Assembly (NCBI RefSeq): GCF_037392515.1
Contig: NC_090294.1
Span: 14,347,038 to 14,411,037 of the forward strand
Length of the DNA stretch: 64,000 bases
Direction of reading: 5' to 3'
From: Haliotis asinina
Taxonomy: Eukaryota
Shown: piece after piece, positions 1 to 64,000 of the stretch
How positions within the stretch are numbered: position 1 is the stretch's first letter
Layout: each line of letters starts with the position of its first letter
Translations under genes and position numbers: made by a program
The notes under the pieces: model-generated
What the model was told of the DNA's origin: nothing
What the model saw: the letters and a program-made list of their open reading frames with translations, nothing else
Databases searched by the model: none

Positions 1-1739
1 GCGAAAAAAACAATGTAATAATGCATCTTTGAAGTGTATCCAACACTCAGTATAAAAGCCTTGTACAGAAAATATGCCGGTAGTGTTGATCATGATGAGC
101 TTTAGAAAGTGGTCGAATGTAACATACATTATATTTGGGATTATAATTTTTCAGTGAAGCACAAACACTAATGCTTTTGGGTGTTGAATTCGGGATTTGA
201 TACCACACACTTTCAGAGTCAGGCACCTAAACGAAGAATTTACCAATTACCAGTATAAGACAGACTTGATAAATGTGCGATCAAATAATTCGGTTTTAAT
301 AGCTACATCATTACTTTTTGCACATAAAAAGCACATTCAATAAAATGTTCTCATTTATAAAACCAAGGGCATTTGCAAGTACTCGACACATACATATCGA
401 ATCCCGTGTTGTCTCTCATGCTGATTCTTCAAAGCAGATACGTGACGTAAAACCGGCATTACGTATTCTTGAATGCCCTAAACACTCTTTGGTAGAACTG
501 TTGTAGAAGTTGCATATTCAGTAGGCATCACCATCATGGGACAGCCATATGGTAAACGCATTGTTGATCAGGAACACTGGATTTTTACTAGGATTCAAGC
601 AAACCTCCTGAATCAGGCATCATGCGGAGAATCCTTGAGACTTTCGGGGATTCCAGGGGACTCTCAAGTTTCTCAAGCTGAAAGAATGGCAGCTTGCATA
701 CAAAATCAGATGTCTTTCTTTGTCTTCAGACCGCCATTGTATAATCCGATACCTTCTATGTCAGTCACACGTGTGTGTCTATTTCGGATCCACTTGAAAT
801 TGAATTCATCGTTTCAAGTTGATAAAAACAACTGAACACCAATAAACGCTAGGATTGCTGTGATTCAGTTGGAATGAATTATTTTGTTTCCTAAGAAATA
901 AAACGGCTGGTCGCGGTTATTTTTGTCTCTGCTTCCACTCAACCTACTGACGTCTAAGGAAGCCCACGAAGTCTAAATTTCGTATAGAATTATGAATTAA
1001 CGTTGTAGCTTGCCAGTAACCTTACATCGCGTGGACCATTTCCTGAGATAGACACTTATCAAAATATCTAAATCCAAACACAAGCATTTCCATAACAGAA
1101 ATCTCGGAGCGTTCCATAGTTTGATGAAAATATCCAGATAATATGTACTCTTATTTGAGGTATTGTGCATACATTAACGTGGGGCACATAGTCATAGTCA
1201 TGTTTCAGTGATTCGTAACATCAGGTATTCCTACAATTCATACTCATTAACAGAATGTGGTTTTTGGTTTTTCGCTCCACACTAAACAAAATGCAGGAAA
1301 ATATACTTAACTAGTATGGTACACTTATTCGTCTTCATGCAACGGGGCTCTAACATGGAATACTCTAAACTATGAAGTTTTACATCATCTCTAGCTTGGG
1401 AATAATTTGGCGAGATATTCACGACAACGTTTTACTCTACGTTGTCAGGTAATGTAAGCATCAGTTATAACTGAAGACGACTCTCATTATGTGACACAAC
1501 TGCGTAGTATGACATTGTGCATACACAACAAAGAGTCGCAAGGGAAATATACGATTCTGGAATTCATTTTAAAAAACAGTTTGCACAACGTACCATAATC
1601 TCCTTTCAGACCAATGTAAAACTGATATTCGAAATTTGATTATTGCATTAGGAGAACGCTTTTTAAATATGTTTGTTGGCCATGGAATGTGAAGTAATTC
1701 TGGTACAACAGCACTAGGCACACTGTATTGCCCATAATA

Positions 1740-3001
1740 CGAAGGGATGTCAATAAGTCTTGAGTCTTGAACATTTTTCATACCCAGGTTTCACAGCCTC
1801 TGGTACGGCATTGAACCTTGGGGTGTAGCTGATGTGATATGTAAGTTTTGGTATCCTACCCTCAGAAGTTATTGAACAGCTACCATTGACAGAAAGAGAC
1901 CCTCCTCATGGCAGTGAAAATTAATAAAATTGAGCATAGAGCAGTAATTAAGTTTTTAGTTCTTGAAGGAAACTCGGCGAAGCAATTTATGGGAAGTCTT
2001 CCCCTTCATCTGCTACCATTAAACGACGGGTCAATGAATTTAAGCATGGTAGAGAGAGTCTTGAAGATGACCCCCGTCCAGGTCGCCCAACAACAAGAAC
2101 TAGTCAGGAAAACATTGACAGAGTGCATAGACTTGTGCTGGAAAATCGTCAAGACACACTCCACGAGTGAGAGGTGACCACAGGCATTTCACGCGGATCC
2201 ATCGAGACAATTCTTCATGACCATCTCGTCATGTCTAAGGTGTGTGCAAGATGGGTGCCAAGAATGCTTACAGATGAAATGAAGCAAACAAGGGTCACCA
2301 TAAGCAACTCCATGCTAACCAGATACAACAAGAATCCAGAAGATTTTCACTGTAGGCTAGTAACCTGTGTTGAAACCTGGATCCACCACTATAAGAATGA
2401 GAGCAAACAAGATTCCATGGAATGAAAACATGTGACTTCTCCCCGGACCAAAAAGTTCAAAGCCTCCGGATCAGTGCAGAAGGTAATGGCGACAGTCTTC
2501 TGGGATAACAAAGGCGTCATCCACATAGATTACTTACCAAAAGGAAGAATATGAATGGAGAATATTACGCTAACTTGTTGAGCAAGTGCGACAGTCAATC
2601 AAGGAGAACCGCCGGGCCAAGATCAGACGTGGTATTCTTCTACATCAAGACAATGCTCCAGTACACACCTCTCGCGTTGCAGCCGCTGTTGTCCAGGAAT
2701 GCGGGTACGAAATCTTGCCGCATTCCCCCTACTCTCCAGACCTGGCACCAAGTGATTACCATCTGTTCCCAAATCACAAGAAACACTTGCGTGGTCGTAG
2801 ATTTCAGGATGATAATGAGCTTATTGCTGCTACTGAGGCTTGGTTTGAGGACCAAAATGGCGTCTTTTACAGAGATGGCATCAGCGCCTGGCAGAAAAGA
2901 TGGAACAAGTGTCTTGACTCACAAGGGGGAAAATAAATGTGGTTCATACCAATATTTTGTGTTTTTCTATGCAAGGTTCAAAACTTATTGACATCCCCTC
3001 G
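1740..3001 (+). mobile_element. mariner-like (Tc1/mariner DD34D) DNA transposon, ~1.26 kb, with TIRs and TA target duplication
   Basis: Left end TA|CGAAGGGATGTCAATAAGTCTTGA (1738..) matches the reverse complement of the right end TCAAAACTTATTGACATCCCCTCG|TA (..3003). Internal ORFs encode mariner transposase motifs. The size is typical of mariner. Confidence 0.85.
1908..2936 (+). pseudogene. mariner transposase, frameshifted into 3 ORF pieces (1908-2177, 2174-2425, 2586-2936)
   Basis: N-terminal HTH region (KIEHRAVIKF...ARW). Catalytic region HQDNAPVHT ... PHSPYSPDLAPSDYHLF ... ISAWQKRWNKC gives a DD34D signature. Pieces lie in different frames with stops between them. Confidence 0.85.
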
Positions 3002-5023
3002 TATCTGCACAAATGCAGCAGTCGGGTTTCAACAAATCGAAAATACTACAACCAGTATAACATCAGCGACTAAGAAGAATTCACTACTCGCTAGGAATAA
3101 AACAAAACAAGAATAAGTTTCCCAGTGGAAATCATCCTAAAACACTGAGGAAACACGCAAAACTGATTTTATTTTTATTTCAACGTATCTAAAGGATTCT
3201 TTTTCCTCTGACTTGTAGAAAGTAAAATCACAATGGGGATAGCACAAACGTCCTTCAAATGTGTCGCTTTCTTCTGTCCATTATGTAGAAGGCCTCTACA
3301 GCAGAATGTGATGATAATGCCGTAACGTTGGCTTCCCATTCACTATGGATGAACAGCAAGTTTGTATGAAATAAGTGGCTAGTAGATCGGGAAGTGTATT
3401 ATCTTCCTTTTGAATAAAATATAATATCTCATTTTCAAATGTATGTAGAAACTATAAACTGAATAAGTGACACATCTGGTGTCACTGTCAACTGGTAACA
3501 ACAATCTCACATCAAACGTCTAATGGAAAGTCTGCATGTCCAGAGCAGAAAGATATTGTGTCTCCTCAAACCATATTTAACATTCACGAATCTATACAAT
3601 GAAGTTCATATTATAAATGACATGTACAAAAGAGACACAGTCTTGGTTGAACTGCTTAGGACGAAGGTAATCAGAACATGCTTTAACACTGGCCTATGTT
3701 AGTTGTAACACTAGGGTGGTAACATGTGAAATATGCTGATATTTCAAGTTCATAATACAGTCGGCAACCTCTGCTCTAAGCATAGGTTTCGTATGCTTTT
3801 AGAAATGGCTTGTGCATTTCTCCTTATCCCACACTTATGCCGTTGATGGGCTTTATCATGCACGAAAATATTTCATTTTAAGAAATATTTGAGGAATAAG
3901 TCTTGGAATATCGCTATCTCTTATGAAGTCTGTCATGAAACGTTACATAGTGACGACGTCCGTGCGAAAAATGTAAACTTTGCTGAAAGGAATGGCCAAG
4001 CTGGTTACTTTGTTGACGAACGCCTGGAAGGAACAGAGCAATCATTCGGTACTTATATAGTCTTACACCTCCACTGAACTGGATGCCTTGTTTACAGATG
4101 ACTCGGTTGGTATATATGGTAAGTACCTCTTCTATGTACAAATGTTGCAGTTGCAACGACGTATCAATCTTTACTTTGTTAAACCGTACTTATTAATTTT
4201 TAAAGGCTGGAATACTAAAATAGAACTTGATTTTCTTGTAATGTTAGAAATGGTTTGGAAGTTTCTATTTAGAGTGTTTATGGCAAAGAAATTAAACTTG
4301 AATCTAATGTAACTTCTGCCATACAGCTATCCACTACATATCTACATACAGTTTTATACTCCATTCTTGTACCGTATCTATATTGAGACTTCCTACGAGA
4401 CATACAGTCCAGAACCAATACCGCTCCTTACAGGCGACTTCGCTGTAGCGTTGTTAATTCATAAGACCTTCTATTACCACATAGACTTCATTGCAGAAGC
4501 AGCAGAAACAGCATTAACCTTTCAGCGCAACCCTCTTCAACGTAATTCAGTGTATAAATATAGCAATGTTACCGGAAAGCTCTGTCTGTATAGCCATCAT
4601 AATGGCATCATCAATGCCCACATTGTCTTTATACTATATCAGTGAACAGACTCATTGCTAGAATTCCAGAGTATAAGATAATTTAACACCTCACTGAAAG
4701 TTTCAGTCAAAATGTCACGGTACATGTGATAAAGCTGTAAGAGTAAATACCGTTATCCTTTTTATTATAGCCTGAACCCAAAGGCTATCTGTTAGGTATA
4801 CCAGTATATAATTATACTCTAAACATCTACTCTCATTAACTTTCGTAACTTGATTGTTTGCAATGTTATCATATTATAACTGAAGACTGATAGCCTTTCC
4901 AAAGCTGCTATATATATATATATATATACTTTGACATGCCTAGACAAGAACACAAGAACGTATACATGCATCAGATGACTTTATCTAATTTATTTTATAT
5001 AATTTAAGAACTTTTAATATGTT

Positions 5024-5092
5024 GTTTTGTTTTTGGTTTTTTAGTTGTTGTTTTTGTTTTTGTTGTTGTTTTTTGTTGTTGTTGTTGTCTTT
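5024..5092. repeat. (TTG/TTGTT)n microsatellite
   Basis: Direct reading of the tandem run. Confidence 0.9.
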
Positions 5093-5164
5093 TTTCCATA
5101 TCTGTAACTGCAACAGTAAAATGTAAAGCCAACAGAAGTCCTTTTCCTTAATGTGGGTAGTACC

Positions 5165-5395
5165 CGTGAAGGTTCCGGGTTAAAATAGGCATTCAGCAAC
5201 CCGTGCTTCCCATAAAAGGCGACTATGCTTGTCGTAAGAGGCGACTAACGGGATCAGGTGGTCAGACTCTCTGACTTGGTTGACACATGTCATCGGTTCC
5301 CAATTCAGATCGATGCTCATGTTGTAGATCACTGCCATATAGCTGGAATATTGCTGATTGCGTCGTAAAACTAAACTCACTCACTCACGTAATGT
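5165..5395 (+). mobile_element. SINE family B copy with internal deletion and (CACT)n tail
   Basis: TTCAGCAACCCGTGCTTCC...GGCGACTA...GATCGATGCTCATG...CCATATAGCTGGAATATTGCTGA...AAACTCACTCACTCAC. Matches more than 15 other copies in the window. Confidence 0.8.
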
Positions 5396-5761
5396 GGGTA
5401 GCTGCAGGAAGAATGATCCCGTCGTGGTATGTAATATACGGTAATATCGTGGATACAAAAAGACATATACGAGTGATACACTGAGGCTTGACTCCCTACT
5501 CCCTGTCGGGTTGTCGTTACTGAAAGAACCCAATAGTTTCCATTTAAAAGCCTCTCCCAGACTTGTATCAAGCAACGTTTCATTCACTTTGCATCAATTC
5601 ATCCACTATGATTAAATGCGGGCATTTCGACGACTGTATGTAAGCAAATTTTAGTGGAATAATTGGTGCCATTCGCATTGGATAGATTACCCTGACGCAT
5701 TTACATCAAGAAGAAAATGTAATCCTACAGCCATTTTCAGTGCGAAGTCTGTATATTTGTT

Positions 5762-6045
5762 CGACATGTGAACTAGTGAGTGAGTGAGTGAGTTTAGTAT
5801 TACGCCGTACTCAGCAATATTCCAGCTATATGACGGTGGTCTGTAAATAATCGAGTCTGGACCAGACAATCCAGTGATCAACAAAATCGATCTGCACAAT
5901 TGGGAACCGATGACATGTGTCAACCAAGTCAGCGAGTCTTGGCCACCCGATCCCGTCAGTCGCCTCTTACGACAAGCATAGTCGCCTTTTATGGCAAGCA
6001 TGGGTTGCTGGAGGCCTATTCTACCCCAGGACCGTCACAGGCACA
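5762..6045 (-). mobile_element. SINE family B copy (full length, minus orientation)
   Basis: Reverse complement of the family B consensus: GTGAGTGAGTGAGTGAGTTT...CAGCAATATTCCAGCTATATG...CATGAGC..GATC...CAAGCATGGGTTGCTGGAGGCC. Confidence 0.8.
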
Positions 6046-7108
6046 TCTGAACTAAGTAGACTAAAGCGTGTCAAATATCCGATAAATATTAAATATGTAT
6101 TGCCTTGTATATTAGTCCACAACCATTAGTGTATTATTATAGTTTCAAATCTTTAAGTGCGATATGTTTTTGTCAAGACGGTTTCTTCAAAAGGAATAAT
6201 GTAAATGATATTTGAAATTATCACAGTCTAACGTGCTCTGGTCAGTCACAATCTAATTCTTCGAAAATTGTTGTTGATTCCGGGATATGGCTTAGGTGGC
6301 ATTCTTCATGGATGTATTCGTCACATTACTATTGTTCTTGTTGTTATGATTGTTCGATAGCACATTGATACATGAACCAAGTAATCACAGCTACTGAAAC
6401 ATCAAGACCGGGCAAAAAACACGGCCAATGGCATTGAAAAATGCCAAATCAAAATACTTTCAAATACATCGCCACAATAATTATAATAATACCAACTGTT
6501 CGTTCAATGTTTAGGTATCCTTATATTTTCTTTTCCCGGCAGTTTATATAACTAAAATTCAGAAACCCCTTGGCAAAAACACTGATGCATGTTTTTACGT
6601 CTCTGTGTTATCGCGTAAACCACGTGAAGATTACATGTCTTTCTATCTTGATGTCCTGCATGTCTCGTCATTCACACTTGGAATCTTCTATCAGTGTCAT
6701 ACACTGCATTACAGAACGTACTGAGTTTCAACCGAGTCACATTAACCTTTAAGGCAACACTCATCAAAGAAGCCAAGGCGTGAATATTAGAAGATGTGAT
6801 CAGGCTTTATCAGGGGGTCCTGTCTATATGGTCTCCTCACTGTACAATGTAATCACCAGTGTCGTCATCTGTTCTTCACGAGTGGCCATACATTCCACTC
6901 TTTGTACACAGAAATAGTAACTGCAGCGATTGGTGAATAGGGTTCAACATTTGATGACAAGTCTGAGTTTAGCTTGTTCACGCTTAGCGCGGTAGGCGAC
7001 TGAATTATTTGAGTTTACTATGAATGTAATTTATATGTGGTGCAGTAAATAACAAGGACAAGTCAAAGGAAATTCTGCTTGAGGTTCTCCGACTTTCATG
7101 AGCCTTAA

Positions 7109-7131
7109 TGTGTGTGTGTGTGTGTGCGTGC

Positions 7132-7170
<39 letters not shown>
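7109..7170. repeat. (GT)n microsatellite
   Basis: Direct reading. Confidence 0.95.
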
Positions 7171-7173
<3 letters not shown>

Positions 7174-10100
7174 GTATGAGAGTATGTAACTTGACAATCT
7201 AGCTGAGAACGTCTTCACCAAGAAGAATTTTTCTGACGTTTTCTCTATTGCTTGCCGCATCTTCTCAAATGACCATTGCTGGCCATTTTTTCACAATTAT
7301 CTCCCTCTGCAATTGCCATGCAAGTACAGCAACTGCTTGGTGACATTTCTTCATCCATTTAACGCACTCTTTCCTTGGTTAATTCTTAAGATATTCCAAC
7401 GCAGAAATTCCTCTTTAGCATTTGTACTTTGTTATGAGGTGGGGGGTGGGGGGGGGGGGATTTTCCATTTCTATACGATTTTAAAGACATCTAAAGATAG
7501 TCCAATACCCACAAGCGGTGAACCTTCTTCAAATATTATCATTATTTATCCTTACTTCTACTTACACAACATATAACTGTAATCCCTCTGTAAAGGCATG
7601 ATCATTGTCTATTTCGATACGAACTTCAAATGGCAATACATCAATCATCTTTCACAACTTGCTACAAGTTCCAGTTTGTGGGTTTGGCGTGTTATTTTCA
7701 AGACGATTATAGACCAAGTATAGATGTAAGAATCATTGATATTATTCTGAACTTATCCTGATTTATACGATGCCGCCAAAATACAAAACTATCTCCAAAA
7801 ATACTTCTGTTTCTATTATTCTAATATTCCAACGCCAAGCGAGTCTTTTAGATACGTTAGATTTACACTGATGGCAAAAATATACCGCACACTTGTAATC
7901 ACAAACCGCAGTAGCATCGGAAATGTTTGACATATAGACGGGTCCCTTGATTTAGGTGAACATTTTCCTTTGATCACTCAAACATAAAATCTAGATGCAT
8001 TTACAAATCTGTCAGGGTTTGGGTGTAAAAATTCATTTAAAAACACATTGATGTTTTTGGGGGAAATGTCTGAGCTGAACTAGTGTGATAGACTACTATT
8101 TACATAGCAAACACCCATTTGCTAATTAGCGTTACTCTCTGGTATTCACCACTGTTTGGAGAGTGTGGGTGTTGTTTTACGCCGGTTTTAGCACAATTCT
8201 AGACACCACAAGGGACACCAAATGGGGTCCTGACACTGCTTTCAAGAATGGCCCAACTGTGGACGTAAACGTAATGAAATGCTGCAGGAGGCACATTTAA
8301 GCCATATTTGGCAATACCGTTCTGAAAATGCAAATCATCTGAAAACAACTCCAGTAGTTGTCGGCAAGAATAAATGTGGTATTTTCCAAAACACATGTTT
8401 CAGGGAACCATTCATATGTTTCTCAACGTCATTGTGCTGAATGCAATCTGTACAAGCAAATAAGAGAGCGTCAGGCAACAAACAGTAATTTGTCTATTTT
8501 GCAATTGGCCATCATGATTACATAATGTAGTCTTTGCTCGAGTCTTCCATTATTCCAGCTACCACCGGAAGTTACCAGTAATCATATATAAATGCCACTC
8601 ATCCAGATTTTTCAAATGAAGATGATCTCCAACTTGATATAACTATCTCCATTTTCTTTGAACATTATCGTGTCCTAAAACACATTTAAAGGTATTAGAA
8701 ATTATGAGAGAAGTAGTATACAATCATTATGCATACACTATGCAAACCAATGACCGAATGTGTCGTGATTAACTCCAGACATGAGGCCAAAATTCATCGG
8801 TGGGAGACAGTGGTAAAGTGGTAAAGTTCACCAGCCACTATGGTCAGGTTTACATTGCCATACAAAGTGTGAACACTGGTGTCAGTATCTGTAGAGTAGT
8901 GTATGGTGTAAAGCTATACTCATTCACTCATTCACTCAACCACTCAATCATGCACCCACAGACCAACCTAGCCTCCAACTAACAAACACACGCACCAACA
9001 AACACATCCACTGACTGACCCATTCACTGACTCGTTCGCCGTCACACGTTCACACTTACATAAGACGACAGCCGAGGCATCGATGAGAGAATTCGCATTT
9101 TCGCACAATAATGCCCAGACAGTTACAGCAAATATGGATCAAAGGTCCTTTTCCTGTCAATAATTCATGTTGGAAATTACTTGGTAGATTGTTAAGCAAC
9201 TCCTAAACCTAGAGAATGCATATTTTAGACCATTATTGGAGAGCATTATTTAGTGAAGGCGTCTACGCATCTTTTCCAAAGGTCACGTACTGGACATTGA
9301 CATATCTCAGCGACCGACCCTATGATTTGTGATCATGTGTCTGGATAGTAGTATAAACACACTGACCACTCCACCGTCATTTCAAATATACACTTATCCA
9401 GCTCCGCATTGACAACGGGTTCATTGCTGCAGTAGTTGCGTTGAGCATATGTAAATATGTTGACCATAAATATACATCTTGTCTGGAGGAAATTATGGCT
9501 GGCGACACAGATGGCAAGTATTATTAGACAGAAAGGCTGTCAAATGAATTAGCGGCTGTCTGTGTACTGTAACTCGTAACTATAACCACTTATATGGTAA
9601 TAACATGGTGGACATTGTCTAGTCGAGACAATTATACTCCACGCTCAAACAGTCATGTCGTGATGTTATTACTTCCCAACTATCGAAATGTAACGGTTGA
9701 TTGATGTTCCTCTTGCAGGAGTGAATATATGAGGTTTGACACCGCTTTTAGCAATGGTACACAGGACCGGAAGTCGTCAGTCGTTGTATCTGCATGCAGA
9801 ATCGAGCTCTCCGGCGTGACGATCGAACGGTTCATCCACTGGGCTAACCCACATTCCTTGACAAATTAAAATTGACGTGGAAGAGAGAAGTAATGCTGTT
9901 GATCTCAGAAGCTGACAGTAGTTTCTCCTAAGAAAACCTGGACGGGACTAGATCTGCTTTTGAGATTAACTTAATATTATTTGAAAGAAAAATTTAATTC
10001 CTCATAGTGTAACCTGCCATCATGACGTGAGTATAAACTGGCCCTAAGAGGCTGCCTAATGGACATATGGACTGGACATATTCAGTGACTTGGCTGACAG

Positions 10101-10496
10101 GGCATTCACGGTATTCCGACTGCTGTGCTTTTTTGGTTTTACAAGAAGCAGTACACTTTTTCTCTTGATGTAAATCTAGCAAAAGAAATGTTAAAATAAG
10201 CACTGCTCTGCTCTTACAGCCACCATTTGAACCAATACCCTTTAATGGCTAAAAGGCGTGATCTTTGTTATCAACATACAAACAAGTTTAGTAAAACCCA
10301 TAAATCAAAGCCGCCTGTACTCATCATTCTGTACTTATCATTCTGAAACACTGAACCAACGTAAAATATTGTGCATGATATATGCATATCGTCAAACGCA
10401 CGTTTGTCAATAGAGTCCATGAACAAGGTCAACCATTCTGTCACGACACATGCTATGCAAGAATCGCTTCAAACCCGTGAAAATCTGGGTTTGCAT

Positions 10497-10690
10497 TGAA
10501 CTTCATTAATCCATTCTTATTGTAACGTAATCGGATGGTCATACTCGCTGACTTAGTTGATACATGTCATCATGTCCAACTGCGTAGATCGATGCTCATG
10601 ACAGTCACATGATTGTCTGGTTTGCGGATCACCGTCGTATGCCTGGAAAATTGCTGAGTGCGACGTTAAACAAAAAAACCAAACTGTATT
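10497..10690 (+). mobile_element. SINE family B copy (diverged)
   Basis: CTGACTTAGTTGATACATGTCATC...GATCGATGCTCATG...GGAAAATTGCTGAGTGCGACGTTAAAC. Confidence 0.6.
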
Positions 10691-12214
10691 CACAAAAAAA
10701 TCTCAACTTGTTTTTTCAAAGACCCCTGTTCGCTTAGGGTAAGCTGACCAAGGAATGTTATACAACAGCCCCAAAACGTCATTGTGGTAGAGAAATTCAA
10801 TTTAACCTGCTACATCATGCTAACGTGAGCTAATATCATTAATGCTAGTCAGAAAGAAAGACAATAAAATCACGGGACGGACTATTAATACATAAACGAT
10901 AAGGGGTATCAACTCAATGTCTGTGTTACAAGAATGTCCCAACAGAAAGATGGCTTTGTAATTACCCGTTCCATCAGACCTGATTTATAGGGTGATACTA
11001 AATACCTGTTAGGGTGACAAAGGAGACCAATGTTATACAATGGGATCGTGGTCACATCGGGAGAAGATTAATCAGTGTTCTTCTTGGTCCTCTCTATGTC
11101 TCGGCTTACGTGCGAAAGGGCAGTTAGTAGCTTGTGGTCAGTCGAGGATTAACCGTAAAGACCATTGCGAGCACATGGGACAATGCATGTCATCTGTGAT
11201 GCCCATCTTATTGTGGCATATCGCCCTTTAGAGAGAGTTTGTCAATAAGGATTTGTCTGGTGATTTAAGAGCATCGATCTAAGAATAAGTACAGATCGAG
11301 GAATGGGTGAAGCTATATGACATTTGGATCAATGGGTGGGTTTTGATATTTGCTATATTATGTCGTAAGACTAATGTAAACGTACTTAATGTAGCGTCAA
11401 ACACTGCGTGATCTCACACACAGCATGTTATTACTTCATGTTGACTTACAGGGGACGTTTCACTAAAACATACCGAATGGATGAAAAGGTGATATTCCTC
11501 CAATAGTCCAGACTTCTGAAGTTGGCGACTTTGCAAAAAATATATCTTCTTTGAGTGGCATTATTATGAAGTTGAACACGTTATATAGATTGACTATATT
11601 ATAAGGTATCACATCGTGTCGAGGGAAATACGGGGTTTTATCAATCCCGAGTAAGGTTGTATTCCCCGAGCCTCCGACAGATGATCTCTCGACAGATGCG
11701 ATAACGCATTTATCTAGCTGAATGTTTTCACTAAATCAAAACAAAACAACACGCATCGAATCGACTTGCTGCCATGTTGACACCAGCTGATCGATGCACG
11801 CTTTTCTCACTTCGCGTCGTCACCGAGGCGTAGCGGGGCGATATGACTTTCGCACGCGGGAGTATACGACTTTTATACTCCCGCTGGCGGATCGTGATGG
11901 ATGTACATGGTATTTATCAGAGTCACGTGGACCAATGAAAACTCGACATTCTTACACGAGGCTACATAATGGAGCATGGAAGTGTGCATCTACATCCATT
12001 GTAGTAAAGTCATTTGTTCTTGCACAGAAACATAATATTCAATACTCCACACAATAATTCTTCAAATTCTCAACAGCGTGAAGATTTAATACACCACAGT
12101 GTGTTACTCTTCCAGTTCTCCACGCTGATGTTCTTGAATTGTCAACACATTTCCATGTTTCTTTGTGCCGTTAAATATTAACTCACTCATTCACTCACTC
12201 CATGTTTCTATATA

Positions 12215-12470
12215 CATCGCGTGAGCCCATGCTTGCCACAAAAGGCGACTATACTTGTTGGAAAGGAAACCAACGGGATCGGGTGGCCAGGTTCTCTGAC
12301 TTGGTTGGCACATATCATCGGTTCTCAGTTGCGTAGATCGATGTTCATGCTGTTGATCACTGGATAGTCTGGTCCAGACACGATTATTTGCAAACCGCCG
12401 CCATATTGCTAGAATATTGCTATGGAAACCAAGCTCAGTCTTTCACTCACTCACTCACTCACTCACTTAT
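12215..12470 (+). mobile_element. SINE family B copy with (CACT)n tail
   Basis: CATGCTTGCCACAAAAGGCGACTATACTTG...GATCGATGTTCATGCTGTTGATCACTGGATAGTCTGGTCCAGAC...CACTCACTCACTCACTCAC. Confidence 0.8.
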
Positions 12471-14449
12471 ATATCATGTGCATAATAATCATAATTCTCC
12501 AATACTCCACAGAATATCTCGAATAAACCGAAGTGATACTTTCATGTCCAACACTCCACAGACTATGTTTAATGCCCAATTCAGTGATATATGTTCAATT
12601 CTCCAACACAGCAATAAGTCGTCAGTACTGTTCAGATAGATACATCGCCAGTGCTCCAGATACTGATGGTTTTTCATACTCCACATGGCGATATATAAGA
12701 AAGCCAACAGTCGAGTATACGTTGTGTATAATTATGAAAAACTGCCACCTATTGCTGCACCACCAACAAGCACCTCCTTCGTGCTCGAGCTGTGCTTTGA
12801 GCTCTTCATTCGTGAAGTCCCACACAAGACTATACAGGAAGCATAACTTTATTGCAAGGTTAGATTTTACGGACGTTTGATCATCGAGGACAATTTCCAT
12901 CCCTGATCAAACAAACACATTTTACACAATAGAACGATGTGTTATTACCTCAAAGATAGGTCGTCTTCGGAAATAATAGATGACAGTATCTGTATCATGT
13001 TTATGTGAAAGGATTGCGGTCACGAAAGTGTCCGAATGATCATTAAGCAGTTGTTTGAATGCAGTATTGGTATTGCTCGGTTGAGTACGGAAAGAACACT
13101 ATGTTCACTCTTCATTTTATGAAAATGGTACATGATATTGTAATAAATGGCTTAAAAAGCAAACCAGTAACGGTATTGATCAATACCTACTGGGTATATA
13201 CGTCCATACAAATCAGTGCAGTTACTACGTGTTTGCAGTTTAGGTAGGATCACGAATCTTAACTTTAAAAGATCAACACTGGGTAAGCTCAACCTTTAAA
13301 ACAAGGCCACAAAAGAACAATGTACATGCATTCTGAACTTCCAAATGGCAGATCTGATGAAGCTAGGAGTGCGCCTTCTATATTTCCGCGCAAAATATTA
13401 ATCAACTCAGTTACTATAAACATATATTGTATATAGTACTGAACAATAGAACACTTGAGTCAAAACACCTGCGTGTACTCAAAAGCTACAGTAAAGTGTT
13501 TTAGAGAATAAAAATATTAAAATAACATCAAAAGAAAAATAATGTTAAATTAATGTAAATTAAATTACGTGTTGTTTGTAAGTAGCTTTACACTGAAAAC
13601 GTGAGTGAAAAGCAGCATTTGCTTGGAGCATCTGGCGTATCTCAACGTTTGTTGATGTACTGCGAGAATTAATTGGTGTGTTATTACCTCACAAACAGAT
13701 CACAGAAGAAACCTGTTGATAAAACATTGGAATTATCAAACTACAAAGCATCAGTTACCGCAAATTTAAGATTTCCTGCTTTCGTTCAATATTGGCGGTG
13801 GATATCGTCAGTTGTCCGATTTCATTATCTTTCTGCATAGCATTTTTCTTTGGAGTTTTAATTTCGGTCTTGGCTGAATTACTGAACTTTGCCTAGAGTC
13901 TTATGCCCAGAAGGCGGTGGCTCGTGGGCCCATCTGGTGGATTAATTATCTATAATTTTTCTGCTGGAGTGTATCGTCCGGGTATCCTTGGTGCTGCAAG
14001 CTGGAGGCCCGATTGCTTTAGCATTGTCCTTGTGATACTCCGTGGTGGGTGGGCAGCTCGGATGATGAACCATATTACACTAAAAATGGCATATGAAATT
14101 CCACCTGAGAAAAACAAAATGTCCACTTGAAATTCACCCTGATGATACTGACCACAGACCGTCTGCATCTTTTGAGTATTGAGACGCCTGACAAGACACC
14201 GTTAAAGCTGAACCCCTTTGCTGTATCCAAGGGTATTCAAGGTATCGCTGGGATTGTTCAAAACATTAGACGCTTTCGTTCGGGTGCGCTGCTAGTTTAA
14301 TGCGGGAAAAGGCAGTAATCAACCAACCTGATGAACATTAAATCTTTCGTGGGCATTCCGGTCACGGTCTCTGCTCACAAAACCTTGAACACAAAAAAAC
14401 AACGAAACCATCAAAACGAATACGTATCTGTTTACTTTTTCATGTCCAA

Positions 14450-17345
14450 ATGCACCCAAATCCAGTGAAGGCAGGCTACTGTAACATTCAAGTTGACGCC
14501 TACTTTCCCAACCCGCTCAGGTGTTTTAAATGCCAGAAACATGGACACGGTGTAAATAGTTGCACATTGTCTGTTGTGTGTGCTCACTGTGGTGAGAAAA
14601 CACACACAACAGAAGATTGTGACAGTGATTTTGAAAAGTACACCAACTGCTCAGGCAACCACTCCTCATTTTCTAAACAGTGTCCTATTTGGAAAGAGCA
14701 AATGGAGATAAACAGAATATAGTTTACTCAAAATATCTCTTTTTCTGAGGCACAAAAAATGGTAAAGAGATCTGATCTTCCAGAAAGTTATGCTACAGTA
14801 GGAAAACCATCATCTGAGTCTAGCTCTAAAGTAACAAAATCATCCACAGGCTGCCAAATTACCCTGACTTGGGTAAATTGCGTTTCTCCACACCTTTTGT
14901 CCCCTGCTATATCGTCTCAGATTGAGGAATCACTTCCTAGTACAGTACAATACTTTTATAACGAAGTACAAGGGACCACTGAAATTAGTTCGTTATATCC
15001 GTAGTTCGCTATTCACAAAAACCCATTGAAAGAACAGTAAATCACACTATACAGTACAAGACATTCCTACTCAGTTTATTCATACATTCATTCATATTAC
15101 GTTCTTTTCACTACAAAGCCAGTAATCTTACACAGGTCACTCGTCACTACTCACTCGTCATTGAATATATCGTATTTTGAAAGTCTCACGAGTGTCAAAA
15201 GCTTCTGTACATCAGAGTCTTCGTCTGATCACAAATCATCATCATCTCAGTCACACTCAAGGTCTCAATCGACACCTGATAGTCAACAAACTGTTAAAAG
15301 TAAACCAAAGCCTAAGCCTGGTGCTTCAAAAGAACAAAGTGGCAAAGCTCCTAAAGGGTCATAATATAAAATTCAATTGCTTAATAAATATGGGTCTCTT
15401 GGAGACATGGATGGTTCTGAAAACGTCCATTCTAGGGCACATAGCTTGTCGCACTGATTAATAAACAACACGCTGTGTCTATCTTTTTGATTTCGAAAAA
15501 GCATATGACAGTACGAGGAAATATGGCATTTTAAGAGATTTACATGACTTCGACTTGAGAGGTCGTTTGCCTGAATTTATAGCCAACTTTCTAAATGACA
15601 GACAGTTCCAGATCCATGTGGTCTCCACCCTGTCTAATCATTACAATCAGGGTCAGGGTGTCCCGCAAGGCAGTATTTTGTCTGTCACTCTTTTTAGCGT
15701 CAAGATCAACAGTTTATCAAAAGTTTTAAACGATTTAATAGATGGATCGTTATTTGTGGATGATTTTAATATTTCATGTCGTGGGACAAATATGCATACT
15801 ACTGAACGGCAACTACAGTTGTGTTTAAACAAAATAGATAAATGGTGTCTTTAAAACGGCTTCAAATTTTCTAAATAAAAACATCAATTGTATACTCTTC
15901 TGTCGTAAATACAAACATCATAAAGACCCAGAAGTATTTCTAAGTGGTACCCCAATCAAAGTGGTCAAGGAGGCCAAGTTCTTGAGATTTTTTTTCGATT
16001 CACATTTGACCTTTTTGCCGCATATTAAATCCCTTAAAGCAAAATGTCTGAAGGCACTCGATTTATTAAAGGTTGTTTCTAATTCAAAATGGGGAGGGGA
16101 TCAAACTACCCTTCTCCACTTATATAGATCACTGGTGCGATCTAAACGTGATTACTCCTCCATCGTATATGGTGGAGCTTGTCAAAGCAACCTAAAACTA
16201 CTTGATTCTGTGCACCACCAAGGCCGAAGACTTTGTCTTGGTTCTTTTAGAACCTCTCCTGTCGACAGTCTATACGTCGATGCTGATAAACCTTCTCTCA
16301 ACCAACGCCGTATGAAACTATCTTTACAATACATTACAAAATTAGCTTCTAATGAGTCTAATCCTGCATTTAATTGTGTCTTCAATCCCCTTTATGAGGA
16401 TTTGTATAATAAAAAGTCTTCCCTTGTCCCGCCTCTTGGGTTCAGAATTAAGCCATTTCCTGTTGCTTCTAGCATTGAGCTGGAAAATATAGCTCCTTCC
16501 CGACTTCTTTCTTCTCCTCCTTGGCAATTGGTTAGGCCCCAAGTGGATCTAACATTAACTATACACATTAAAAAATCAGAAGCTAATGATTTACAATACA
16601 AACAAGAATATAATCAATTAAAACATAAATATAGCAAGTGTAAATCCTTATTTACAAAGCGGTCCAAGGACGGTGGCGCAGTGGCTTGTGCCACTGTCAC
16701 TGGATCCAGAACCAACGTCATACTAACGGCTCTTAAATATATTCAAAGACACCCTAAACATAAACAGTATATAATCTATATCGACTCTTTCTTGCCTTCA
16801 GGCTATTAAAAATATTTCTTGTAAACATCCACTTTTAACTGAAATTCTTGAATCGTATAATAATCTTGCTACTGGCCAATACGAAATCGTCTTCTGTTGG
16901 TTACCCAGCCTCGTAGGCATTTCCGGTAACGCAATGGCCGATCTTGCTGCTAAGCCAGCACTCAATAAATCTGTGACACCACTTCTTATTCCATACACTG
17001 ATTACAAAGCTAGCATTAGAACTTACATCCGTGATCTGATGAAGAAGTGTGACACCCAAGTAGGTATAAATAAATTACACGTACACGAAATAAAACCGTA
17101 TATTAGTTACACCTACTTGGGCTGCCAGTCCAGATTTGGAGAGGTTAGTTTACGACGATGACGTATTGGCCTTACTAGATATACTCACGCATACCTGTTA
17201 AAAGGTGAGGATCCTCCATTTTGTATCCCCTGTGATGAGAGAGTCATGGTCAAGCATATCCTGCTTGACTGTGTTGAATTCTCCATCACAAGGGATAAAT
17301 ATTTCAATGTCAAAACTATCAAGGATCTTTTTAACAGCGTTAGTT
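14450..17345 (+). mobile_element. Non-LTR retrotransposon (LINE) remnant with a large internal deletion: ORF1 zinc knuckle, truncated endonuclease start fused to mid-RT, RT C-terminal domain, RNase H-like segment, C-terminal Cys-rich motif
   Basis: ORF 14450-14722 has two CX2CX3-4HX4C knuckles. 15480-15854 carries RT motifs (FDFEKAYDS..., GVPQGSILS, FVDDF = YXDD). 15961-16809 is an RT thumb-like region. 16860-17000 reads WLPSLVGISGNAMADLAAK, which is RNase H-like. 17170-17340 reads CIPCDERVMVKHILLDC. Several frame changes are present. Confidence 0.75.
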
Positions 17346-18321
17346 CTCATTCAATCATTGTTGTTTTTTTTTTTTTAAAAAGATGATTTCATTGTTGAAT
17401 TGTGAGCAATATGTTTCTGTATATAGATCTATTTTAATGATTGGTAGTTTAGATTAGTAACTAGAATTGTTAATGGCTGTACCCTCAAAGGAGGTTGAAG
17501 TAATGTAAAATTATTGTCCTCCTGAGAGGGTACGTACGTCCCAAAACATTTCATGAAAATTTAAGTCTACCAGGTTTCTAATCGTAGTATTCATATTATT
17601 TTAATTTTGACTAACATTTCATACACTGTCCAGCAGCTGGGAGGATGATGTAAATCCATCTAGGGTCCATGCAGGTAGCAAAGGTACTGTAAGTCCCCAT
17701 GGTCCCAAGTATGGTGATCTACCTTCGGTTGTTGGAGATCTATAGCCGCTTTTTATATTGTTTTGTCCAGATAAAGATATTAATTTTAACTTTCCACGCT
17801 AGTCTTAATGATAATTGTGATATTCTAGTTCTTTTATTGTCCTTCGTTGACAGGTTTTATAATGTACATATGGTCGTTTTCATTATTGAATGTTCTCGTC
17901 ACGATACGGGTGAAATATTGCCGATGTGACTTTAAATGTTAACTCAGTCAGTGAATTAGAAACAACCCAACTCAGTAGACTTTATTACAAAGCAATATCA
18001 ACCTGTACAAACTACTGAAGGTTGTTTCATGGGACAGCGCTGGTGTTAGCTTGTCGGTAAGGTTTAGTGTTTCTTCATAAAACCTTGACGTTAAGGTTAA
18101 GTGATCGTGTAGTGGCGGGTGACAAGCGAAGATCATATTCATGCGAAAATTTGACATTTACGCCGAATATCTTGGGTAAAAATCGGCGGATCCGACGTAA
18201 GAGGCTGAGGTATGGAGCAATGCAGGGCACACTCCGCATTAGATAACTGCCTGCCATCGCGCTTTCCAGAATGACATAAGCAGATCGAGAGATTTTCAAA
18301 GGGGTTAGGGGGAAAAAGACG

Positions 18322-18322
<1 letters not shown>

Positions 18323-18391
<69 letters not shown>
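18323..18391. repeat. (CA)n microsatellite, ~34 units
   Basis: Direct reading. Confidence 0.95.
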
Positions 18392-18395
<4 letters not shown>

Positions 18396-21300
18396 TATCC
18401 GTCAGTATTAACCGTATATAGAAAATGGCGTCTTTGAACTAATAAGAACTTACACAGGTGCAACACAGAACTGAGAATTTGAGGATGGAGACAGAAAGAT
18501 GAGGAACTGTCTTGCACCAATAATTCTGATGACGAAGTGGACCGTGGCAGAATGACATGTCTGTGTTGGTCTGATGCAAGGCTGTACATGTTACTTGAAT
18601 GTGATGTGCAGGGTAAAACACAACTTTGCAGATTCTGATACTTTTCCGTATGTGCTTATCGAAACAATTTTTCAAAATGCCAATCCAGCCTATAAAGCTG
18701 AAAAACACCGTGAAATCGGAGTTCAAACGATTCACGTTTTTTCCCCAGCGTTGTGGTAAAAAGTAGTTTCAACAGCTACTCTGCGCTCTTAACGCATGCC
18801 CTGAGAATAGGTTCGCATAGCTTGAAACAATATGCATGCCCGGGGTATGAGGTCGTGAGCAGTAATCTAATCTTGGTTGTGTACACAAATAAGTAAATAA
18901 TCTACACGTTACTTGAGAAAACAACATGGTGATTGCGATAAGCAGACTCTGTCACGAAGAAAACAGAATTAATGTCTGGTTTATTCACACCCGTATGACT
19001 GCCTGCCCGACTGCCTGCCTATTTACTAATGACAATATGCAATACACAACTTCAATCACTGACCACGTGCATTTTGAAATTAACGCTTATCGGGCTTATA
19101 AACAAAGAGCCGGCTAAGTGTATCGGCTAAAGAACCAGTGGCCAAATGAAAAGGGTTCGTTACACTTGAGTGCGCACCCACTCTGCCTGGGTTCGGTATC
19201 GCGGCTGCTTCGTTCTGAGAGAGGTAAACCAAAGTACAAAATATTGCACTTTTGACTTGCGATCATACGCTTATAATTCTGTTTATTTGTTTTTTTTCTT
19301 TATCAGCAATGCACTTTAGATATAATAAATAAGGTATAACGGTGGTTTAATTATGTTTGATTTGTTTTGTTGCATTTGACCTTTAATAGCGATTTTCCTG
19401 TCTGTGACTAATGTATAAGTATAGATCCAAGAAAGGTATTTACTGACGTAGGTTGGAGTGATAATTCATCTCCGTGACGTCCAAGTACCGATAAACACTG
19501 CTCAACCGTAATCCATATACTATTTTCCACCAACTTATAACACATACTTCCACAAACTAAGTCTTGAATGTCCGAAGGAATGTTATCAAAAATATTACCA
19601 ACGCCTAAGCACATCAGTCATATTTACCATTTAATGATAGGTATTCCATGAAAAAAAATAGATGTTCTCATCCATAGTCTGTAATGTATTTCGCACAATT
19701 TATAATTTAGTGGTCTTATAAGTTAAATGCGATTAATTCTACTCAATATGTTTTGCCACTTTACATTAATAAGCCTCTGTTTGAACATGAATATAAAATG
19801 ATTAAACCTGCCATTATCATGACTAAACCACACAAATTCAAACCCAGTGGTTTTAACAAACATTTTAAATATGATGTCCAAGTATATCTACCAGCTGAGT
19901 GGAGATTTTTTTCCAACAAAATGTAACATTGTTAATGAAACCTTTCAGATACTTAAATACACACCAGCGGCGTAGACATGTAACTTAATAACCAATACGT
20001 ATACAATATCCACCACAATAAGCTAATATATCATTATTAGAAACATGTTTACAAGCACAATTTTACAGAGATTTGTATGAAATTTGTCAATCAACTGTCG
20101 CTCGTGATAACACCACACTCTTGCACCCAAAAGTATAAGTGGCTTCACTTTGGCATCAAAGAGCTTAAAAAGATTATTAACTGGATACTCGTGGATTAGC
20201 ATTTTAATAGAAAACAATACGTTGTTAGCTATGGTTGATGGTGTCTTTGTGCTTTTAGTCAATGACAGTCGGGTAGAGAAGAGTATTCCAAGACAAATGT
20301 AGTACGTAGAAATGTTTAGCTGCTCATATAGTACTTCGATAAGTTTCACAGTGAAACATTGTGTTGATTCTTTCATTTAAGGGTGTTATTCGCAGTATTT
20401 TAGCTGGAAGATTAAGAACTATCACATCCACCGAAGCGCTCTGAAAATCTTCGTCTTTCCTTCACTCACATCTTCTCGTGGATCACAGAAGATGGTGATT
20501 ATCCGACATCATCTCGGACAATTAACAAGGTATGCGGGGAAAGGTGTAAACATAAACTGGAGCGCTCTAAAACAAGAAGCAGTAACTCGTCCAGTCACAG
20601 AAAGAAACGAAATATCTCGTTCTTCCAACAGACGGTTATATCAACATCTGAGAAAAGAATATATGTCATGTGGGTAATAGTATCACCAGCAGTCGCTACG
20701 CTTCCGGGTTTTGTTGTAAACAGCGAAACTGGAGAATTAGTCTTAAAGTTATCCGCAACGAGTGCACATACAAACGGGTGTCATGAGTCACGACAAGGAA
20801 GGAGGCATAACTGGGCTGATGCCCTACCAATACGTCCACGTATTGGATCTGGTGAGCTATTTGAGAGGTCAAGTTATTGACAGGTGCTCGTCACTTCTGC
20901 TCGGGTCACCGTCGATCGCTCAATTCACTGGGTCATGAGCAGTCGACCTGCACATTGCAAATTTAACAGTGACCTGCAAACCCGCTGACATGTTTCGAAT
21001 TACGTTTCTGTTCCCAAGGTTCATACAACTCTAGTTTAATGTAATCGTTTTCAATTAGCGATATTTCCTTTGAATTTGATCGATCTTGAGATGAGTCAAT
21101 TGACTGCCAATAGTCAATCACCGAATCAGTCGTTCAGCCAGGTTTCTCAATTTATATCTGCAAACGACGTGTCTACATCGCTCACCTCAGTGTAGTTTAA
21201 TTACCCTAATTATAATAATGAGTCGGTCATTTTTATTGATCCGTAGATATATGCTGGCTATTACTCTGATGGATGGGACTCAACCCATCAAACGTACTAG

Positions 21301-21848
21301 AAAAACTGTTTTACTATTAAAAGGTAATCCCAAATATGACAGAGAAATTTAGTAGCACCAATCTGAACATGAGCCCAAAGCAGATCCAAATACATGATCG
21401 TTTAGAGACACAACTAATGTATACAACACTTTTATCTGTCCCCTGTTACATTATAAAATGTTTTTCTCCTTTGTTTTGAGTAACCATAAAAGTGTTGTTG
21501 TATATATATTTCTTTAGATCTTCTCCAATATCTGTGGCTAAACATTACTCTAATTTGGTGCTATGTTGTACCCATGGACAACTCCCCTCCCCACCACCCT
21601 CAATAAACCAACAATGAAGCTGTAATCATCGCTCTACATAACCAGTGATACTATATGTGTGTTTTGCTTTTTCTTGCAACCTTGATGACCCTTGCATAAT
21701 ATTTGGTTATAACCCAAATATGACTTTTTATGAGCATACGTGATATATGATATTCCTGAAATCAGGATGCTACCATGAACATATGGTCAGACCACTGTTA
21801 CGTTTGACATGATGATGAAATATGTGCTGTTCTTGTTCTTTGTTGCAG

Positions 21849-21982
21849 ACAACGAACATCACACGGCTGGAAGTCGGGCCACAGACCCTTGTCCTGAAGA
21901 GTAATGAACGTCTGGAGGCTGGACCTCTACCTATGATTGTTGTTCCTCCTGGTCACTACATCAGTGTCACAGACCCAGTCAG
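21849..21982 (+). CDS. MVP: MVP coding exon (first one found; encodes TTNITRLEVGPQTLVLKSNERLEAGPLPMIVVPPGHYISVTDPV)
   Basis: Acceptor ttctttgttgcag|ACAACG, donor CAG|gtcagt. Aligns to human MVP [45 protein letters not shown]. Confidence 0.85.
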
Positions 21983-22039
21983 GTCAGTTGATCTTGGTCA
22001 CTACTTTAACTGTTGCAGACCCCATCAGGTGAGGTCATC

Positions 22040-23095
22040 TCAGTCACCAGAGCAGTGACACAGACCCCATCAGGTGAGGTCACATCAGTCACCATAAATG
22101 TGTCACAAACCCCATTAGAAGAGGTCATCTCAGGCCCCAAAACAGTCACAGACCCCATCAGGTGAGGTCATTTCAGTCACCATAATAGTGTCACAGACCG
22201 CATCAGGTGAGGTCTTCTCAGTCACTATAACAGAGTCACAGTGCCCATCAGGTGAGGTCACGTCAGTCGCCATAACAGTGTCACAGACACCATCAGGTGA
22301 AGTCACATCAGTCACCATAGCAGCGTCTCAGACTCCAGTGGGTGAGGTCACCTCGGTCACCATAACAGAGTCACAGACCCGTTCAAGTCCGTTCTTCCCC
22401 GTCAGCATGGACCTAAGAGGTCCCATCACATGTTAATCTGTGATAGTGTCACAGACCGCATCAGGTGAGGTCATCTCAGTCACCATAACAGAGTCAAAGT
22501 GGCCATCAGGTGAGGTCATGTCAGTCGCCATAACAGTGTCACAGACACCATCAGGTGAAGTCACATCAGTCACCATAGCAGCATCACAGACCCCTTTCAG
22601 GTGAGGTCATCTTGGGCCCCAGTACAGTGTCACAGTCCCCATCAGTTGAGGTCATCTTGGTCACCATAATAGTGTCACAGACCCCATCAGGTGAGGTCAT
22701 CTCAGTCACCATAAATGTGTCACAAACCCTATTAGAAGAGGTCATCTCAGGCCCCAAAACAGTCACAGACCCCATCAGGTGAGGTCATCTTGGTCACCAT
22801 AACAGTGTCACAGACCCCATCAGGTGAGGTCATCTCAGTCACCATAATAGTGTCACAGACCGCATCAGGTGAGGTCTTCTCAGTCACTATAACAGAGTCA
22901 CAGTGCCCATCAGGTGAGGTCACGTCAGTCGCCATAACAGTGTCACAGACACCATCAGGTGAAGTCACATCAGTCACCATAGCAGCGTCTCCAGTGGGTG
23001 AGGTCACCTCGGTCACCATAACAGAGTCACAGACCCGTTCAAGTCCGTTCTTCCCCGTCAGCATGGACCTAAGAGGTCCCATCACATGTTAATCT
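22040..23095. repeat. Minisatellite with ~60-bp GTCACAGACCCCATCAGGTGAGGTCAYCTCAGTCACCATAA-type units; a ~380-bp higher-order block (22060-22440) is near-identically repeated at 22700-23095
   Basis: Direct reading. The unit resembles the exon end plus donor immediately upstream (GTCACAGACCCAGTCAG|GTCAGTTGATCTTGGTCAC). Confidence 0.9.
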
Positions 23096-23253
23096 GCCAA
23101 TACTAAATGTTAGCATCACATCTGGTAGTTGGTCCAGAAAGACAGATGACAACCTCTGAGCCTTTACCGTGATGTTGCTCTTGTTAACAGTTGTATGTTT
23201 CTAGGTGTTGATGAAGATGTCTTATGTTTACTTTGTTGCTGTTTCATTTCTAG

Positions 23254-23317
23254 CCACTATGAGGCAGGCAAGGCATGTGAGCTCAAACTTGGGCAAAAGG
23301 AAGTAAGACTCCATCAG
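23254..23317 (+). CDS. MVP: MVP coding exon (S)HYEAGKACELKLGQKEVRLHQ
   Basis: Acceptor tttcatttctag|C, donor CAG|gtaggt. Completes NPVS-like DPVS across the splice. EVRLHQ|DPFPLYPG corresponds to human EIRLAQ|DPFPLYPG. Confidence 0.75.
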
Positions 23318-23623
23318 GTAGGTAACATCAATCAAAGGACTCATTTTCCTTTAGATACCATGGTGTTTCCAAGACAGTGAGGTCAAAATGATGTACATTA
23401 ATCCATATAGATATATATTTACTGCAGAACAATTGAGGTAGAATAGGGAGGTAGCAGACAAATTTTGCATTTGGTCTGAAGTGCATTGTCCTGAGTCTGA
23501 TTGTGGTGTTCAATGATCCAGTAAACAATGCCTAAAACAGAAACAGTCCCCTTTGCCATTCTTTTCTTCACCACATACTGTAGATACTACCTTCATGAGC
23601 CTGAATCTCTCTTCTTCCTTCAG

Positions 23624-23848
23624 GACCCATTCCCTCTTTACCCAGGTGAATCGCTCACACTGGCTCCAGAATACGTCCAGCAGCGGGGTCAGTACCAGAA
23701 GGCTGTCCGTCCCCTCCCTGTTATCAAAGCCAACCATGCCATCCGCCTTCGTGCCCTCCTAGACCTGGAGGACTCAGGGGTGAAGAGGAAAGAAGAGGAG
23801 ATGTGGCAGCTGCCTGGACCGCTGACCTACATTCCTAGAGCTGATGTG
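23624..23848 (+). CDS. MVP: MVP coding exon DPFPLYPGESL...GPLTYIPRADV
   Basis: Acceptor cttccttcag|GACCC, donor GTG|gtgagt. Strong match to human DPFPLYPGEVL...GPGTYIPRKEV. Confidence 0.9.
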
Positions 23849-24140
23849 GTGAGTAGGCTACATTCCTAGAACTGGTGTGGTGAGTAGACTACATTCCTTG
23901 CACTGATGTGGTGAGAAGGCTACATTCCTAGCGCTGATGTGGTGAGAAGGCTACATTCCTAGCGCTGATGTGGTGAGTAGGCTACATTCCTAGTGCTGAT
24001 GTGGTGAGAAGGCTACATTCCTAGCGCTGATGTGGTGAGTAGGCTGTATTCCTAGAGCTGATGTGGTGAGTAGGCTACACTCCTAGAGGTAATATAGTGA
24101 GTAGACCGCATTCCTAGAACTGACATGATGAGAAGACTGA
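23826..24140. repeat. 31-bp tandem repeat x ~10 (CTACATTCCTAGNGCTGATGTGGTGAGTAGG) reiterating the exon end and GT donor
   Basis: Direct reading. The first unit is the genuine exon/intron junction GATGTG|gtgagtagg. Confidence 0.9.
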
Positions 24141-24222
24141 AATGTCATAAGATAATGTCCTAAAGTTAATGAAGCAGTGTATCTGATGAGTTCATACACT
24201 TAAAGTGTGATGTTATTAAATA

Positions 24223-25754
24223 TTAATCAGGGGTTCAAAAATCCCATCGCCCGACGCCCGGGACAAGGCAGATTTCATTTCGGGCGTATAAATAATGATA
24301 TCTTACTTGCCCATGGGCTACCTGATAATTACTGCAATGCTTACGGTTCCAACAGGTAAATGTGAGACGATACGAGAGCAAAATGAGGGAACTTTCGCAA
24401 TGATAATAAACTAGAGTTATCTTTCTTTGCTATTTATCCCTCCCCGATCGGGGCCTCGCAGTAAAGCTATTGGAAACCGAAGCGAGCATTTTTATAAATG
24501 ACTGACCAATCACTGACAAGAGAGCCGGCAGGCACGTTTGAGTGAACTGTCAGACCGCGGCTGAATAGCAGACAACTGCCTCGTGTTTTATAAAAAAAAA
24601 AACATGTCACAGAAACTGATGGACAGTTTTTTACAATCGGACACAGGGGTGAAAAGGAAGACCTTGGGTGATGACACCGAAGCCGAGGTTTGCACCAAAC
24701 AATCTAAAGATAAAAAGTACGACAACGAGAAACGGTGTAGACAGTTTCAGAAGTCTTGGTGTTCAAAATGGCAGTGGTTACTTTACAACGAAGAAAAAGA
24801 CATTATGACTTGTGAATATTGTGCACGATTTCCGTCTGTATCCACGAGACATGGGGTAAAGAACACTTTTGTCAGTGGGTGTTCAAAATTCAGAGTAGAA
24901 TATCTGAAAATCCATGACAGTTCAGCCGTTCATGCCGAGTGTTTGTCATATTATTATTATATTCATAGCGGTGAAACCGGTGATTTGGAGGTTGGGGCAA
25001 GCTGCGATAAAGTAGAGAGAGACGGGAAACTTTTGAAGTGTTTTAAAAACATGGACAAGAAGAATTACGATCAAATTGAGAAACTGTTTGTGACAGCATT
25101 TCTCATTGCCAGCAAAGGAAAACCACTAAGTGATTTTGCAATGCACTTAGACTTACTTGACAGGGTTGGTGTGGACATAGGGCATAATTACATAAACATT
25201 GATGGTGCGAGCAAGTTTATTCAAGCAATTTCACATAGTTTGAAAAAAGACTTCCAATCAGATATTAATGAAGCAAACTATGTATCCATTCTTAGTGATG
25301 GGAGTACTGACTCGGCAATTCTTGAACAGGAAACTGTGTTTATTCGTTATGTAAGCCATGGTGTTCCAGTTTCATTCCATGCTGCAGTTGTAACTCTAGA
25401 TCATGCTACTGCTGATGGGGTGTTGGATGGAATAAAAACTACTCTTGAAATGAACGATATTTGTTATGAAAAGCTTGTATCACATGACTGTGAGGGGCCC
25501 AAACTAGTGTCTGCAAACTTTGATGTTCTGTATAAAAACAGTGCCAATTATTACCTGTAAAGAGAGAAAAAAGACGTCCAAACAGTAAACAATAACATCA
25601 AATACCATGTTGATTTATTCTTTCACAATATCATCACAATTATGTCATAAAAATCAGGGCAAGTGGAAAATTAGTCAGGACAAGTTACTTTCTTGAAGTC
25701 ACTTGCCCTGTGGCAAGTGGCTTTTAAAAAAAATTTTGAACCCCTGATTAATTA
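24223..25754 (+). mobile_element. Non-autonomous hAT-superfamily DNA transposon (~1.5 kb) with 18-bp TIRs, inside an MVP intron
   Basis: TTAATCAGGGGTTCAAAA at 24224-24241 and its reverse complement TTTTGAACCCCTGATTAA at 25735-25752. Subterminal GC-rich repeats. Internal ORF has zf-TTF and DUF4371-like hAT transposase regions but lacks the C-terminal hAT dimerisation domain. Confidence 0.75.
24583..25560 (+). pseudogene. Truncated hAT transposase-like ORF (zf-TTF + DUF4371-like, 325 aa)
   Basis: W-x-FPWL-like KSWCSKWQWLLYNEEKDIMTCEYCARF...FVSGCSKFRVEYLKIHDSSAVH (TTF-type zinc finger). FIQAISHSLKKDF...SILSDGSTDSAILEQETVFIRYV (DUF4371-like). Confidence 0.65.
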
Positions 25755-25832
25755 TTAGCTTTCATACACTCACATGTTTATTATGTTCAGTGAAACCGGT
25801 TGTTAACTGTTGTTACTGTTGCCATGTTACAG

Positions 25833-25924
25833 GAAGTTGTCAAGGTTGTGCAGCCATTCATCATCAGGAATGGAGATTCCCTAAATCTACGGGCCATTCA
25901 GGACTGTTATGACAATGATGGAAA
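25833..25924 (+). CDS. MVP: MVP coding exon EVVKVVQPFIIRNGDSLNLRAIQDCYDNDG
   Basis: Acceptor tgttacag|GAAG, donor AA|gtaagg. Matches human [30 protein letters not shown]. Confidence 0.85.
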
Positions 25925-27039
25925 GTAAGGATGGTTGTTGATGCCTTTTAGAAAGTGGTCAAATGTAACATGTTTTTTATTACATTTTGCGAGTGAAGTC
26001 CAGATTCTAATGCTTTACTTTGTGTGATGGTGCTTGTGTGCATCTCTCTGAGAGTGTGGATTCAACTCCCTAGTGGGACTCAAGCCAAAGGTACTACACT
26101 TTGTACTTTTCTGAGAAAGTGTGGAACACCTCCAAGGGGAGCGGGACTTGAGACAACATGAGACATAGCGTCACACAAAGAAAGGTAGCTTCAGTTCTTG
26201 TACACCTTTGAGATAGGGTGAACACTAAGTATACAGAGAAGAGTCCAACAGAGGCTATCAGCTTGTCCCTTCAAGTCCTTGGTTGTCTCTCTGCTGGTCT
26301 GTCCACGCCCTTCCCGCTGTCTTCCGGCTCCCCTTTCCCTTGCCTAACCACCCTGTTTTTATGTGTACATGAATAACAACAATTTGCTTAGCTTGCTATA
26401 TTTTCGACAAGTCAGCAGTTTCCACTGATTTGATAAGCTGTGGGTGACACACCGCAGACAAGTGTCCCGACACATCATTTCTAAGTGTGCACAAACAACA
26501 GTGTTACAAGTGTAATCAGATCCCCCATTTTTGGATGACTTCTTGTATTTCTGAAACAAGTACATTCAAATAGATGTACACTTGGCTTGAAGGATATGTT
26601 GTCTCTCTTAATGTACATGCCAATCAGATATTGGCCTTTTTTCTTTTCTATTTTTTTTTTTTTTTGAGTTAACTAACAAAATTAGTATGTTTGCATTTCT
26701 AAACGATAAGGACTGGAACTTCATATGACTAAAGGGAAGTAACTCTACATGGCACTGTATTACCTCCCCTGTCGAGAATCCCCTGGTTATAGGGCCCAGT
26801 TTGAGACTCCTCTGTATCAAGTTACTCACACTTTTCATATCAGGTATCCAGGTTAGCAGACAAGTGAATTTTGAACCACCTCAAGTTTGCCAGGACAGCA
26901 TAACCCAGGTTCTTAAATGTAGGACAGCATTCACTATTGAACACGAAAAGGTCATATTTGGGTCATTATCGATACCAGTCGATTGAATTTTAAAGCTTAC
27001 TTTATTAACTCAGCATCAGATATGAAATAACTGAAATGA

Positions 27040-27212
27040 CCCATGTGGATATAGCTGTGTCTAGTGGTTTAAACATTCACTTGTCATGCCAAAAGCCTGG
27101 ATTTGAATCCCAACATGGGTACAATGTGTGGAGCTCATTTCTGGTGTTCCTCACCATGATATTGCTGGAATATTGCTAAAAACAGCAAAAAAAATAAACT
27201 CGCTATATATTA
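27040..27212 (+). mobile_element. tRNA-derived SINE family A copy
   Basis: TAGTGGTTTAAAC (A-box-like) ... GGATTTGAATCCCAACATGGGTACAATGTGTGGAGCTCATTTCTGGTGT...GATATTGCTGGAATATTGCTAAAAACAGC. Confidence 0.8.
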
Positions 27213-27457
27213 CCTGTGAATATATCTTAAAATAAACTTTTCAACTCGTCAAAATATAATGTGTATTTGAATACCCGTTTAGGGACCATTGATAATCTAT
27301 GGCTAGGGGGAGTGATGATGATTTGTAATGGTAAACCATGTACAATGTGAACAACACCTGAGATTTATGTGTATCTATGCTTTCAAATAGGAATATATTT
27401 ATATTCATGAAGCCTCGAGTGAACATGGATTGGTTTATTGTTTGGTTCCATTTTCAG

Positions 27458-27527
27458 CAAGCGAGTGACTGGTGAAGAATGGCTTGTGTCAACACCAGGG
27501 GCTTATGTACCAGGAGTGTTTGAAGAG
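27458..27527 (+). CDS. MVP: MVP coding exon (N)[23 protein letters not shown]
   Basis: Acceptor ccattttcag|C, donor GAG|gtgaga. Matches human [23 protein letters not shown]. Confidence 0.9.
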
Positions 27528-28894
27528 GTGAGACAAAATCTGTTTGCTTTCTGAATTACAGTAAGTCATTGTACGGAGTGATCTGTGGGCTAGTAACCAA
27601 GACCATGACTCCTAAACTGAACACAGACTTAAAACAGTCTTAGTACTAAGGTTGCTTTGTTTAACTGCACACAGGGCTTAATGTTATGACACACGCATGC
27701 ACAAAATAGCTCTAATATCCAGCAACAAGTGCTGCGCAAAGGAGATTCCAAGTGCTTGAGTAACTGGATATGGTCTGTTTGCAGTTGAAGGGTACTGATG
27801 AATTTCACTTTAATCAGTAATGTAAATGAAATAAAGTAAAATTAAGGTTGTGAATCCTCAGAATTTTACCTTGCCAACTGAAAATTCCTATCTTAGAATA
27901 ATAATCAACTTTGGAAAGAGTTGGACACTGCTGACAATAGAAAATATGAAAAATCTCAAGTCTGATTCACCACTACGAACCATCAAGGTCCTTATGATCA
28001 AATGACCAGATGGTCTTACTCTTGTCAGTTATGATGCACGAAAATGTTCATGGACAGATCATTTGAAAGGCACGGACCATACTAATGGAACAGTCTACCA
28101 TCTGACATTCCGTGTGTACGTTTACGTCAACACATAAGATGCATTATTACAGACATGCATGCTGTAACCACAGTCTGTTTGCAGTGAAAATGTACTGATG
28201 AAGTTTACTTTAAACAAAAAGGTAAATCAAATAAAGTGAAGTTAAGGTTGCAAATCCTCATAATTTTACCTTGCCATTTGAAAAGTTTCAGGATTTTGTT
28301 CAACTTAGGATAAAAATTGTTTAAAAAACAATCATAGTTTCAAATCGCTATTATTGGTTTGTATTACAAGAGTTCATGCACATTAAACAAAATACCAAGA
28401 CAGTGTTCGCGTTAGTGCAGAAACATGTTTTTCAAGCAAAACAAATAATAAAACCAAAATCACAAAAAATATTTAGCATGCAGCTTTTGGACACATAGAT
28501 TCTGATCTACATAATTTTAGAAAGTATCTTAAAATTGCTACATAAACACAACCAATAAATTTTAACATGATTCCGGATTGGGCTGAAATTTCTTGCGCAA
28601 AAAGTTTGGACTACATATTTATGACTTTATTTCTGCACAGAGTCATACAAAACCTACCGCAACCACTGCCAAGAACATCGGAGGGTTGGTCTAACTTAAC
28701 ACTCATCACATACTGCACATGCATTTCTTTCTCTGTTTCAACTACTGCGCTTACTCCCTTGTAATACAAAAAAGTTCATAAGCGATTTGAAACTATGATC
28801 ATTAGTTGGCTCATGACGTATTTATAAAATTTCTGATAATTAGAGAATTAAGATGGATAAATATTCACTTCAACTGTATTGTGTTTCACTGTAG

Positions 28895-28989
28895 GTACTC
28901 GGTGTGAAATCAAAGATAACCTTGACCCATGATGCTGGCCTTCACCTTCGTGCCACTCGGACATTAACTGATGCGTATGGTGACAGCAG
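28895..28989 (+). CDS. MVP: MVP coding exon VLGVKSKITLTHDAGLHLRATRTLTDAYGDS(R)
   Basis: Acceptor tcactgtag|GTACTC, donor CAG|gtaaat. Matches human [32 protein letters not shown]. Confidence 0.85.
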
Positions 28990-29139
28990 GTAAATTATGT
29001 GGTTAAATCATCCTTTTGTCCATTTGGGTCATTCGGACTGCAGCTGTGGATAGACTTAGTATGTGTTGTATTACCCATTCTCAGTGAAGTACAGATTCCT
29101 GTACTTTGGTTGGGTTTGGCTTGATTTGGTTAGTTGTTT

Positions 29140-29390
29140 CTATGCTTCACTGATCAATATTCCAGCTGTGTGGCGCCGGTTTGTAAATAATTGAGTCCGG
29201 ACCAGACAGTTAAGTGGACAATAGCATGAGCATCAATCTTTACACTTGGGATATGATGACTTATGTCATCCAACTGAGCAAGCCTTACTACCCAATCTCA
29301 TTGGTCTGATTTTACAACAGGCATGGGTTTCTGAAGACTGATTCTCAATTTTTTAGGGGTTGGGCCCCATCTGGAGACTGTGTTCATAGT
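29140..29390 (-). mobile_element. SINE family B copy (minus)
   Basis: Reverse complement gives CAGAAACCCATGCCTGTTG...GATTGATGCTCATGCTATTGTCCACTTAACTGTCTGGTCCGGACTCAATTATTTACAAACCGGCGCCACACAGCTGGAATATTGATCAGTGAAGC. Confidence 0.75.
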
Positions 29391-29728
29391 CATGGATATG
29401 TTAATTGTTTGGTATCAAACTTGTGTGTTTTTCAAAAGTTGACTACAGTCCCCCATGCTTGTCATTAGTGTAGATCACTTGACTATTTAGAGGTGGCCAT
29501 TTTGTTTGCCACAGTGTTGCAACAGAAAACAAACGACCCTTGCTAAATGTTCCACTTAGATAGTTTCCCAACAACCTATGTTACAAGAAGCATTTGAAAC
29601 ACAAAGGAGCAAATGATGGCCAGTCTTTGTACCCCAATAATTGTAGCTCACAAAAATAAATCACTGGATAAATGTATGTACTGATGTGAAGTACACTCAG
29701 TGAAGGGTGTGTGATGTTTTTGTTGCAG

Positions 29729-29795
29729 GTTGGCTGGAGATGAATGGCTTCTGACAGGAGAAGAAACTGATAGTTATTTTCCTGAAGTTGGAGTG
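29729..29795 (+). CDS. MVP: MVP coding exon (R)LAGDEWLLTGEETDSYFPEVGV
   Basis: Acceptor ttttgttgcag|G, donor GTG|gtaatt. Matches human [20 protein letters not shown]. Confidence 0.85.
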
Positions 29796-29837
29796 GTAAT
29801 TCAGTCCTAGTTCATAGATGTTTTGGTAAAGAATATG

Positions 29838-30000
29838 AGTGTGTGAGTGAGTATGGTTGGATGCTACTGTAATCAATATTTCAGCAATATCACGGAACAC
29901 ACCAGAAATGGACTTCACATATTGTATCCATGTAGGGAATCAAACCCGGGACTTCTATGCGACAGGCGAACACTTAAACCACTGGGCCATTCCACCACCT
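29838..30000 (-). mobile_element. SINE family A copy (minus)
   Basis: ACACCAGAAATGGACTTCACATATTGTATCCATGTAGGGAATCAAACCCGGG is the reverse complement of the family A core. Confidence 0.8.
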
Positions 30001-30849
30001 TGGTAATGAATGTGTATAAGATTTAGAGGTGATGTGTGATGTATGTGTTGTCATTGATATGTGTAGGTGATCTTGTGGTATAAGGGACCGATCCCTATTT
30101 ATAGGTAAGTGTTGTGATGATGATTTAGTGGGGAGGGCGGGTACTCATTTTGTTCTGGGGAGGTAGGGGGATCATCACTTGTACAGATGATGATTAAAAA
30201 TTATGGGATGGGGAGTGGTGGATCACTAATTTTGTACAGTACACGCAGGATGGGTCTCTTACTTTGTACATACTTTTTTTTGAGGAGGTGATTCACGGGG
30301 ATGGGGATTCACGTCGCATATGCTTCACCATAAAAATCATCACCCCTATCCATAAATTATCCTCGATCGTATTGATGTGATCAGTACAGTGGAAGCTGTC
30401 TAAACAGGCACTCACAGGGACTGAAGAAATGATCCTGTTTAGACAATGTGCTGGATTGGAGAGCTGATGATAAATGTATATGCCACCGATGGGACTGAGA
30501 TTTTGTGCTGGTGTTTACAACTTGCCGGATTGGACAGATGCCAGTAATGACAGCTTCCACTGTAATTAGAAGGTGTGCACAAAGATGTAAATGCGTGCTA
30601 TATTTGTATTTGCGTCTTTGTGTACACCTTCTGCTGATGATGTAGACTCTGTGGGTGCAGTCAGTGCTGTTGCTGGAAATGATGATGGTGTTTTCCCAAT
30701 ATTTTTTGCGACTGTGGTGTACATAATTTTGATGTAGGTGTAAGTAATGATAATAAAGATAACTGTACATTTATAATTCACTAAATTCCATTCACTCGGT
30801 GAATGCTCATAGCTCAACAGTCTTTATTACCCTAGGTAATCCAGCCTGC

Positions 30850-31093
30850 CAGTAAGGCACTAGGATATTCATCACATGACTTATCCCACCAGGTACCCAT
30901 TTTCTGCTGGGCGAACAGTTGTAAGGTAGTTGAAAAAGCCTTCACTCATGACAATAAAGCCCCGAGTTTGATTCCCCACATGGGTACAATGTGTGAAGCC
31001 CATTTCTGGTGTTCCCTATTGTGATGTTTCTGGAGTATTGCTAAAATCAGCATAAAACACAACTAACTCACTCACTCACTCACTCACTCACTT
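30850..31093 (+). mobile_element. SINE family A copy with (CACT)n tail
   Basis: GAGTTTGATTCCCCACATGGGTACAATGTGTGAAGCCCATTTCTGGTGT...GGAGTATTGCTAAAATCAGCATAAAAC...ACTCACTCACTCACTCACTCAC. Confidence 0.85.
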
Positions 31094-31165
31094 TGTTAAT
31101 GATGTGCATGAAATAGTTAAAGACAGTGTTGATGTAGTCGGTAACCAAGACATGTCCTGCTGCAG

Positions 31166-31307
31166 GAGGTCGTGAAGCAGGTGAAGAAGACAGTGGTCAG
31201 CAAGGGTCAGTACTGTGTTGTCCTTGACCCTGTAGATGAAGACAAGAGGCCATGCCTTGGAAAGCGGGTGCTGAAGAAGGGGTTGTGTACATTTTTCCTT
31301 CATCCAG
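31166..31307 (+). CDS. MVP: MVP coding exon EVVKQVKKTVVSKGQYCVVLDPVDEDKRPCLGKRVLKKGLCTFFLHP(G)
   Basis: Acceptor tcctgctgcag|GAGGTC, donor CCAG|gtaaac. Matches human [35 protein letters not shown]. Confidence 0.9.
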
Positions 31308-31539
31308 GTAAACAAGAGCGGCACATTTCCTTACTCTCGACTTTTCACACAGTCACAATGACTGAGGCAGTTTTAATTCTATCACCTTAGAAGACAAGTT
31401 AGCCAGAAAATATGCCTGTTGTCTTAAACGTTTCAGCTGGTAATAAACTTGTCATTTCAGTGGCAAAACAGTACAGATATTACAGGTATCAAAGCGGGGA
31501 ATGCAGTATTAGGTTCTGTTCGTATGTTTGTATGAAGTG

Positions 31540-32070
31540 GAATATCTTGAGAACTTTTCTTTAGATTTTTTTCATATTTGGTACCTAGGTTCACCACAGT
31601 ATAAGAAAGGTCCCAGTCAGATTTGGTGACCTTGACCTTTATTTCAAGGTCAGAATGGGATGTTGACGTTTTACCCTTGCCATCGAGATATCTCACTGGA
31701 TTTTCTTCATATTTAAGATAGGGCTTGTCTTGGCAAGGCGCCAGCCCCAGCCAATTTTGGTGACCTTAAATCCACTTAATTGTCAAAGTGTTGTTGACAC
31801 TTTGAAGATGCCAGCATGTTAAGGTGCATGTTAAGCTGGTCGGCAAGATATCTCAAGTACTGTTTGCTGGATTTTCTTCATATTCAACAACAAATTTTAT
31901 CTAAGGCATGTGCAGGGCCCAGTTGATTTCAAGGTCACTGTGACACTTTGAATATTCCAGCATATTACACAGCCTGTTAAGATTGTCAGCAAGGTAAAGA
32001 CTTTGTACACTTTCAAGACTTTCCTTGAATGTTTTTCAATAAGCAATTTCTTAAATACCATTTGGGCATA
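31540..32070. repeat. ~175-bp tandem repeat x3 in MVP intron
   Basis: Reiterated GGATTTTCTTCATATT...GGTGACCTT...CAAGGTCA...GACACTTTGAA...CCAGCAT...AAG..GTCAGCAAGATATCTCA blocks. Confidence 0.6.
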
Positions 32071-32139
32071 TATTTCATACTCTAAGACATTAATGTCAAA
32101 GTCCGAGTGAACCTTGAAAATATTTGTGTGTTTGAACAA

Positions 32140-32325
32140 CTACAAACGGGATCGAGTGGCAGGCTTGGTTGACAAATGTCAGTGTATCGCTATTGAGTAG
32201 ATCAGTGCTCATGCTGTTGGTCACTGGATTGTCTGGTCCAGACTGTATTGTTTACAGACCACTGCCATATAGCTGGAGTATTGCTAAGTGTGGTGTAAAA
32301 CCAAACTCACTCACTCACTGAAAGT
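32140..32325 (+). mobile_element. SINE family B copy (5'-truncated) with (CACT)n tail
   Basis: GATCAGTGCTCATGCTGTTGGTCACTGGATTGTCTGGTCCAGACTGTATTGTTTACAGACCACTGCCATATAGCTGGAGTATTGCTAAGTGTGGTGTAAAACCAAACTCACTCACTCAC. Confidence 0.85.
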
Positions 32326-32354
32326 TATGACATTTTGTGTCTTCCCATGTTTAG

Positions 32355-32456
32355 GTGAGAGGCTTGAGGATGGCATACAGAACTCCCATGTCCTGTCAGC
32401 TGATGAGAGCCTCGTCCTCCAGGCCACGGGAGCATTTACTGATGATATGTTTAAAG
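32355..32456 (+). CDS. MVP: MVP coding exon (G)ERLEDGIQNSHVLSADESLVLQATGAFTDDMFK(G)
   Basis: Acceptor ccatgtttag|GTGAGAGG, donor AAAG|gtatgg. Matches human [36 protein letters not shown]. Confidence 0.85.
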
Positions 32457-32809
32457 GTATGGACAATATTATATTATTATTATTATATATTTAAAGGAGT
32501 GGCTAGTAATAACCTGAGTAGGCTTGTGTTAATGTATCAGATCCCACAGATCCCATCTTACTTTGCCTTTGTTCACCAGCAGAATAAATGGGTGCCCAGT
32601 AGGATAAGTTATGTGCTTATTAACCTTCTTGTGCCTTGGATGCAGCTTTAGGTATCTGAGGTAATTATGTGCCATGCTTTAATTGTTGTTGTCCTCAGCA
32701 TGCATGAGATTAGCGCATTACAAATGCACTTATTATACTAAAGCCATGTGAAGCTTGTTTATTTGCAAAAGTGAAGAGTTTTTACATATTGTTTTTTTTT
32801 TTTCAACAG

Positions 32810-32900
32810 GAAAGCCTAAAAGAAAGCCAGGTGATTTGTGGTTGATCCGAGGACCACTCGAGTACATCCCACCCATTGAAGTGGAGATTGTGAAGAAAAG
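32810..32900 (+). CDS. MVP: MVP coding exon (G)[29 protein letters not shown](R)
   Basis: Acceptor t-rich tract caacag|GAAAGCC, donor AAAAG|gtaatg. Matches human [25 protein letters not shown]. Confidence 0.9.
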
Positions 32901-33168
32901 GTAATGATATCTTGTAGTGTTATAAGACTGGTAGTGGTGTCCTATCCTGTTAATGTACCATGAAGAGAAGTCGGTCTACCCACACTTCGAAATAAAGATC
33001 TTGAGGAGTTCTAGATCTATCCACCCTTTGTCGAAATTGGAACTTGTGAAGGGATGGTAGGTTGATCAAATCAGACTCCTAAGTAGTGATTGGGAAGAGA
33101 ATTTAGCCCTTGTTGTTGAATAATGTGAATCACAAGGTATCACAAGACATCTCTCTTATTTGTTCCAG

Positions 33169-33229
33169 AGAAACTATGCCGCTTAGCAAGAATGAGGGTA
33201 TCTATGTTCAGAACAGGCAGACAGGGAAG
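33169..33229 (+). CDS. MVP: MVP coding exon (R)ETMPLSKNEGIYVQNRQTGK
   Basis: Acceptor tttgttccag|A, donor AAG|gtacgt. Matches human [20 protein letters not shown]. Confidence 0.9.
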
Positions 33230-33329
33230 GTACGTTCACAAAATCAGATGCTGGTGGTAATGGACAATAATGTACTCTGCAAGATTTACTACAATTCAGA
33301 CTAGCTAATGAGACAAAGGACACACTATC

Positions 33330-33590
33330 TGGCAGGATGGTAAAGTGGACACTCCTTATGCCAAACATTGGTGTTTAATTTCCCACATGGGTACAATATG
33401 TGAAGCCAATTTCTAGTCTCCCCTGTTGTGATGTTGCATGAATATTGCTAAAAGCAGCATAAAAGTCCACTCAAGTCTCACTCACACTCCCACTGACCCA
33501 TCCTGTCACTCACTCACTCACTCACTCACTCACTCACTCACTCACTCACTCACTCACTCACTCACTCACTCACTCACTCACTCACTCTGC
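33330..33590 (+). mobile_element. SINE family A copy followed by a long (CACT)n tail
   Basis: TTTCCCACATGGGTACAATATGTGAAGCCAATTTCTAGTCTCCCCTGTTGTGATGTTGCATGAATATTGCTAAAAGCAGCATAAAAG... then (CACT)~20 at 33507-33588. Confidence 0.85.
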
Positions 33591-33664
33591 TTTTCTCCAT
33601 ACAGTTTGACCCCATTTTCAGAGTTAACAAATGTGCAGATAAATGATTTTATGAGCAATATTTT

Positions 33665-33765
33665 GGTAGGGAACACCAGAAATGGGCTTCACACATTGTA
33701 CCCATGTGGGGAATTGAACCCATGTCTTTCACCACTAGGCTACTGCACCGGCCCCGCCATGAAGA
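33665..33765 (-). mobile_element. SINE family A fragment (minus), inverted relative to the copy at 33330
   Basis: AACACCAGAAATGGGCTTCACACATTGTACCCATGTGGGGAATTGAACCCATG... with tRNA-like head CACTAGGCTACTGCACCGGCCCCGCC. Confidence 0.8.
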
Positions 33766-33865
33766 GACCGGCCATCAGAGATATTTTTCAAGTTACCATT
33801 CAACGTTATTTCGCACTGAGGGGTCCCGAAGTCACCTGTTTGATAATTTATGACTGTCTCTTCAG

Positions 33866-33960
33866 ATAAGAAGTGTGATGGGGCCATGCTCGTACATGCT
33901 GAATGCACACGAGGAACTATGGGAGAAACCATTAACTCCAGAGGTTGAGGAGATACTCAG
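33866..33960 (+). CDS. MVP: MVP coding exon IRSVMGPCSYMLNAHEELWEKPLTPEVEEIL(R)
   Basis: Acceptor tgtctcttcag|ATAAGA, donor CAG|gtaccc. Matches human [30 protein letters not shown]. Confidence 0.9.
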
Positions 33961-34573
33961 GTACCCAGTGGACTCTTCCATAATTATCTTCAAATGATGG
34001 TTTTCACAACTACATGTATATCATAGAAGAATTTAAATATTTTATCAACTTGCGGAAATAAGGATTGGTTGGTGTAGGGGTGGAAATATTTGTTGTTTTG
34101 TATTTTGACTTCATATCATTCAGCAATGTAATCATTTAATATTGCATCCAGTACAGTTCTGTAAAATTAAGCATTTCCCTCTTTTAAGATCCTTTCATCA
34201 CTGAAATTCAAGTCACTATGATGAAAGCATCTGCCAATACTATATTTGCATATCATCGTACGTCTAGATTCCTGTTAGGTGACGTTTATAAAAAATTAAT
34301 GAGCTTTGGCATATGATCAAAGCCATATAAATCCCTGCTTCACCTGTATGCTGTCTGTCAAGAGTCAGGTCTTACCTCTTTATGTTCATAGAGATAGCAA
34401 ATGAAGTGTTTTTAGAAAATATGATGAATAAGAAATAATAATATGTATTGCAAGCCTTTATTATGTAAGATGTCATTTATGATTGCTTTCCCATGACGTA
34501 GACAGAGTAAGGCCCTCTGCTAAATGGAGTTTCATTGAAGTGTTAATGTGTCTGTTTTTTTAAATATTTCCAG

Positions 34574-34652
34574 GAATGGTGGTGGCATCGGTGATGGAAA
34601 CATTCGAAAACTGGCATACTACGAGCAGTCCATCAATCCAAGTATTCTCATG
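34574..34652 (+). CDS. MVP: MVP coding exon (R)NGGGIGDGNIRKLAYYEQSINPSILM
   Basis: Acceptor atatttccag|G. Donor ATG|gtactg is a weaker donor, chosen for frame continuity with the next exon. Corresponds to the variable human NKGQDPLADRGEKDTAKSLQPLA segment. Confidence 0.65.
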
Positions 34653-34994
34653 GTACTGTTGATATTGAGCACAATACTGTTGTTTCATCACTGTTATAAA
34701 AAAACACATGTCAAATGTTTTGTAATTAAAAACAAGTCAGTAAGATGAGACTTGACATAAATTTATACACTAATTTAGGCCAGTGTTGTCATGCTAGTTT
34801 ATGATCACTATCACTGACTGTCTGACAGTAGATGTTAAGGAGATAAACATACTATGTTTAAAAACCAGAGGTATATAACAAAATTACAATAAATCTAAAT
34901 TTAATTCAAAACCAAACATGTAGATTTGATGTGTTGTTCCTGATCAGCACACAGGTATATCTAATGTCTAGATTTGACAATGGTTGACATCTTG

Positions 34995-35215
34995 TAGAGG
35001 TGAGGAAGAGCTATGTTTGTCGTAAAAGGCGACTAATGGGATTGGGTGATCAGGTTAGCAGACATGGTTGACACATGTGATCATAGCCCATTTTGTGTAG
35101 ATCAGTGCTGATGATGGTGATCACTTGATTGTCTGAACCAGATTCAATTATTTACATTTATAGCTAGAATATTGCTGAGTCCAGTGTTAAACAACAAACC
35201 AAACAACTATTTGTC
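34995..35215 (+). mobile_element. SINE family B copy
   Basis: GTCGTAAAAGGCGACTAATGGGATTGGGTGATCAGG...GATCAGTGCTGATGATGGTGATCACTTGATTGTCTGAACCAGATTCAATTATTTACA...CTAGAATATTGCTGAGTCCAGTGTTAAAC. Confidence 0.75.
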
Positions 35216-35290
35216 AGTTATGGCCTGGCCATTCAGATCTGTATCCTACTGATTTCACTTATTATGTTTTCTTTCATTTTTTTTTCTCAG

Positions 35291-35347
35291 GGCAGAAACA
35301 GAACCAAAATAGTTACATACCGTTGTCCCGGTAACACAGCTGTCCAG
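35291..35347 (+). CDS. MVP: MVP coding exon GRNRTKIVTYRCPGNTAVQ
   Basis: Acceptor ttttttctcag|GGC, donor CAG|gtgagt. Matches human PRNKTRVVSYRVPHNAAVQ. Confidence 0.9.
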
Positions 35348-35647
35348 GTGAGTTGTGCATGAACAGGTGATTAATATTTGTGGAAAAGAGAATGAAAATT
35401 GTAGAGGTAACATGCATACACTATGGTATAACATGGTTGTTTATGTTGTTTGTTTAAATTGTTACCCTGGTAGCAGTACACTGAAAGACATTTCTAAAAA
35501 CATGTTACAATATGTATGTTATTTTGGTAGTGTATGTTTTGATTATGCTAAGTCTGAAGGAAGAACTATTTGCACTAACACCTCAAGTTTTGTTTTGCTG
35601 TTTACACAGACATAAGAAGTAATATATATATAGAAAATTCTCTCACA

Positions 35648-35945
35648 TAATTGACCCATGAAGGTCTGGGGTAGAATAGGCCTTCAGCAACCCATGCTTG
35701 CTGTAAAAGGTGACTATAAGAGGCGAATAACAGGATTGTGTGGACAGGCTTGCTGCCTTGGTTGACACATTTTATCATTTCCGCAGATTGGCGCAGATTG
35801 ATGGTCATGTTGTTGATCACTGGATTGTCTGGTCCAGACTTGATTATTTACAGACCACTGCCACATAACTGGAATATTGCTGGGTGCAGCATAAGCCTAA
35901 ACTCACTGACTCATTCACTCACTCACTCACTCACTCACTTACTGT
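35648..35945 (+). mobile_element. SINE family B copy (full length) with (CACT)n tail
   Basis: GGGGTAGAATAGGCCTTCAGCAACCCATGCTTGCTGTAAAAGGTGACTA...GATTGATGGTCATGTTGTTGATCACTGGATTGTCTGGTCCAGACTTGATTATTTACAGACCACTGCCACATAACTGGAATATTGCTGGGTGCAGCATAAGCCTAAACTCACTGACTCATTCACTCACTCAC. Confidence 0.85.
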
Positions 35946-36075
35946 CACATAATTTGTTGTTTGTTTGCTGTAACAAAAGGCAAACTCTTCAAGTCTTCAA
36001 AATATGTTTGGTCCATGATCAATTTTTCCCATTTTCCTGAACCAGTACTTGATCACACTTGTGACAATCTTGCAG

Positions 36076-36172
36076 GTGTACAATTATATGCAAAAGACTG
36101 CGAGGGTAGTGCTCGGGCCAGACCTCATCATCCTGGGTCCACATGAAAACTTCAACGTGCTCAGTCTCAGTG
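36076..36172 (+). CDS. MVP: MVP coding exon [32 protein letters not shown](G)
   Basis: Acceptor atcttgcag|GTG, donor AGTG|gtcagt. Matches human [33 protein letters not shown]. Confidence 0.9.
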
Positions 36173-36244
36173 GTCAGTAGATACTTGATGTACTGGCCAT
36201 AGATATATTTAATTCCAGTTTTGTGTTCATCGTTGTCCATTTAC

Positions 36245-36425
36245 TTAATTACCCATGAATCTCTGGGTTAGGCTTGATCTTCTATAACCAATGCTTGTCC
36301 TAAGAGGTGACAAATGGGATCAGGTGGTCAGGCTTACTCACTTTACACATTCTATCCCATTTCCTCAGATCGATGCTCTTGATCACTGGATCACGCACTC
36401 ATCGACTTAATTTCAAGTGATCCCA
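36245..36425 (+). mobile_element. SINE family B fragment (5' part)
   Basis: CTCTGGGTTAGGCTTGATCTTCTATAACCAATGCTTGTCCTAAGAGGTGACAAATGGGATCAGGTGGTCAGGC...GATCGATGCTCTTGATCACTGGATCA. Confidence 0.65.
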
Positions 36426-36755
36426 TTCTTCTATGTTTCATATTGTACTGTTAGTGCTTTAAGAGCCTATCTTGTTTGTATGACAAAGTGGTCTCATCTC
36501 CAGTGTTTAATTTTGCATGGGATTTGGGATCCTAAAAGGTAATAATCCTGATTAGGCCCTGCCCTTTCTACATACATATGTAATTATGAAATAAATATTA
36601 GGTGTACGTACAATGACATCTGTAAGATTGAAGCTGGCCACAAAACTACCAACTGCTGTGATGATGAAAACTTGTACATTTTATTATATTTCACTCTAAA
36701 GAGAGTGTGATTTTTAATTTCTTTTTTTTTGTTTGTTTGTGTGTGTGTACATCAG

Positions 36756-36835
36756 CTGGCAAGCCCAAGAAAGCCAATGCTTTGAAGTCACTATGCATGA
36801 TGTTGGGGCCAGACTTTATTACAGATATTCTTGAG
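36756..36835 (+). CDS. MVP: MVP coding exon (A)GKPKKANALKSLCMMLGPDFITDILE
   Basis: Acceptor gtacatcag|CT, donor GAG|gtaaga. Matches human [28 protein letters not shown]. Confidence 0.9.
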
Positions 36836-37221
36836 GTAAGAAGATCTTTGCATTCCATGATTTTTATAGAGAAGCATATCCCTCCCCTTCGCCTTCTCCA
36901 CCTGTACAAAACAACGACGCCCCATCCACCCCACCACCCCTTCTAGGGAATCACTACATTAACCCCCTAGCCGTAAGTTTTGAATGTTTCCTATGTATTT
37001 TGTTTTAAATTATTTACATTGATTTTTGCAAAATATGATTTCAAGTTGAAATGTGCAAATGTTGTGAATCATCCTGATTTGCCAAAGTCCCACTTTGGCC
37101 ATTGTGATATTGTTGACCAATCATTGATTGAGACTGAACATTACCCATAACCCATTATCCATTCTTATGTTTCTGTGACACGTAGAACTTACTTAACATG
37201 GCTTATGTTTTTTGCATGCAG

Positions 37222-37281
37222 GTTGAGACTGCAGATCATGCAAGACTAAAAATCCAAATAGCATTCAACAATCATTTCGAG
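37222..37281 (+). CDS. MVP: MVP coding exon [20 protein letters not shown]
   Basis: Acceptor ttttgcatgcag|GTT, donor GAG|gtaatt. Matches human [20 protein letters not shown]. Confidence 0.95.
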
Positions 37282-37407
37282 GTAATTATTTATATATTTC
37301 AAGAAATGATGATATTTTTTTAGTTATTTACATAGATTTTTTGTTTATATTTATAAGATACAATAAATATATGTTATATTCTGTAAATGTAGATAATTTC
37401 TTCACTG

Positions 37408-37582
37408 CTCATGAGGGGAGGTTGTAAAGCCTAGTGGTTAAAGCCTTCACCTTCTTGCTAGAAGATCCAGGTTCAATTCCCCACATGGTTGCAATTTGTG
37501 GAACCCATTTCAGGTGTCTGATATTGCTGCAATATTGTTAAAAGCAGCATAAGACTAAATTCACTCACTCACTACATCGAAC
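37408..37582 (+). mobile_element. SINE family A copy with CACT tail
   Basis: GCCTAGTGGTTAAAGCCTTCACC...CCAGGTTCAATTCCCCACATGGTTGCAATTTGTGGAACCCATTTCAGGTGTCTGATATTGCTGCAATATTGTTAAAAGCAGCATAAGACTAAATTCACTCACTCAC. Confidence 0.85.
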
Positions 37583-37605
37583 TTGAATGTGTGATTCACT
37601 TTCAG

Positions 37606-37684
37606 TATTATCGAAATGATGATGAAAGTCTGAAGCAAATGTTTGCTGTACCGGACTTTATCGGCTTTGCCTGTCGACAAGTTG
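37606..37684 (+). CDS. MVP: MVP coding exon YYRNDDESLKQMFAVPDFIGFACRQV(G)
   Basis: Acceptor ttcactttcag|TAT, donor GTTG|gtaagt. Matches human [28 protein letters not shown]. Confidence 0.9.
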
Positions 37685-37714
37685 GTAAGTATGATGTTGT
37701 TCCCCTAAACTAGA

Positions 37715-38420
37715 TCCTGTTTCACAAATTAAAGCTAAAGGAGCATTACGATTGTCATAGCTCCTATGGAGGGCCCCATTTTACAAGGTTGTTATGGCAC
37801 TATAACTTCAAATGTGTCATACCTCCTATCTAGGGCCCTGTTTGACAAATTTGATTCACTGCGGCATCTGTCATACCATTTGTGCAGGGTCCCATCTCAC
37901 AAAGCTAACTCAGCATTATGAATGTCATACCTCCTGTAAAGGGCCCCATTTCACAAAGCTAACTCAGCATTATGAATGTCATACCTCCTGTAAAGGGCCC
38001 CATTTCACAACGCTGTTGTAGTACTCCTATACAGGGACCTATTTCACGATGGTAACTTAGCACTGACTGTTGTACCTCCTAAATGGGCCCATTTCTTCAA
38101 GCTATTTCAGTGCAGCATCTGTTGTTCCTGCTATACAGGGACCTGTTTCATAAAGCTGTGGTAGCACTTTGACTTTCATACCTCCCATACAGGGTCCCTT
38201 TTCACAAAGCTAACTTAGCACTACGTATGAAATAACTTCTATGTAGGGCCACATTTCACAAAACCTTTGAAGCACTATGACTGTCATAGCTCCTGTATGA
38301 CAGTCCATGGCCCCATTTCACAAAGCTAATTTAGCACTACGAATGTCATACCCCTATACATGAAATCTGTAGGGCTATGATAGCTTTCTGAAACAGGGTT
38401 CAGGAGCACTGCTGTCTGCC
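37715..38420. repeat. ~61-bp satellite-like tandem repeat (GGGCCCCATTTCACAAAGCTAACTYAGCAYTAYGAATGTCATACCTCCTRTA...), ~11 units, in MVP intron
   Basis: Direct reading. Two adjacent units are near-identical at 37925-38040. Confidence 0.85.
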
Positions 38421-38979
38421 TGATTTTAGTGGGTCATTCTTATCCATTTCCAATCTTTTCACCCTCAGACACAACTGGAATATGTTACAGTGGAAAATAT
38501 GACTCATTAGTTTTGGAATTACACTTTCTTGGTGAAGTACAGATTCCAGTACTTTTGTAGGTGTCAGTATTGGGTATTTCTGAGCGGTAATCTGCTCAAG
38601 AGTTGTTTCCCCTTGGACACACTCATGGGATGTGAACCAAGCATATGTACTTGCAGTTGGATGAAGAAGAAAGTTTGTTCTGGTCGAGACACAGCTTCGT
38701 GATATGACAGCAGGGTCCCATCAGGGATTTGAACCTAAACTCTCAGAGTTACTTAATTGGCAGCACACAAAGGCAGCCATCTTACTCACTCAGCCACCAC
38801 TACTTCCACCAAAATGGAAGTGTGACAACTGGTAGTTCAGACCTCAGATTTCTGTACCCCTCTGGCAAGTGTGATTTAACAGACTCCCATGCTTGAAAGT
38901 CATGAATACACAAAGCCATTTAGAAAGTTGTCAAATGTAACACAATTTTCCACCATTTCTTCGGAACACCTCTTTCCAG

Positions 38980-39125
38980 GAAGCCGAATCAGGGGTGCCG
39001 TTGCCCTGGTTCCCTTTGATGAGTTCCACAGACACTCCCTGCAGATCATACGAACGGCCGTTTTCGGTATCAATCCTGTGAACAAGCAGCTGAGGACACA
39101 CATCAGGTTCAGTGAAAACAACCTG
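38980..39125 (+). CDS. MVP: MVP coding exon (G)[48 protein letters not shown]
   Basis: Acceptor cctctttccag|GA, donor CTG|gtaggt. Matches human [32 protein letters not shown]. Confidence 0.9.
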
Positions 39126-39184
39126 GTAGGTGGCAATGAAACTGTATAACAATTCATTACTGTCCTTTGTGTCTTCTGTGGCTA

Positions 39185-39350
39185 CCACGGGCAGTGGGGT
39201 AGACTAGTGGTTAAAGCATTCACTCATCCAGCCAAAGACCCGGGTTTGATGCCCTGCATGGGTGCAGTGTGTGAAGACCATTTCTGGTGTTCTGATATTG
39301 CTGGAATGTTGTTAGAAGCGGCATGAAACCAAACTCACTCTCTCACTGTT
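39185..39350 (+). mobile_element. SINE family A copy
   Basis: GGGTAGACTAGTGGTTAAAGCATTCACTCATCCAGCCAAAGACCCGGGTTTGATGCCCTGCATGGGTGCAGTGTGTGAAGACCATTTCTGGTGTTCTGATATTGCTGGAATGTTGTTAGAAGCGGCATGAAACCAAACTCACTCTCTCAC. Confidence 0.85.
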
Positions 39351-39739
39351 TGGTACTGTCATGTCAGTCATATACCATCACTGATTGCTCTGCTGCAGAA
39401 GCTAATTAGCTGCCTTTTTACACACAAGCCACTGTTTTCAAACTGTGATGGATGTTGATATTGGATGTTTCTGAGGAGAAAAAATAAGGGATTTCATGAA
39501 AGCACAAGTGTTCCCTTATTTTCCTCCAGGTTTCTTCAAGTCTATGCGTTACAAAGCTTGTGAAGAAACCTGGAAAAATGTAAAGAAACACTTGTCCTTT
39601 CATATTATCCCTTATTTTTTACCTTCAGTATATGTACATTGATGCACGAAGCTTTTGACATAAGCAAGTTGGATGTAAGTTTAGATTTGTAATCGTATGA
39701 TGTTGATCAAAACTGTTTCGTGACAGATACAAACTAATA

Positions 39740-39850
39740 CAGTTTGAATCTCCACATGTGTGCAGTGTTTGAAGCCCATTTCTTGTATCCCCTATGGTGA
39801 TATTGCTGGAATATCAGAGGAGTGCAAAACCAAACCTCACTAACTCATGC
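39740..39850 (+). mobile_element. SINE family A fragment (3' part)
   Basis: CACATGTGTGCAGTGTTTGAAGCCCATTTCTTGTATCCCCTATGGTGATATTGCTGGAATATCAGAGGAGTGCAAAACCAAACCTCACTAACTCA. Confidence 0.75.
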
Positions 39851-39864
39851 CTTTACATCCCCAG

Positions 39865-39965
39865 GTAATTACCAATATCGATGTTCAAAGCATCGAGCCA
39901 TCAGATGTGAAGATGAGGGACAGCCTCAGCAAGTCAATACAGATGGCCATAGAGATTGCAACAAG
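39865..39965 (+). CDS. MVP: MVP coding exon [33 protein letters not shown](R)
   Basis: Acceptor catccccag|GTAATT, donor CAAG|gtttgt. Matches human [34 protein letters not shown]. Confidence 0.9.
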
Positions 39966-40014
39966 GTTTGTTCTTGATGTTTGTTTTCAGCAACCATCTT
40001 CTAGGTCTAGGGAT

Positions 40015-40200
40015 ATGGCAGTCCAGGGATGGTAGCGTAGCCTACTGGTTAATGCATTTGCTTGCCACATTGAAGATCTGGGTTTGATTCCCCACATGGG
40101 TACAATGTGTGAAGCCCATTTCTTCTGTCTTGTACTGTGACATAGCTGGAATATTGCTGAAATCGGTGTTATAATAAATTCACTCTCTCACTCACTAATA
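40015..40200 (+). mobile_element. SINE family A copy
   Basis: GTAGCCTACTGGTTAATGCATTTGCTTGCC...CTGGGTTTGATTCCCCACATGGGTACAATGTGTGAAGCCCATTTCTTCTGTCTTGTACTGTGACATAGCTGGAATATTGCTGAAATCGG...ATTCACTCTCTCACTCAC. Confidence 0.85.
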
Positions 40201-40494
40201 CCTAATTATGTTAAACTATGGCTTGTACCACAAGTAACCCAGCCCCATTATCTCTAAAGTTTCTTTGACCTCTGAATAACAGTTATATACAATTAAACAG
40301 ACCAAGGACTCAGTTTGTGTGGACCAATATTTGCCAATTATATTAGTCCCTTCAATGTAGGGATATATGCTGGACAAAAATAGTTAGGGATATAAATAGT
40401 GAATAATGATCTACTTATTCACTGACACACTGATGGAATATGAAGATCCCTAACTTATTTTGTCCAGTATAGATTAGAATAGGGTCTCTTGTGT

Positions 40495-40705
40495 CCTTTG
40501 CTGGATGTGACCAGTAAAGATCCATGTTAAGTTGGTCTTCAGAAACCCATACTTGTCATAAGAGCTATCAAGCTATCCCAAATCAATGCTCATGATTTTG
40601 ATCACTGGATTATTTTGTCCAGATTCAATTATTGACAGACCACCACAATATAGCTGGAATATCGCTCAGTGCCACCTTAAACAACAAACATGGAAACATT
40701 TCCTG
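40495..40705 (+). mobile_element. SINE family B copy
   Basis: CAGAAACCCATACTTGTCATAAGAGCTATCAAGC...AATGCTCATGATTTTGATCACTGGATTATTTTGTCCAGATTCAATTATTGACAGACCACCACAATATAGCTGGAATATCGCTCAGTGCCACCTTAAACAACAAAC. Confidence 0.75.
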
Positions 40706-40916
40706 TCTTAAAAGGTGACTGAATACTCACTTTCTTTCTCCATTTTGCATCATTGTTCGTCATTGTTGTGTGTTATTGTTCCCCAATATCATGGATCATT
40801 GTTCCCGAGTATCTTGGGTAATTGTTCCCCATCATTATTCTCCAGTATCGTGGGTCATTGTTCCCCATTGTCGGGAATAGCCACAAGCAGTCTTGAAAGT
40901 TGTAAATACTGTACAG

Positions 40917-41143
40917 GTCCATTGAGAATGCAGCAGCCCACGAGGCTGACAAGATCGAACAGGCAGCACGAGGTCAGCTGGAGAGACAGAAGCTGGCCAA
41001 TGAGAAGGATGCAGAGAAGGAGAGAGCCAACTTGCTGCATCTTTGTGCTATAGCTGCAGCTGTCGAGTCAACTGGGCAAGCCAAGGCTGAAGCACAGGCC
41101 CAGGCAGAGAGGATGCTCATAGAGTGTCAGAGTGAGATCGAAG
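40917..41143 (+). CDS. MVP: MVP coding exon (R)SIENAAAHEADKIEQAARGQLERQKLANEKDAEKERANLLHLCAIAAAVESTGQAKAEAQAQAERMLIECQSEIE(G/A)
   Basis: Acceptor atactgtacag|G, donor GAAG|gtgagt. Matches human [73 protein letters not shown]. Confidence 0.9.
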
Positions 41144-41383
41144 GTGAGTTGTATATGATACAGAGGGACTTTTATGGAAGAAAGTTGCCAGGTCAAACAT
41201 ACATTCAGGGCATTTTTTTCTCATATTGGAATGGTCACTTCCATCATAGCAAGTGTCTGCTTTTGTTTAATATTTGTAAATCTTGAATAATATATGACTT
41301 AGAATTAGCAGAGGATGACTCAAACTGGGACTGTCAGTATACATGTTCAGTCTATGGGTTACAATCTATGGGTTTTTTTTCAG

Positions 41384-41448
41384 CTGCAAAACTGAAAGCA
41401 GAGGCAGAAGCAATAGAACACCAAGCAAAACTGGAGACACAGAGCATG
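41384..41448 (+). CDS. MVP: MVP coding exon (A)AKLKAEAEAIEHQAKLETQSM
   Basis: Acceptor ggttttttttcag|CT, donor ATG|gtaaga. Matches human LQAKLKAQALAIETEAELQRVQK. Confidence 0.9.
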
Positions 41449-42013
41449 GTAAGACATAAACATGAACACTTACTTTTTGAAATTACTTTTTTACTTTTTT
41501 TTCAGAACTTGCATTTCTTATGTTGTTCAGTATATTCATGACACACCACCATAGAGCATGGTACAGTCCATTTGGTTCAAAAGTGGACCAATGAATTGCA
41601 GTCTAGTAAGCAAAAAAAATTGTCTGGTCCAGACTCAACCACTACCATATAGCGTGAATATTGCTGAGTGCAGCTTTAAAAACAAACCAAATCTTGAGAA
41701 GAATTCCATATGGATCTGTTTTCATAAGATCCCAACACAGTGGGACTTGCAGCAGACAACTAAACTGGTCAGGTCCATTACAAGTCATTGTTCAATAAAG
41801 GCAGGCAACTGTGTTTCTTAATATCAAACACTGGTGTGCTTAGACAAGAATCCAAGATGTACAGGCCTCACTGATATAGATTATTTAACATGTTTTTGCT
41901 TAAGAAACATTCATTTACACTACTTTAATATGCATGTCATTAGGCGTTAACTCTTGCATAAAGTTACTGTTTGAGGTTCCAAATGTGAGGAGGGTATTGT
42001 GACTTGTGTGCAG

Positions 42014-42094
42014 GTGAGGAGAGGGGAGCTGAACTACCTGCGAGGTCATAACGAGCTTTACCTGGACAAAGAAAGAAGAAAGGCGGAGATTGAG
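42014..42094 (+). CDS. MVP: MVP coding exon VRRGELNYLRGHNELYLDKERRKAEIE
   Basis: Acceptor ttgtgtgcag|GTG, donor GAG|gtgata. Matches human [27 protein letters not shown]. Confidence 0.9.
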
Positions 42095-42334
42095 GTGATA
42101 CAAATCCAGATATGTTCTCCTTTCATGCAGCTTTGATTTGCTGACATTGTGCATGCGATTTTCTATTACCACATGATTTGATCATAATCAGCAAGCTGTG
42201 TTATCATTTCTTGATCCTTTTCCACGTATTGATACCCTCGGTGGCTGCATCTATGTTTTAATGGGGAATATTCTCTTTCAAATAAAGAGAAATTACAACA
42301 GAGTAATTGTTATATTATTGGCAATCATGGTTTT

Positions 42335-42610
42335 ACTAAATAATACTTTATTCTGATGATACCTGTAAAGATCCGGGTTAGAACTGGTCTTCAGCAACCC
42401 ATGCTTGTCAACTGAGGGGATGGGTGGTCAGGATCGCTGACTTGGTTGACACATGTCGTCGTCTCCCAGTTTGTGTGGAATGATACTCATGGTGTTGATC
42501 ACTAAATTGTCTGCTCCAGACTCTATTATTTACCGACTGTCATCATGTATCTGGAATATTGATGTGTGCTGCATTAAACGACAAACCAACCCAATCATTC
42601 TGATGACCAA
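42335..42610 (+). mobile_element. SINE family B copy
   Basis: GGTCTTCAGCAACCCATGCTTGTCAACTGAGGGGATGGGTGGTCAGGATCGCTGACTTGGTTGACACATGTCGTC...ACTCATGGTGTTGATCACTAAATTGTCTGCTCCAGACTCTATTATTTACCGACTGTCATCATGTATCTGGAATATTGATGTGTGCTGCATTAAACGACAAACC. Confidence 0.8.
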
Positions 42611-42729
42611 GTCTGATGACCAAAGGGAAGCAACTCTTGTGTGTTTTCTTTCAATTCACAGGGCGTTCAAAGTAAATGAATTTTCAACATTTTTTGTTGA
42701 AACTTTTGACCATTACTTTCTATTTTCAG

Positions 42730-42810
42730 GTGAACAAATTCCAGGAGATGATTGAGAGTATTGGCCAAGAGACCTGTGCAGCCATGGCCCAGGCGGGCCC
42801 AGATACTCAG
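42730..42810 (+). CDS. MVP: MVP coding exon VNKFQEMIESIGQETCAAMAQAGPDTQ
   Basis: Acceptor ctattttcag|GTG, donor CAG|gtgaga. Matches human [27 protein letters not shown]. Confidence 0.9.
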
Positions 42811-42844
42811 GTGAGACATTTTGTGTCCTGTAGGAATTCCTCCA

Positions 42845-43100
42845 CAGAACCCATGACAATCCAGGGTAGAGCTGATCTTCAGTACCTCATGCCTGTGGTA
42901 GGGGCAACTACTAGAGCATGTGGTCAAGCTTGCTGACTTGGTTCACTCATGTCTTCGTAACCCAGTGGTGTAGACAGATGCTCATGCTATTGATCGGTGG
43001 ATTGCCAGGGCCAGACTCGATTATCACCAGACTGCAGCCATGTAGCCAGAATGTTGCTGAGTCGGCATTAAACGACAACCAACCAACTTCAGTGTTACCT
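42845..43100 (+). mobile_element. SINE family B copy occupying most of the last MVP intron
   Basis: GGTCAAGCTTGCTGACTTGGTTCACTCATGTCTTCG...CAGATGCTCATGCTATTGATCGGTGGATTGCCAGGGCCAGACTCGATTATCACCAGACTGCAGCCATGTAGCCAGAATGTTGCTGAGTCGGCATTAAACGACAACCAACC. Confidence 0.8.
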
Positions 43101-43111
43101 TTGTTTTTCAG

Positions 43112-43237
43112 ATCCGCTTGCTGCAGGCTCTCGGGATGCAGAGTGTGTTGTTCACTGATGCCAAGAATCCCCTCAACCTGTTCAACACGGCAGGTGGTCC
43201 TGTAGGCATGGAAACGGATGGGCAGGCATCTGCCTGA
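43112..43237 (+). CDS. MVP: MVP terminal coding exon IRLLQALGMQSVLFTDAKNPLNLFNTAGGPVGMETDGQASA*
   Basis: Acceptor cctttgtttttcag|ATC. TGA stop at 43235-43237. Matches human [38 protein letters not shown]. Confidence 0.9.
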   Translation: MRLLQALGMQSVLFTDAKNPLNLFNTAGGPVGMETDGQASA

Positions 43238-44475
43238 AGTGCTGCATCCACTCCAATAACTGGTTCTGATAGTCATTGCTAGAAGTATGGCTTACCAATC
43301 AGGACCCTATTTCACAAAATCATCATAGTGAAGAGGTGATCGTACGTCCCATATTTTATCACAGACTTACGATTGTGCTATGGTCACTTTGCGAAATGGG
43401 CCCCAGTTCACAAAATTTCAGCAGTTCATATTCAGTTTAATGATCTGTTGGAGGAATCGAATTGAAAGTTCACTGAAGTTACCAATATTAGATGTTTCTT
43501 AGTTCTGAAAAACTAACATATGATCAAGAGGCAGAGGTTTTGGATGAAGTAATTGTTATATGATGGGCAAAGACACTGAAGTCAATGAGAAGCATGGGTA
43601 GCTCAGTCATCAAAGATACCTCTATTTGCTATGCAGAGCTCCGTCCTGTGGGCATGACAGAAACTTGAGATCATCTGCAATTTTATTTCTGAGATTGTCA
43701 GCACTATACCCATGTTCATGGATTTCACCAAAGTGATAAGGCTAAATGAAAAGTGAAATGTTTCTCAGTCATCTGCGCGTCACTTTTATTTGTGCGTGTA
43801 ACAATTTTTTATTTCCATTTGAAAAAAATAGTTTTGACTTTTGTCACGGCCCGATCATCCATTTGTCCACTATAAGAATGAGTGTCTGTAAGAACAAGTG
43901 TGAGTGAATCTGCAACTCATTATAACGTCCTAAACTGCCCAAGCTGTATTTCTGGGAGAAAAAAGTAAAAATGTGTTCCTCCCATGTCACTTTTTTTCTA
44001 TCAAACATTTTTAAGAAACTCCAACTGCCCTCATCACTTTTGAAACATTAAATTATATTTTGAGCAACCTAAACATGTGACACCTGCATCACTTAGGCTG
44101 TCCTTCCATGTCATACTGACATGCTGACTGTGTTGAAATAACCACTGGTCCACTAGCCCATGACTAGTAAAAGTCCACTCAGGCCAGTAAATCTCCACAG
44201 TCACTGGCCAGACAGGCTAGTGAATATTAATGGGGTCATTTTGTATATATTTCTCTCTCTGACTTGTTCAGTTTATACACTTTTAAGTCATGTAAGATTA
44301 TGGCCTTATAAAAATGTTCCTCCCATTTGCAGCTTAATGATGAATGACTACATTCAGATTTCAGTATAGTGAATTGTGTTGTGAAATTCTTCAAAGGCAT
44401 TTAGAAGTTGTGGGCTGGTAACTTTAAAGCACAGCTAGCCTTACTGGCTTGCTAAATTCAGAAACTATTTCACAC

Positions 44476-44650
44476 ACTCAAAGCTGATATAACTGTATAT
44501 ATAACTCGTTCACAAATGAAAGGACACCTACAGTCAAAGCTGATATAACTGTATATATAACTCGTTCACAAATGAAAGGACACCTACAGTCAAAGCTGAT
44601 ATAACTGTATATATAACTCGTTCACAAATGAAAGGACACCTACAGTCAAA
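44476..44650. repeat. 58-bp tandem repeat x3 (CAGTCAAAGCTGATATAACTGTATATATAACTCGTTCACAAATGAAAGGACACCTA)
   Basis: Three near-identical units read directly. Confidence 0.9.
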
Positions 44651-45102
44651 GTATACTCTTCAAAAAAAGTAGGGGAACTTCATTGTTGATTTACAATTGT
44701 TAAAATTTGGAGATATATATTGGAATCAATCCATGTTGATATGATAATAATTAATGTTTGGACAGTACATCACCTCTTGCACTTCTTGTGACCATTAGAG
44801 TAATTGCTCTTGATGATGATTTGTGTATGACATGAAATTTGCATGTGGACCCTTTTCATTTTCAAAAAATAAAGAGTGGCTAGAAACAAACACTGACAAC
44901 AGTTTGACATGAGATGATTATCAAAATCAGTTGTCCTTCTTGAAAAGTATTCTTGTATGTTCATCCCATGCATTGTGTTTCGAGATGGTGATAAAGAGAA
45001 ATGGTGACATGTTCATAATATATATGTCTTTGAAAAGTTTGTTTACGCTTATTAATGTGTCCTATTCAATTGAACGTTCAGGTTCCCCTACGTTTTTTAA
45101 GA

Positions 45103-45133
<31 letters not shown>

Positions 45134-45654
45134 ACAGCTGTTAATATTACCATCATCGAAATAAAGCAACTGTGATATGAATGAGAATATTACCATGATA
45201 TATTTGGTGTGGTTACTTGGATTTCTTTTGACATGGAACAGCTTCATAGCCCAAAATCACATGCAGCTGGTACCACAGCTGGAACCCCAAAATATTGTAA
45301 AACTGTGTGTACCTCTGTATGAGTATAGTGATTAAGCCAAACTAAGATAATGATATACACGTTTGACAATTATAGCTTTTTTATTTAGGCTGTGTAAGTC
45401 ATGAAATTAATGCAGCCGTTATGTAATGCAACACATGATAGAGTCAGTTGCTGAAATGAGAAGGGATGTTTTTGCATGGCTTATAGTCCCATCAAGATCA
45501 CAGTACAGGAATCGTCATTTTGCTGTTAAGAGAAATAACACAACATGTGAGTTATCCAAAATGGAAATCTACTTGATTGGTGTGCTAAAATGTGAAAGCG
45601 ACTGCAGCATTGCAGGACCTGTTTAGGGGTTAAACTTCAGCCCCAAGGCTTCAG

Positions 45655-45815
45655 CGAGGTGGTGATGTAGCCTGGTGGTTAAAGTGTTCACTGGGGTTCA
45701 AATCCCCGCATGGGTACAGTGTGTGAAACCCATTTCTGATGTCTCCTGCCATGATGTTGCTGGAATATTGCTGAAAGCAGCATTAAACTGAATTCACTCA
45801 CTCACTCAGTGCTTC
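45655..45815 (+). mobile_element. SINE family A copy
   Basis: GTAGCCTGGTGGTTAAAGTGTTCACTGGGGTTCAAATCCCCGCATGGGTACAGTGTGTGAAACCCATTTCTGATGTCTCCTGCCATGATGTTGCTGGAATATTGCTGAAAGCAGCATTAAACTGAATTCACTCACTCACTCAG. Confidence 0.85.
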
Positions 45816-48784
45816 AGCAAATCTGAGAAGACGACATGAGGAATAAAACTCTTTGGGGGGTGTAATATTGATGTAACAAATGTCATGGGTTTGTAGAGTT
45901 GACTTGTATAGCACATGTGGGTGGAACCAAGTCTCTACCTAATTCTAAGGCCAGACCAATTTTTGTTTTGTTTTACAGATTGTGTGCTCTTAAAACCGAA
46001 AGGCAGGTGGGGAAAAAAAAACAAAAACATTTTCTAGTCAAAATAATATTCCTTCTAAATACTCAAAGTATTTTACTTCTGGAAATTTATGAAGTGAATA
46101 TGGGTTAACAAAACCAACTTAAAATGTATTTTCTTTTGAGTTTAGATTTTTAGCCAATAAAAGCATTAGGATTTTATTTTTTGAGCAGGGGAAATTCAGT
46201 TATATTTTTTTTTCTTATTTTTGAAAAAATATTACAGGCGGATCCGTAAAACAAGAAATAAAATTGGTCTGCCCAAATTTCAGACAAAATATTCCAAATT
46301 GGAATTAATATTGTTGTATTTAATGTTTTGGATGTGTGGAGGTAATGATGATAACTTGCATTTCATTGACAACAGGACTAGTATAATATTCAAGGCTTTA
46401 ATACAGGTTAGCCATTTTTGTATTTTTAAAATAAATTAAAGGCATTATTAAAATTTCTCTGAAAATACAGATTTCGAACATTTGAAAAATTAAAATACAA
46501 ATTTTTGAACAGTTTGTCCCATACTGACTTTTGTCAAATTTAATGCTTTATACCTATAAACATTATTGTATTTTCTTAAGACATCTATGCTTTTAAACAA
46601 CATAATTTTTTCCTCAAACTGGCTACTAGAGGTGATTGTTTTGGAATCAGATATATCTCCCTTCTGGAATTATTTATTTCCTGCCAAATTCTTTGAAGCA
46701 GCTATTGTTGGAGATAGTTCTGGCTATATTTAAGAGTTATTAATATATTGATCTTTCATATTGGTACATGTACTTTGCAGTTGGTCTGTGATATTGATCT
46801 GTAATTATTCCACTTTGGTTGTTGATATTTGGATTGCTGTTTTGTACCATTATGTCATAGTTTTGTTAAATTAATGTCTCCAAATCAATATATATGCGCA
46901 CTGCGTTTACATGTCACTTTTTTGCAGTTGTATATGTGAACAGTGTAAGTTCGATGATTGATCTGACAATAGACTAATTTTGTCATTTGTACATTAGACA
47001 CCATGTGGCATCAGAAATTATTTTGATATTTGATATATGTTTTTGCTCATGTTTTATTATCAATAGTTACCTTTTTTATTTTGTATATATGTGTATATCA
47101 TGTAGTCAAATGAAACTAATGAAATAAATGGTTAAGGTATTTTTAAAGAACCAATAAGAGAAAGATTTAGGTAATATTGTCACCTGGTGAAATGAGTGAC
47201 TTTTTTCTCTTACACTATTATGTGTGTGTGTGTGGGATTGCTACCCAGTTGGAAGACAGGAATGAAGATTTGTGTGTTAAGTGGCCATACAGTAAATTCA
47301 CTTTGTAAACAGGAAATTTGAACATCGTTGTTACTAGGTCCAAAGTGAATAGAAGGACACAGAATATCTTTTTGGTCACTGCTTTAAGAAATTAAAGTTT
47401 TCACAGAATGGTGAAGACAAAACATTTTTTGTGAACCCACAAAGAATTGTTTTTAGAACATTCAGTGTAAAAACTTTGTTTAGTTTAGTTGTCCTATCTT
47501 TTTCATCATTATTTCTGCTATATTTGGTGTCTATTATCATATACGGTTAAAATAAGGTAGGGGCTACTGGAGTTGCAAGCTTGATGAAATGCAACTGATC
47601 AAGCAGAGATGAAGGAGGAAACAGATGATGAAGAGAAATTAAGTGAAATGTGACAATTTTTGTCATTCCTTTTGTAAATGTTTAATGTTTATGGATATAT
47701 ATTACGTTTTCTCATATGCACTGGCATTGGCTAGTGGTATGTTTGCAAAATGGAATATCCCCTGTTTTCTTAATGGTATAGTTAGTTTTTAATCCCTGCT
47801 CCATGACTTGAATTTTGTGCCTTAAAATATCTCCTGAATACTTCTGTGTATTTCTACCTGTTGTCAGTCTCTTGTTATCTTAATAAATATGAGTGTTGTT
47901 TATAAAATGTTTCCTTCCCCAAACCCAGGTTCATCACATATCTTATTTGTATCTTACAGTTTTCATCAAAAACATCTTTCATGTATGATATGTTCACCAT
48001 ATTCAGTGATCTGCCCCCATGAGCTATTATCATACAAACCTCTTGCCCATCCTTGGGTAAAATTAAGTCTTTTTAAATACCACATTTTTCTGTCTCTAAT
48101 TTCTTGTATTTTTTTAATACGTTTACCACACACACAATAAAAAACACAGCAGGTATACGTTTTCCCAACATAACTGTCGTTAATTTCTACATTTGAATCA
48201 AATTTGAAGATAACACAAAAAGATGTTTGGTGGGATAAGTTCCCCAATGCACTTTGCCAGAATTCTTTCCACCCTCCTGTGTTACACTAATATAGTAAAT
48301 TTGAAATATAATATAAACCTGTGAAATATTCACCTTTCTATTTATGTGTGGTGGTATTTTGTACCTATGTTAGATTGAGGATTCTCCATTTATCATAGAA
48401 ACCTGCTTCTGAACCGTCCCTTGTGCTGAGGTTTGGACATAAAACATTGAGACCATAGTGATTGAAATTACGATATTTATGGGTTTTAAATCACAAGATC
48501 TGAGAACCTATTTTGGAAGTGAAATATGAGCCTGGTATTCCCACCTGACTTAAAGTGTGAATCCCACCCACCGATGTGATATTATTTCCTTGTGGATGTT
48601 GATAGAGATTTTAATATTTCTTTTGATACCGTAGAACACAATCTGTATAAATATATATATTTTGATGTACATATATAGATTTCAGTAAAATCAGTTTCCT
48701 GTAATTTTCTTGTTATGTTTTAGTGTGTTTACATTTAAAAAGAAAACTACATTTTTCTCTTGAGAAATTATTCCTCAACGTTTA

Positions 48785-48960
48785 AGTTAGAATTGGTCGG
48801 AAACCAGTCCTTGTCGTCAGTGGCAACAATCGGGCGATCACTGACTTGGTTGATGCAATGTATCGATCAATTCTCATGATGTATAGTAAATCGCTGGATT
48901 GGGCTGATCCAGATTCGATTATGTATTATTACAGACTGACGTCCAGGTTCGTATAGCTAG
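48785..48960 (+). mobile_element. SINE family B copy
   Basis: GGTCGGAAACCAGTCCTTGTCGTCAGTGGCAACAATCGGGCGATCACTGACTTGGTTGATGCAATGTATCGATCAATTCTCATGATG...CGCTGGATTGGGCTGATCCAGATTCGATTATGTATTATTACAGACTGACG. Confidence 0.7.
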
Positions 48961-49254
48961 AATAAATGCAAACAAACAGCTACTTTTAATTAGTGCCCAT
49001 CAATGCTTTCGAAACTCGTGCAGTGTGCTTGCCAGGAACTATTACGCTGCGCTGTTAAGTGACTTGCATGATCGATGGGAAAAGTCCCATTTCGATCACT
49101 CAACAAATATGAGCATTGTGCACTTTTAGGTTGGTGTTTCTTCTTCATGTATTTAATAATTTAACCAGGGAACGTTGGCAACCTTCAGTCAAATATTGTG
49201 AATTTGTTACCGTTTTACATCATTATATGAACAGGGCCTGCACTCCTTACCAGC

Positions 49255-49425
49255 ATCGGTGCGATGGGGTAACCTGGTTAAAGCATTTGCACGTCTCGCC
49301 AAAGATCCGGGTTCGATTCCCCACACAGGTACAATGTGTGAAACATATTTTTGGTGTCCCTCGCCGTTATTTTACTGAAAAGGGGGTAAATAACCTAGGT
49401 CACTGCCTCCTCACTCACTCATATC
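49255..49425 (+). mobile_element. SINE family A copy
   Basis: GGGGTAACCTGGTTAAAGCATTTGCACGTCTCGCCAAAGATCCGGGTTCGATTCCCCACACAGGTACAATGTGTGAAACATATTTTTGGTGTCCCTCGCCG...CTCACTCACTCAT. Confidence 0.85.
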
Positions 49426-49569
49426 AGCTCCAGGAGTGTTGATTTCGGCTGGCGGGAATTTGGTGTCTTTAGATGCATTAGTGGAAAATTAGTTGAGACG
49501 TAAGGAAGACACGAATATACCTCGATATGTATAGATACAACCAGTCTTTTTGAAACTACCAGCGTCTCG

Positions 49570-49865
49570 AAAGGTAAAAGACCCGAGGAGATCCGGGGTA
49601 GAATAGGCCTTCAGCAACCCATACTTGCCATGAACGGCGACTATGCTTGTCATAAGAGGTGACTAACGGGATCGGCTGCACATGGTCAAGCTCGCTGACT
49701 TGGATGACACATGTCATCGGTTCCCAAATGCGTAGATTGATGCTAAAGCTGTTTATCACTGGATTGTCTGGTCCAGACTCGATTATTTACAGACCGCCGC
49801 CATATAGCTGGAATATTGCTGAGTGCGGCGTAAAACTACACTCAATCACCCGAAAGGTAAAGCAG
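49570..49865 (+). mobile_element. SINE family B copy (full length)
   Basis: GGGGTAGAATAGGCCTTCAGCAACCCATACTTGCCATGAACGGCGACTATGCTTGTCATAAGAGGTGACTAACGGGATCGG...GATTGATGCTAAAGCTGTTTATCACTGGATTGTCTGGTCCAGACTCGATTATTTACAGACCGCCGCCATATAGCTGGAATATTGCTGAGTGCGGCGTAAAACTACACTCAATCAC. Confidence 0.9.
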
Positions 49866-51244
49866 TCGTCAGTGCGTGAGGACCCAAGGAAGATAACTCT
49901 GTGGCAATGTCACCCATATCAGCATTCGATATTTTACTACCGCTTTAATCATCTTGTGCCATCCGATCAAGACGATACTACAATAAACTTCGTTCAGAGC
50001 CAGTATAGCACACTAACTCATAACATTCATATTAATACGTGCTGAGCATACTAAATATAATATACTAAATATCATTTGACGTTTAGGAGGACAGGGTTTG
50101 ATAAAACAGTCCTTCCACATTAAGCTGGAACTGCCTACTTTTAAGGAAGTGATATTAACTAACGCGCTGGCGTTGAAGAGTATTTGTATAGCGGGGTGCA
50201 TTCATGTTCACACGTTGTACCCACTTGGAAAATCGAACTTATATTGGCGCTGCGAGAAAAACCACTTGGCTACCCCTCATCCATACCACTTGATCATATA
50301 CACGGTTAAATCTGAGGGTCCTTTGATGTCGCTTGATCACAGTTGATCAGTGATGTTAAATGCGTTTGTAATCCGAAAGGGAGACTGTCGAGATTCTTTT
50401 GGATTTATGCAAACATATGCATAAGAAAATTGCTTAGATACCAACCAAATACCATAAAATCATATTTATTTATTTAGGAGTATAAACTTGCTGACACAAA
50501 GTAAATCTCAGATAAATTTGCGTATAGCTACCAAAGTCCTCTCGGATATTTAATTTCGAAGTCAGTGGAAGGATCGGCAATGACCAAATTTTACCCAGGC
50601 ACAGAAAAGAAAGGGAGATAATAACGTAATGCGATGAAAGCATCAGTCACAATGGAGTTGCTTCCCCTACTATGCAAACCATGGCGCTATTGGTGCCTGT
50701 TGTATTACGTGCGCTTCAGTCACTGTTGTGTTAGCCAGGGAATCGATATTCTTTCATATGTAGTCACTTAATAAATGTGTATTCATATTTTCCGTTTTGT
50801 TCATGTCTATATTTTCCGTTTTGTTCATGTCAAACTTCTTCATTATTATAACTAGGGAATCGGTTCCTGTCAGATCACAGAACCGGGTATCGTATGGCCA
50901 CAATGTCTGTTGTGATTGGGAACATGCTAACTGTATATCTGGCCAGGAGCGAATGTGTCATTGTGCCCCAATAGTGTGGATCGATAAACCAGATCAAGTT
51001 CATTTTCTTTATTTTCTGATCCATGCAAACCACCAGCTTTTTATGTCGAACAGCCGGAGCGGATGGTGTGTTATGTCCTGTATTTTTTTATTATTACAGT
51101 GTATGTAATACCACAGCATTACAATTCTGTTGTGGTGATATGTAATGTCATCTGATTATGACCCACCTAAATACACGTATGACAAGTGATTACAAGCCAC
51201 CTTATCATATTTGATGCATACTGATCACAAGGTGTCTTGCCATA

Positions 51245-51385
51245 CTTGAGACATAAGTGAATGAGTGAGTGAGTTTAGTTTTACGCCGCTGTTACCAATA
51301 TTCCATCAGTATCATGGCGGTGGACACCAGAAATGGGATTCACACATTGTACCCATGTAGGGAATCGAACCCGGTGCAGTGTTGT
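51245..51385 (-). mobile_element. SINE family A copy (minus)
   Basis: GTGAGTGAGTGAGTTTAGTTTTACGCCGCTGTTACCAATATTCCATCAGTATCATGGCGGTGGACACCAGAAATGGGATTCACACATTGTACCCATGTAGGGAATCGAACCCGG. Confidence 0.85.
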
Positions 51386-51569
51386 CGATTTTTATAGATA
51401 TGCATATTTTTAACTCTAAGAATGCTTCCTGGAAGAGGCCTTACATTGTACTGGTAGTTCTGCATGTATGGTTAACTCGTGAGGCATACAGCCATGTCTG
51501 GACGTACATACCAATCATCATCACCATCATCATCATCTTCATCACCATAGGCCCATATACACTACATAG

Positions 51570-51720
51570 GCAGTGGGGTAGCCTAGTGGTTAAAGCGTTC
51601 GCTCGTCACTCCGAAGCCACGGGTTCTATTCCCCACATAGGTTCAATGAGAGTCCCCCGTCGCGATATTGCTGGAATGTTGCTAACAGCGGTGTAAACCC
51701 GACTCACTCACTCACATACA
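51570..51720 (+). mobile_element. SINE family A copy (tRNA-like head intact)
   Basis: GGCAGTGGGGTAGCCTAGTGGTTAAAGCGTTCGCTCGTCACTCCGAAGCCACGGGTTCTATTCCCCACATAGGTTCAATGAGAGTCCCCCGTCGCGATATTGCTGGAATGTTGCTAACAGCGGTGTAAACCCGACTCACTCACTCAC. A-box and B-box are recognisable. Confidence 0.85.
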
Positions 51721-51954
51721 CTACATGAGCGACCCTACATTACCGTATCGACTATACATACTACAGATACTCTAATACACACTGTATAACTACTATGAAC
51801 ACAATATAACTATACACGCAACAGATATGGCAAAAGCAGTGGAAAAACACAAAATTACTGAAACAACAATGCATGCTACATCAAATGAAATTCACATTAT
51901 CGCAAAAGCAACGGGTATTACCTAGAAATAAGGCACAGTACTGAAACAACAATG

Positions 51955-52095
51955 CACACACAATTGAAAAACCGCTGTTGCGTAGATCGATGCAGATGAT
52001 GATCACTGGGTTGTCTGATCCTGGCTTGATTAATTACAGACCGCCGCGTAATAGCTCGGATAATGCTGAGGGTGCCTTTAAACAACAAACAAACA
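51955..52095 (+). mobile_element. SINE family B fragment (3' half)
   Basis: GATCGATGCAGATGATGATCACTGGGTTGTCTGATCCTGGCTTGATTAATTACAGACCGCCGCGTAATAGCTCGGATAATGCTGAGGGTGCCTTTAAACAACAAAC. Confidence 0.7.
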
Positions 52096-52692
52096 ACATA
52101 TTACCGCACACGCAACAAAGAACCCACATGCAGTTTGAGATACGCATTCTGTAGTATAAGATTGGACGCATACTACAAATATACACAATTACGTACGTGA
52201 GAAACATATACGGCGGAAAGTATATCCGTATATCGAAACATATATCACCATTGGAAAAAGCAAGCACGGTGCTAGTGAAATGACTACATTTCGCAAGACG
52301 TATCTATTCACGAAGATGAATTTTCCTTGGAGGAACTGTTATCTGCGCAGCAGGAAAGTGCCTATTATGCACGATAGAAGCGTTTAACACTACGAGATGG
52401 AATGGCCTGTCATGTTAGGATAGTGGTGCCAGTGCCATCTCTCAGACGTGCTGGCAATACCGTGTTCTGGTGATTTGACGTTGGGGGAAATTCCTTGTTT
52501 TGGTCATGGCGTTCATTATTACGTGTCCAAATCTTCAGCCAATCTTTCGATAACAAGACTTCGCAATGGCATCAAACCTTCACGTCGTATGTTTCAACCT
52601 TATCAAGGAATACGCTTAGCTTATTACAGTGATGAGAATAGTAATGATCCAGTCTGTGACTGAAATTGATTATAGGTTCAATAAAATCATGT

Positions 52693-52693
<1 letters not shown>

Positions 52694-52742
<49 letters not shown>

Positions 52743-52746
52743 ACTA

Positions 52747-52814
<68 letters not shown>

Positions 52815-52853
52815 ACTACTACTAAGACGACGACGACGACTACTACTAATTAT
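52694..52853. repeat. Long compound trinucleotide repeat (TAC)n/(TGC)n blocks alternating, then (ACG)4 and (TAC)n; ~50 units
   Basis: Direct reading. The poly-Ser/poly-Leu/poly-Ala ORFs on both strands are artefacts of this repeat. Confidence 0.95.
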
Positions 52854-54262
52854 AATAATGAGTATTTCTAAAGAGCTGTATTTATAAAAGCGCACCTTCA
52901 CTGTTACTACTGCACATGCTACTACTGCTACCGCTGCACATACAACCACCATTACTACTGCTTATGTTTCTCTACCTACTGCCGTTAACTGGAACTAATA
53001 GCAACAACAAAGTATATGAACACGATGATGATATGACAGGCCTGGTCCTGGCAGAACCTAGCCGCTATGTACAGAAAGCAAGTGCGGTGCTTAAATACAG
53101 ACTCACGGTGATATTTGTTGTTTCCTCCACAGGCCACGTTGAGTATTTCTGTGATCTGAGAATTTGCTGTTACTATCCCCATACACGCAGCCTCTCCCCT
53201 TCCGCGTTTTATCTCCACAAATATGACGATATCTCGAGAACGTGACAAAAAATCGTGTTTATTGCGAAACCTGTCTACCACCCATGGAGACCCCTCTAAG
53301 CAATATTTCACATTCTGATTGACTATGAACTCGCGAATCGGCAAACGCCGCGTGTCTGTCGAACCGTGCAATTTCATACATCTTATCTCATGGAGAACTG
53401 TGTTTACATTAAGGAAAAATGAAGACTCTTTGAGCTAGTGCATTTTATCCATATTAGAAGACCAGAGCCATAGCTTTCATCTGGTAAACCTCTGAACAAT
53501 TATGTTACAGGGTAGAGGAATTCGGCTTAATTGACATAAGAAGACCAACCAAAAACAGATAAGCATCTTACATAACGCTTAAAACAGAGCTGATTTGTAC
53601 ATTTAAAGTCCGGTAAATGCATCGTCGGAAGAGGAATTATGTTTTATTTCCCGAGGGGAAACTTTGATACCTCGCTTTTTCTGTGCAAATTGGAAGAGTT
53701 GAAATTAGACCTCGGTGTCTTATCTTTAACTCGCGATAACATCTGTAGGATTGATATACCTTGGGGGATATACATGATCACGTGACAATATATGGAGCAA
53801 ACGGGTGGACAAAAAGTGAAAGTGCCGAACTGAAATGTTCTCATTCAGTCTTATATAAGACTGTGGGCTGTATAATCGCCAACAGCACGAACAGACATAG
53901 CTCCTTGTCAGATTTTGATATAGGGTGGGAGACCAGGCAAGTACATGATAGAGGCATGTGCAGTTGCTATAACGCTTACGGCCTTCTCGTTTAAAAAACG
54001 ACTCCTTTTCTGCTATCTCCAGACGACATGTCGCTGTTGTAGTTCTAAAGGCGGCGTGAATTGTACACACTCACTGAAATACGAGTGCGTTTAGTGTTTG
54101 AACCAGCGTTTTCGAAAGAACTGAAACTCTGTTAAAATTGGACAAAGAACTAAATGAAAGTACACATCTGAAACTTCAATGGTCTAAGACTCCTTTCAAA
54201 GCCTTTCCGATCTGAAATCGCGAACAGCTATTACAATGAGGGTTCGACAGTGTCACAGACGT

Positions 54263-54296
54263 GGTTCGTTCGTTCGTTCGTTCGTTCGTTCGTTCG
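54263..54296. repeat. (GTTC)n microsatellite, 8 units
   Basis: Direct reading. Confidence 0.9.
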
Positions 54297-55649
54297 AGCG
54301 GTTATAAATACCACACTCATATATGATTAGATTTAATGACAGAGGCATGTAAATAATGGAGTATTGCCTAAAGATCTACTGACTGACATCAGGGGCTTCG
54401 ATCTACACACCAGGAATACAATGGCATTCATCAATCGGATCAGAGAGACTGACATATGCAAAGCATTTCAGTTAAGTTTGCTTGTCTCTGCCATTACCAA
54501 CTATTTAAGACGTCCTTCTAAAACCTGACACAACAAAGATTGTGGCAAAACTACAGCCGGAGGCCATCTAGTGGCGATGACCAAAATATCCGAAAACGGT
54601 AACTCAATTTAACAAACTCCTCTTTAAATGACCCTAAATGGAAGCCGGCTCGCTCTTCAACACCCCTAGCCCCAGGACTGGTTCCGCAGGTGCGTTCTCT
54701 CGACGCTTCATGCCAGCGTCCAGTTTCATAACTAGCCTGTTTGTGCATGCAGTCCTCGGACCTTCTCACGGGGATAAATATTGTGAAAGGACCGCTTGAC
54801 CAGCGGTTGTCCATGATGATATTATTGAGGCTGGGCTCTGTGCAAATAAATAAAAGTATCTGTTCCTTGGCTTTGCAGTGGTGAGTCCTGTAGTGCTACT
54901 TTATAATCACATTCCAGAAATAGTCACAGCAGAGTCTTCTCATTGTCTCGAAACATTACGCGGTGTAACAAGTGTAACAACAGAACTGTTTGGGAAAACG
55001 GTCCCACGCCGCTAAAGGTGATGAGCCGATATGAAACGTAATGTAAATTGGTTTGGGGAAAGCCCCAAGTGATGCCTGTCAATGACATTTACCATTCTGG
55101 TGAAATCAGCCTGTACTGGTCCTGTTGAAAAATCAAGAATCATAATCAGAGTTCACCTGGTGATAATGACATGCCCAAGAGGGACAGCTGTGCACCATGG
55201 GTGAGTTCGTTTTAGACATACAGCTCTGTTAACCCTTCTACCCGCCCCAGATAAATTGGAAAAGAAAAATAGAACAACGACCCCCTTTTAGGGACGTCTT
55301 GCAAAACGTCATGTAAACGTCATGTGATAGAGACGTCCAAGTGAAACATATTAAGTACTGTCACCTTGTTCGATTTAATACATGTATACCTCTAGCTCTA
55401 ATATATGGTTGTGTCGAAACAATGTCTGACTCATATTCACACAATATCCAATATCCAAAATCGAGCCAGTGTTTCAGGCAATGACCGAACGCTTAACCCA
55501 CATTGCTACCCTACCGCCCCTATCAAGGATGCCCTTAGGTGAATTATTCTACAGCTACAGATACCTCATAGTTAGCAAATATCTATCAAGACATGGATGG
55601 CAGTTCGTGGAGGGAACACTCAATAGAGAAGCACTCAGTACAAATCATC

Positions 55650-55775
55650 AGAGGCAGTGGTCACGGCAGAGACTCGGGTTCGACTCCCAACATGGGTATA
55701 ACGTGTGAAGACCATTTCTGGTGTCCCCGCCGTGATATTGCTGGAATTGCGGCGTAAAACGATACTCCTGTGTCC
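55650..55775 (+). mobile_element. SINE family A fragment (3' part)
   Basis: CTCGGGTTCGACTCCCAACATGGGTATAACGTGTGAAGACCATTTCTGGTGTCCCCGCCGTGATATTGCTGGAATTGCGGCGTAAAACGATACTC. Confidence 0.8.
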
Positions 55776-58700
55776 ACCCATTTAGTTACACTAATCTGGC
55801 ACAACAAAATGTCGTAGACGTCTTGTGGTGTGAATGGTCGCGAGTAGAGTTTTAAAGACATGGGGTAAGTGTGAAATCCACTGTTTGATATACCGATAAA
55901 TGACGTTACAGAGTAACAAACAGCAGCAGTCTCAAAGCCCATTTCAACTCCGTCGTACAAGGACCTGGCGTATATTTAATTCTTTGCTATTTGCTTAATC
56001 CAAACGTATAGTGCACTGTTTCAAATTTCGTTAAGTGACGAAAGGTTCAATTTAGCATTTGGCTTTTCAAGGTCACCAAGGCCCTTAATATAGGACTTAA
56101 GAGTTTTCATTTAGAACACCGCCATCTTTCTCTTCCTTCCCCCAATGTGACTCAGCTTACTTTATGAGATTCCTGTACTGACCCCTCGTCCTCGTCAGGC
56201 ACAGTGATACCCCCATGTCAGCCCCCGGACCATAAATCCCGTGCACGTCCGTGACGACATCCCTTCATTGCAACGTAACCTCGATTCAAATCTCGCGAGA
56301 AGTGGATGAGAAGATAAGGCCGCCATTAAGTTAGCCAAGAGCAATTACCATTGATTATTTCATGATTTAAAACCGCTTTTGAAGAGTCATAATTGTGAAA
56401 TGAAATAATATTTGGATATTTTCATGTGCTATCAGTTGCCTTATTGATGTTTAATCAACTTCCAGCTAACCGTTAATCCCAGGTTTCCTTCTGGAACATA
56501 TTTGCAGTAGGAGATTTTAGTTCATATTGATGAACCATCAGTAAGCTTCATTGGAATATTGAGTTGAAAGTTTTATGTCTTAGCTGACACAGAAGATTAA
56601 CACTAGCTTTCGAACATTCATCAACATTCAAGGTAATGAAACTTCAATTCTAATGGTTGCCTTTGACCTTACGCAAACGTGACCTTGACATTGAAATACC
56701 GCTGGAATGCAAACCTAGTCCGCACTCTTTCAGTGTGTGGGGATCATAAAACGATATGACCTGGTATCGACGTGCCAAAAACCAAATAGAATGAAAGGGC
56801 GTTTTTTAACTGTTATTAAATATCGATGGCAATATTTGCAAAGAGCACATGGAAGAAAAGTCAATAACTCAAAATGCAGTTTTCTCTTTGCTTTAGAGCG
56901 TGTCTACAAGACTATCGGAGTATCTTTCCACGGGGCTCCAGTGATGACTCCATGCTCAGTGCTAAACGTAAATCTCTGAAGAGCGAGGCGATTATCCTCT
57001 TCACAGTTTTCATCTTGAGAAATAAAACAATTTAAGATGTGATATTAAACATATCGCTGTTATTCAGAGTATCGTTTCTTCTTTTGAAACGGATACTGTT
57101 GGGCTTTTTATTATGTCATGTCGCTGAAAGTTTTTGTCATGGCGAAAGCAATACCTACCGTATTTTCTCCAATCAAACTTCTTGAGCATTATCTCTGCGA
57201 TTCAACATGTCAAAGATATGTACGCGTGGGCATTTAATTGGGGAGATACTGTAAGTAAGCTGGTTTTTGTTATATCAACATGTAACAATGTTTATTGTGT
57301 GAAAACTAAAAAAAACTAAGGACCTGACAATTACCTGTTCGGTGATTTGTCCACTAAACCACGTGTGTGTAGGCTGACGTTGACAACAAATAGTGCTCAT
57401 GCTGATTTGTGCGCACGATCATACAGAGCAACATACACACGTACATATGTTCTAGGAAGGTACTAATTGCCTTCTTTTGTCCGGAATCGTTCTTCTATTA
57501 GGCTCATCTATAAAGCTCGGCGACCTTTTCCCATACGACAGATTGCGATCAAATTGACCTTTTCGCTCGTATCGCTCTTCCATCTATCATTACTCATCAT
57601 AAACAAATGCTGGATTGACAGAGTAATATGGCTGACCCAATCGAATTTGGCATGACGTCTGCACGACACGTTGCGCTGGACATTAGCATAGAGTGACCAT
57701 CGGGATGTTTGACCAACCAGATCCGAACAGGAGGCATAGATGACTTTTTTATTCATTAAATTCTCCCTTCAATTCAGGTCACGTGCATGGGCGCACCAAG
57801 CGAACGGATCCTCGTGCAGGGCGCGTGCATGATGCACGTGCGCACGTGCTGATTCCATGCACATGACCGATGTAATGGCTACTCGTGGCTACAATTGCTT
57901 TAAAGAAGAAACTGAAAGCTGGGTTAACCAATTTCCTTCCCTTTCCAGGCAATTGAACGCTGGACGAAGCTAATGTGATCCAATTCGGCCCGTGTTTGGC
58001 TCGCTATCACCCAGCACCTCTCTCAATATGGCAGAGCGCTAGGATGCGGATCGGTCCTGAATGGCAGTTTAGCTACTCGGGCACAGGACTAAATTAGATC
58101 ACCGTAACAGGGGTCGTTGAGTCGCTCAATTGCCTCTCATTGCCTAATGCTGTTTGTCTTAAGAACCTAAAAGTCCCGGATGTTCGAGCGTGTCACAGGA
58201 AGTCGGAGACAAAGGTGCGCGAGCATTATATTGTCTAAGATAACGGGATGGAGGGCTCTTGATGCCAGTCGACTGTTTCCCTGTCCCGTGGCAATTATGG
58301 CCCGGTAAAGTGTGACAAGTCACGGACGACGGGCAGGAATAAAGCTTGAGTGGTTTAAGCAGAAATAAACGTCCCCCAAAAGACCGTTTCATTCCGAATG
58401 CTTCCACACACTATGAGCATATATACAATGGAGCTTAAATACATCACAACAAATGTATTTGCATTTATCTTGCAGTTGTTTTATCATCCGTTCAAATATA
58501 TCTCTAAGGTATAATTAGTTAACATCTTGACATTGATTTATTGTATTAACGAACGCTCATATCTAAGTATTGTTCTTTTGCTATTTAATGATACTATTCG
58601 GCTCTCGCCTATGCTGAACTGTAATGATGTTACGTATATGTTAGGAAGTAAGGGTGTCTTAGGAAGTGAGGGTGGGGCTCACGGGTTACCATGGGTAATT

Positions 58701-59206
58701 TGCGTGAGTGAATGTCATTTTACGTGTCTTTCCTCTTCAATCATATTTCAACCAGGTTATGTTCTTCACCCCATATGAGACTCAGAAATCAGATGAATAA
58801 GGAACATGGGTTGCCAACATACACGATCGTCATTAAAGGTTGGTTGTTTATATGTTTGTTGTTTGGCGCCGCACTCACCAGTATTCCAGCTATATGGCGA
58901 CGATCTGTGCACACTCACCAGAATTCCAGCTATATGGCGACGATCTGTGCATAGTCAAGTCTGAAACAGAAAATCCAGTGATGAATAGCACGAGCATGAA
59001 TATATACAATATTGATACTGTGACATAAGTCAACGCGCCCTACCACCCGATCCGAACAAACATGCGCAGCTAAAGACCAATTCTTCCAGTACATCAAAGT
59101 TTATCATGGTAGAGGGCCCAGACCTTCTTGGGAGGTAAAGTTCCACAACATGAGCATATAAATTCCTCGATTTCCACTGAATAGAACTCCTCCCTACTCG
59201 ACAAAT

Positions 59207-59272
59207 TCTCTCTCTCTCTGTGTCTCTCTCTCTGTGTCTCTCTCTCTCTGTCTCTCTCTCTCTCTCTCTCCT
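59207..59272. repeat. (CT)n / (CTCTGT)n imperfect microsatellite
   Basis: Direct reading. Confidence 0.9.
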
Positions 59273-61340
59273 TTATTTTCATTTACTGCTAGACACATAT
59301 TAGATGATCCTGCACACTAAACGACGCATTTGTGACAAGAGAGGCGGTACAACGAATTGGGCGAGTACACTTGGCTGCTACAGGTAGCTTGACGATTATG
59401 CACGTGCAATACATGCTAATCGTGACATGAAATCAACACCGCATATTTCTTCGAATGATAAGACTGCAATTTCAGGCTTAAGATACTGATATTCCACGCT
59501 AACCTTTAGTTAAGACGAAGACAAACAGATGATTAGGGCATTGACAAGCATTTTAGATATTCAACAATTTTGTTTTAAAAAAAACAGGAAAATGTCATTT
59601 GCTTCGTGAAATGGATCGGTGGTCCTAAACATATTTGCTCAGTATATTATGTTGATTCAACTCGTTGGGATTGTACCTGTTCCCAAATCGAGTGTGCTAT
59701 AACAATTCATGCGTGAAACGCACGGGGAAAATGAACTTCTCGATATTTATCAGACAACCTGTCTCCCTCTTGTTTCAAGTGGATCGTTCTGTGGGGCGTT
59801 CCTAAGTATGCAAATTGGGGTCATTTGTCAGGTCGTGGATCATCTTATATGTGTTTACGAGTAAAATTGTTATAAGTCACTTATGACGTTTTCAATTCTA
59901 CGTCACACTACCTGTTTTCTCGCACTGTTCATTCTAATTTTCCCGTGGCATACACCGCACCGTTTTCATATTGCCATATTTTAAGGCATCGCTGTTTTTG
60001 TCAATTTCACGTCATACTTGATTGGCCATGGATATTTAGGAAAACTCACACATCGGCTCTTCCTTGTAACGAGACGTGGGTTCATTACATCAGACATTTT
60101 CGCAGACTCCAACACGATCTTGTGAAAATATGAGTTCATAAAATGCAAGGCAGTTTAACTTCTAATGAAACATCGACTCAGCACGTTTCAAATTCATAGT
60201 GGGATTCTTGGATGATAGCTCATAACCTCCCTGATGAAGAAACGAAAAAATCTCAAATAAAAACCAAATGAAAGACCGTTAAAAGTTTGAAATCTCGTAT
60301 TAAATGCTCATTTCGCGGTGAGTGATGCGGTAAGCATTCTCAAGATTTATGAAACAACATCACAACTGTCGCCATCCATTTCGCGAGCGCCATCTGCATT
60401 ATCGTTCAAGGGGAGATTACTCGGTAATGACAAAACCTGTCCTGTTACAAGCTTCAACATGGCGTTGAACAAATTGATGGCCGTCAATTATGGCAAATTT
60501 CATCACGTTGATAGCCTTCCAACATGTTTATCACTGGGGCATAAATTCACCTGCTTCTCCAACGAACCCTACCCGCAGGAGCGGAACTTATTTCCAATAA
60601 CGCAAACATTTGGCTCTAATGAGAGCTACAGGTTTTTCATGGCTCTTGGACCGCCATCAGTGAAGAGTAAGACGTTACAGCGTGTCGTTAGAATGGAAAG
60701 CGGTCGGGGTCCGTGTCTGGATTTCGCTCCCTCGTTTTAGATGGGGGATACTAAAAGCTTAACCGGGCCTTGCTGACGGCGAACAAACGAAAGCGACAAG
60801 CACTTTAACATAAACTAACATCATGTTGCGAAAAAGAAAACGAAGTTATCTGGTTTTACAAGAAAATGACAAACAAAAGCATAAAAACCTACAAGTTTAC
60901 ACCGATATTAAATGTGAGAAGCGTGTTTTTTGTCTCTAGCTTTAAGGCGAGAGGGTTACTTTGAACAGAATACGATGATAGTTCCTTTGAAGGCATTCGC
61001 CGTGACGATGTATGAGTTTGACGGGAATCTATGACCAGGTACGAAATCTGAAAATAGTCCGGAGGTTTGCGATGTTATTGATTCCACACGTGTCTCAGTT
61101 TTATGCTTGTTTTCATGAAATTAAATTAATGTCCCGACAAAAAACCAGCACCACGAGTACCGTTATAAGTCCGTCGCACTGTGTTATAGTGAGTGATTGA
61201 TATCATATTTAAAGTCACATCGCAAATATTTCCGCCATACCGTGCCTAAATGATACACTAATGATACATTTCAAACCGAAAAGATGTTAGCAAATTACAG
61301 TGAAATAACCTGATTCTCACAGATATACCGCCATATAGCT

Positions 61341-61344
<4 letters not shown>

Positions 61345-61419
<75 letters not shown>
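61345..61419. repeat. (AT)n microsatellite, ~37 units
   Basis: Direct reading. Confidence 0.95.
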
Positions 61420-61421
<2 letters not shown>

Positions 61422-61924
61422 TCGGAGGACAATCAGTTCTTCCATATTACTATTCAGAAAAGTACGTTTCTAATGTGAATTAAATGTTATGTGTGTCTTT
61501 GTACATGTGTGTGCGCGTTTGTGCGTGCGCGTGTGTAGTTTTGTGAATTTGACATTTTTGGCTGAGAGTTTTCCCTTACGATGTTATAGCAATGATTACA
61601 TCGGTAAGAAAAAGCTAAATGGGAAATATGATCAGGTTTCTCATATTTTTCACGTATCATATTGTTGAATCAAAGGAGTGCAAAACATTACACTCATTTT
61701 CCAAAAGTTACTTTTTTCAAATATTTTGATGTGTTTTAAAATTTGATTTAGAATGAATGTCCTGTCAATTCTAAAGACTGTCATTGTATTATATCGATTA
61801 ATATAACAAATTTTGAAATACACGTACATTGTCATAATAAATGTCACATAAATGGTGTTTATTTCCGCATGATATAACAGTCTACAATGTTTTAGCTAGA
61901 ACAAATCGGTCTGTAAACAGGTCA

Positions 61925-62170
61925 ACCCGTTAAGATCCGAATTGGACCTGTTCCTCAGCAACCCATGCTTTTCGTAAAAGGCGCGATGAAGGAAATCGGG
62001 TTTTCACTTTCGCTGACTTGGTTGATCATGGTATAGCATTTGCGTAGATCGATGTTCATGCCATTGATCAATGTATTGTCTGGCCCAAACCCGATTTAAA
62101 AATCACAGAGCTGGAACTACTACTGCTGAGTGCGACGTCCGAAAAAAACCAAATCAAATGCGTAGACAAT
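61925..62170 (+). mobile_element. SINE family B copy
   Basis: CCTGTTCCTCAGCAACCCATGCTTTTCGTAAAAGGCGCGATGAAGGAAATCGGG...CGCTGACTTGGTTGATCATGG...GATCGATGTTCATGCCATTGATCAATGTATTGTCTGGCCCAAACCCGATTTAAAAATCACAGAGCTGGAACTACTACTGCTGAGTGCGACGTCCGAAAAAAACCAAATC. Confidence 0.8.
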
Positions 62171-64000
62171 TGTTACAGACCAGGGAATGAGAGTATGACC
62201 AATGACCCATTCGCAAAATATGATAACCCGACCACCCGATCCCCTTTATCCTTTCCTAACGGCGATAATGTACAGAGGACAATTCCTTTCCTCCATCCCA
62301 ACCGAATGCAACTTAAGTAGTACGACCTTTATTTCACTTTTATAGTATGAACCTATAATTTGTTATTTAAAATTTATGTGGGTTAAAAACCAAATGAAGC
62401 AGGTTGTAAACATTCCACAAATCATTCCTACGGGGGCTTAACTTACATATCTGATAAACATCGGAAATATTTTGACATTTTGTGTACAAGAACGTCAAAT
62501 GATTGTTTGAGGAGCAGCACATACAAGCACTCCCATCTAATACATCAAGAAATATATTTCTTGTGAAAGTAAGGAGAAAATGAAAGAACTGCTGCGTGAG
62601 GTGGCACGGCTTTGAATATGACATCAAATTTGACGCGGAAAGAATTATCCCGGGTTATGGGTTTAACACTCTCGACTACCACGCTCCGAGAGTAATCGTT
62701 ACTTTAGGAGGTTTTTACTAAAATGAGGAATCGGTGGAAAGGCCATTAAATTGCTTGAAACATCGATGATATTCAGAGCGAAAACACATAAAACAAGAGT
62801 GTGGCTCTGGTGAGGTTCCAAGCGCGTATTTTCTTAGGGTTTAGATTCATAACCCATGTAGTTCGGCCGAGTAAAGTTTGACAAAATGTGGAAAGAGCCT
62901 TTGCGACTGGAAATAGGCTTTTAAACGTTGGTAGAGATGCAGTGTGGAAGAAATTGTCATTTGCGTTGTCACTATTTAATATGAACTCACAAAGGTTTGA
63001 TTTCAAAACAATATTCCCTTTTGCAAGATTGTAGATATATTAGTTTACTTTACTGCGCTTTGTTTGTCACATATTAAAGTCAAGTTAATCAGTAGGTACT
63101 GCACGCATATTAACCTATTTTAAGGGACTACTGTGCACTCAAGGTTCTTAGATTCATATACACACTAAGTGCAAGTATTTCAAGGATTCAGTAAAAAATT
63201 GTGCTCGCTAAAACGGAAATACTACATTTTCACAAAAAGAGACAAACGAGTACGATCTCAGTGATTAATTCGCAAGGAGCGTAGCTAGATGACCCTTGAG
63301 ACTGTCATAAGTGCTTGAAATCTCTTCATTACAAAAACATTGACATCAGTTCATAGCGTTCATATATGTTACCAATTCGTGTATTTCTTACTTCGTCTGT
63401 ATATAATTTACGAATCGTCTAAACTGATCTTCCAAAAACTGCAGAACTGCTCATTTAACAGCGATTTCGTGATTCTTATCGGCATGTTGAAGACTGGATT
63501 CATTAATACCTGTAATTTGGAGTACTTCCGAATCTTAGATATGTTTTTTTTTAAATATTTTTTTACCTGTACAGGTGTTAAATTGGTCTGCAGAAGTATA
63601 CTGATTCCTACGAGATTTATGAACATTATATTTATTAAATTTGATCTTGTTAATATCATTTTCCCGTTGCTTATGCATGCTACGGTGAAATTTGTTTTTG
63701 AGTACAGACGTGACTGTCTGTGTGTCAAAACAGTTCCTGTCGTCATAATTATGTTTAATAACTATTAGTACAAATGACCTTTTACCTTTTACTCTGAGTA
63801 TGTGTTTTGGTTTTTGTAAAAATATGATATGATTCGATATCATACCTATATCAAATATCTATACCAATATCGACATGTAGGAAATGTGCAAGGATGTGTT
63901 ATGTATTAAGTAATACGCATATTGGATATATGTTGATCTCTCCGGTTGTTTAAACATTGCATAGTATTAGTTTCACAACTTGTTATAAATATTTATGCGA

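Follow-up and report, generated by a model that had tools for sequence, protein, structure and literature searches.

The human gene for the major vault protein (MVP) has ~15 exons; the abalone gene described here, which belongs to one of two MVP clades (clade A below), has 26 coding exons. In a copepod, the salmon louse, a non-vault, extracellular structural role has been reported for MVP (PMC11219742). A second set of described systems concerns minisatellites that start at splice donors: such an array occupies human F7 intron 7, and similar ones are known from IFI6 (6-16), CBS, LMNB2 and PDGF; only the upstream-most donor is used in F7, while splicing of IFI6 and CBS does make use of pseudo-sites, namely the first two (PMC1557585). 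No genome-wide survey of tandem repeats anchored on donors came up in a literature search, only single-gene human cases.

Positions 20783-43237 (+ strand) of the window (the whole 64-kb stretch of Haliotis asinina DNA that was analysed) almost certainly hold the complete coding region of the MVP gene (Table 1). The gene was reconstructed via its best database match by tblastn, followed by an exhaustive exact spliced search in which donors GT or GC and acceptors AG were permitted. A single solution was obtained: 26 coding exons separated by 25 introns, all of them GT-AG, with a CDS of 2586 nt (861 aa) that is open throughout. The spliced product was 100% identical to RefSeq XP_067656927.1 (“major vault protein-like [Haliotis asinina]”) over all 861 residues, leaving no difference at the protein level, the level at which identity was established; therefore the window carries either the annotated gene or an allele encoding the same protein. 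The gene is thus an ordinary, intact member of a known family and is already part of the H. asinina RefSeq annotation. From raw sequence alone, the initial annotation had named the gene MVP and joined 25 GT-AG exons over 21849-43237 (2517 nt, i.e., 838 codons plus a single TGA): the identification is borne out, far beyond chance, by the RefSeq product and by solved MVP chains, the coordinates proved exact for exons 2 to 26, and the motifs quoted were all found in the spliced product, including NPLNLFNTAGG. On the other hand, its description of the gene as near-complete, with the first coding exon missing, has to be corrected, as exon 1 was found and the gene is complete in the window.

Table 1. 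Features of the MVP locus in window coordinates (a slash marks the exon-intron boundary in donor sequences).
Feature	Position	Strand	Basis or remark
Conserved block, putative 5' UTR and core promoter	20599..20782	+	Inferred from conservation, CpG
Coding exon 1, 69 nt, MSHDKEGGITGLMPYQYVHVLDL	20783..20851	+	Spliced search; donor CTG/GTGAGC
Coding exon 2, 134 nt	21849..21982	+	Spliced search; donor CAG/GTCAGT
45-bp minisatellite, 24 copies	21962..23036	+	First unit across exon 2/intron 2 junction; occupies most of intron 2
Coding exon 3, 64 nt	23254..23317	+	Spliced search
Coding exon 4, 225 nt	23624..23848	+	Spliced search; donor GTG/GTGAGT
31-bp minisatellite, 9.6 copies	23827..24123	+	Each unit: 3'-terminal 22 nt of exon 4, then initial 9 nt of intron 4
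Coding exon 5, 92 nt	25833..25924	+	Spliced search
Coding exon 6, 70 nt	27458..27527	+	Spliced search
Coding exon 7, 95 nt	28895..28989	+	Spliced search
Coding exon 8, 67 nt	29729..29795	+	Spliced search
Coding exon 9, 142 nt	31166..31307	+	Spliced search
Coding exon 10, 102 nt	32355..32456	+	Spliced search
Coding exon 11, 91 nt	32810..32900	+	Spliced search
Coding exon 12, 61 nt	33169..33229	+	Spliced search
Coding exon 13, 95 nt	33866..33960	+	Spliced search
Coding exon 14, 79 nt	34574..34652	+	Spliced search
Coding exon 15, 57 nt	35291..35347	+	Spliced search
Coding exon 16, 97 nt	36076..36172	+	Spliced search
Coding exon 17, 80 nt, shoulder domain begins	36756..36835	+	Spliced search, Pfam
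Coding exon 18, 60 nt, ETADHARL	37222..37281	+	Spliced search
Coding exon 19, 79 nt	37606..37684	+	Spliced search
Coding exon 20, 146 nt, IIRTAVFG	38980..39125	+	Spliced search
Coding exon 21, 101 nt	39865..39965	+	Spliced search
Coding exon 22, 227 nt, cap helix, AVESTGQAKAEA	40917..41143	+	Spliced search, AlphaFold2 model
Coding exon 23, 65 nt	41384..41448	+	Spliced search
Coding exon 24, 81 nt	42014..42094	+	Spliced search
Coding exon 25, 81 nt	42730..42810	+	Spliced search
Coding exon 26, 126 nt including TGA, NPLNLFNTAGG; then 3' UTR	43112..43237	+	Spliced search

All Pfam domains of the product exceeded the curated cut-offs: Vault (E 7.6e-55, four stretches), Vault_2 (3e-22, two stretches), Vault_3 (1.4e-37), Vault_4 (6.3e-10) and MVP_shoulder (PF11978; residues 531-649, profile positions 1-118 of 118, E 6.4e-45). 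Residues 9-858 aligned to residues 7-856 of human MVP in one stretch (phmmer against PDB, E 1.6e-251), and the C-terminal region ran without large gaps along human 648-856, including AVESTG.AKAEA and P.NLFNTA. The AlphaFold2 model (mean pLDDT 77) showed beta repeats to ~residue 520, an alpha/beta shoulder and a helical region at 650-804 (cap helices 650-718 and 724-804), with pLDDT below 50 for the last 30 residues. Whole-chain pTM was only 0.39, as expected when a long rod of several domains is modelled as a single chain, and the relative arrangement of the domains therefore draws no support from the model. The top 18 Foldseek matches were all MVP (E 3e-74), with the model fitting murine R1-R7 at 2.2-2.7 A (target-normalised TM-score 0.88-0.91); flotillin, HflK/C, prohibitin and stomatin came next, SPFH proteins being expected because of the shoulder domain.

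Structural alignments with the vertebrate vault shell protein (human, rat and rabbit; PDB 4V60, 4HL8, 7PKZ, 9BW5, 9Z4W) gave 46-47% identity and a common domain order of repeats, shoulder, cap helix and C-terminal tail, while the abalone protein differed by a 13-residue insertion (APEYVQQRGQYQK, residues 103-115), a 7-residue deletion in the R1-R2 region and short indels at ~440-462 and 618-626. A hidden intron in exon 4 near the insertion was considered and rejected: the only candidate GT...AG pair would excise 52 nt and so break the frame, and the RefSeq product includes the insertion. Homology with the particles solved from rat, human and rabbit predicts a vault of 78 such subunits, shaped as a hollow barrel. 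In it the beta-sandwich repeats of the N-terminal part (~residues 1-520) would make up the wall and provide the contact at the waist; next comes an SPFH-like shoulder domain (~531-649), after which the long helix (~650-804) would pack into a bundle to build the cap, whose ring would be closed by the C-terminal tail. Vault RNA is, like TEP1 and PARP4, a minor vault component; an Rfam scan at gathering thresholds over all 64 kb of the window returned zero matches, and therefore no vault RNA gene is linked to MVP within it.

Two of the introns start with minisatellites that are anchored on the donor. The arrays begin 21 nt (exon 2) and 22 nt (exon 4) 5' of the donors, so that the first monomer lies across the exon-intron boundary. 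The exon 2 array was found at the same junction in the orthologues (49 copies in H. rubra, 34 in H. rufescens and 30 in H. cracherodii, against 24 in H. asinina), as was the exon 4 array (78, 19 and 8.5 copies respectively, against 9.6); thus both arrays vary in copy number among the four Haliotis species compared. Moreover the orthologues of the other three abalones and of Gigantopelta carried up to four junction arrays each, at five different junctions and with 8-97 copies, which is more such arrays than expected by chance. The arrays accounted for large differences in intron size, intron 22 measuring 240 nt in H. asinina vs 6485 nt in H. rubra. In the exon 22 array of H. rubra, apparent micro-exons were dismissed as spurious: inspection showed that the exon itself survives intact as the first copy, and a simple model of 26 exons fits.

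In sum, at least six independent junction arrays were counted, at five junctions in the four Haliotis species, plus one or two in Gigantopelta, and none was found at the acceptors of the MVP genes of these species. We tentatively suggest that minisatellites anchored at the 5' splice site may arise in gastropod clade A MVP far above random placement, which would implicate mutation or selection linked to the 5' splice site. One candidate is slippage mediated by microhomology, which pausing or U1 binding at a junction would favour; another is a benefit from additional U1-binding sites. Alternatively, the recurrence may reflect mere tolerance of neutral duplications.

Around these arrays, the exon-intron structure of clade A MVP is ancient. 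Exon lengths in H. rubra were identical to those in H. asinina, and in H. rufescens and H. cracherodii only exon 4 differed (222 vs 225 nt); Gigantopelta shared all 25 intron positions, with one extra exon and three exons of other length; and 24 of the 25 intron positions, with their phases, were common to the MVP gene of the coral Porites lutea. MVP orthologues were intact in all four Haliotis species, and comparison of the H. asinina and H. rufescens CDS gave a dN/dS of 0.098 at a dS of 0.51, indicating strongly purifying selection.

Two MVP paralogue clades are present in lophotrochozoans. The window gene is the intron-rich clade A copy, which groups with deuterostome, cnidarian and sponge MVPs, while clade B (e.g., XP_071093773.1 in H. 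cracherodii and XP_067681168.1 in H. asinina) is protostome-only and slowly evolving: Haliotis-Lingula identity was 82% in clade B but 59% in clade A, which thus evolves much faster. The clade B protein had the same Pfam domain set and a similar length (858 aa), yet was only 49.5% identical to the window MVP, and just one of the 13 intron positions of its gene (14 coding exons in 13.8 kb) coincided with one of the 25 in the window gene. That the two paralogues have almost no introns in common suggests an old retrocopy that later regained introns. As for the source of the DNA, the initial annotation had argued from the absence of MVP in insects and nematodes to a deuterostome or lophotrochozoan: the group was right, H. 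asinina being a vetigastropod mollusc, but the reasoning was looser than stated, as database matches placed MVP also in cnidarians, sponges, a myriapod and a rotifer, and MVP is present in most ecdysozoan lineages except winged insects (PMC11219742).

The presence of two clades, with clade A evolving much the faster, also raises the possibility that the clade A protein is intact but serves a role beyond or other than canonical vaults, e.g., an extracellular structural one, while clade B makes the shell; the copepod MVP would be a precedent (PMC11219742). Several lines of evidence make such a division of labour unlikely: i) it is clade A that clusters with the MVPs of deuterostomes, cnidarians and sponges, whose intron positions it has retained; ii) its product retains all domains and aligns with human MVP over its full length; iii) clade A is under strongly purifying selection.

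A further question is which donor is used. The exon 2 array presented 16 well-formed pseudo-donors, mostly CAG/GTGAGG, and the exon 4 array eight, four of which were identical to the authentic 9-mer GTG/GTGAGT. Both arrays could thus act as alternative 5' splice sites and give rise to isoforms with repeat-encoded insertions, a reading favoured by the consensus purine at +3 of GTGAGG (the authentic GTCAGT has C there), by long open frames across the 45-bp array and by the use of the first two pseudo-sites in human IFI6 and CBS (PMC1557585). However, every pseudo-donor of the exon 2 array would bring a frameshift and/or a premature in-frame stop, and all eight of the exon 4 array a premature stop; any product would therefore be truncated or degraded by nonsense-mediated decay. 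Furthermore the first donor was the one used in the RefSeq models of all four species, and human F7 uses its upstream-most donor only (PMC1557585). Such isoforms are thus quite improbable, and at both the exon 2 and the exon 4 junction the first (authentic) donor is presumably used exclusively.

The initial annotation had expected the N-terminal exon to lie upstream of 21849 or to be diverged, and both proved true: exon 1 lies 997 nt upstream of 21849, and reads ITGLMPYQYVHVLDL as compared with the expected IIRIPPYHYIHVLDQ. When MVP N-termini of other species were searched against 1..21848 via tblastn, the best match for six of seven species fell at 20798-20857, inside exon 1 or immediately beyond it; N-termini matching at exon 1 were those of Gigantopelta, Mytilus, Lingula, Lytechinus, Porites and Crassostrea. 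An in-frame stop stands 12 codons 5' of the ATG, and the intron that follows exon 1 is in phase 0 at a position common to the coral MVP. The N-terminus is somewhat diverged, sharing 10 of the 15 residues of the vertebrate motif quoted in the initial annotation. A 5'-truncated or otherwise non-functional copy (a pseudogene) lacking the conserved N-terminus has practically no standing beside an exon 1 with ATG, GTGAGC donor and conserved intron, the open 861-codon frame, the low dN/dS and the intact orthologues in four species.

Conservation continued into the 5' flank: 20599-20892 was 84% identical to the orthologous H. rufescens locus over 297 nt, despite the dS of the CDS, and CpG observed/expected was ~1.0 at 20250-21250, as compared with 0.2-0.3 in the gene body. 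A 5' UTR and core promoter probably lie directly upstream of the ATG, to judge from these sequence features. At the other end, the first poly(A)-signal-like hexamers after the CDS were ATTAAA at 44047 and AATAAA at 44868. Ten ORFs outside the MVP gene, scanned against Pfam for flanking genes, yielded transposon remnants only; the listing covered both strands with a minimum ORF length of 90 aa, a threshold that short-exon genes in 43.3-64 kb could escape. In H. rufescens the 10 kb to each side of the orthologue contained no called gene. A transposon-like ORF was also seen in intron 4 of the H. asinina gene.

The gene find itself is of little consequence, as MVP is well known, widely conserved and here already annotated. 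The donor-anchored arrays and the two paralogues could feed small follow-up studies, and recurrent arrays of this kind offer natural test cases of how the spliceosome chooses the first among many identical 5' splice sites. Their architecture resembles that of human F7 intron 7, in that the first monomer lies over the exon-intron boundary and a series of pseudo-donors, the same as the authentic donor or nearly so, comes after it. The H. asinina gene differs from F7 in carrying arrays at two junctions of one gene, and gastropod MVP units include ~7 to 50 nt of exon sequence, as compared with 4 nt in F7.

Stop-to-stop translation of the window yielded major vault protein (MVP)-like peptides strung along the forward strand at ~20.8-43.2 kb, and the crude joined peptide matched 2870 MVP homologues, the best being an 861-aa "major vault protein-like [Haliotis asinina]". 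Via tblastn of this protein against the window, followed by an exact search for splice boundaries, the MVP gene was resolved into 26 forward-strand exons with all introns GT-AG and a CDS of 2586 nt, whose translation was identical to the database protein (RefSeq XP_067656927.1) at each residue. Moreover, an exhaustive depth-first spliced search that permitted GT or GC donors returned this model as its sole solution. The initial annotation had identified an MVP gene, and this finding is correct and real: the coordinates and sum (2517 nt, i.e., 838 codons plus one TGA) it gave for 25 exons match exons 2-26 exactly, and all of the MVP motifs it cited were found in the product. The locus is an ordinary gene, previously annotated.

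On the other hand, the first coding exon, reported as missing, is present in the window (Table). It is followed by a phase 0 intron of 997 nt, and a stop codon lies in frame 12 codons 5' of the ATG. When the first 32 residues of other animals' MVPs were searched against positions 1-21848, where the initial annotation had suggested looking with foreign N-termini, the best matches of Gigantopelta, Mytilus, Lingula, Lytechinus, Porites and Crassostrea fell at 20798-20857, inside or just beyond exon 1; the sole exception among the species tried was Patella. Furthermore, the position of the intron after exon 1 is common to Gigantopelta, Lingula and the coral Porites. Thus, with exon 1 located, matched by the N-termini of other species and followed by a shared intron position, the MVP gene in the window is complete.

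Several lines of evidence indicate that the gene of this vetigastropod mollusc is intact and constrained: i) Vault, Vault_2, Vault_3, Vault_4 and MVP_shoulder (Pfam) were all detected well over curated cut-offs; ii) in a search against solved structures, residues 9-858 aligned with human MVP 7-856 (E 1.6e-251), the abalone product differing by a 13-residue insertion at 103-115 plus a few short indels, and orthologues at >=90% identity were found in H. rufescens, H. cracherodii and H. rubra; iii) the AlphaFold2 model (34 homologues as input; mean pLDDT 77) has beta repeats to ~residue 520, followed by an alpha/beta shoulder and, at 650-804, a helix, and its best 18 Foldseek matches were MVP chains only (E 3e-74; murine R1-R7 superposed at 2.2-2.7 A), with SPFH-family proteins ranking after them, as expected from the shoulder; iv) dN/dS against the H. 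rufescens orthologue was 0.098 at a dS of 0.51. By analogy with the particles solved for rat, human and rabbit, the product would form a 78-subunit vault shell.

For comparison, we mapped the orthologues from three other abalones (H. rubra, H. rufescens and H. cracherodii) and from Gigantopelta aegis, a deep-sea snail, as well as the Lingula and Porites homologues. Exon lengths are equal in the four Haliotis species except for exon 4, which is 225 nt long in H. asinina as in H. rubra but 222 nt long in H. rufescens and H. cracherodii; Gigantopelta shares 25 of 25 intron positions but has one additional 54-nt exon and three other exons of different length. Since Porites has introns at 24 of the 25 positions found in the window gene, and in the same phases, the 26-exon structure is ancient. 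The CDS spans 22.5 kb in the window versus 39.5-43.9 kb in the other abalones, a difference made by intron size. Around exon 1, CpG observed/expected was ~1.0 (20250-21250) as compared to 0.2-0.3 in the gene body (21250-22750), the pattern expected of an unmethylated promoter beside a methylated gene body, which fits a putative promoter and 5' UTR immediately 5' of the ATG.

Features of the window and of the compared MVP loci (loci of other species in their own coordinates)
Feature	Position	Strand	Details
DDE_3 transposase fragment, mariner-like	within 1890-2988 (2574-2933)	+	upstream of MVP
LINE-like element	14342-17158	+	upstream of MVP; CCHC knuckle, RVT_1 reverse transcriptase (E 1e-12); broken across several frames
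Conserved block	20599-20892		84% identity to H. rufescens
MVP coding exon 1	20783-20851	+	69 nt, encodes MSHDKEGGITGLMPYQYVHVLDL; donor CTG/GTGAGC
MVP exons 2-26	21849-43237	+	
Exon 2 donor array	21962-23036		45 bp x24; first unit is exon 2 end plus donor
Exon 4 donor array	23827-24123		31 bp x9.6; unit is final 22 nt of exon 4 plus GTGAGTAGG
Open frame, MVP intron 4	24565-25557	+	331 codons; zf-C17orf113 finger (E 1.9e-8)
Short dispersed repeats	5784-6004, 12226-12421, 30966-31078, 32215-32314, 35729-35913, 40082-40194, 42417-42567, 45703-45808, 49592-49844, 51258-51372		
(TCAC)n tract	33506-33587		example of repeat terminus
Earliest poly(A)-like hexamers 3' of MVP	44047, 44868		
Tandem repeat, near-perfect	44474-44651		56 bp x3.2; downstream of MVP
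(CTA)n/(CTG)n microsatellite	52693-52848		~52 triplets; downstream of MVP
H. rubra arrays (L002)	4043-6264, 7643-10275, 36890-43187, 43549-44701		exon 2, 45 bp x49; exon 4, 31 bp x78; exon 22, 66 bp x97; exon 23, 77 bp x15, beginning 60 nt past donor
H. rufescens arrays (L003)	7140-8649, 10460-11104, 20358-21257, 36833-39666		exon 2, 45 bp x34; exon 4, 31 bp x19; exon 11, 34 bp x26.5; exon 23, 33 bp x85
H. cracherodii arrays (L008)	4525-6059, 8400-8664, 17376-19375, 38450-39581		exon 2, 45 bp x30; exon 4, 31 bp x8.5; exon 11, 34 bp x52; exon 23, 33 bp x34
Gigantopelta arrays (L001)	36226-36411, 44886-46467		76 bp x2.1, spanning one donor; 74 bp x20, beginning 8 nt past another donor, holding that exon's tail plus GTAAAC
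H. cracherodii clade-B MVP (L004)	2001-15813		14 coding exons

No gene besides MVP was recognised within the 64 kb, none was called <=10 kb from the H. rufescens orthologue, and an Rfam scan of the window gave no matches. The open frame in intron 4 resembles a gene derived from a hAT-type transposase and since truncated. When the orthologous regions of H. rubra, H. rufescens and Gigantopelta were searched by tblastn, it had no counterpart, so that it is probably a recent insertion of transposon origin. The window also contains one or more families of short SINE- or MITE-like repeats in dispersed copies, several of them within MVP introns; these often terminate in a (TCAC)n tract and translate to recurrent pseudo-peptides, e.g. 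LITGLSGPDSIIYRP and PHMGTMCEAHF. No gene context was recognised for the downstream microsatellite and tandem repeat.

Most eukaryotes are said to have a single MVP paralogue (PMC11219742). In lophotrochozoans, a neighbour-joining tree revealed two clades: clade A, to which the window gene belongs and which clusters with deuterostome, cnidarian and sponge MVPs, is fast-evolving (Haliotis versus Lingula, 59% identity), while clade B, whose members in this sample all come from protostomes, a myriapod and a rotifer among them, is very conserved (82%). The clade-B MVP of H. cracherodii is 49.5% identical to the window MVP and shares only one of its 13 intron positions with clade A, which has 25. 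Judging from this one gene model and the tree, clade B may descend from an old intronless retrocopy that gained introns later.

Using Tandem Repeats Finder, we found that two minisatellites in the window start within MVP exons (exons 2 and 4), so repeating the authentic 5' splice site into the intron. The intronic copies include 16 pseudo-donors in the exon 2 array and eight in the exon 4 array, all of which would cause a frameshift and/or premature stop if used; the arrays are no threat to the protein provided that the first donor is used, as all RefSeq models assume. Junction arrays were found at five different MVP junctions in the four abalones, and also in Gigantopelta, with copy numbers varying greatly between species. 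Arrays at the donors of exons 11, 22 and 23 are lacking in H. asinina, as are those of exon 11 in H. rubra and exon 22 in H. rufescens and H. cracherodii. Junction arrays explain large intron-size differences between species: for example, intron 22 is 240 nt in the window but 6485 nt in H. rubra, enlarged by the exon 22 array. The segment duplicated in that array is flanked by a 4-nt ACAG microhomology, which would fit simple slippage.

Among 27 pooled arrays, 10 spanned a donor versus 0.9 expected (binomial P ~9e-9, the pooled count being not fully independent), while none spanned an acceptor. In a conservative test, with the discovery species dropped and arrays shared by descent counted once, four of 18 arrays still spanned a donor (null rate 0.033; P = 2.6e-3). 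Junction arrays were absent from the H. cracherodii clade-B paralogue and from the Lingula and Porites MVP genes.

Such architecture is already known from human genes: in F7 intron 7, IFI6, CBS, LMNB2 and PDGF, the first monomer of a minisatellite lies across the exon-intron boundary, and in F7 the upstream-most donor alone is used (PMC1557585). The abalone MVP arrays share this architecture but, unusually, recur at several junctions within one gene, a recurrence that may stem either from a mechanism directed at 5' splice sites or from a trait of minisatellite-rich gastropod genomes.

What the first reader, a model, noticed from the sequence alone, without database searches (positions are those of the whole stretch)
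21960..24140. Two MVP introns begin with tandem arrays that reiterate the upstream exon end plus its GT splice donor
After the exon ending at 21982 (…GTCACAGACCCAGTCAG|gtcagt), the intron holds ~1 kb of ~60-bp units of the form GTCACAGACCCCATCAGGTGAGGTCATCTCAGTCAC. Each unit carries a consensus-like CAG|GTGAGG donor and resembles the genuine junction. After the exon ending at 23848 (…GCTGATGTG|gtgagtagg), the intron opens with ~10 tandem 31-bp copies of CTACATTCCTAGNGCTGATGTGGTGAGTAGG. Each copy reproduces the exon's last ~20 nt plus the donor. Two independent arrays of decoy 5' splice sites in one gene is unusual. It suggests recurrent replication slippage at exon-intron junctions and could cause alternative 5' splice-site use or cryptic exon extension.
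Basis: seen in the sequence. Interest (0 to 1): 0.65.

Follow-up and report, generated by a model that had tools for sequence, protein, structure and literature searches.

The report
Intron repeats copied from splice junctions
Two introns of an apparently intact mollusc major-vault-protein gene each begin with a tandem repeat made by copying the exon end and its splice donor, leaving about 25 splice-donor-like sites in register with the units (17 of them as strong as typical real donors) that would all give broken mRNA if used; it is a real and unusual curiosity, but probably a neutral by-product of DNA duplication.

Summary
Array 1 (about 21950-23066) has roughly 24 units of 45 bp, not ~60 bp. 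Array 2 (23827-24136) has 10 units of 31 bp in strict register. Each array starts inside a coding exon of an MVP gene on the + strand, and its first unit is the true exon-intron junction. The exon parts encode conserved MVP residues. A bivalve orthologue has introns at the same positions and phases, with no arrays. So the junctions are ancestral and the arrays are later local duplications. Neither unit occurs elsewhere in the 64 kb or in the metagenome contigs scanned for both (array 2 also absent from viral contigs). Only these 2 of 19 donors and 0 of 20 acceptors have local self-copies. Array 1 holds 13 CAG|GTGAGG decoys that score above the true CAG|GTCAGT. Array 2 holds 4 exact copies of the true donor 9-mer. 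Every decoy would cause a frameshift or premature stop, yet the gene looks intact. I found no sign of selection on the decoy donors and no structural masking. Most likely these are junction-seeded intronic minisatellites, with the first donor used and any decoy products removed. Whether decoys are used needs RNA data. Interest is moderate.

The parts
20783..20851 (+). MVP exon 1 coding part (MSHDKEGGITGLMPYQYVHVLDL|gtgagc)
   Evidence: Motif search; collinear with the Solemya (P0001) and P0166 N-termini.
21849..21982 (+). MVP exon A. It ends ...GTCACAGACCCAGTCAG|GTCAGT, with 2 nt of a Ser codon completed by C at 23254.
   Evidence: The same intron position and phase occur in Solemya velum.
21950..23066 (+). 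Array 1: about 24 units of 45 bp. The first unit is the last 33 nt of exon A plus about 12 intron nt. Consensus: CAGTGTCACAGACCCCATCAG|GTGAGGTCATCTCAGTCACCATAA. It is interrupted by a 35-nt non-repeat spacer at 22409-22443. The terminal degenerate units are 22366-22410 and 23022-23066.
22141..22443 (+). Higher-order block duplicated at 22803-23099 (291 matches over 303 and 297 nt). It includes the array's original 3' flank (22333-22440 is 100% identical to 22989-23096).
23254..23317 (+). MVP exon B (C + HYEAGKACELKLGQKEVRLHQ|gtaggt)
   Evidence: Same intron position in Solemya.
23624..23848 (+). MVP exon C (DPFPLYPGE...LTYIPRADV|gtgagt), ending in phase 0
   Evidence: Same intron position in Solemya.
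23827..24136 (+). Array 2: 10 units of 31 bp in strict register, CTACATTCCTAGNGCTGATGTG|GTGAGTAGG. Unit 1 is the true junction (22 exon nt plus 9 intron nt). The last two units are degenerate.
24217..25757 (+). DNA-transposon remnant in intron C, about 80 nt beyond array 2. It is separate from the array. It has terminal inverted repeats at 24217-24240 and 25734-25757 and an ORF at 24583-25560 with a C17orf113-type zinc finger.
25833..25924 (+). MVP exon D (EVVKVVQPFIIRNGDSLNLRAIQDCYDNDG...), the acceptor side of the intron that starts with array 2
27458..43234 (+). Remaining MVP exons, about 21, with no frame disruption found: 27458-27527, ~28895-28990, 29729-29795, 31166-31307, 32355-32456, 32810-32900, 33169-33229, 33866-33960, ~34608-34650, 35291-35347, 36076-36172, 36756-36835, 37222-37281, 37606-37684, 38980-39125, 39865-39965, 40917-41143, ~42017-42097, ~42730-42810, 43112-43234 (stop).

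Best explanation
These are two independent, lineage-specific intronic minisatellites. Each was seeded by a small tandem duplication that straddled an ancient MVP exon-intron junction: 45 bp at the exon A donor and 31 bp at the exon C donor. The most upstream copy remained the working exon end, held by selection on conserved codons. The downstream copies fell into the intron, where they were free to multiply and drift by slippage or unequal exchange. Array 1 also grew by larger multi-unit duplications. As a by-product, each intron now opens with a row of strong donor-like sites. The inferred part is this: the first, authentic donor is the one productively used. Transcripts spliced from a decoy carry a frameshift or premature stop and are presumably lost to nonsense-mediated decay. 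On this reading the arrays are neutral or mildly costly and have no evolved function.
For: Shown:
- Both arrays begin inside the exon, in register with the real junction.
- The exon portions encode residues conserved across MVPs: DPVS versus DPMS in Solemya and NPVS in human; YIPRADV versus YHPTPNV and YIPRKEV.
- Solemya velum has introns at the same three positions and phases, with no array at either intron start. The junctions therefore predate the arrays.
- The units are absent from the rest of the 64 kb and from metagenome contigs; the array 2 unit is also absent from viral contigs.
- In array 1 the two edge copies, the true junction and the terminal unit, share GTC.GTT where interior units have GTGAGGT. 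That is the pattern expected when interior units homogenise and edges do not.
- Blocks 258, 617 and 662 bp apart are 98-100% identical, showing continued array turnover.
- All 25 in-register decoy donors give a frameshift or a stop. In array 1 the stop falls at codon 25 of the read-through and the frame shifts by 1 or 2 nt for most decoys. In array 2 there is a TAG 6 codons in.
- The gene is otherwise intact: every spliced block is open (703 aa), and the four exons missing from those blocks plus exon 1 were found.
- Donor columns are not clearly better conserved than the rest of the unit. In array 2 the mismatch rates are 9.9% against 10.6%. In array 1 the donor window ranks 5th of 37.
Against: - Thirteen array 1 decoys (CAG|GTGAGG, about 11.4 bits on an approximate matrix recalled from memory) look stronger than the real donor (CAG|GTCAGT, 8.6 bits). 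Four array 2 decoys have the same donor 9-mer as the real one.
- In vitro, two identical strong donors splice almost wholly to the downstream, intron-proximal one (PMC3413131).
[quoted passage not shown] Harmless tolerance therefore cannot be taken for granted.
- By a rough estimate of my own, there is a 1-2% chance per array that a random unit straddles one of about 27 donors. The two largest minisatellites in the window both doing so looks non-random.
- There are no RNA data, no population data and no close-relative genome to test usage, polymorphism or age.
Confidence: 0.68

Rival explanations
1. Unproductive-splicing sink. The decoy donors are used at an appreciable rate, so a share of MVP pre-mRNA is diverted into frameshifted or stop-containing isoforms that are degraded. 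Array length then sets MVP output, either as a regulated mechanism or as a tolerated cost.
For: - Decoys are as strong as or stronger than the true donors, and all lead to premature stops.
- Identical tandem donors favour the downstream site in vitro (PMC3413131).
- A duplicated junction disrupts splicing in human FGG (PMC9052919).
- Predicted RNA structure does not hide the decoys: mean unpaired probability is 0.30 and 0.43 against 0.40 for true donors, p = 0.10 and 0.84.
Against: - The gene is intact and MVP is conserved, so a heavy loss of product would be selected against.
- There is no sign that the donor motif is preferentially preserved within units.
- No transcript evidence is available.
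Confidence: 0.2
2. Functional U1 snRNP landing pad or self-healing array. The donor-like repeats recruit U1 snRNP to help the upstream donor, transcription or suppression of premature polyadenylation. Alternatively, in array 1, each CAG|GTGAGG acts like a recursive (zero-length-exon) splice site, so splicing from the true donor to a downstream unit's CAG regenerates a valid exon end.
For: - Donor-like sites are very dense: 13 sites of at least 8 bits in 1.06 kb and 4 in 0.29 kb, against 1.28 per kb in the rest of the gene.
- In array 1 the best-conserved block is GGTGAGGTCA, with donor columns at 7.8% mismatch against 14.7% elsewhere.
- Array 1 units carry AG|GT, the juxtaposition used in recursive splicing and in the tandem-duplication model of intron gain (PMC3265369, listed).
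Against: - The conservation excess is weak, uncorrected for relatedness of units, and absent in array 2.
- Array 2 has no AG before its GT.
- The tract before the CAG in array 1 is pyrimidine-poor.
- The introns are short (1.27 and 1.98 kb), so recursion is not needed.
- The arrays are absent in Solemya.
Confidence: 0.06
3. Dispersed satellite or transposon-borne repeat that only happens to resemble the exon ends; or an assembly artefact.
For: A transposon remnant lies in the same intron as array 2. Mollusc genomes are repeat-rich (my own knowledge). Only 64 kb of this genome could be examined.
Against: - There are no copies outside the arrays in the window or in the metagenome collection scanned for both units (array 2 also absent from viral contigs).
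- Array 2's first unit is the coding exon end itself, identical to the consensus of the other nine units at all 31 positions.
- The transposon's inverted repeat starts about 80 nt beyond the array.
- Units have diverged (mean pairwise identity 79% and 84%), which does not fit a read-stacking artefact.
Confidence: 0.05

Closest known systems
Intronic minisatellites / VNTRs, including tandem repeats associated with splicing variation in humans (PMC10078293)
   Same: Head-to-tail units of 10-100 bp inside introns. Growth by slippage or unequal exchange, with higher-order blocks. Potential to influence splicing of the host gene.
   Different: Here the first unit is the authentic exon end plus its donor, so every unit carries a copy of a real 5' splice site. 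I found no description of such an array in four relevant full-text searches.
Single tandem duplication of an exon-intron junction: human FGG exon 8-intron 8, 403 bp, congenital afibrinogenemia (PMC9052919)
   Same: The duplicated segment straddles the junction and so duplicates the donor site.
   Different: The FGG case is one extra copy of a much larger segment. It is pathogenic, with mostly aberrant transcripts carrying premature stops. Here there are about 9 and about 23 extra copies of 31-45 bp in a gene that appears intact.
Intron gain by tandem duplication of an AGGT-containing segment (PMC3265369; PMC4974935)
   Same: A small tandem genomic duplication supplies ready-made splice signals. 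Array 1 units contain AG|GT.
   Different: No new intron was created. Both introns pre-exist at the same position and phase in a bivalve. Array 2 lacks AG|GT.
Competing or pseudo 5' splice sites studied in vitro (PMC3413131)
   Same: Several equivalent U1-binding sites upstream of one acceptor. The decoys here fit that definition.
   Different: Those are engineered two-site substrates. This is a natural array of 8-18 sites whose use is unknown.
Tandem alternative donors (GYNGYN-type), from my own knowledge
   Same: Reiterated donor motifs next to an exon end.
   Different: Those are 3-6 nt apart and give subtle in-frame isoforms. Here the spacing is 31 or 45 nt, and every alternative is out of frame or contains a stop.

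Membership tests
Intronic minisatellite / VNTR | Head-to-tail tandem units of about 10-100 bp | tested here: met
   Period 45 x 24.3 copies and period 31 x 9.6 copies; register confirmed.
Intronic minisatellite / VNTR | Lies within an intron of the host gene | tested here: met
   All units but the first lie in introns 21983-23253 and 23849-25832.
Intronic minisatellite / VNTR | Copy number varies between individuals | not testable with these tools
   No second genome of the species was reachable; exact-ORF look-ups found nothing.
Exon-intron junction tandem duplication (FGG-type) | The repeated segment contains exon sequence, the GT donor and intron sequence in their native order | tested here: met
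   Array 2 unit is 22 exon nt plus 9 intron nt. Array 1 unit is up to 33 exon nt plus about 12 intron nt. The exon part matches the array 1 consensus at 19 of 21 positions.
Exon-intron junction tandem duplication (FGG-type) | The exon copy is ancestral: conserved coding sequence, with the intron position shared by outgroups | tested here: met
   Conserved residues; identical intron positions and phases in Solemya velum, without arrays.
Exon-intron junction tandem duplication (FGG-type) | Causes aberrant splicing | not testable with these tools
   No transcript data. Only the predicted consequence is available: all decoys are unproductive.
Dispersed satellite / transposon-borne repeat | The same unit occurs at other, unrelated loci | tested here: not met
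   No matches outside the arrays in the window or in metagenome contigs; array 2 unit also absent from viral contigs. The rest of the host genome could not be searched.
Dispersed satellite / transposon-borne repeat | The array is bounded by transposon termini | tested here: not met
   The only inverted-repeat element nearby spans 24217-25757, about 80 nt past array 2. Nothing comparable flanks array 1.
Intron gain by tandem duplication (AGGT model) | The intron is absent from orthologues that lack the duplication | tested here: not met
   Both introns are present at the same position and phase in Solemya velum.
Recursive splice site | A 3' splice-site motif (pyrimidine tract + AG) directly abutting a 5' splice-site motif, in a long intron | tested here: inconclusive
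   Array 1 units have CAG|GTGAGG, but the tract upstream (CACAGACCCCATCAG) is pyrimidine-poor and the intron is only 1.27 kb. Array 2 has no AG|GT.
Coding tandem repeat (array is exonic) | One reading frame stays open through the array and continues the exon frame | tested here: not met
   ORFs in array 1 are 50-112 aa pieces in shifting frames. The exon frame hits a stop at codon 25 in array 1 and codon 6 in array 2.
Structured RNA family | Match to a curated covariance model, or unusually stable fold | tested here: not met
   No relevant Rfam hit in 20000-26000 at E <= 1. Fold z-scores are -2.6 and -1.1 for array 1 and -0.2 and +1.5 for array 2.

The most novel reading that the evidence does not exclude
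The arrays are not inert. By placing 8-18 strong U1 snRNP binding sites just downstream of a real donor, they tune MVP output in one of two ways: by diverting a length-dependent share of transcripts into decay-targeted isoforms, or by acting as U1 landing pads (with array 1's CAG|GT units able to re-splice recursively). That would make copy-number variation at a junction-derived minisatellite a heritable dial on gene expression. It would also be a natural test of how the spliceosome chooses among identical donors in vivo.
Probability: 0.12. Interest if true: 0.7.

Novelty: new variant of a known kind. Interest (0 to 1): 0.4.

Why it matters
Single duplications of a splice junction are known as disease mutations, and intronic minisatellites are commonplace. 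A long array built from a working exon-intron junction, found twice in one intact gene, combines the two. I found no description of this in the searchable literature. If RNA data show clean use of the first donor despite up to 13 stronger decoys downstream, that contradicts the in-vitro rule that the downstream of two identical donors wins, and it gives a natural substrate for studying donor choice. If the decoys are used, it would be a case where repeat length sets how much transcript is wasted. On its own it is a well-documented curiosity rather than a new mechanism.

Tried and rejected
1. RNA-structure masking of decoys. The unit 1 core (GACCCCATCAGGTGAGGTC) is near-palindromic, and two adjacent units fold with z = -2.6. 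But the mean unpaired probability of the 9-nt donor window is no different from real donors or from 28 other pseudo-donors. Dropped.
2. Selection on the decoy donors. Column-wise conservation shows no effect in array 2 and only a weak, unconvincing one in array 1.
3. Coding repeat or antisense gene. No continuous ORF.
4. Known RNA family. None.
5. Gene-wide tendency to duplicate junctions. The other 17 donors and all 20 acceptors are negative.
6. Link to the neighbouring transposon. Its inverted repeat starts about 80 nt past array 2, so no direct link.
7. Resemblance of the exon B donor junction to unit 1. It scores 28, equal to the best unrelated background hits, and is largely shared donor consensus. 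Treated as chance.
8. Finding the same or a sister species. Three protein searches gave no MVP hit above 71% identity. Listed hits never exceeded about 1.75 times the query length, so full-length MVPs were probably never shown. Exact look-ups of window ORFs and of the Haliotis transposon protein found nothing. A single-exon search gave full-length MVPs useful only for completing the exon map.
9. Two literature searches were wasted through poorly chosen or unsearchable terms, and two calls failed on term syntax.
Full report
**What is in the sequence**

Tandem Repeats Finder reports two arrays. The first is at 21962-23036, with period 45, 24.3 copies and 74% matches. The second is at 23827-24123, with period 31, 9.6 copies, 87% matches and no indels. 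They are the two largest minisatellites in the 64-kb window.

The region is an MVP (major vault protein) gene on the + strand. A tblastn probe with human MVP, recalled from memory and used only for mapping, lines up exons from 21849 to 43225. Pfam vault domains are attached to the homologues found.

Splice-site and frame analysis gives three exons here:
- Exon A, 21849-21982, ending ...CCAGTCAG|GTCAGT.
- Exon B, 23254-23317.
- Exon C, 23624-23848, ending ...GATGTG|GTGAGT.

**Register with the junction**

Array 2 runs in a strict 31-nt register from 23827 to 24136.
- Unit 1 is the true junction: 22 exon nt plus 9 intron nt.
- The next seven units match it at 27-30 of 31 positions, and the last two at 25 and 23.
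- The three 31-mers upstream match at only 7-10 of 31, so the 5' edge is sharp.

Array 1 has a 45-bp unit, not ~60 bp. Its consensus is CAGTGTCACAGACCCCATCAG|GTGAGGTCATCTCAGTCACCATAA.
- The last 21 exon nt match the consensus at 19 of 21 positions.
- The periodicity reaches back to 21950, because TGGTCACTAC recurs exactly 45 nt later.
- The exon-only 60-mer scores 37 against the consensus, compared with a maximum of 28 among 4,178 other 60-mers in the window.

**Local or dispersed**

With up to 3 mismatches, the unit cores occur 15 and 8 times, all inside their own arrays, against 0 expected. Exact unit cores are absent from the metagenome contig collection, and the array 2 core is also absent from the viral contig collection. 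The rest of the host genome could not be searched.

**Which copy is ancestral**

The exon parts encode conserved MVP residues...TDPVS and ...YIPRADV here...KDPMS and ...YHPTPNV in Solemya velum...ANPVS and ...YIPRKEV in human.

The Solemya locus (L001) has introns at exactly the same three positions and phases (...CCTATGAG|gt...CACCAG|gt...AATGTT|gt), and no tandem array starts either intron. So the junctions are old and the arrays are later additions in this lineage.

Within array 1, the true junction and the terminal unit share GTC.GTT where interior units read GTGAGGT. That fits interior homogenisation with older edge copies.

Array 1 also contains nested multi-unit duplications:
- 22141-22443 matches 22803-23099 at 291 positions (over 303 and 297 nt). 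This includes a 108-nt stretch of the original 3' flank that is 100% identical.
- Other blocks lie 258 and 617 bp apart at 98-100% identity.

**How far it extends in the gene**

I tested 19 donors and 20 acceptors of the gene for local copies of themselves. Only donors 21982 and 23848 have any, scoring 41 and 69 against a background of 25 or less.

**Consequences if decoys were used**

I used an approximate 5' splice-site matrix recalled from memory, so treat the numbers as relative.
- The gene's 19 real donors have a median of 8.4 bits (range 3.9-12.5).
- The true donor of intron A, CAG|GTCAGT, scores 8.6.
- Array 1 contains 13 CAG|GTGAGG sites at 11.4 bits and five weaker sites (18 in-register decoys).
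- The true donor of intron C, GTG|GTGAGT, scores 9.5.
- Array 2 contains four copies with the same 9-mer, three GTGAGA variants at 7.8, and ATA|GTGAGT at 24096 (7.0 bits) in the ninth unit.
- Sites of at least 8 bits occur at about 12-14 per kb in the arrays, against 1.28 per kb in the other 18.8 kb of the gene.

Every decoy is unproductive. In intron A the first decoy adds 46 nt and shifts the frame, and all later ones include a stop at codon 25 of the read-through. In intron C every unit carries an in-frame TAG six codons past the true donor.

**Is the gene alive**

All spliced blocks translate without stops (703 aa). I found no frame disruption.

**Tests for function**

All were negative or weak.
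- Donor columns are no better conserved than the rest of the unit in array 2 (8 of 81 against 21 of 198 mismatches).
- In array 1 they are only modestly better (7.8% against 14.7%). The exact donor window ranks 5th of 37, and the units are not independent.
- Predicted accessibility of decoy donors does not differ from real donors.
- No frame stays open through the arrays.
- No Rfam family matches.

**Context**

Intron C also holds a roughly 1.5-kb DNA-transposon remnant. Its inverted repeats are at 24217-24240 and 25734-25757, and it has an ORF with a C17orf113-type zinc finger. Its best named relative is a Haliotis asinina protein, 95% identical over 62 aa. Together with MVP similarity to Bulinus (71%) and Solemya (56%), this suggests an abalone-like gastropod. 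The transposon starts about 80 nt past array 2 and is not part of it. Without the arrays and the transposon, both introns would be short: roughly 150 nt for intron C and about 240 nt for intron A.

**Comparison with what is known**

- Intronic minisatellites that affect splicing are well documented (PMC10078293).
[quoted passage not shown] - Tandem duplication of an AGGT-containing segment can create a new intron (PMC3265369 and PMC4974935). That does not apply here, because the introns pre-exist.
- Four relevant full-text searches found no description of a multi-copy array built from a working junction.

**Verdict**

Local origin by tandem duplication across the junction is well supported.

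The most likely reading is two junction-seeded intronic minisatellites that are neutral or slightly costly, with the first donor used and decoy products degraded (confidence about 0.68). The main live alternative is appreciable decoy use acting as an unproductive-splicing sink (about 0.2).

By my own rough estimate, a random unit has a 1-2% chance of straddling one of about 27 donors. Two such arrays in one gene is therefore unusual for a single window. Nothing indicates a special mutational mechanism. Interest is moderate: this is a clean natural substrate for studying donor choice, not a new kind of system.

Noticed in passing
window 24217-25757 (ORF 24583-25560, + strand): DNA-transposon remnant inside MVP intron C. 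It has 24-nt inverted repeats (92% complementary), a 325-aa ORF with a C17orf113-type zinc finger (E = 1.8e-8), and a 10-nt direct repeat TTCATACACT at 24191 and 25760. The best named relative is Haliotis asinina 'zinc finger protein 862-like', 95% identical over 62 aa, which hints at the source organism.
   Followed up: partly
window 23304-23335: The donor junction of the next exon (AGACTCCATCAG|GTAGGTAACATCAATCA) resembles the array 1 unit at about 25 of 29 positions. Its score (28) only equals the best unrelated background hits, and much of the match is the shared donor consensus.
   Followed up: partly
window 22016-23021 (array 1 units): The unit core GACCCCATCAGGTGAGGTC is a near-palindrome (14 of 19 self-complementary). 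The best-conserved block across units is GGTGAGGTCA, which contains an AGGTCA nuclear-receptor-type half-site every 45 bp. I did not test whether that means anything.
   Followed up: no
window 12443-12467, 31062-31092, 33506-33587, 35901-35943: The same tetranucleotide microsatellite, (TCAC)n or its rotation (ACTC)n, recurs four times on the + strand. Three of the four are inside MVP introns.
   Followed up: no
window 37886-38014, 40775-40868, 44474-44651, 58872-58951: Other low-copy minisatellites (54 bp x 2.4, 23/36 bp x 2-2.5, 56 bp x 3.2 at 99%, 40 bp x 2). For the two that lie within the MVP gene (37886 and 40775), no adjacent junction has a local self-copy; the 40775 array lies about 50 nt upstream of the acceptor at 40917 without copying it. 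The two outside the gene (44474, 58872) were not checked against any gene model.
   Followed up: partly
window 15961-16809 (+ strand): A 282-aa ORF upstream of MVP with no Pfam hit. By eye it looks like the C-terminal tail of a non-LTR retrotransposon ORF2. Not verified.
   Followed up: no
window 52693-52961: A long CTA/CTG triplet-repeat tract (52 triplets, with 9- and 33-bp higher-order periods). It could be a coding poly-Q/poly-S tract on the minus strand or simple sequence. Not examined.
   Followed up: no
window 22188-23092 (+) and 22747-23085 (-): Because the unit is 45 nt (15 codons) and stop-poor, array 1 carries repeat-peptide ORFs of 50-112 aa on both strands (for example VSQTPSGEVTSVTIT repeats). 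Indels shift the frame between pieces, so they are not one coding sequence.
   Followed up: yes
tool behaviour: In all three word-indexed protein searches the listed hits never exceeded about 1.75 times the query length (299 aa for 172, 419 for 240, 395 for 325). Full-length MVPs of about 850 aa were probably filtered out. The absence of a near-identical MVP therefore does not show that the species is missing from the database.
   Followed up: partly

Follow-up and report, generated by a model that had tools for sequence, protein, structure and literature searches.

A 64-kb stretch of Haliotis asinina DNA (64,000 nt, hereafter the window) contains two abundant families of short retrotransposons, A and B, and raises the question of how elements with different heads came to end in the same 3' module and why most of them lie on one strand. 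The two-family observation itself was confirmed. BLAST searches with body-only consensus sequences, which omitted the shared tail and were strand-symmetric, detected 32 copies in the window (14 of family A and 18 of family B). An earlier note on this DNA had counted ~14 A and ~17 B copies, more than 25 on the + strand and 5 on the - strand, which is close to our census, and had missed the B copies at 5775-6042 (-) and 12203-12470 (+). The motifs quoted in that note were all far above chance expectation with up to 3 mismatches (A core, 9 matches vs 0 expected; B head, 3 vs 0; tail, 17 vs 0.01). Strands were 11+/3- for family A and 15+/3- for family B, giving 26+/6- for all copies in the window (two-sided binomial p=0.0005). 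The more sensitive nhmmer added six weak old fragments (8159-, 9719-, 50207-, 54336-, 8811+ and 50896+), with which the ratio softens to ~28+/10-.

Sense and antisense are set by the gene for major vault protein (MVP), which was mapped by tblastn with a human MVP probe and whose 21 kb contain more than 22 exons:
21840..43237, + strand: coding exons of MVP (residues 19-856 co-linear by tblastn; frame closes at ~43235)

Family A (~175 bp) consists of a tRNA-derived Pol III head, a ~45-bp core and the tail. The proposed tRNA origin is supported by an A box, TAGCCTAGTGG, and a B box, GGTTTGATTCC, located ~43 nt apart in the consensus; neither ARAGORN nor Rfam gave a tRNA call in the A copies or the A consensus. 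The following copies were all located by nhmmer:
27040..27203, +: tRNA-derived head, core and tail (E=1e-44; body BLAST)
29835..29999, -: antisense to MVP (E=7e-49; TSD ATTC(A/T)TTACCAA)
30906..31094, +: tail (CACT)6
33314..33589, +: tail repeat grown to ~20 units (33506-33587)
33654..33754, -: antisense to MVP, without tail (body BLAST)
37409..37589, +: tail ends ~31 nt upstream of MVP 3' splice site 37604/5
39181..39364, +: copy (E=5e-51)
39742..39864, +: 5'-truncated; tail remnant CCTCACTAACTCA ~15 nt upstream of 3' splice site 39864/5
40019..40201, +: copy
45658..45810, +: copy (TSD GCTTCAGC(G/A)A)
49263..49423, +: old copy, K2P 0.25
51241..51436, -: CCGCC...GCGGCG hairpin kept
51568..51712, +: copy (14-nt TSD CA(T/C)ATACACTACAT)
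55660..55790, +: 5'-truncated (body BLAST)

Family B (~270 bp) has a head of no recognizable small-RNA origin, a ~190-bp body and the tail. No Pol III A or B boxes and no Rfam family match were found in the head, and the classification of family B as a SINE in the strict sense is unproven. Target site duplications (TSDs) place its true 5' start ~13 nt upstream of the head quoted earlier (..ACCCGTGAAGGTCCGGGGTAGAATAGG). The family splits into an older subfamily, B2, with an AAC-rich end, and a younger one, B1, in which a B2-type hairpin is joined to an A-type terminal segment, TAAAACTAAA(CTCA)n. Both families had been described as ending in (CACT)n, which fails for about half of the B copies, those of B2, which end in TTAAACAACAAACC. 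Ages (K2P) were 0.10 for B1, 0.18 for A and 0.20 for B2. The B copies, again all located by nhmmer, were as follows:
5161..5388, +: young B1, K2P 0.05 (TSD (C/G)TAATGTGGGTAG)
5775..6042, -: young B1, K2P 0.04, inverted relative to 5161..5388 (TSD TAGTTCA(G/C)ATGT)
10485..10683, +: B2, AAC-rich end
12203..12470, +: B1 inserted in an older tail fragment, within its (CACT)-type repeat (18-nt repeat-type TSD)
29121..29348, -: B2, antisense to MVP
32141..32320, +: B1, 5'-truncated; tail ends 34 nt upstream of 3' splice site 32353/4
34964..35212, +: B2
35651..35941, +: B1, full length (TSD CT(C/G)TCACATAA)
36263..36391, +: fragment, body only (body BLAST)
40527..40689, +: B2, internal deletion (body BLAST)
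41619..41694, +: B2, 3' fragment
42360..42594, +: B2 (TSD T(T/C)ATTCTGATGA)
42860..43088, +: B2; ends 23 nt upstream of 3' splice site 43111/2
48787..48964, +: old fragment (body BLAST)
49579..49848, +: B1, full length, near consensus (TSD C(T/C)CGAAAGGTAAA)
51975..52093, +: B2, 5'-truncated
58854..59053, -: B2, 40-bp tandem duplication in tail module (58872-58951)
61942..62157, +: B2 (body BLAST)
TSDs were 10-14 bp long and different at every locus, and no duplicated flanks were detected after SINE masking; with distinct TSDs and unrelated flanks, the copies represent independent retrotranspositions.

The common tail is more than a microsatellite: ~47 bp of unique sequence, in which the A and B consensuses agree at 39/47 positions (83%), precede the short tandem repeat, and alignment of the two consensuses revealed no similarity beyond this module. 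Its layout is CCGCC-(N)-ATAT(A/T)GC-TGGAATATT-GC(T)-(N)-GCGGCG, followed by a short linker and the tandem repeat, and it is predicted to fold as a hairpin in B1 and B2 (-15.9 kcal/mol). In register, 77% of cells were paired, compared to 29-42% when slid. Covariation was 0.29 vs 0.17 +/- 0.03, a value reached by 0/500 shuffles, in a set that covers independent lineages but includes three near-identical L008 rows and a structure derived from one member; among the window's own copies alone, covariation was not significant (66/500 shuffles reached the observed value). Another organism had 13 homologous tails in 17.7 kb, 70-75% identical, in which the stems are compensated (CGGCCC/GGGCCG, AGAC/GTCT) and the repeat is of the AACC type. 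A third tail type, X, was also present in the window:
17880..17955, +: X tail, ~70 bp, no body attached, same hairpin architecture (GTCAC/GTGAC, CGG/CCG, loop GAAATATTG, plus TTTAAATGTTAA(CTCAGTCAGTG)); 55-57% identical to A and B tails
61194..61264, -: second X tail copy (identity to 17880-17950, 75% over 71 bp; in the hairpin region, 79%)
12150..12200, +: X-like tail fragment GTGCCGTTAAATATTAACTCACTCATTCACTCAC, with CGTTAAATATTAA in common with the 3' end of a related LINE in L007/L008

A hairpin with cross-lineage covariation followed by a tandem repeat supports the view that the common tail has the properties expected of a recognition element for a LINE reverse transcriptase. Our main reading, to which we assign a probability of about 80%, is that the two families were mobilized by LINE enzymes and carry one homologous 3' module, spread between heads by template switching. 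A "stringent" LINE would supply the reverse transcriptase that recognizes the hairpin and repeat and primes on them, and RNAs bearing the module would enter the genome through target-primed reverse transcription, generating the 10-14 bp TSDs. Template switching may have moved the module among unrelated heads and bodies. Module exchange, one of two origins offered in the earlier note, is suggested by the younger B1, which would have arisen when a B2 hairpin was combined with a linker and repeat of the A type.

The other origin, a shared LINE partner 3' end, is favored by the unique hairpin module with its LINE-like design, but no LINE with the matching 3' end was found when we searched the window, three metagenome contigs (which had SINE copies only) and ~57 kb of related LINE loci. 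A LINE is present in the window:
14342..17545, +: 5'-truncated, frameshifted LINE with CCHC gag, RT and RNase H-like region (own hairpin 17478-17535 and (GTAC)2)
It was rejected as the SINE partner, as its 3' hairpin (-31.7 kcal/mol) and (GTAC)n differ in sequence. Related LINEs end in a hairpin plus (CATC)n (L001) or a hairpin plus GTTAAATATTAAA(TCA)n (L007). The 3' ends of these LINEs share the design of the SINE tail, a hairpin plus a short repeat, but not its sequence. The partner probably belongs to the same general class as these LINEs with RT and RNase H (I/Nimb-like), whose 3' ends are built alike.

A related possibility, which we consider rather doubtful, is that family B itself derives from the partner LINE by internal deletion, with the 5' UTR fused to the 3' UTR, or is an "LP-SINE" transcribed by Pol II; the shared module would then be the LINE's own 3' end, captured by A. 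The B head, without A/B boxes or an Rfam match, would suit such an origin. In addition, Haliotis elements have been described whose heads are LINE-derived, whose tails are common to other SINEs and whose repeat is preceded by the hexamer ACTAAA (PMC4758252), and ACTAAA was found in both B1 and A tails. Against it, comparison of the B head and body with the window LINE, and with 5' and 3' regions taken from related LINEs, gave no similarity.

The strand bias is a separate question. As MVP is on the + strand, the + excess within it is a sense excess, and the overall excess consists mainly of sense copies in short MVP introns. The bias had been claimed both inside and outside the MVP transcription unit; inside, it was evident (15+/3-, p=0.0075), whereas outside there was a trend in the same direction that was not significant alone (11+/3-, p=0.057). 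The skew comes from one locus and was spotted post hoc, which does not allow the strand bias to be generalized. Local chance, with SINE orientation random genome-wide and the window flagged for looking skewed, is a credible though tentative explanation: at p=0.0005, we estimate that about ten 64-kb windows with such a skew would turn up by chance in a genome larger than 1 Gb, and both the softer ratio with the weak fragments and the result outside MVP fit this view. On the other hand, both families (A 11/14, B 15/18), and B1 and B2 separately, lean the same way, and the skew is strongest within the transcribed gene.

Alternatively, purifying selection may have acted on orientation in a short-intron gene, sense copies being splice-neutral and antisense copies being lost for the cryptic splice signals they bring, an explanation as tentative as chance. 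With so many exons in 21 kb, nearly all MVP intronic sites are close to exons. GTRAGT occurred 10.2 times per kb on the antisense strand of SINE copies, vs 0.33 on the sense strand and ~0.5 in background, as (AGTG)n contains GTGAGT in series. In four sense copies, the CTCAC or ACTAAC-rich tail lies 15-34 nt upstream of an MVP 3' splice site, an arrangement that the gene evidently tolerates. There is also a precedent, as human SINEs are sense-biased 20-200 bp from exons, a bias ascribed to cryptic acceptors that antisense Alu carries (PMC3088655). However, the sample is small, and B2 lacks GTRAGT in either orientation yet is 6+/1- inside MVP, so the donor-site argument is not the whole story. 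The + excess also continues downstream of MVP (8+/2-), and no gene was detected there. Such an extension would be expected if the bias arose at insertion, either by LINE machinery favoring one strand relative to the replication fork or transcription, or by new copies primed on existing tail repeats and inheriting their orientation. Mammalian L1 insertions have a modest preference for the lagging-strand template. One clear case of insertion into an existing tail repeat is the B1 copy at 12203, which has a repeat-type TSD and follows, in the same orientation, the X-like tail at 12150-12200. Yet only 1/32 copies abuts an older tail, TSDs have no common target motif and the non-SINE DNA of MVP is weakly strand-skewed (AT -0.022, GC +0.039), making a bias at insertion unlikely.

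A 3' stem-loop followed by a terminal short tandem repeat reportedly serves as the RT recognition and priming element common to a LINE and its SINEs in stringent LINE/SINE pairs such as UnaL2/UnaSINE1 (Kajikawa and Okada 2002). The A and B tails have the same arrangement, and by analogy may have the same role, although the LINEs sampled here belong to the RNase H-containing (I/Nimb-like) group and not to L2. With regard to orientation, the sense copies near MVP exons recall human SINEs near exons (Zhang et al. 2011, PMC3088655), but that was a genome-wide statistic with cryptic acceptors from antisense poly-T, whereas we have a single locus and a different candidate signal, tandem GTGAGT donors, absent from B2.

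The shared-tail observation is accurate and of an already known kind: tail sharing between tRNA-headed and other SINEs, Haliotis included, was published in 2016 and 2024 (PMC4758252, PMC11481361). The tails of bivalve HCD-SINEs are mosaic, and their partners are Nimb and CR1-Zenon (Mob DNA 2024, PMC11481361). As in HCD-SINEs and in MetaSINEs including HalSINE1 (Nishihara 2016, PMC4824008), homologous tails (LINE-derived and 35-61 bp there) are common to different SINE superfamilies, and Nimb (I superfamily) LINEs were proposed as partners in those systems; A and B differ from HCD-SINEs in that a highly conserved central domain was not recognized in either. For Haliotis MESC/Meta SINEs, a terminal (CACCT)n and an internal (CA)n have been described, both absent from A and B. 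The LP-SINEs and tRNA SINEs of Matetovici et al. 2016 (PMC4758252) include elements from the same genus (Hdi_LP and Hmi_LP) and from Saccostrea (Sgl_LP with Sgl_tRNA_1/2). In that study, the Saccostrea LP-SINE has body and tail in common with tRNA SINEs, whereas A and B share the tail only, and the LP-SINE heads are LINE-derived, whereas for the B head such an origin is hypothetical. In organization, our families resemble the Haliotis LP-SINEs, whose tails are common with oyster SINEs: short, TSD-flanked elements without small-RNA heads occur beside tRNA-headed SINEs with a common tail, terminal tandem repeats follow the hexamer ACTAAA, and template switching is invoked.

Body-only searches revealed two families of short retrotransposons in abundance. 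The three motifs quoted in the earlier note had 9, 3 and 17 matches in the window at ≤3 mismatches, against approximately none in shuffled sequences, and representative copies had the layout typical of short retrotransposons with (CACT)n at the end. Using seeded BLAST and profile searches, followed by BLAST with body-only consensuses from which the common tail was left out, we detected 32 copies in 64 kb: 14 of the tRNA-derived family A (11 on the + strand, 3 on the −) and 18 of family B, whose head is not tRNA-derived (15 and 3). Both the motifs and the two-family description were thus accurate. Over the 32 copies the strand total was 26 + and 6 − (two-sided binomial p=0.0005); nhmmer added 6 weak, old fragments, 4 of them on the − strand. 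SINEs accounted for 9.5% of the window sequence. Elements were 175–290 bp long, and further copies occurred in unrelated contigs. In being shorter than ~500 bp, dispersed and multi-copy with variable target-site duplications (TSDs), the 32 copies resemble SINEs. Clear TSDs of 10–14 bp were found at 8 copies and were different at each, and once the SINEs were masked, the only self-similarities left in the window were unrelated minisatellites. For both reasons the copies are regarded as independent insertions; self-comparison of the window also ruled out segmental duplication as the origin of the same-strand copies.

The family A consensus (~175 bp) consists of a tRNA-like head, the core GGGTACAATGTGTGAAGCCCATTTCTGGTGT and the tail. 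In its head the A box (TAGCCTAGTGG) is perfect and the B box (GGTTTGATTCC, with the variant GGTTCGATTCC in some copies) nearly so; the two lie ~43 nt apart, an arrangement that identifies a Pol III promoter in family A only. No full tRNA was found by ARAGORN in the window or the consensus, or by Rfam at E<=0.1, and a scan of the whole window with Rfam gave no match; of the tRNA, the promoter boxes and some D/T-arm-like sequence are all that is left. In one A copy, the tail repeat (33506–33587) has grown to a perfect (TCAC)20 microsatellite. Another, from a different contig (PEAW01029297.1, positions 1–94), ends in (CAGT)3 and not (CACT)n. This is the repeat of a bodiless tail at 17.9 kb in the window, and the terminal repeat unit is therefore variable within the family.

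Family B (~270 bp) starts with ACCCGTGAAGGTCCGGGG. The head quoted previously was present in the copies, but the TSDs placed the true start ~13 nt further upstream. In its head, Pol III boxes (A or B) were absent and Rfam gave no match. Two subfamilies were distinguished: B1, with an internal duplication of ~21 bp and the end ...GCGGCGTAAAACTAAA(CTCA)n, and B2, ending in ...GCGGCGTTAAACAACAAACC without a CACT repeat. The (CACT)n end attributed to both families thus applies to A and B1, whereas B2 is AAC-rich there. Mean divergence from the consensus was lowest in B1 (0.10), followed by A (0.18) and B2 (0.20). The two youngest B1 copies, at 5161–5388 (+) and 5775–6042 (−), differ by 4–5% from the consensus and form an inverted pair ~390 bp apart, which could give a long hairpin if transcribed. 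One B2 copy (−) carries a 40-bp tandem duplication, at 58872–58951, within its tail hairpin module.

Alignment of the A and B consensuses was confined to their 3' ends, where 47 unique positions were aligned at 83% identity in addition to the repeat. The common tail is therefore a unique module and not only a microsatellite, the objection that the earlier note had raised against itself. Over the hairpin region, B shared 86% identity with a young A copy located on a different contig, and part of the difference between A and B tails reflects CpG decay (GCGGCG to GCAGCA) in older A copies. The module is predicted to fold into a hairpin (−15.9 kcal/mol) with the outer stem CGCCGC/GCGGCG, the inner stem AGC/GCT and the loop TGGAATATT. 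We also identified bodiless tails of a third type (X tails), ~70-bp units with only 55–57% identity to the tails of A and B, which may represent severely 5'-truncated LINE ends:

17880–17955, X tail
61194–61264, X tail
12150–12200, X-tail-like fragment

Homologous tails were additionally observed in another organism (L007 and L008; ENA ERZ25073280 and ERZ25073285), 13 of them in 17.7 kb, on short elements; they were 70–75% identical to the abalone module and had compensated stems. Examples in L008, where some copies form head-to-tail arrays, are as follows:

760–1080, short element
4292–4440, short element
10940–11010, short element
13380–13540, short element

Among the window copies only, which are decayed, 73% of the cells were paired versus 25–46% when the structure was slid, but 66 of 500 shuffles reached the observed covariation score, which is thus not convincing. 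A wider set combined these copies with the X tails of the window (stems GTCAC/GTGAC and CGG/CCG) and the L008 tails (stems CGGCCC/GGGCCG and AGAC/GTCT, with an inserted A-U pair). In this set, which includes three near-identical rows and the member from which the structure was taken, covariation was 0.29 versus 0.17 ± 0.03 in shuffles, and 13 cells were changed on both sides versus 5.1 ± 1.7, each value being reached by 0 of 500 shuffles. Six of the 11 pairs changed on both sides, and 77% of the cells were paired versus 29–42% when slid. The wider set thus displays a 3' stem-loop with compensatory changes and, behind it, a short tandem repeat, the configuration of stringent-type LINE recognition elements. 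About the tail, a unique and structured module of LINE type in its design, the earlier interpretation was largely right.

The sharing of a tail had been taken to imply either a common LINE partner or exchange of modules between SINEs. A search for a LINE with a matching 3' end found none in the window, in metagenome contigs or in the related LINE loci examined. The window contains one degraded LINE (14.3–17.5 kb, +), in which a CCHC gag, RVT_1 and a segment resembling RNase H were recognized. Its relatives (50–60% identity) have Exo_endo_phos, RVT_1 and RNase_H domains, and their 3' UTRs (~170 bp) follow one design, a hairpin plus a short repeat:

L001 (related LINE), 3' end: hairpin AGACGCT...AGCGTCT, then TAAATAATTCAAA(CATC)n
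L007 and L008 (related LINEs), 3' end: hairpin GACGC...GCGTC, then GTTAAATATTAAA(TCA)n
Window LINE, 3' end at ~17545, +: hairpin of −31.7 kcal/mol, then (GTAC)2

The SINE tail resembles these ends in design but not in sequence, and the A/B hairpin sequence is not common to them. The sole sequence link was a 13-nt stretch, CGTTAAATATTAA, common to the L007 LINE end and the X-like tail fragment at 12150–12200. Several candidates were rejected. The 3' UTR of the window LINE ends ~160 bp past its ORF in its own hairpin and (GTAC)n, which rules it out as the partner, and the module at 17.9 kb is not its 3' end, as ~350 bp separate it from the end of the LINE and it is found again, as a 71-bp unit, at 61.2 kb. 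In L008, the ORFs preceding a tail copy come from the start of another LINE (gag and endonuclease), whose 5' half is interrupted by the short element. Scanning metagenome contigs with the tail pattern yielded three short contigs (PEAW01...) that bear A and B copies and lack a LINE. The hairpin is now defined as a target for a partner-LINE search in abalone.

Module exchange is favored, at sub-tail resolution. The B1 hairpin is of the B2 type (98% identity), its linker and repeat are of the A type, and B1 is the youngest of the three; we infer that B1 combines a B2 hairpin with an A-type end. The simplest reading would be a template switch inside the homologous hairpin during reverse transcription; alternatively, B1 may have adapted to a partner with another terminal repeat. 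With exchange, this is a clean, dated case of tail-module sharing, in which the older A and B2 differ in terminal repeat and the younger recombinant B1 combines both.

The strand bias was analyzed relative to the major vault protein gene (MVP), whose exons are co-linear on the + strand from 21840 to ~43235; + copies are therefore sense.

Strand of SINE copies relative to MVP
Inside MVP: 15 +, 3 −, p=0.0075
Upstream of MVP: 3 +, 1 −, not significant
Downstream of MVP: 8 +, 2 −, p=0.11
All outside MVP: 11 +, 3 −, p=0.057

The bias had been claimed both inside and outside the transcription unit; it holds inside, and outside it falls short of significance. Pfam searches of 12 open frames, a weak test, found no downstream gene behind the + excess past MVP. 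Other features of the window include the following:

24565–25557, +, MVP intron: undisrupted ORF of 331 aa containing a zf-C17orf113 domain; over 19% of the query it shares 95% identity with "zinc finger protein 862-like" of Haliotis asinina, the match that assigned the window to Haliotis; probably a transposon-derived gene
21962–23036: 45-bp minisatellite, ~24 copies with 74% match, situated where the MVP unit is GC-rich near its 5' end; one frame is open (SQTPSGEVTSVTI repeats)
23827–24123: second minisatellite, 31-bp unit, overlapping the end of an MVP exon
1890–2990, +: frameshifted remnant of a mariner/Tc1-like transposase (DDE_3)
52693–52824: (CTG/CTA)n
18323–18392: (AC)35
61344–61419: (AT)38
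7109–7170: (TG)31

The bias is real locally; statistically it is post hoc and comes from one window, flagged after the fact, and may thus be due to chance. It may also arise at insertion, as one copy was seen to have inserted into the repeat of an older tail. A third possibility, which has a precedent in human Alu (PMC3088655), is that selection against antisense copies near exons shapes the bias. The antisense strand of the SINE copies was enriched ~20-fold in GTRAGT donor sites (10.2/kb versus a background of ~0.5/kb) owing to (AGTG)n, in which GTGAGT recurs in tandem, and the sense strand had almost none. However, GTRAGT is absent from B2 in both orientations and its bias is just as strong; the donor-site explanation is therefore incomplete, and antisense GTGAGT donors are weakened as the sole cause. 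Four sense copies have tails 15–34 nt upstream of MVP 3' splice sites, an observation made post hoc, with ~1 expected by a rough estimate:

32319–32354, +, CTCAC- or ACTAAC-rich tail
37573–37605, +, CTCAC- or ACTAAC-rich tail
39832–39865, +, CTCAC- or ACTAAC-rich tail
43088–43112, +, CTCAC- or ACTAAC-rich tail

These tails may be tolerated in the branch-point zone or may even supply branch points. If genome-wide, the sense bias would show splice-signal asymmetry controlling SINE retention outside the mammals.

A joint reading of tail and strand, to which we assign a low probability of roughly 0.15, is that orientation-specific splicing compatibility influences where these SINEs persist and that one RT-recognition hairpin is common to the B and tRNA heads. 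In the sense orientation, the CUCAC/ACUAAC repeats of the tail could lie within the branch-point region of 3' splice sites, or even provide it, as at the four MVP exons, and in the antisense orientation the tail would show GUGAGU donors in tandem. Across the genome, abalone genes whose introns are short would then gather sense copies. A non-Pol III B head and a tRNA head would use the same hairpin, with the terminal repeat swapped between subfamilies.

Comparable systems have been described. In the passages of Matetovici et al. 2016 (PMC4758252) that deal with them, TSD-flanked Haliotis elements with LINE-derived heads ("LP-SINEs") have tails common to oyster SINEs, one oyster LP-SINE has both body and tail in common with tRNA SINEs, and AATATA and ACTAAA before the terminal repeat are named jointly for Haliotis and Ostrea. 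As far as the text description in that paper goes, B1 is like an LP-SINE in occurring in Haliotis, in being TSD-flanked and in its TAAAACTAAA(CTCA)n end. According to the same passages, LP-SINEs are homologous over their first ~70 bp with the 5' end of Nimb-17_LMi, I-3_DR or RTE-9_CPB; in family B, no resemblance was seen to the 5' regions of those LINE loci that were compared. In their repeats, A and B1 with (CACT)n and the AAC-rich B2, all lacking an internal (CA)n, are unlike the MESC/MetaSINE elements of Haliotis (Hdi, HalSINE1), which are described as having a terminal (CACCT)n and an internal (CA)n besides a Meta/MESC central domain. Tails common to different SINE superfamilies, with Nimb and CR1-Zenon partners, have been reported (Nishihara et al. 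2016, PMC4824008; a 2024 bivalve study, PMC11481361), and candidate LINEs of the I/Nimb group with endonuclease, RT and RNase H were present among our loci, alike in 3' architecture but not in the A/B hairpin sequence. Text searches of the literature for the motifs returned unrelated matches only. Tail sharing has been published, including in Haliotis, and the phenomenon is therefore known; novelty is low, and A and B are new, possibly already catalogued, members of it. At present the result belongs to ordinary repeat biology and is of use mainly in annotating the repeats of Haliotis genomes.
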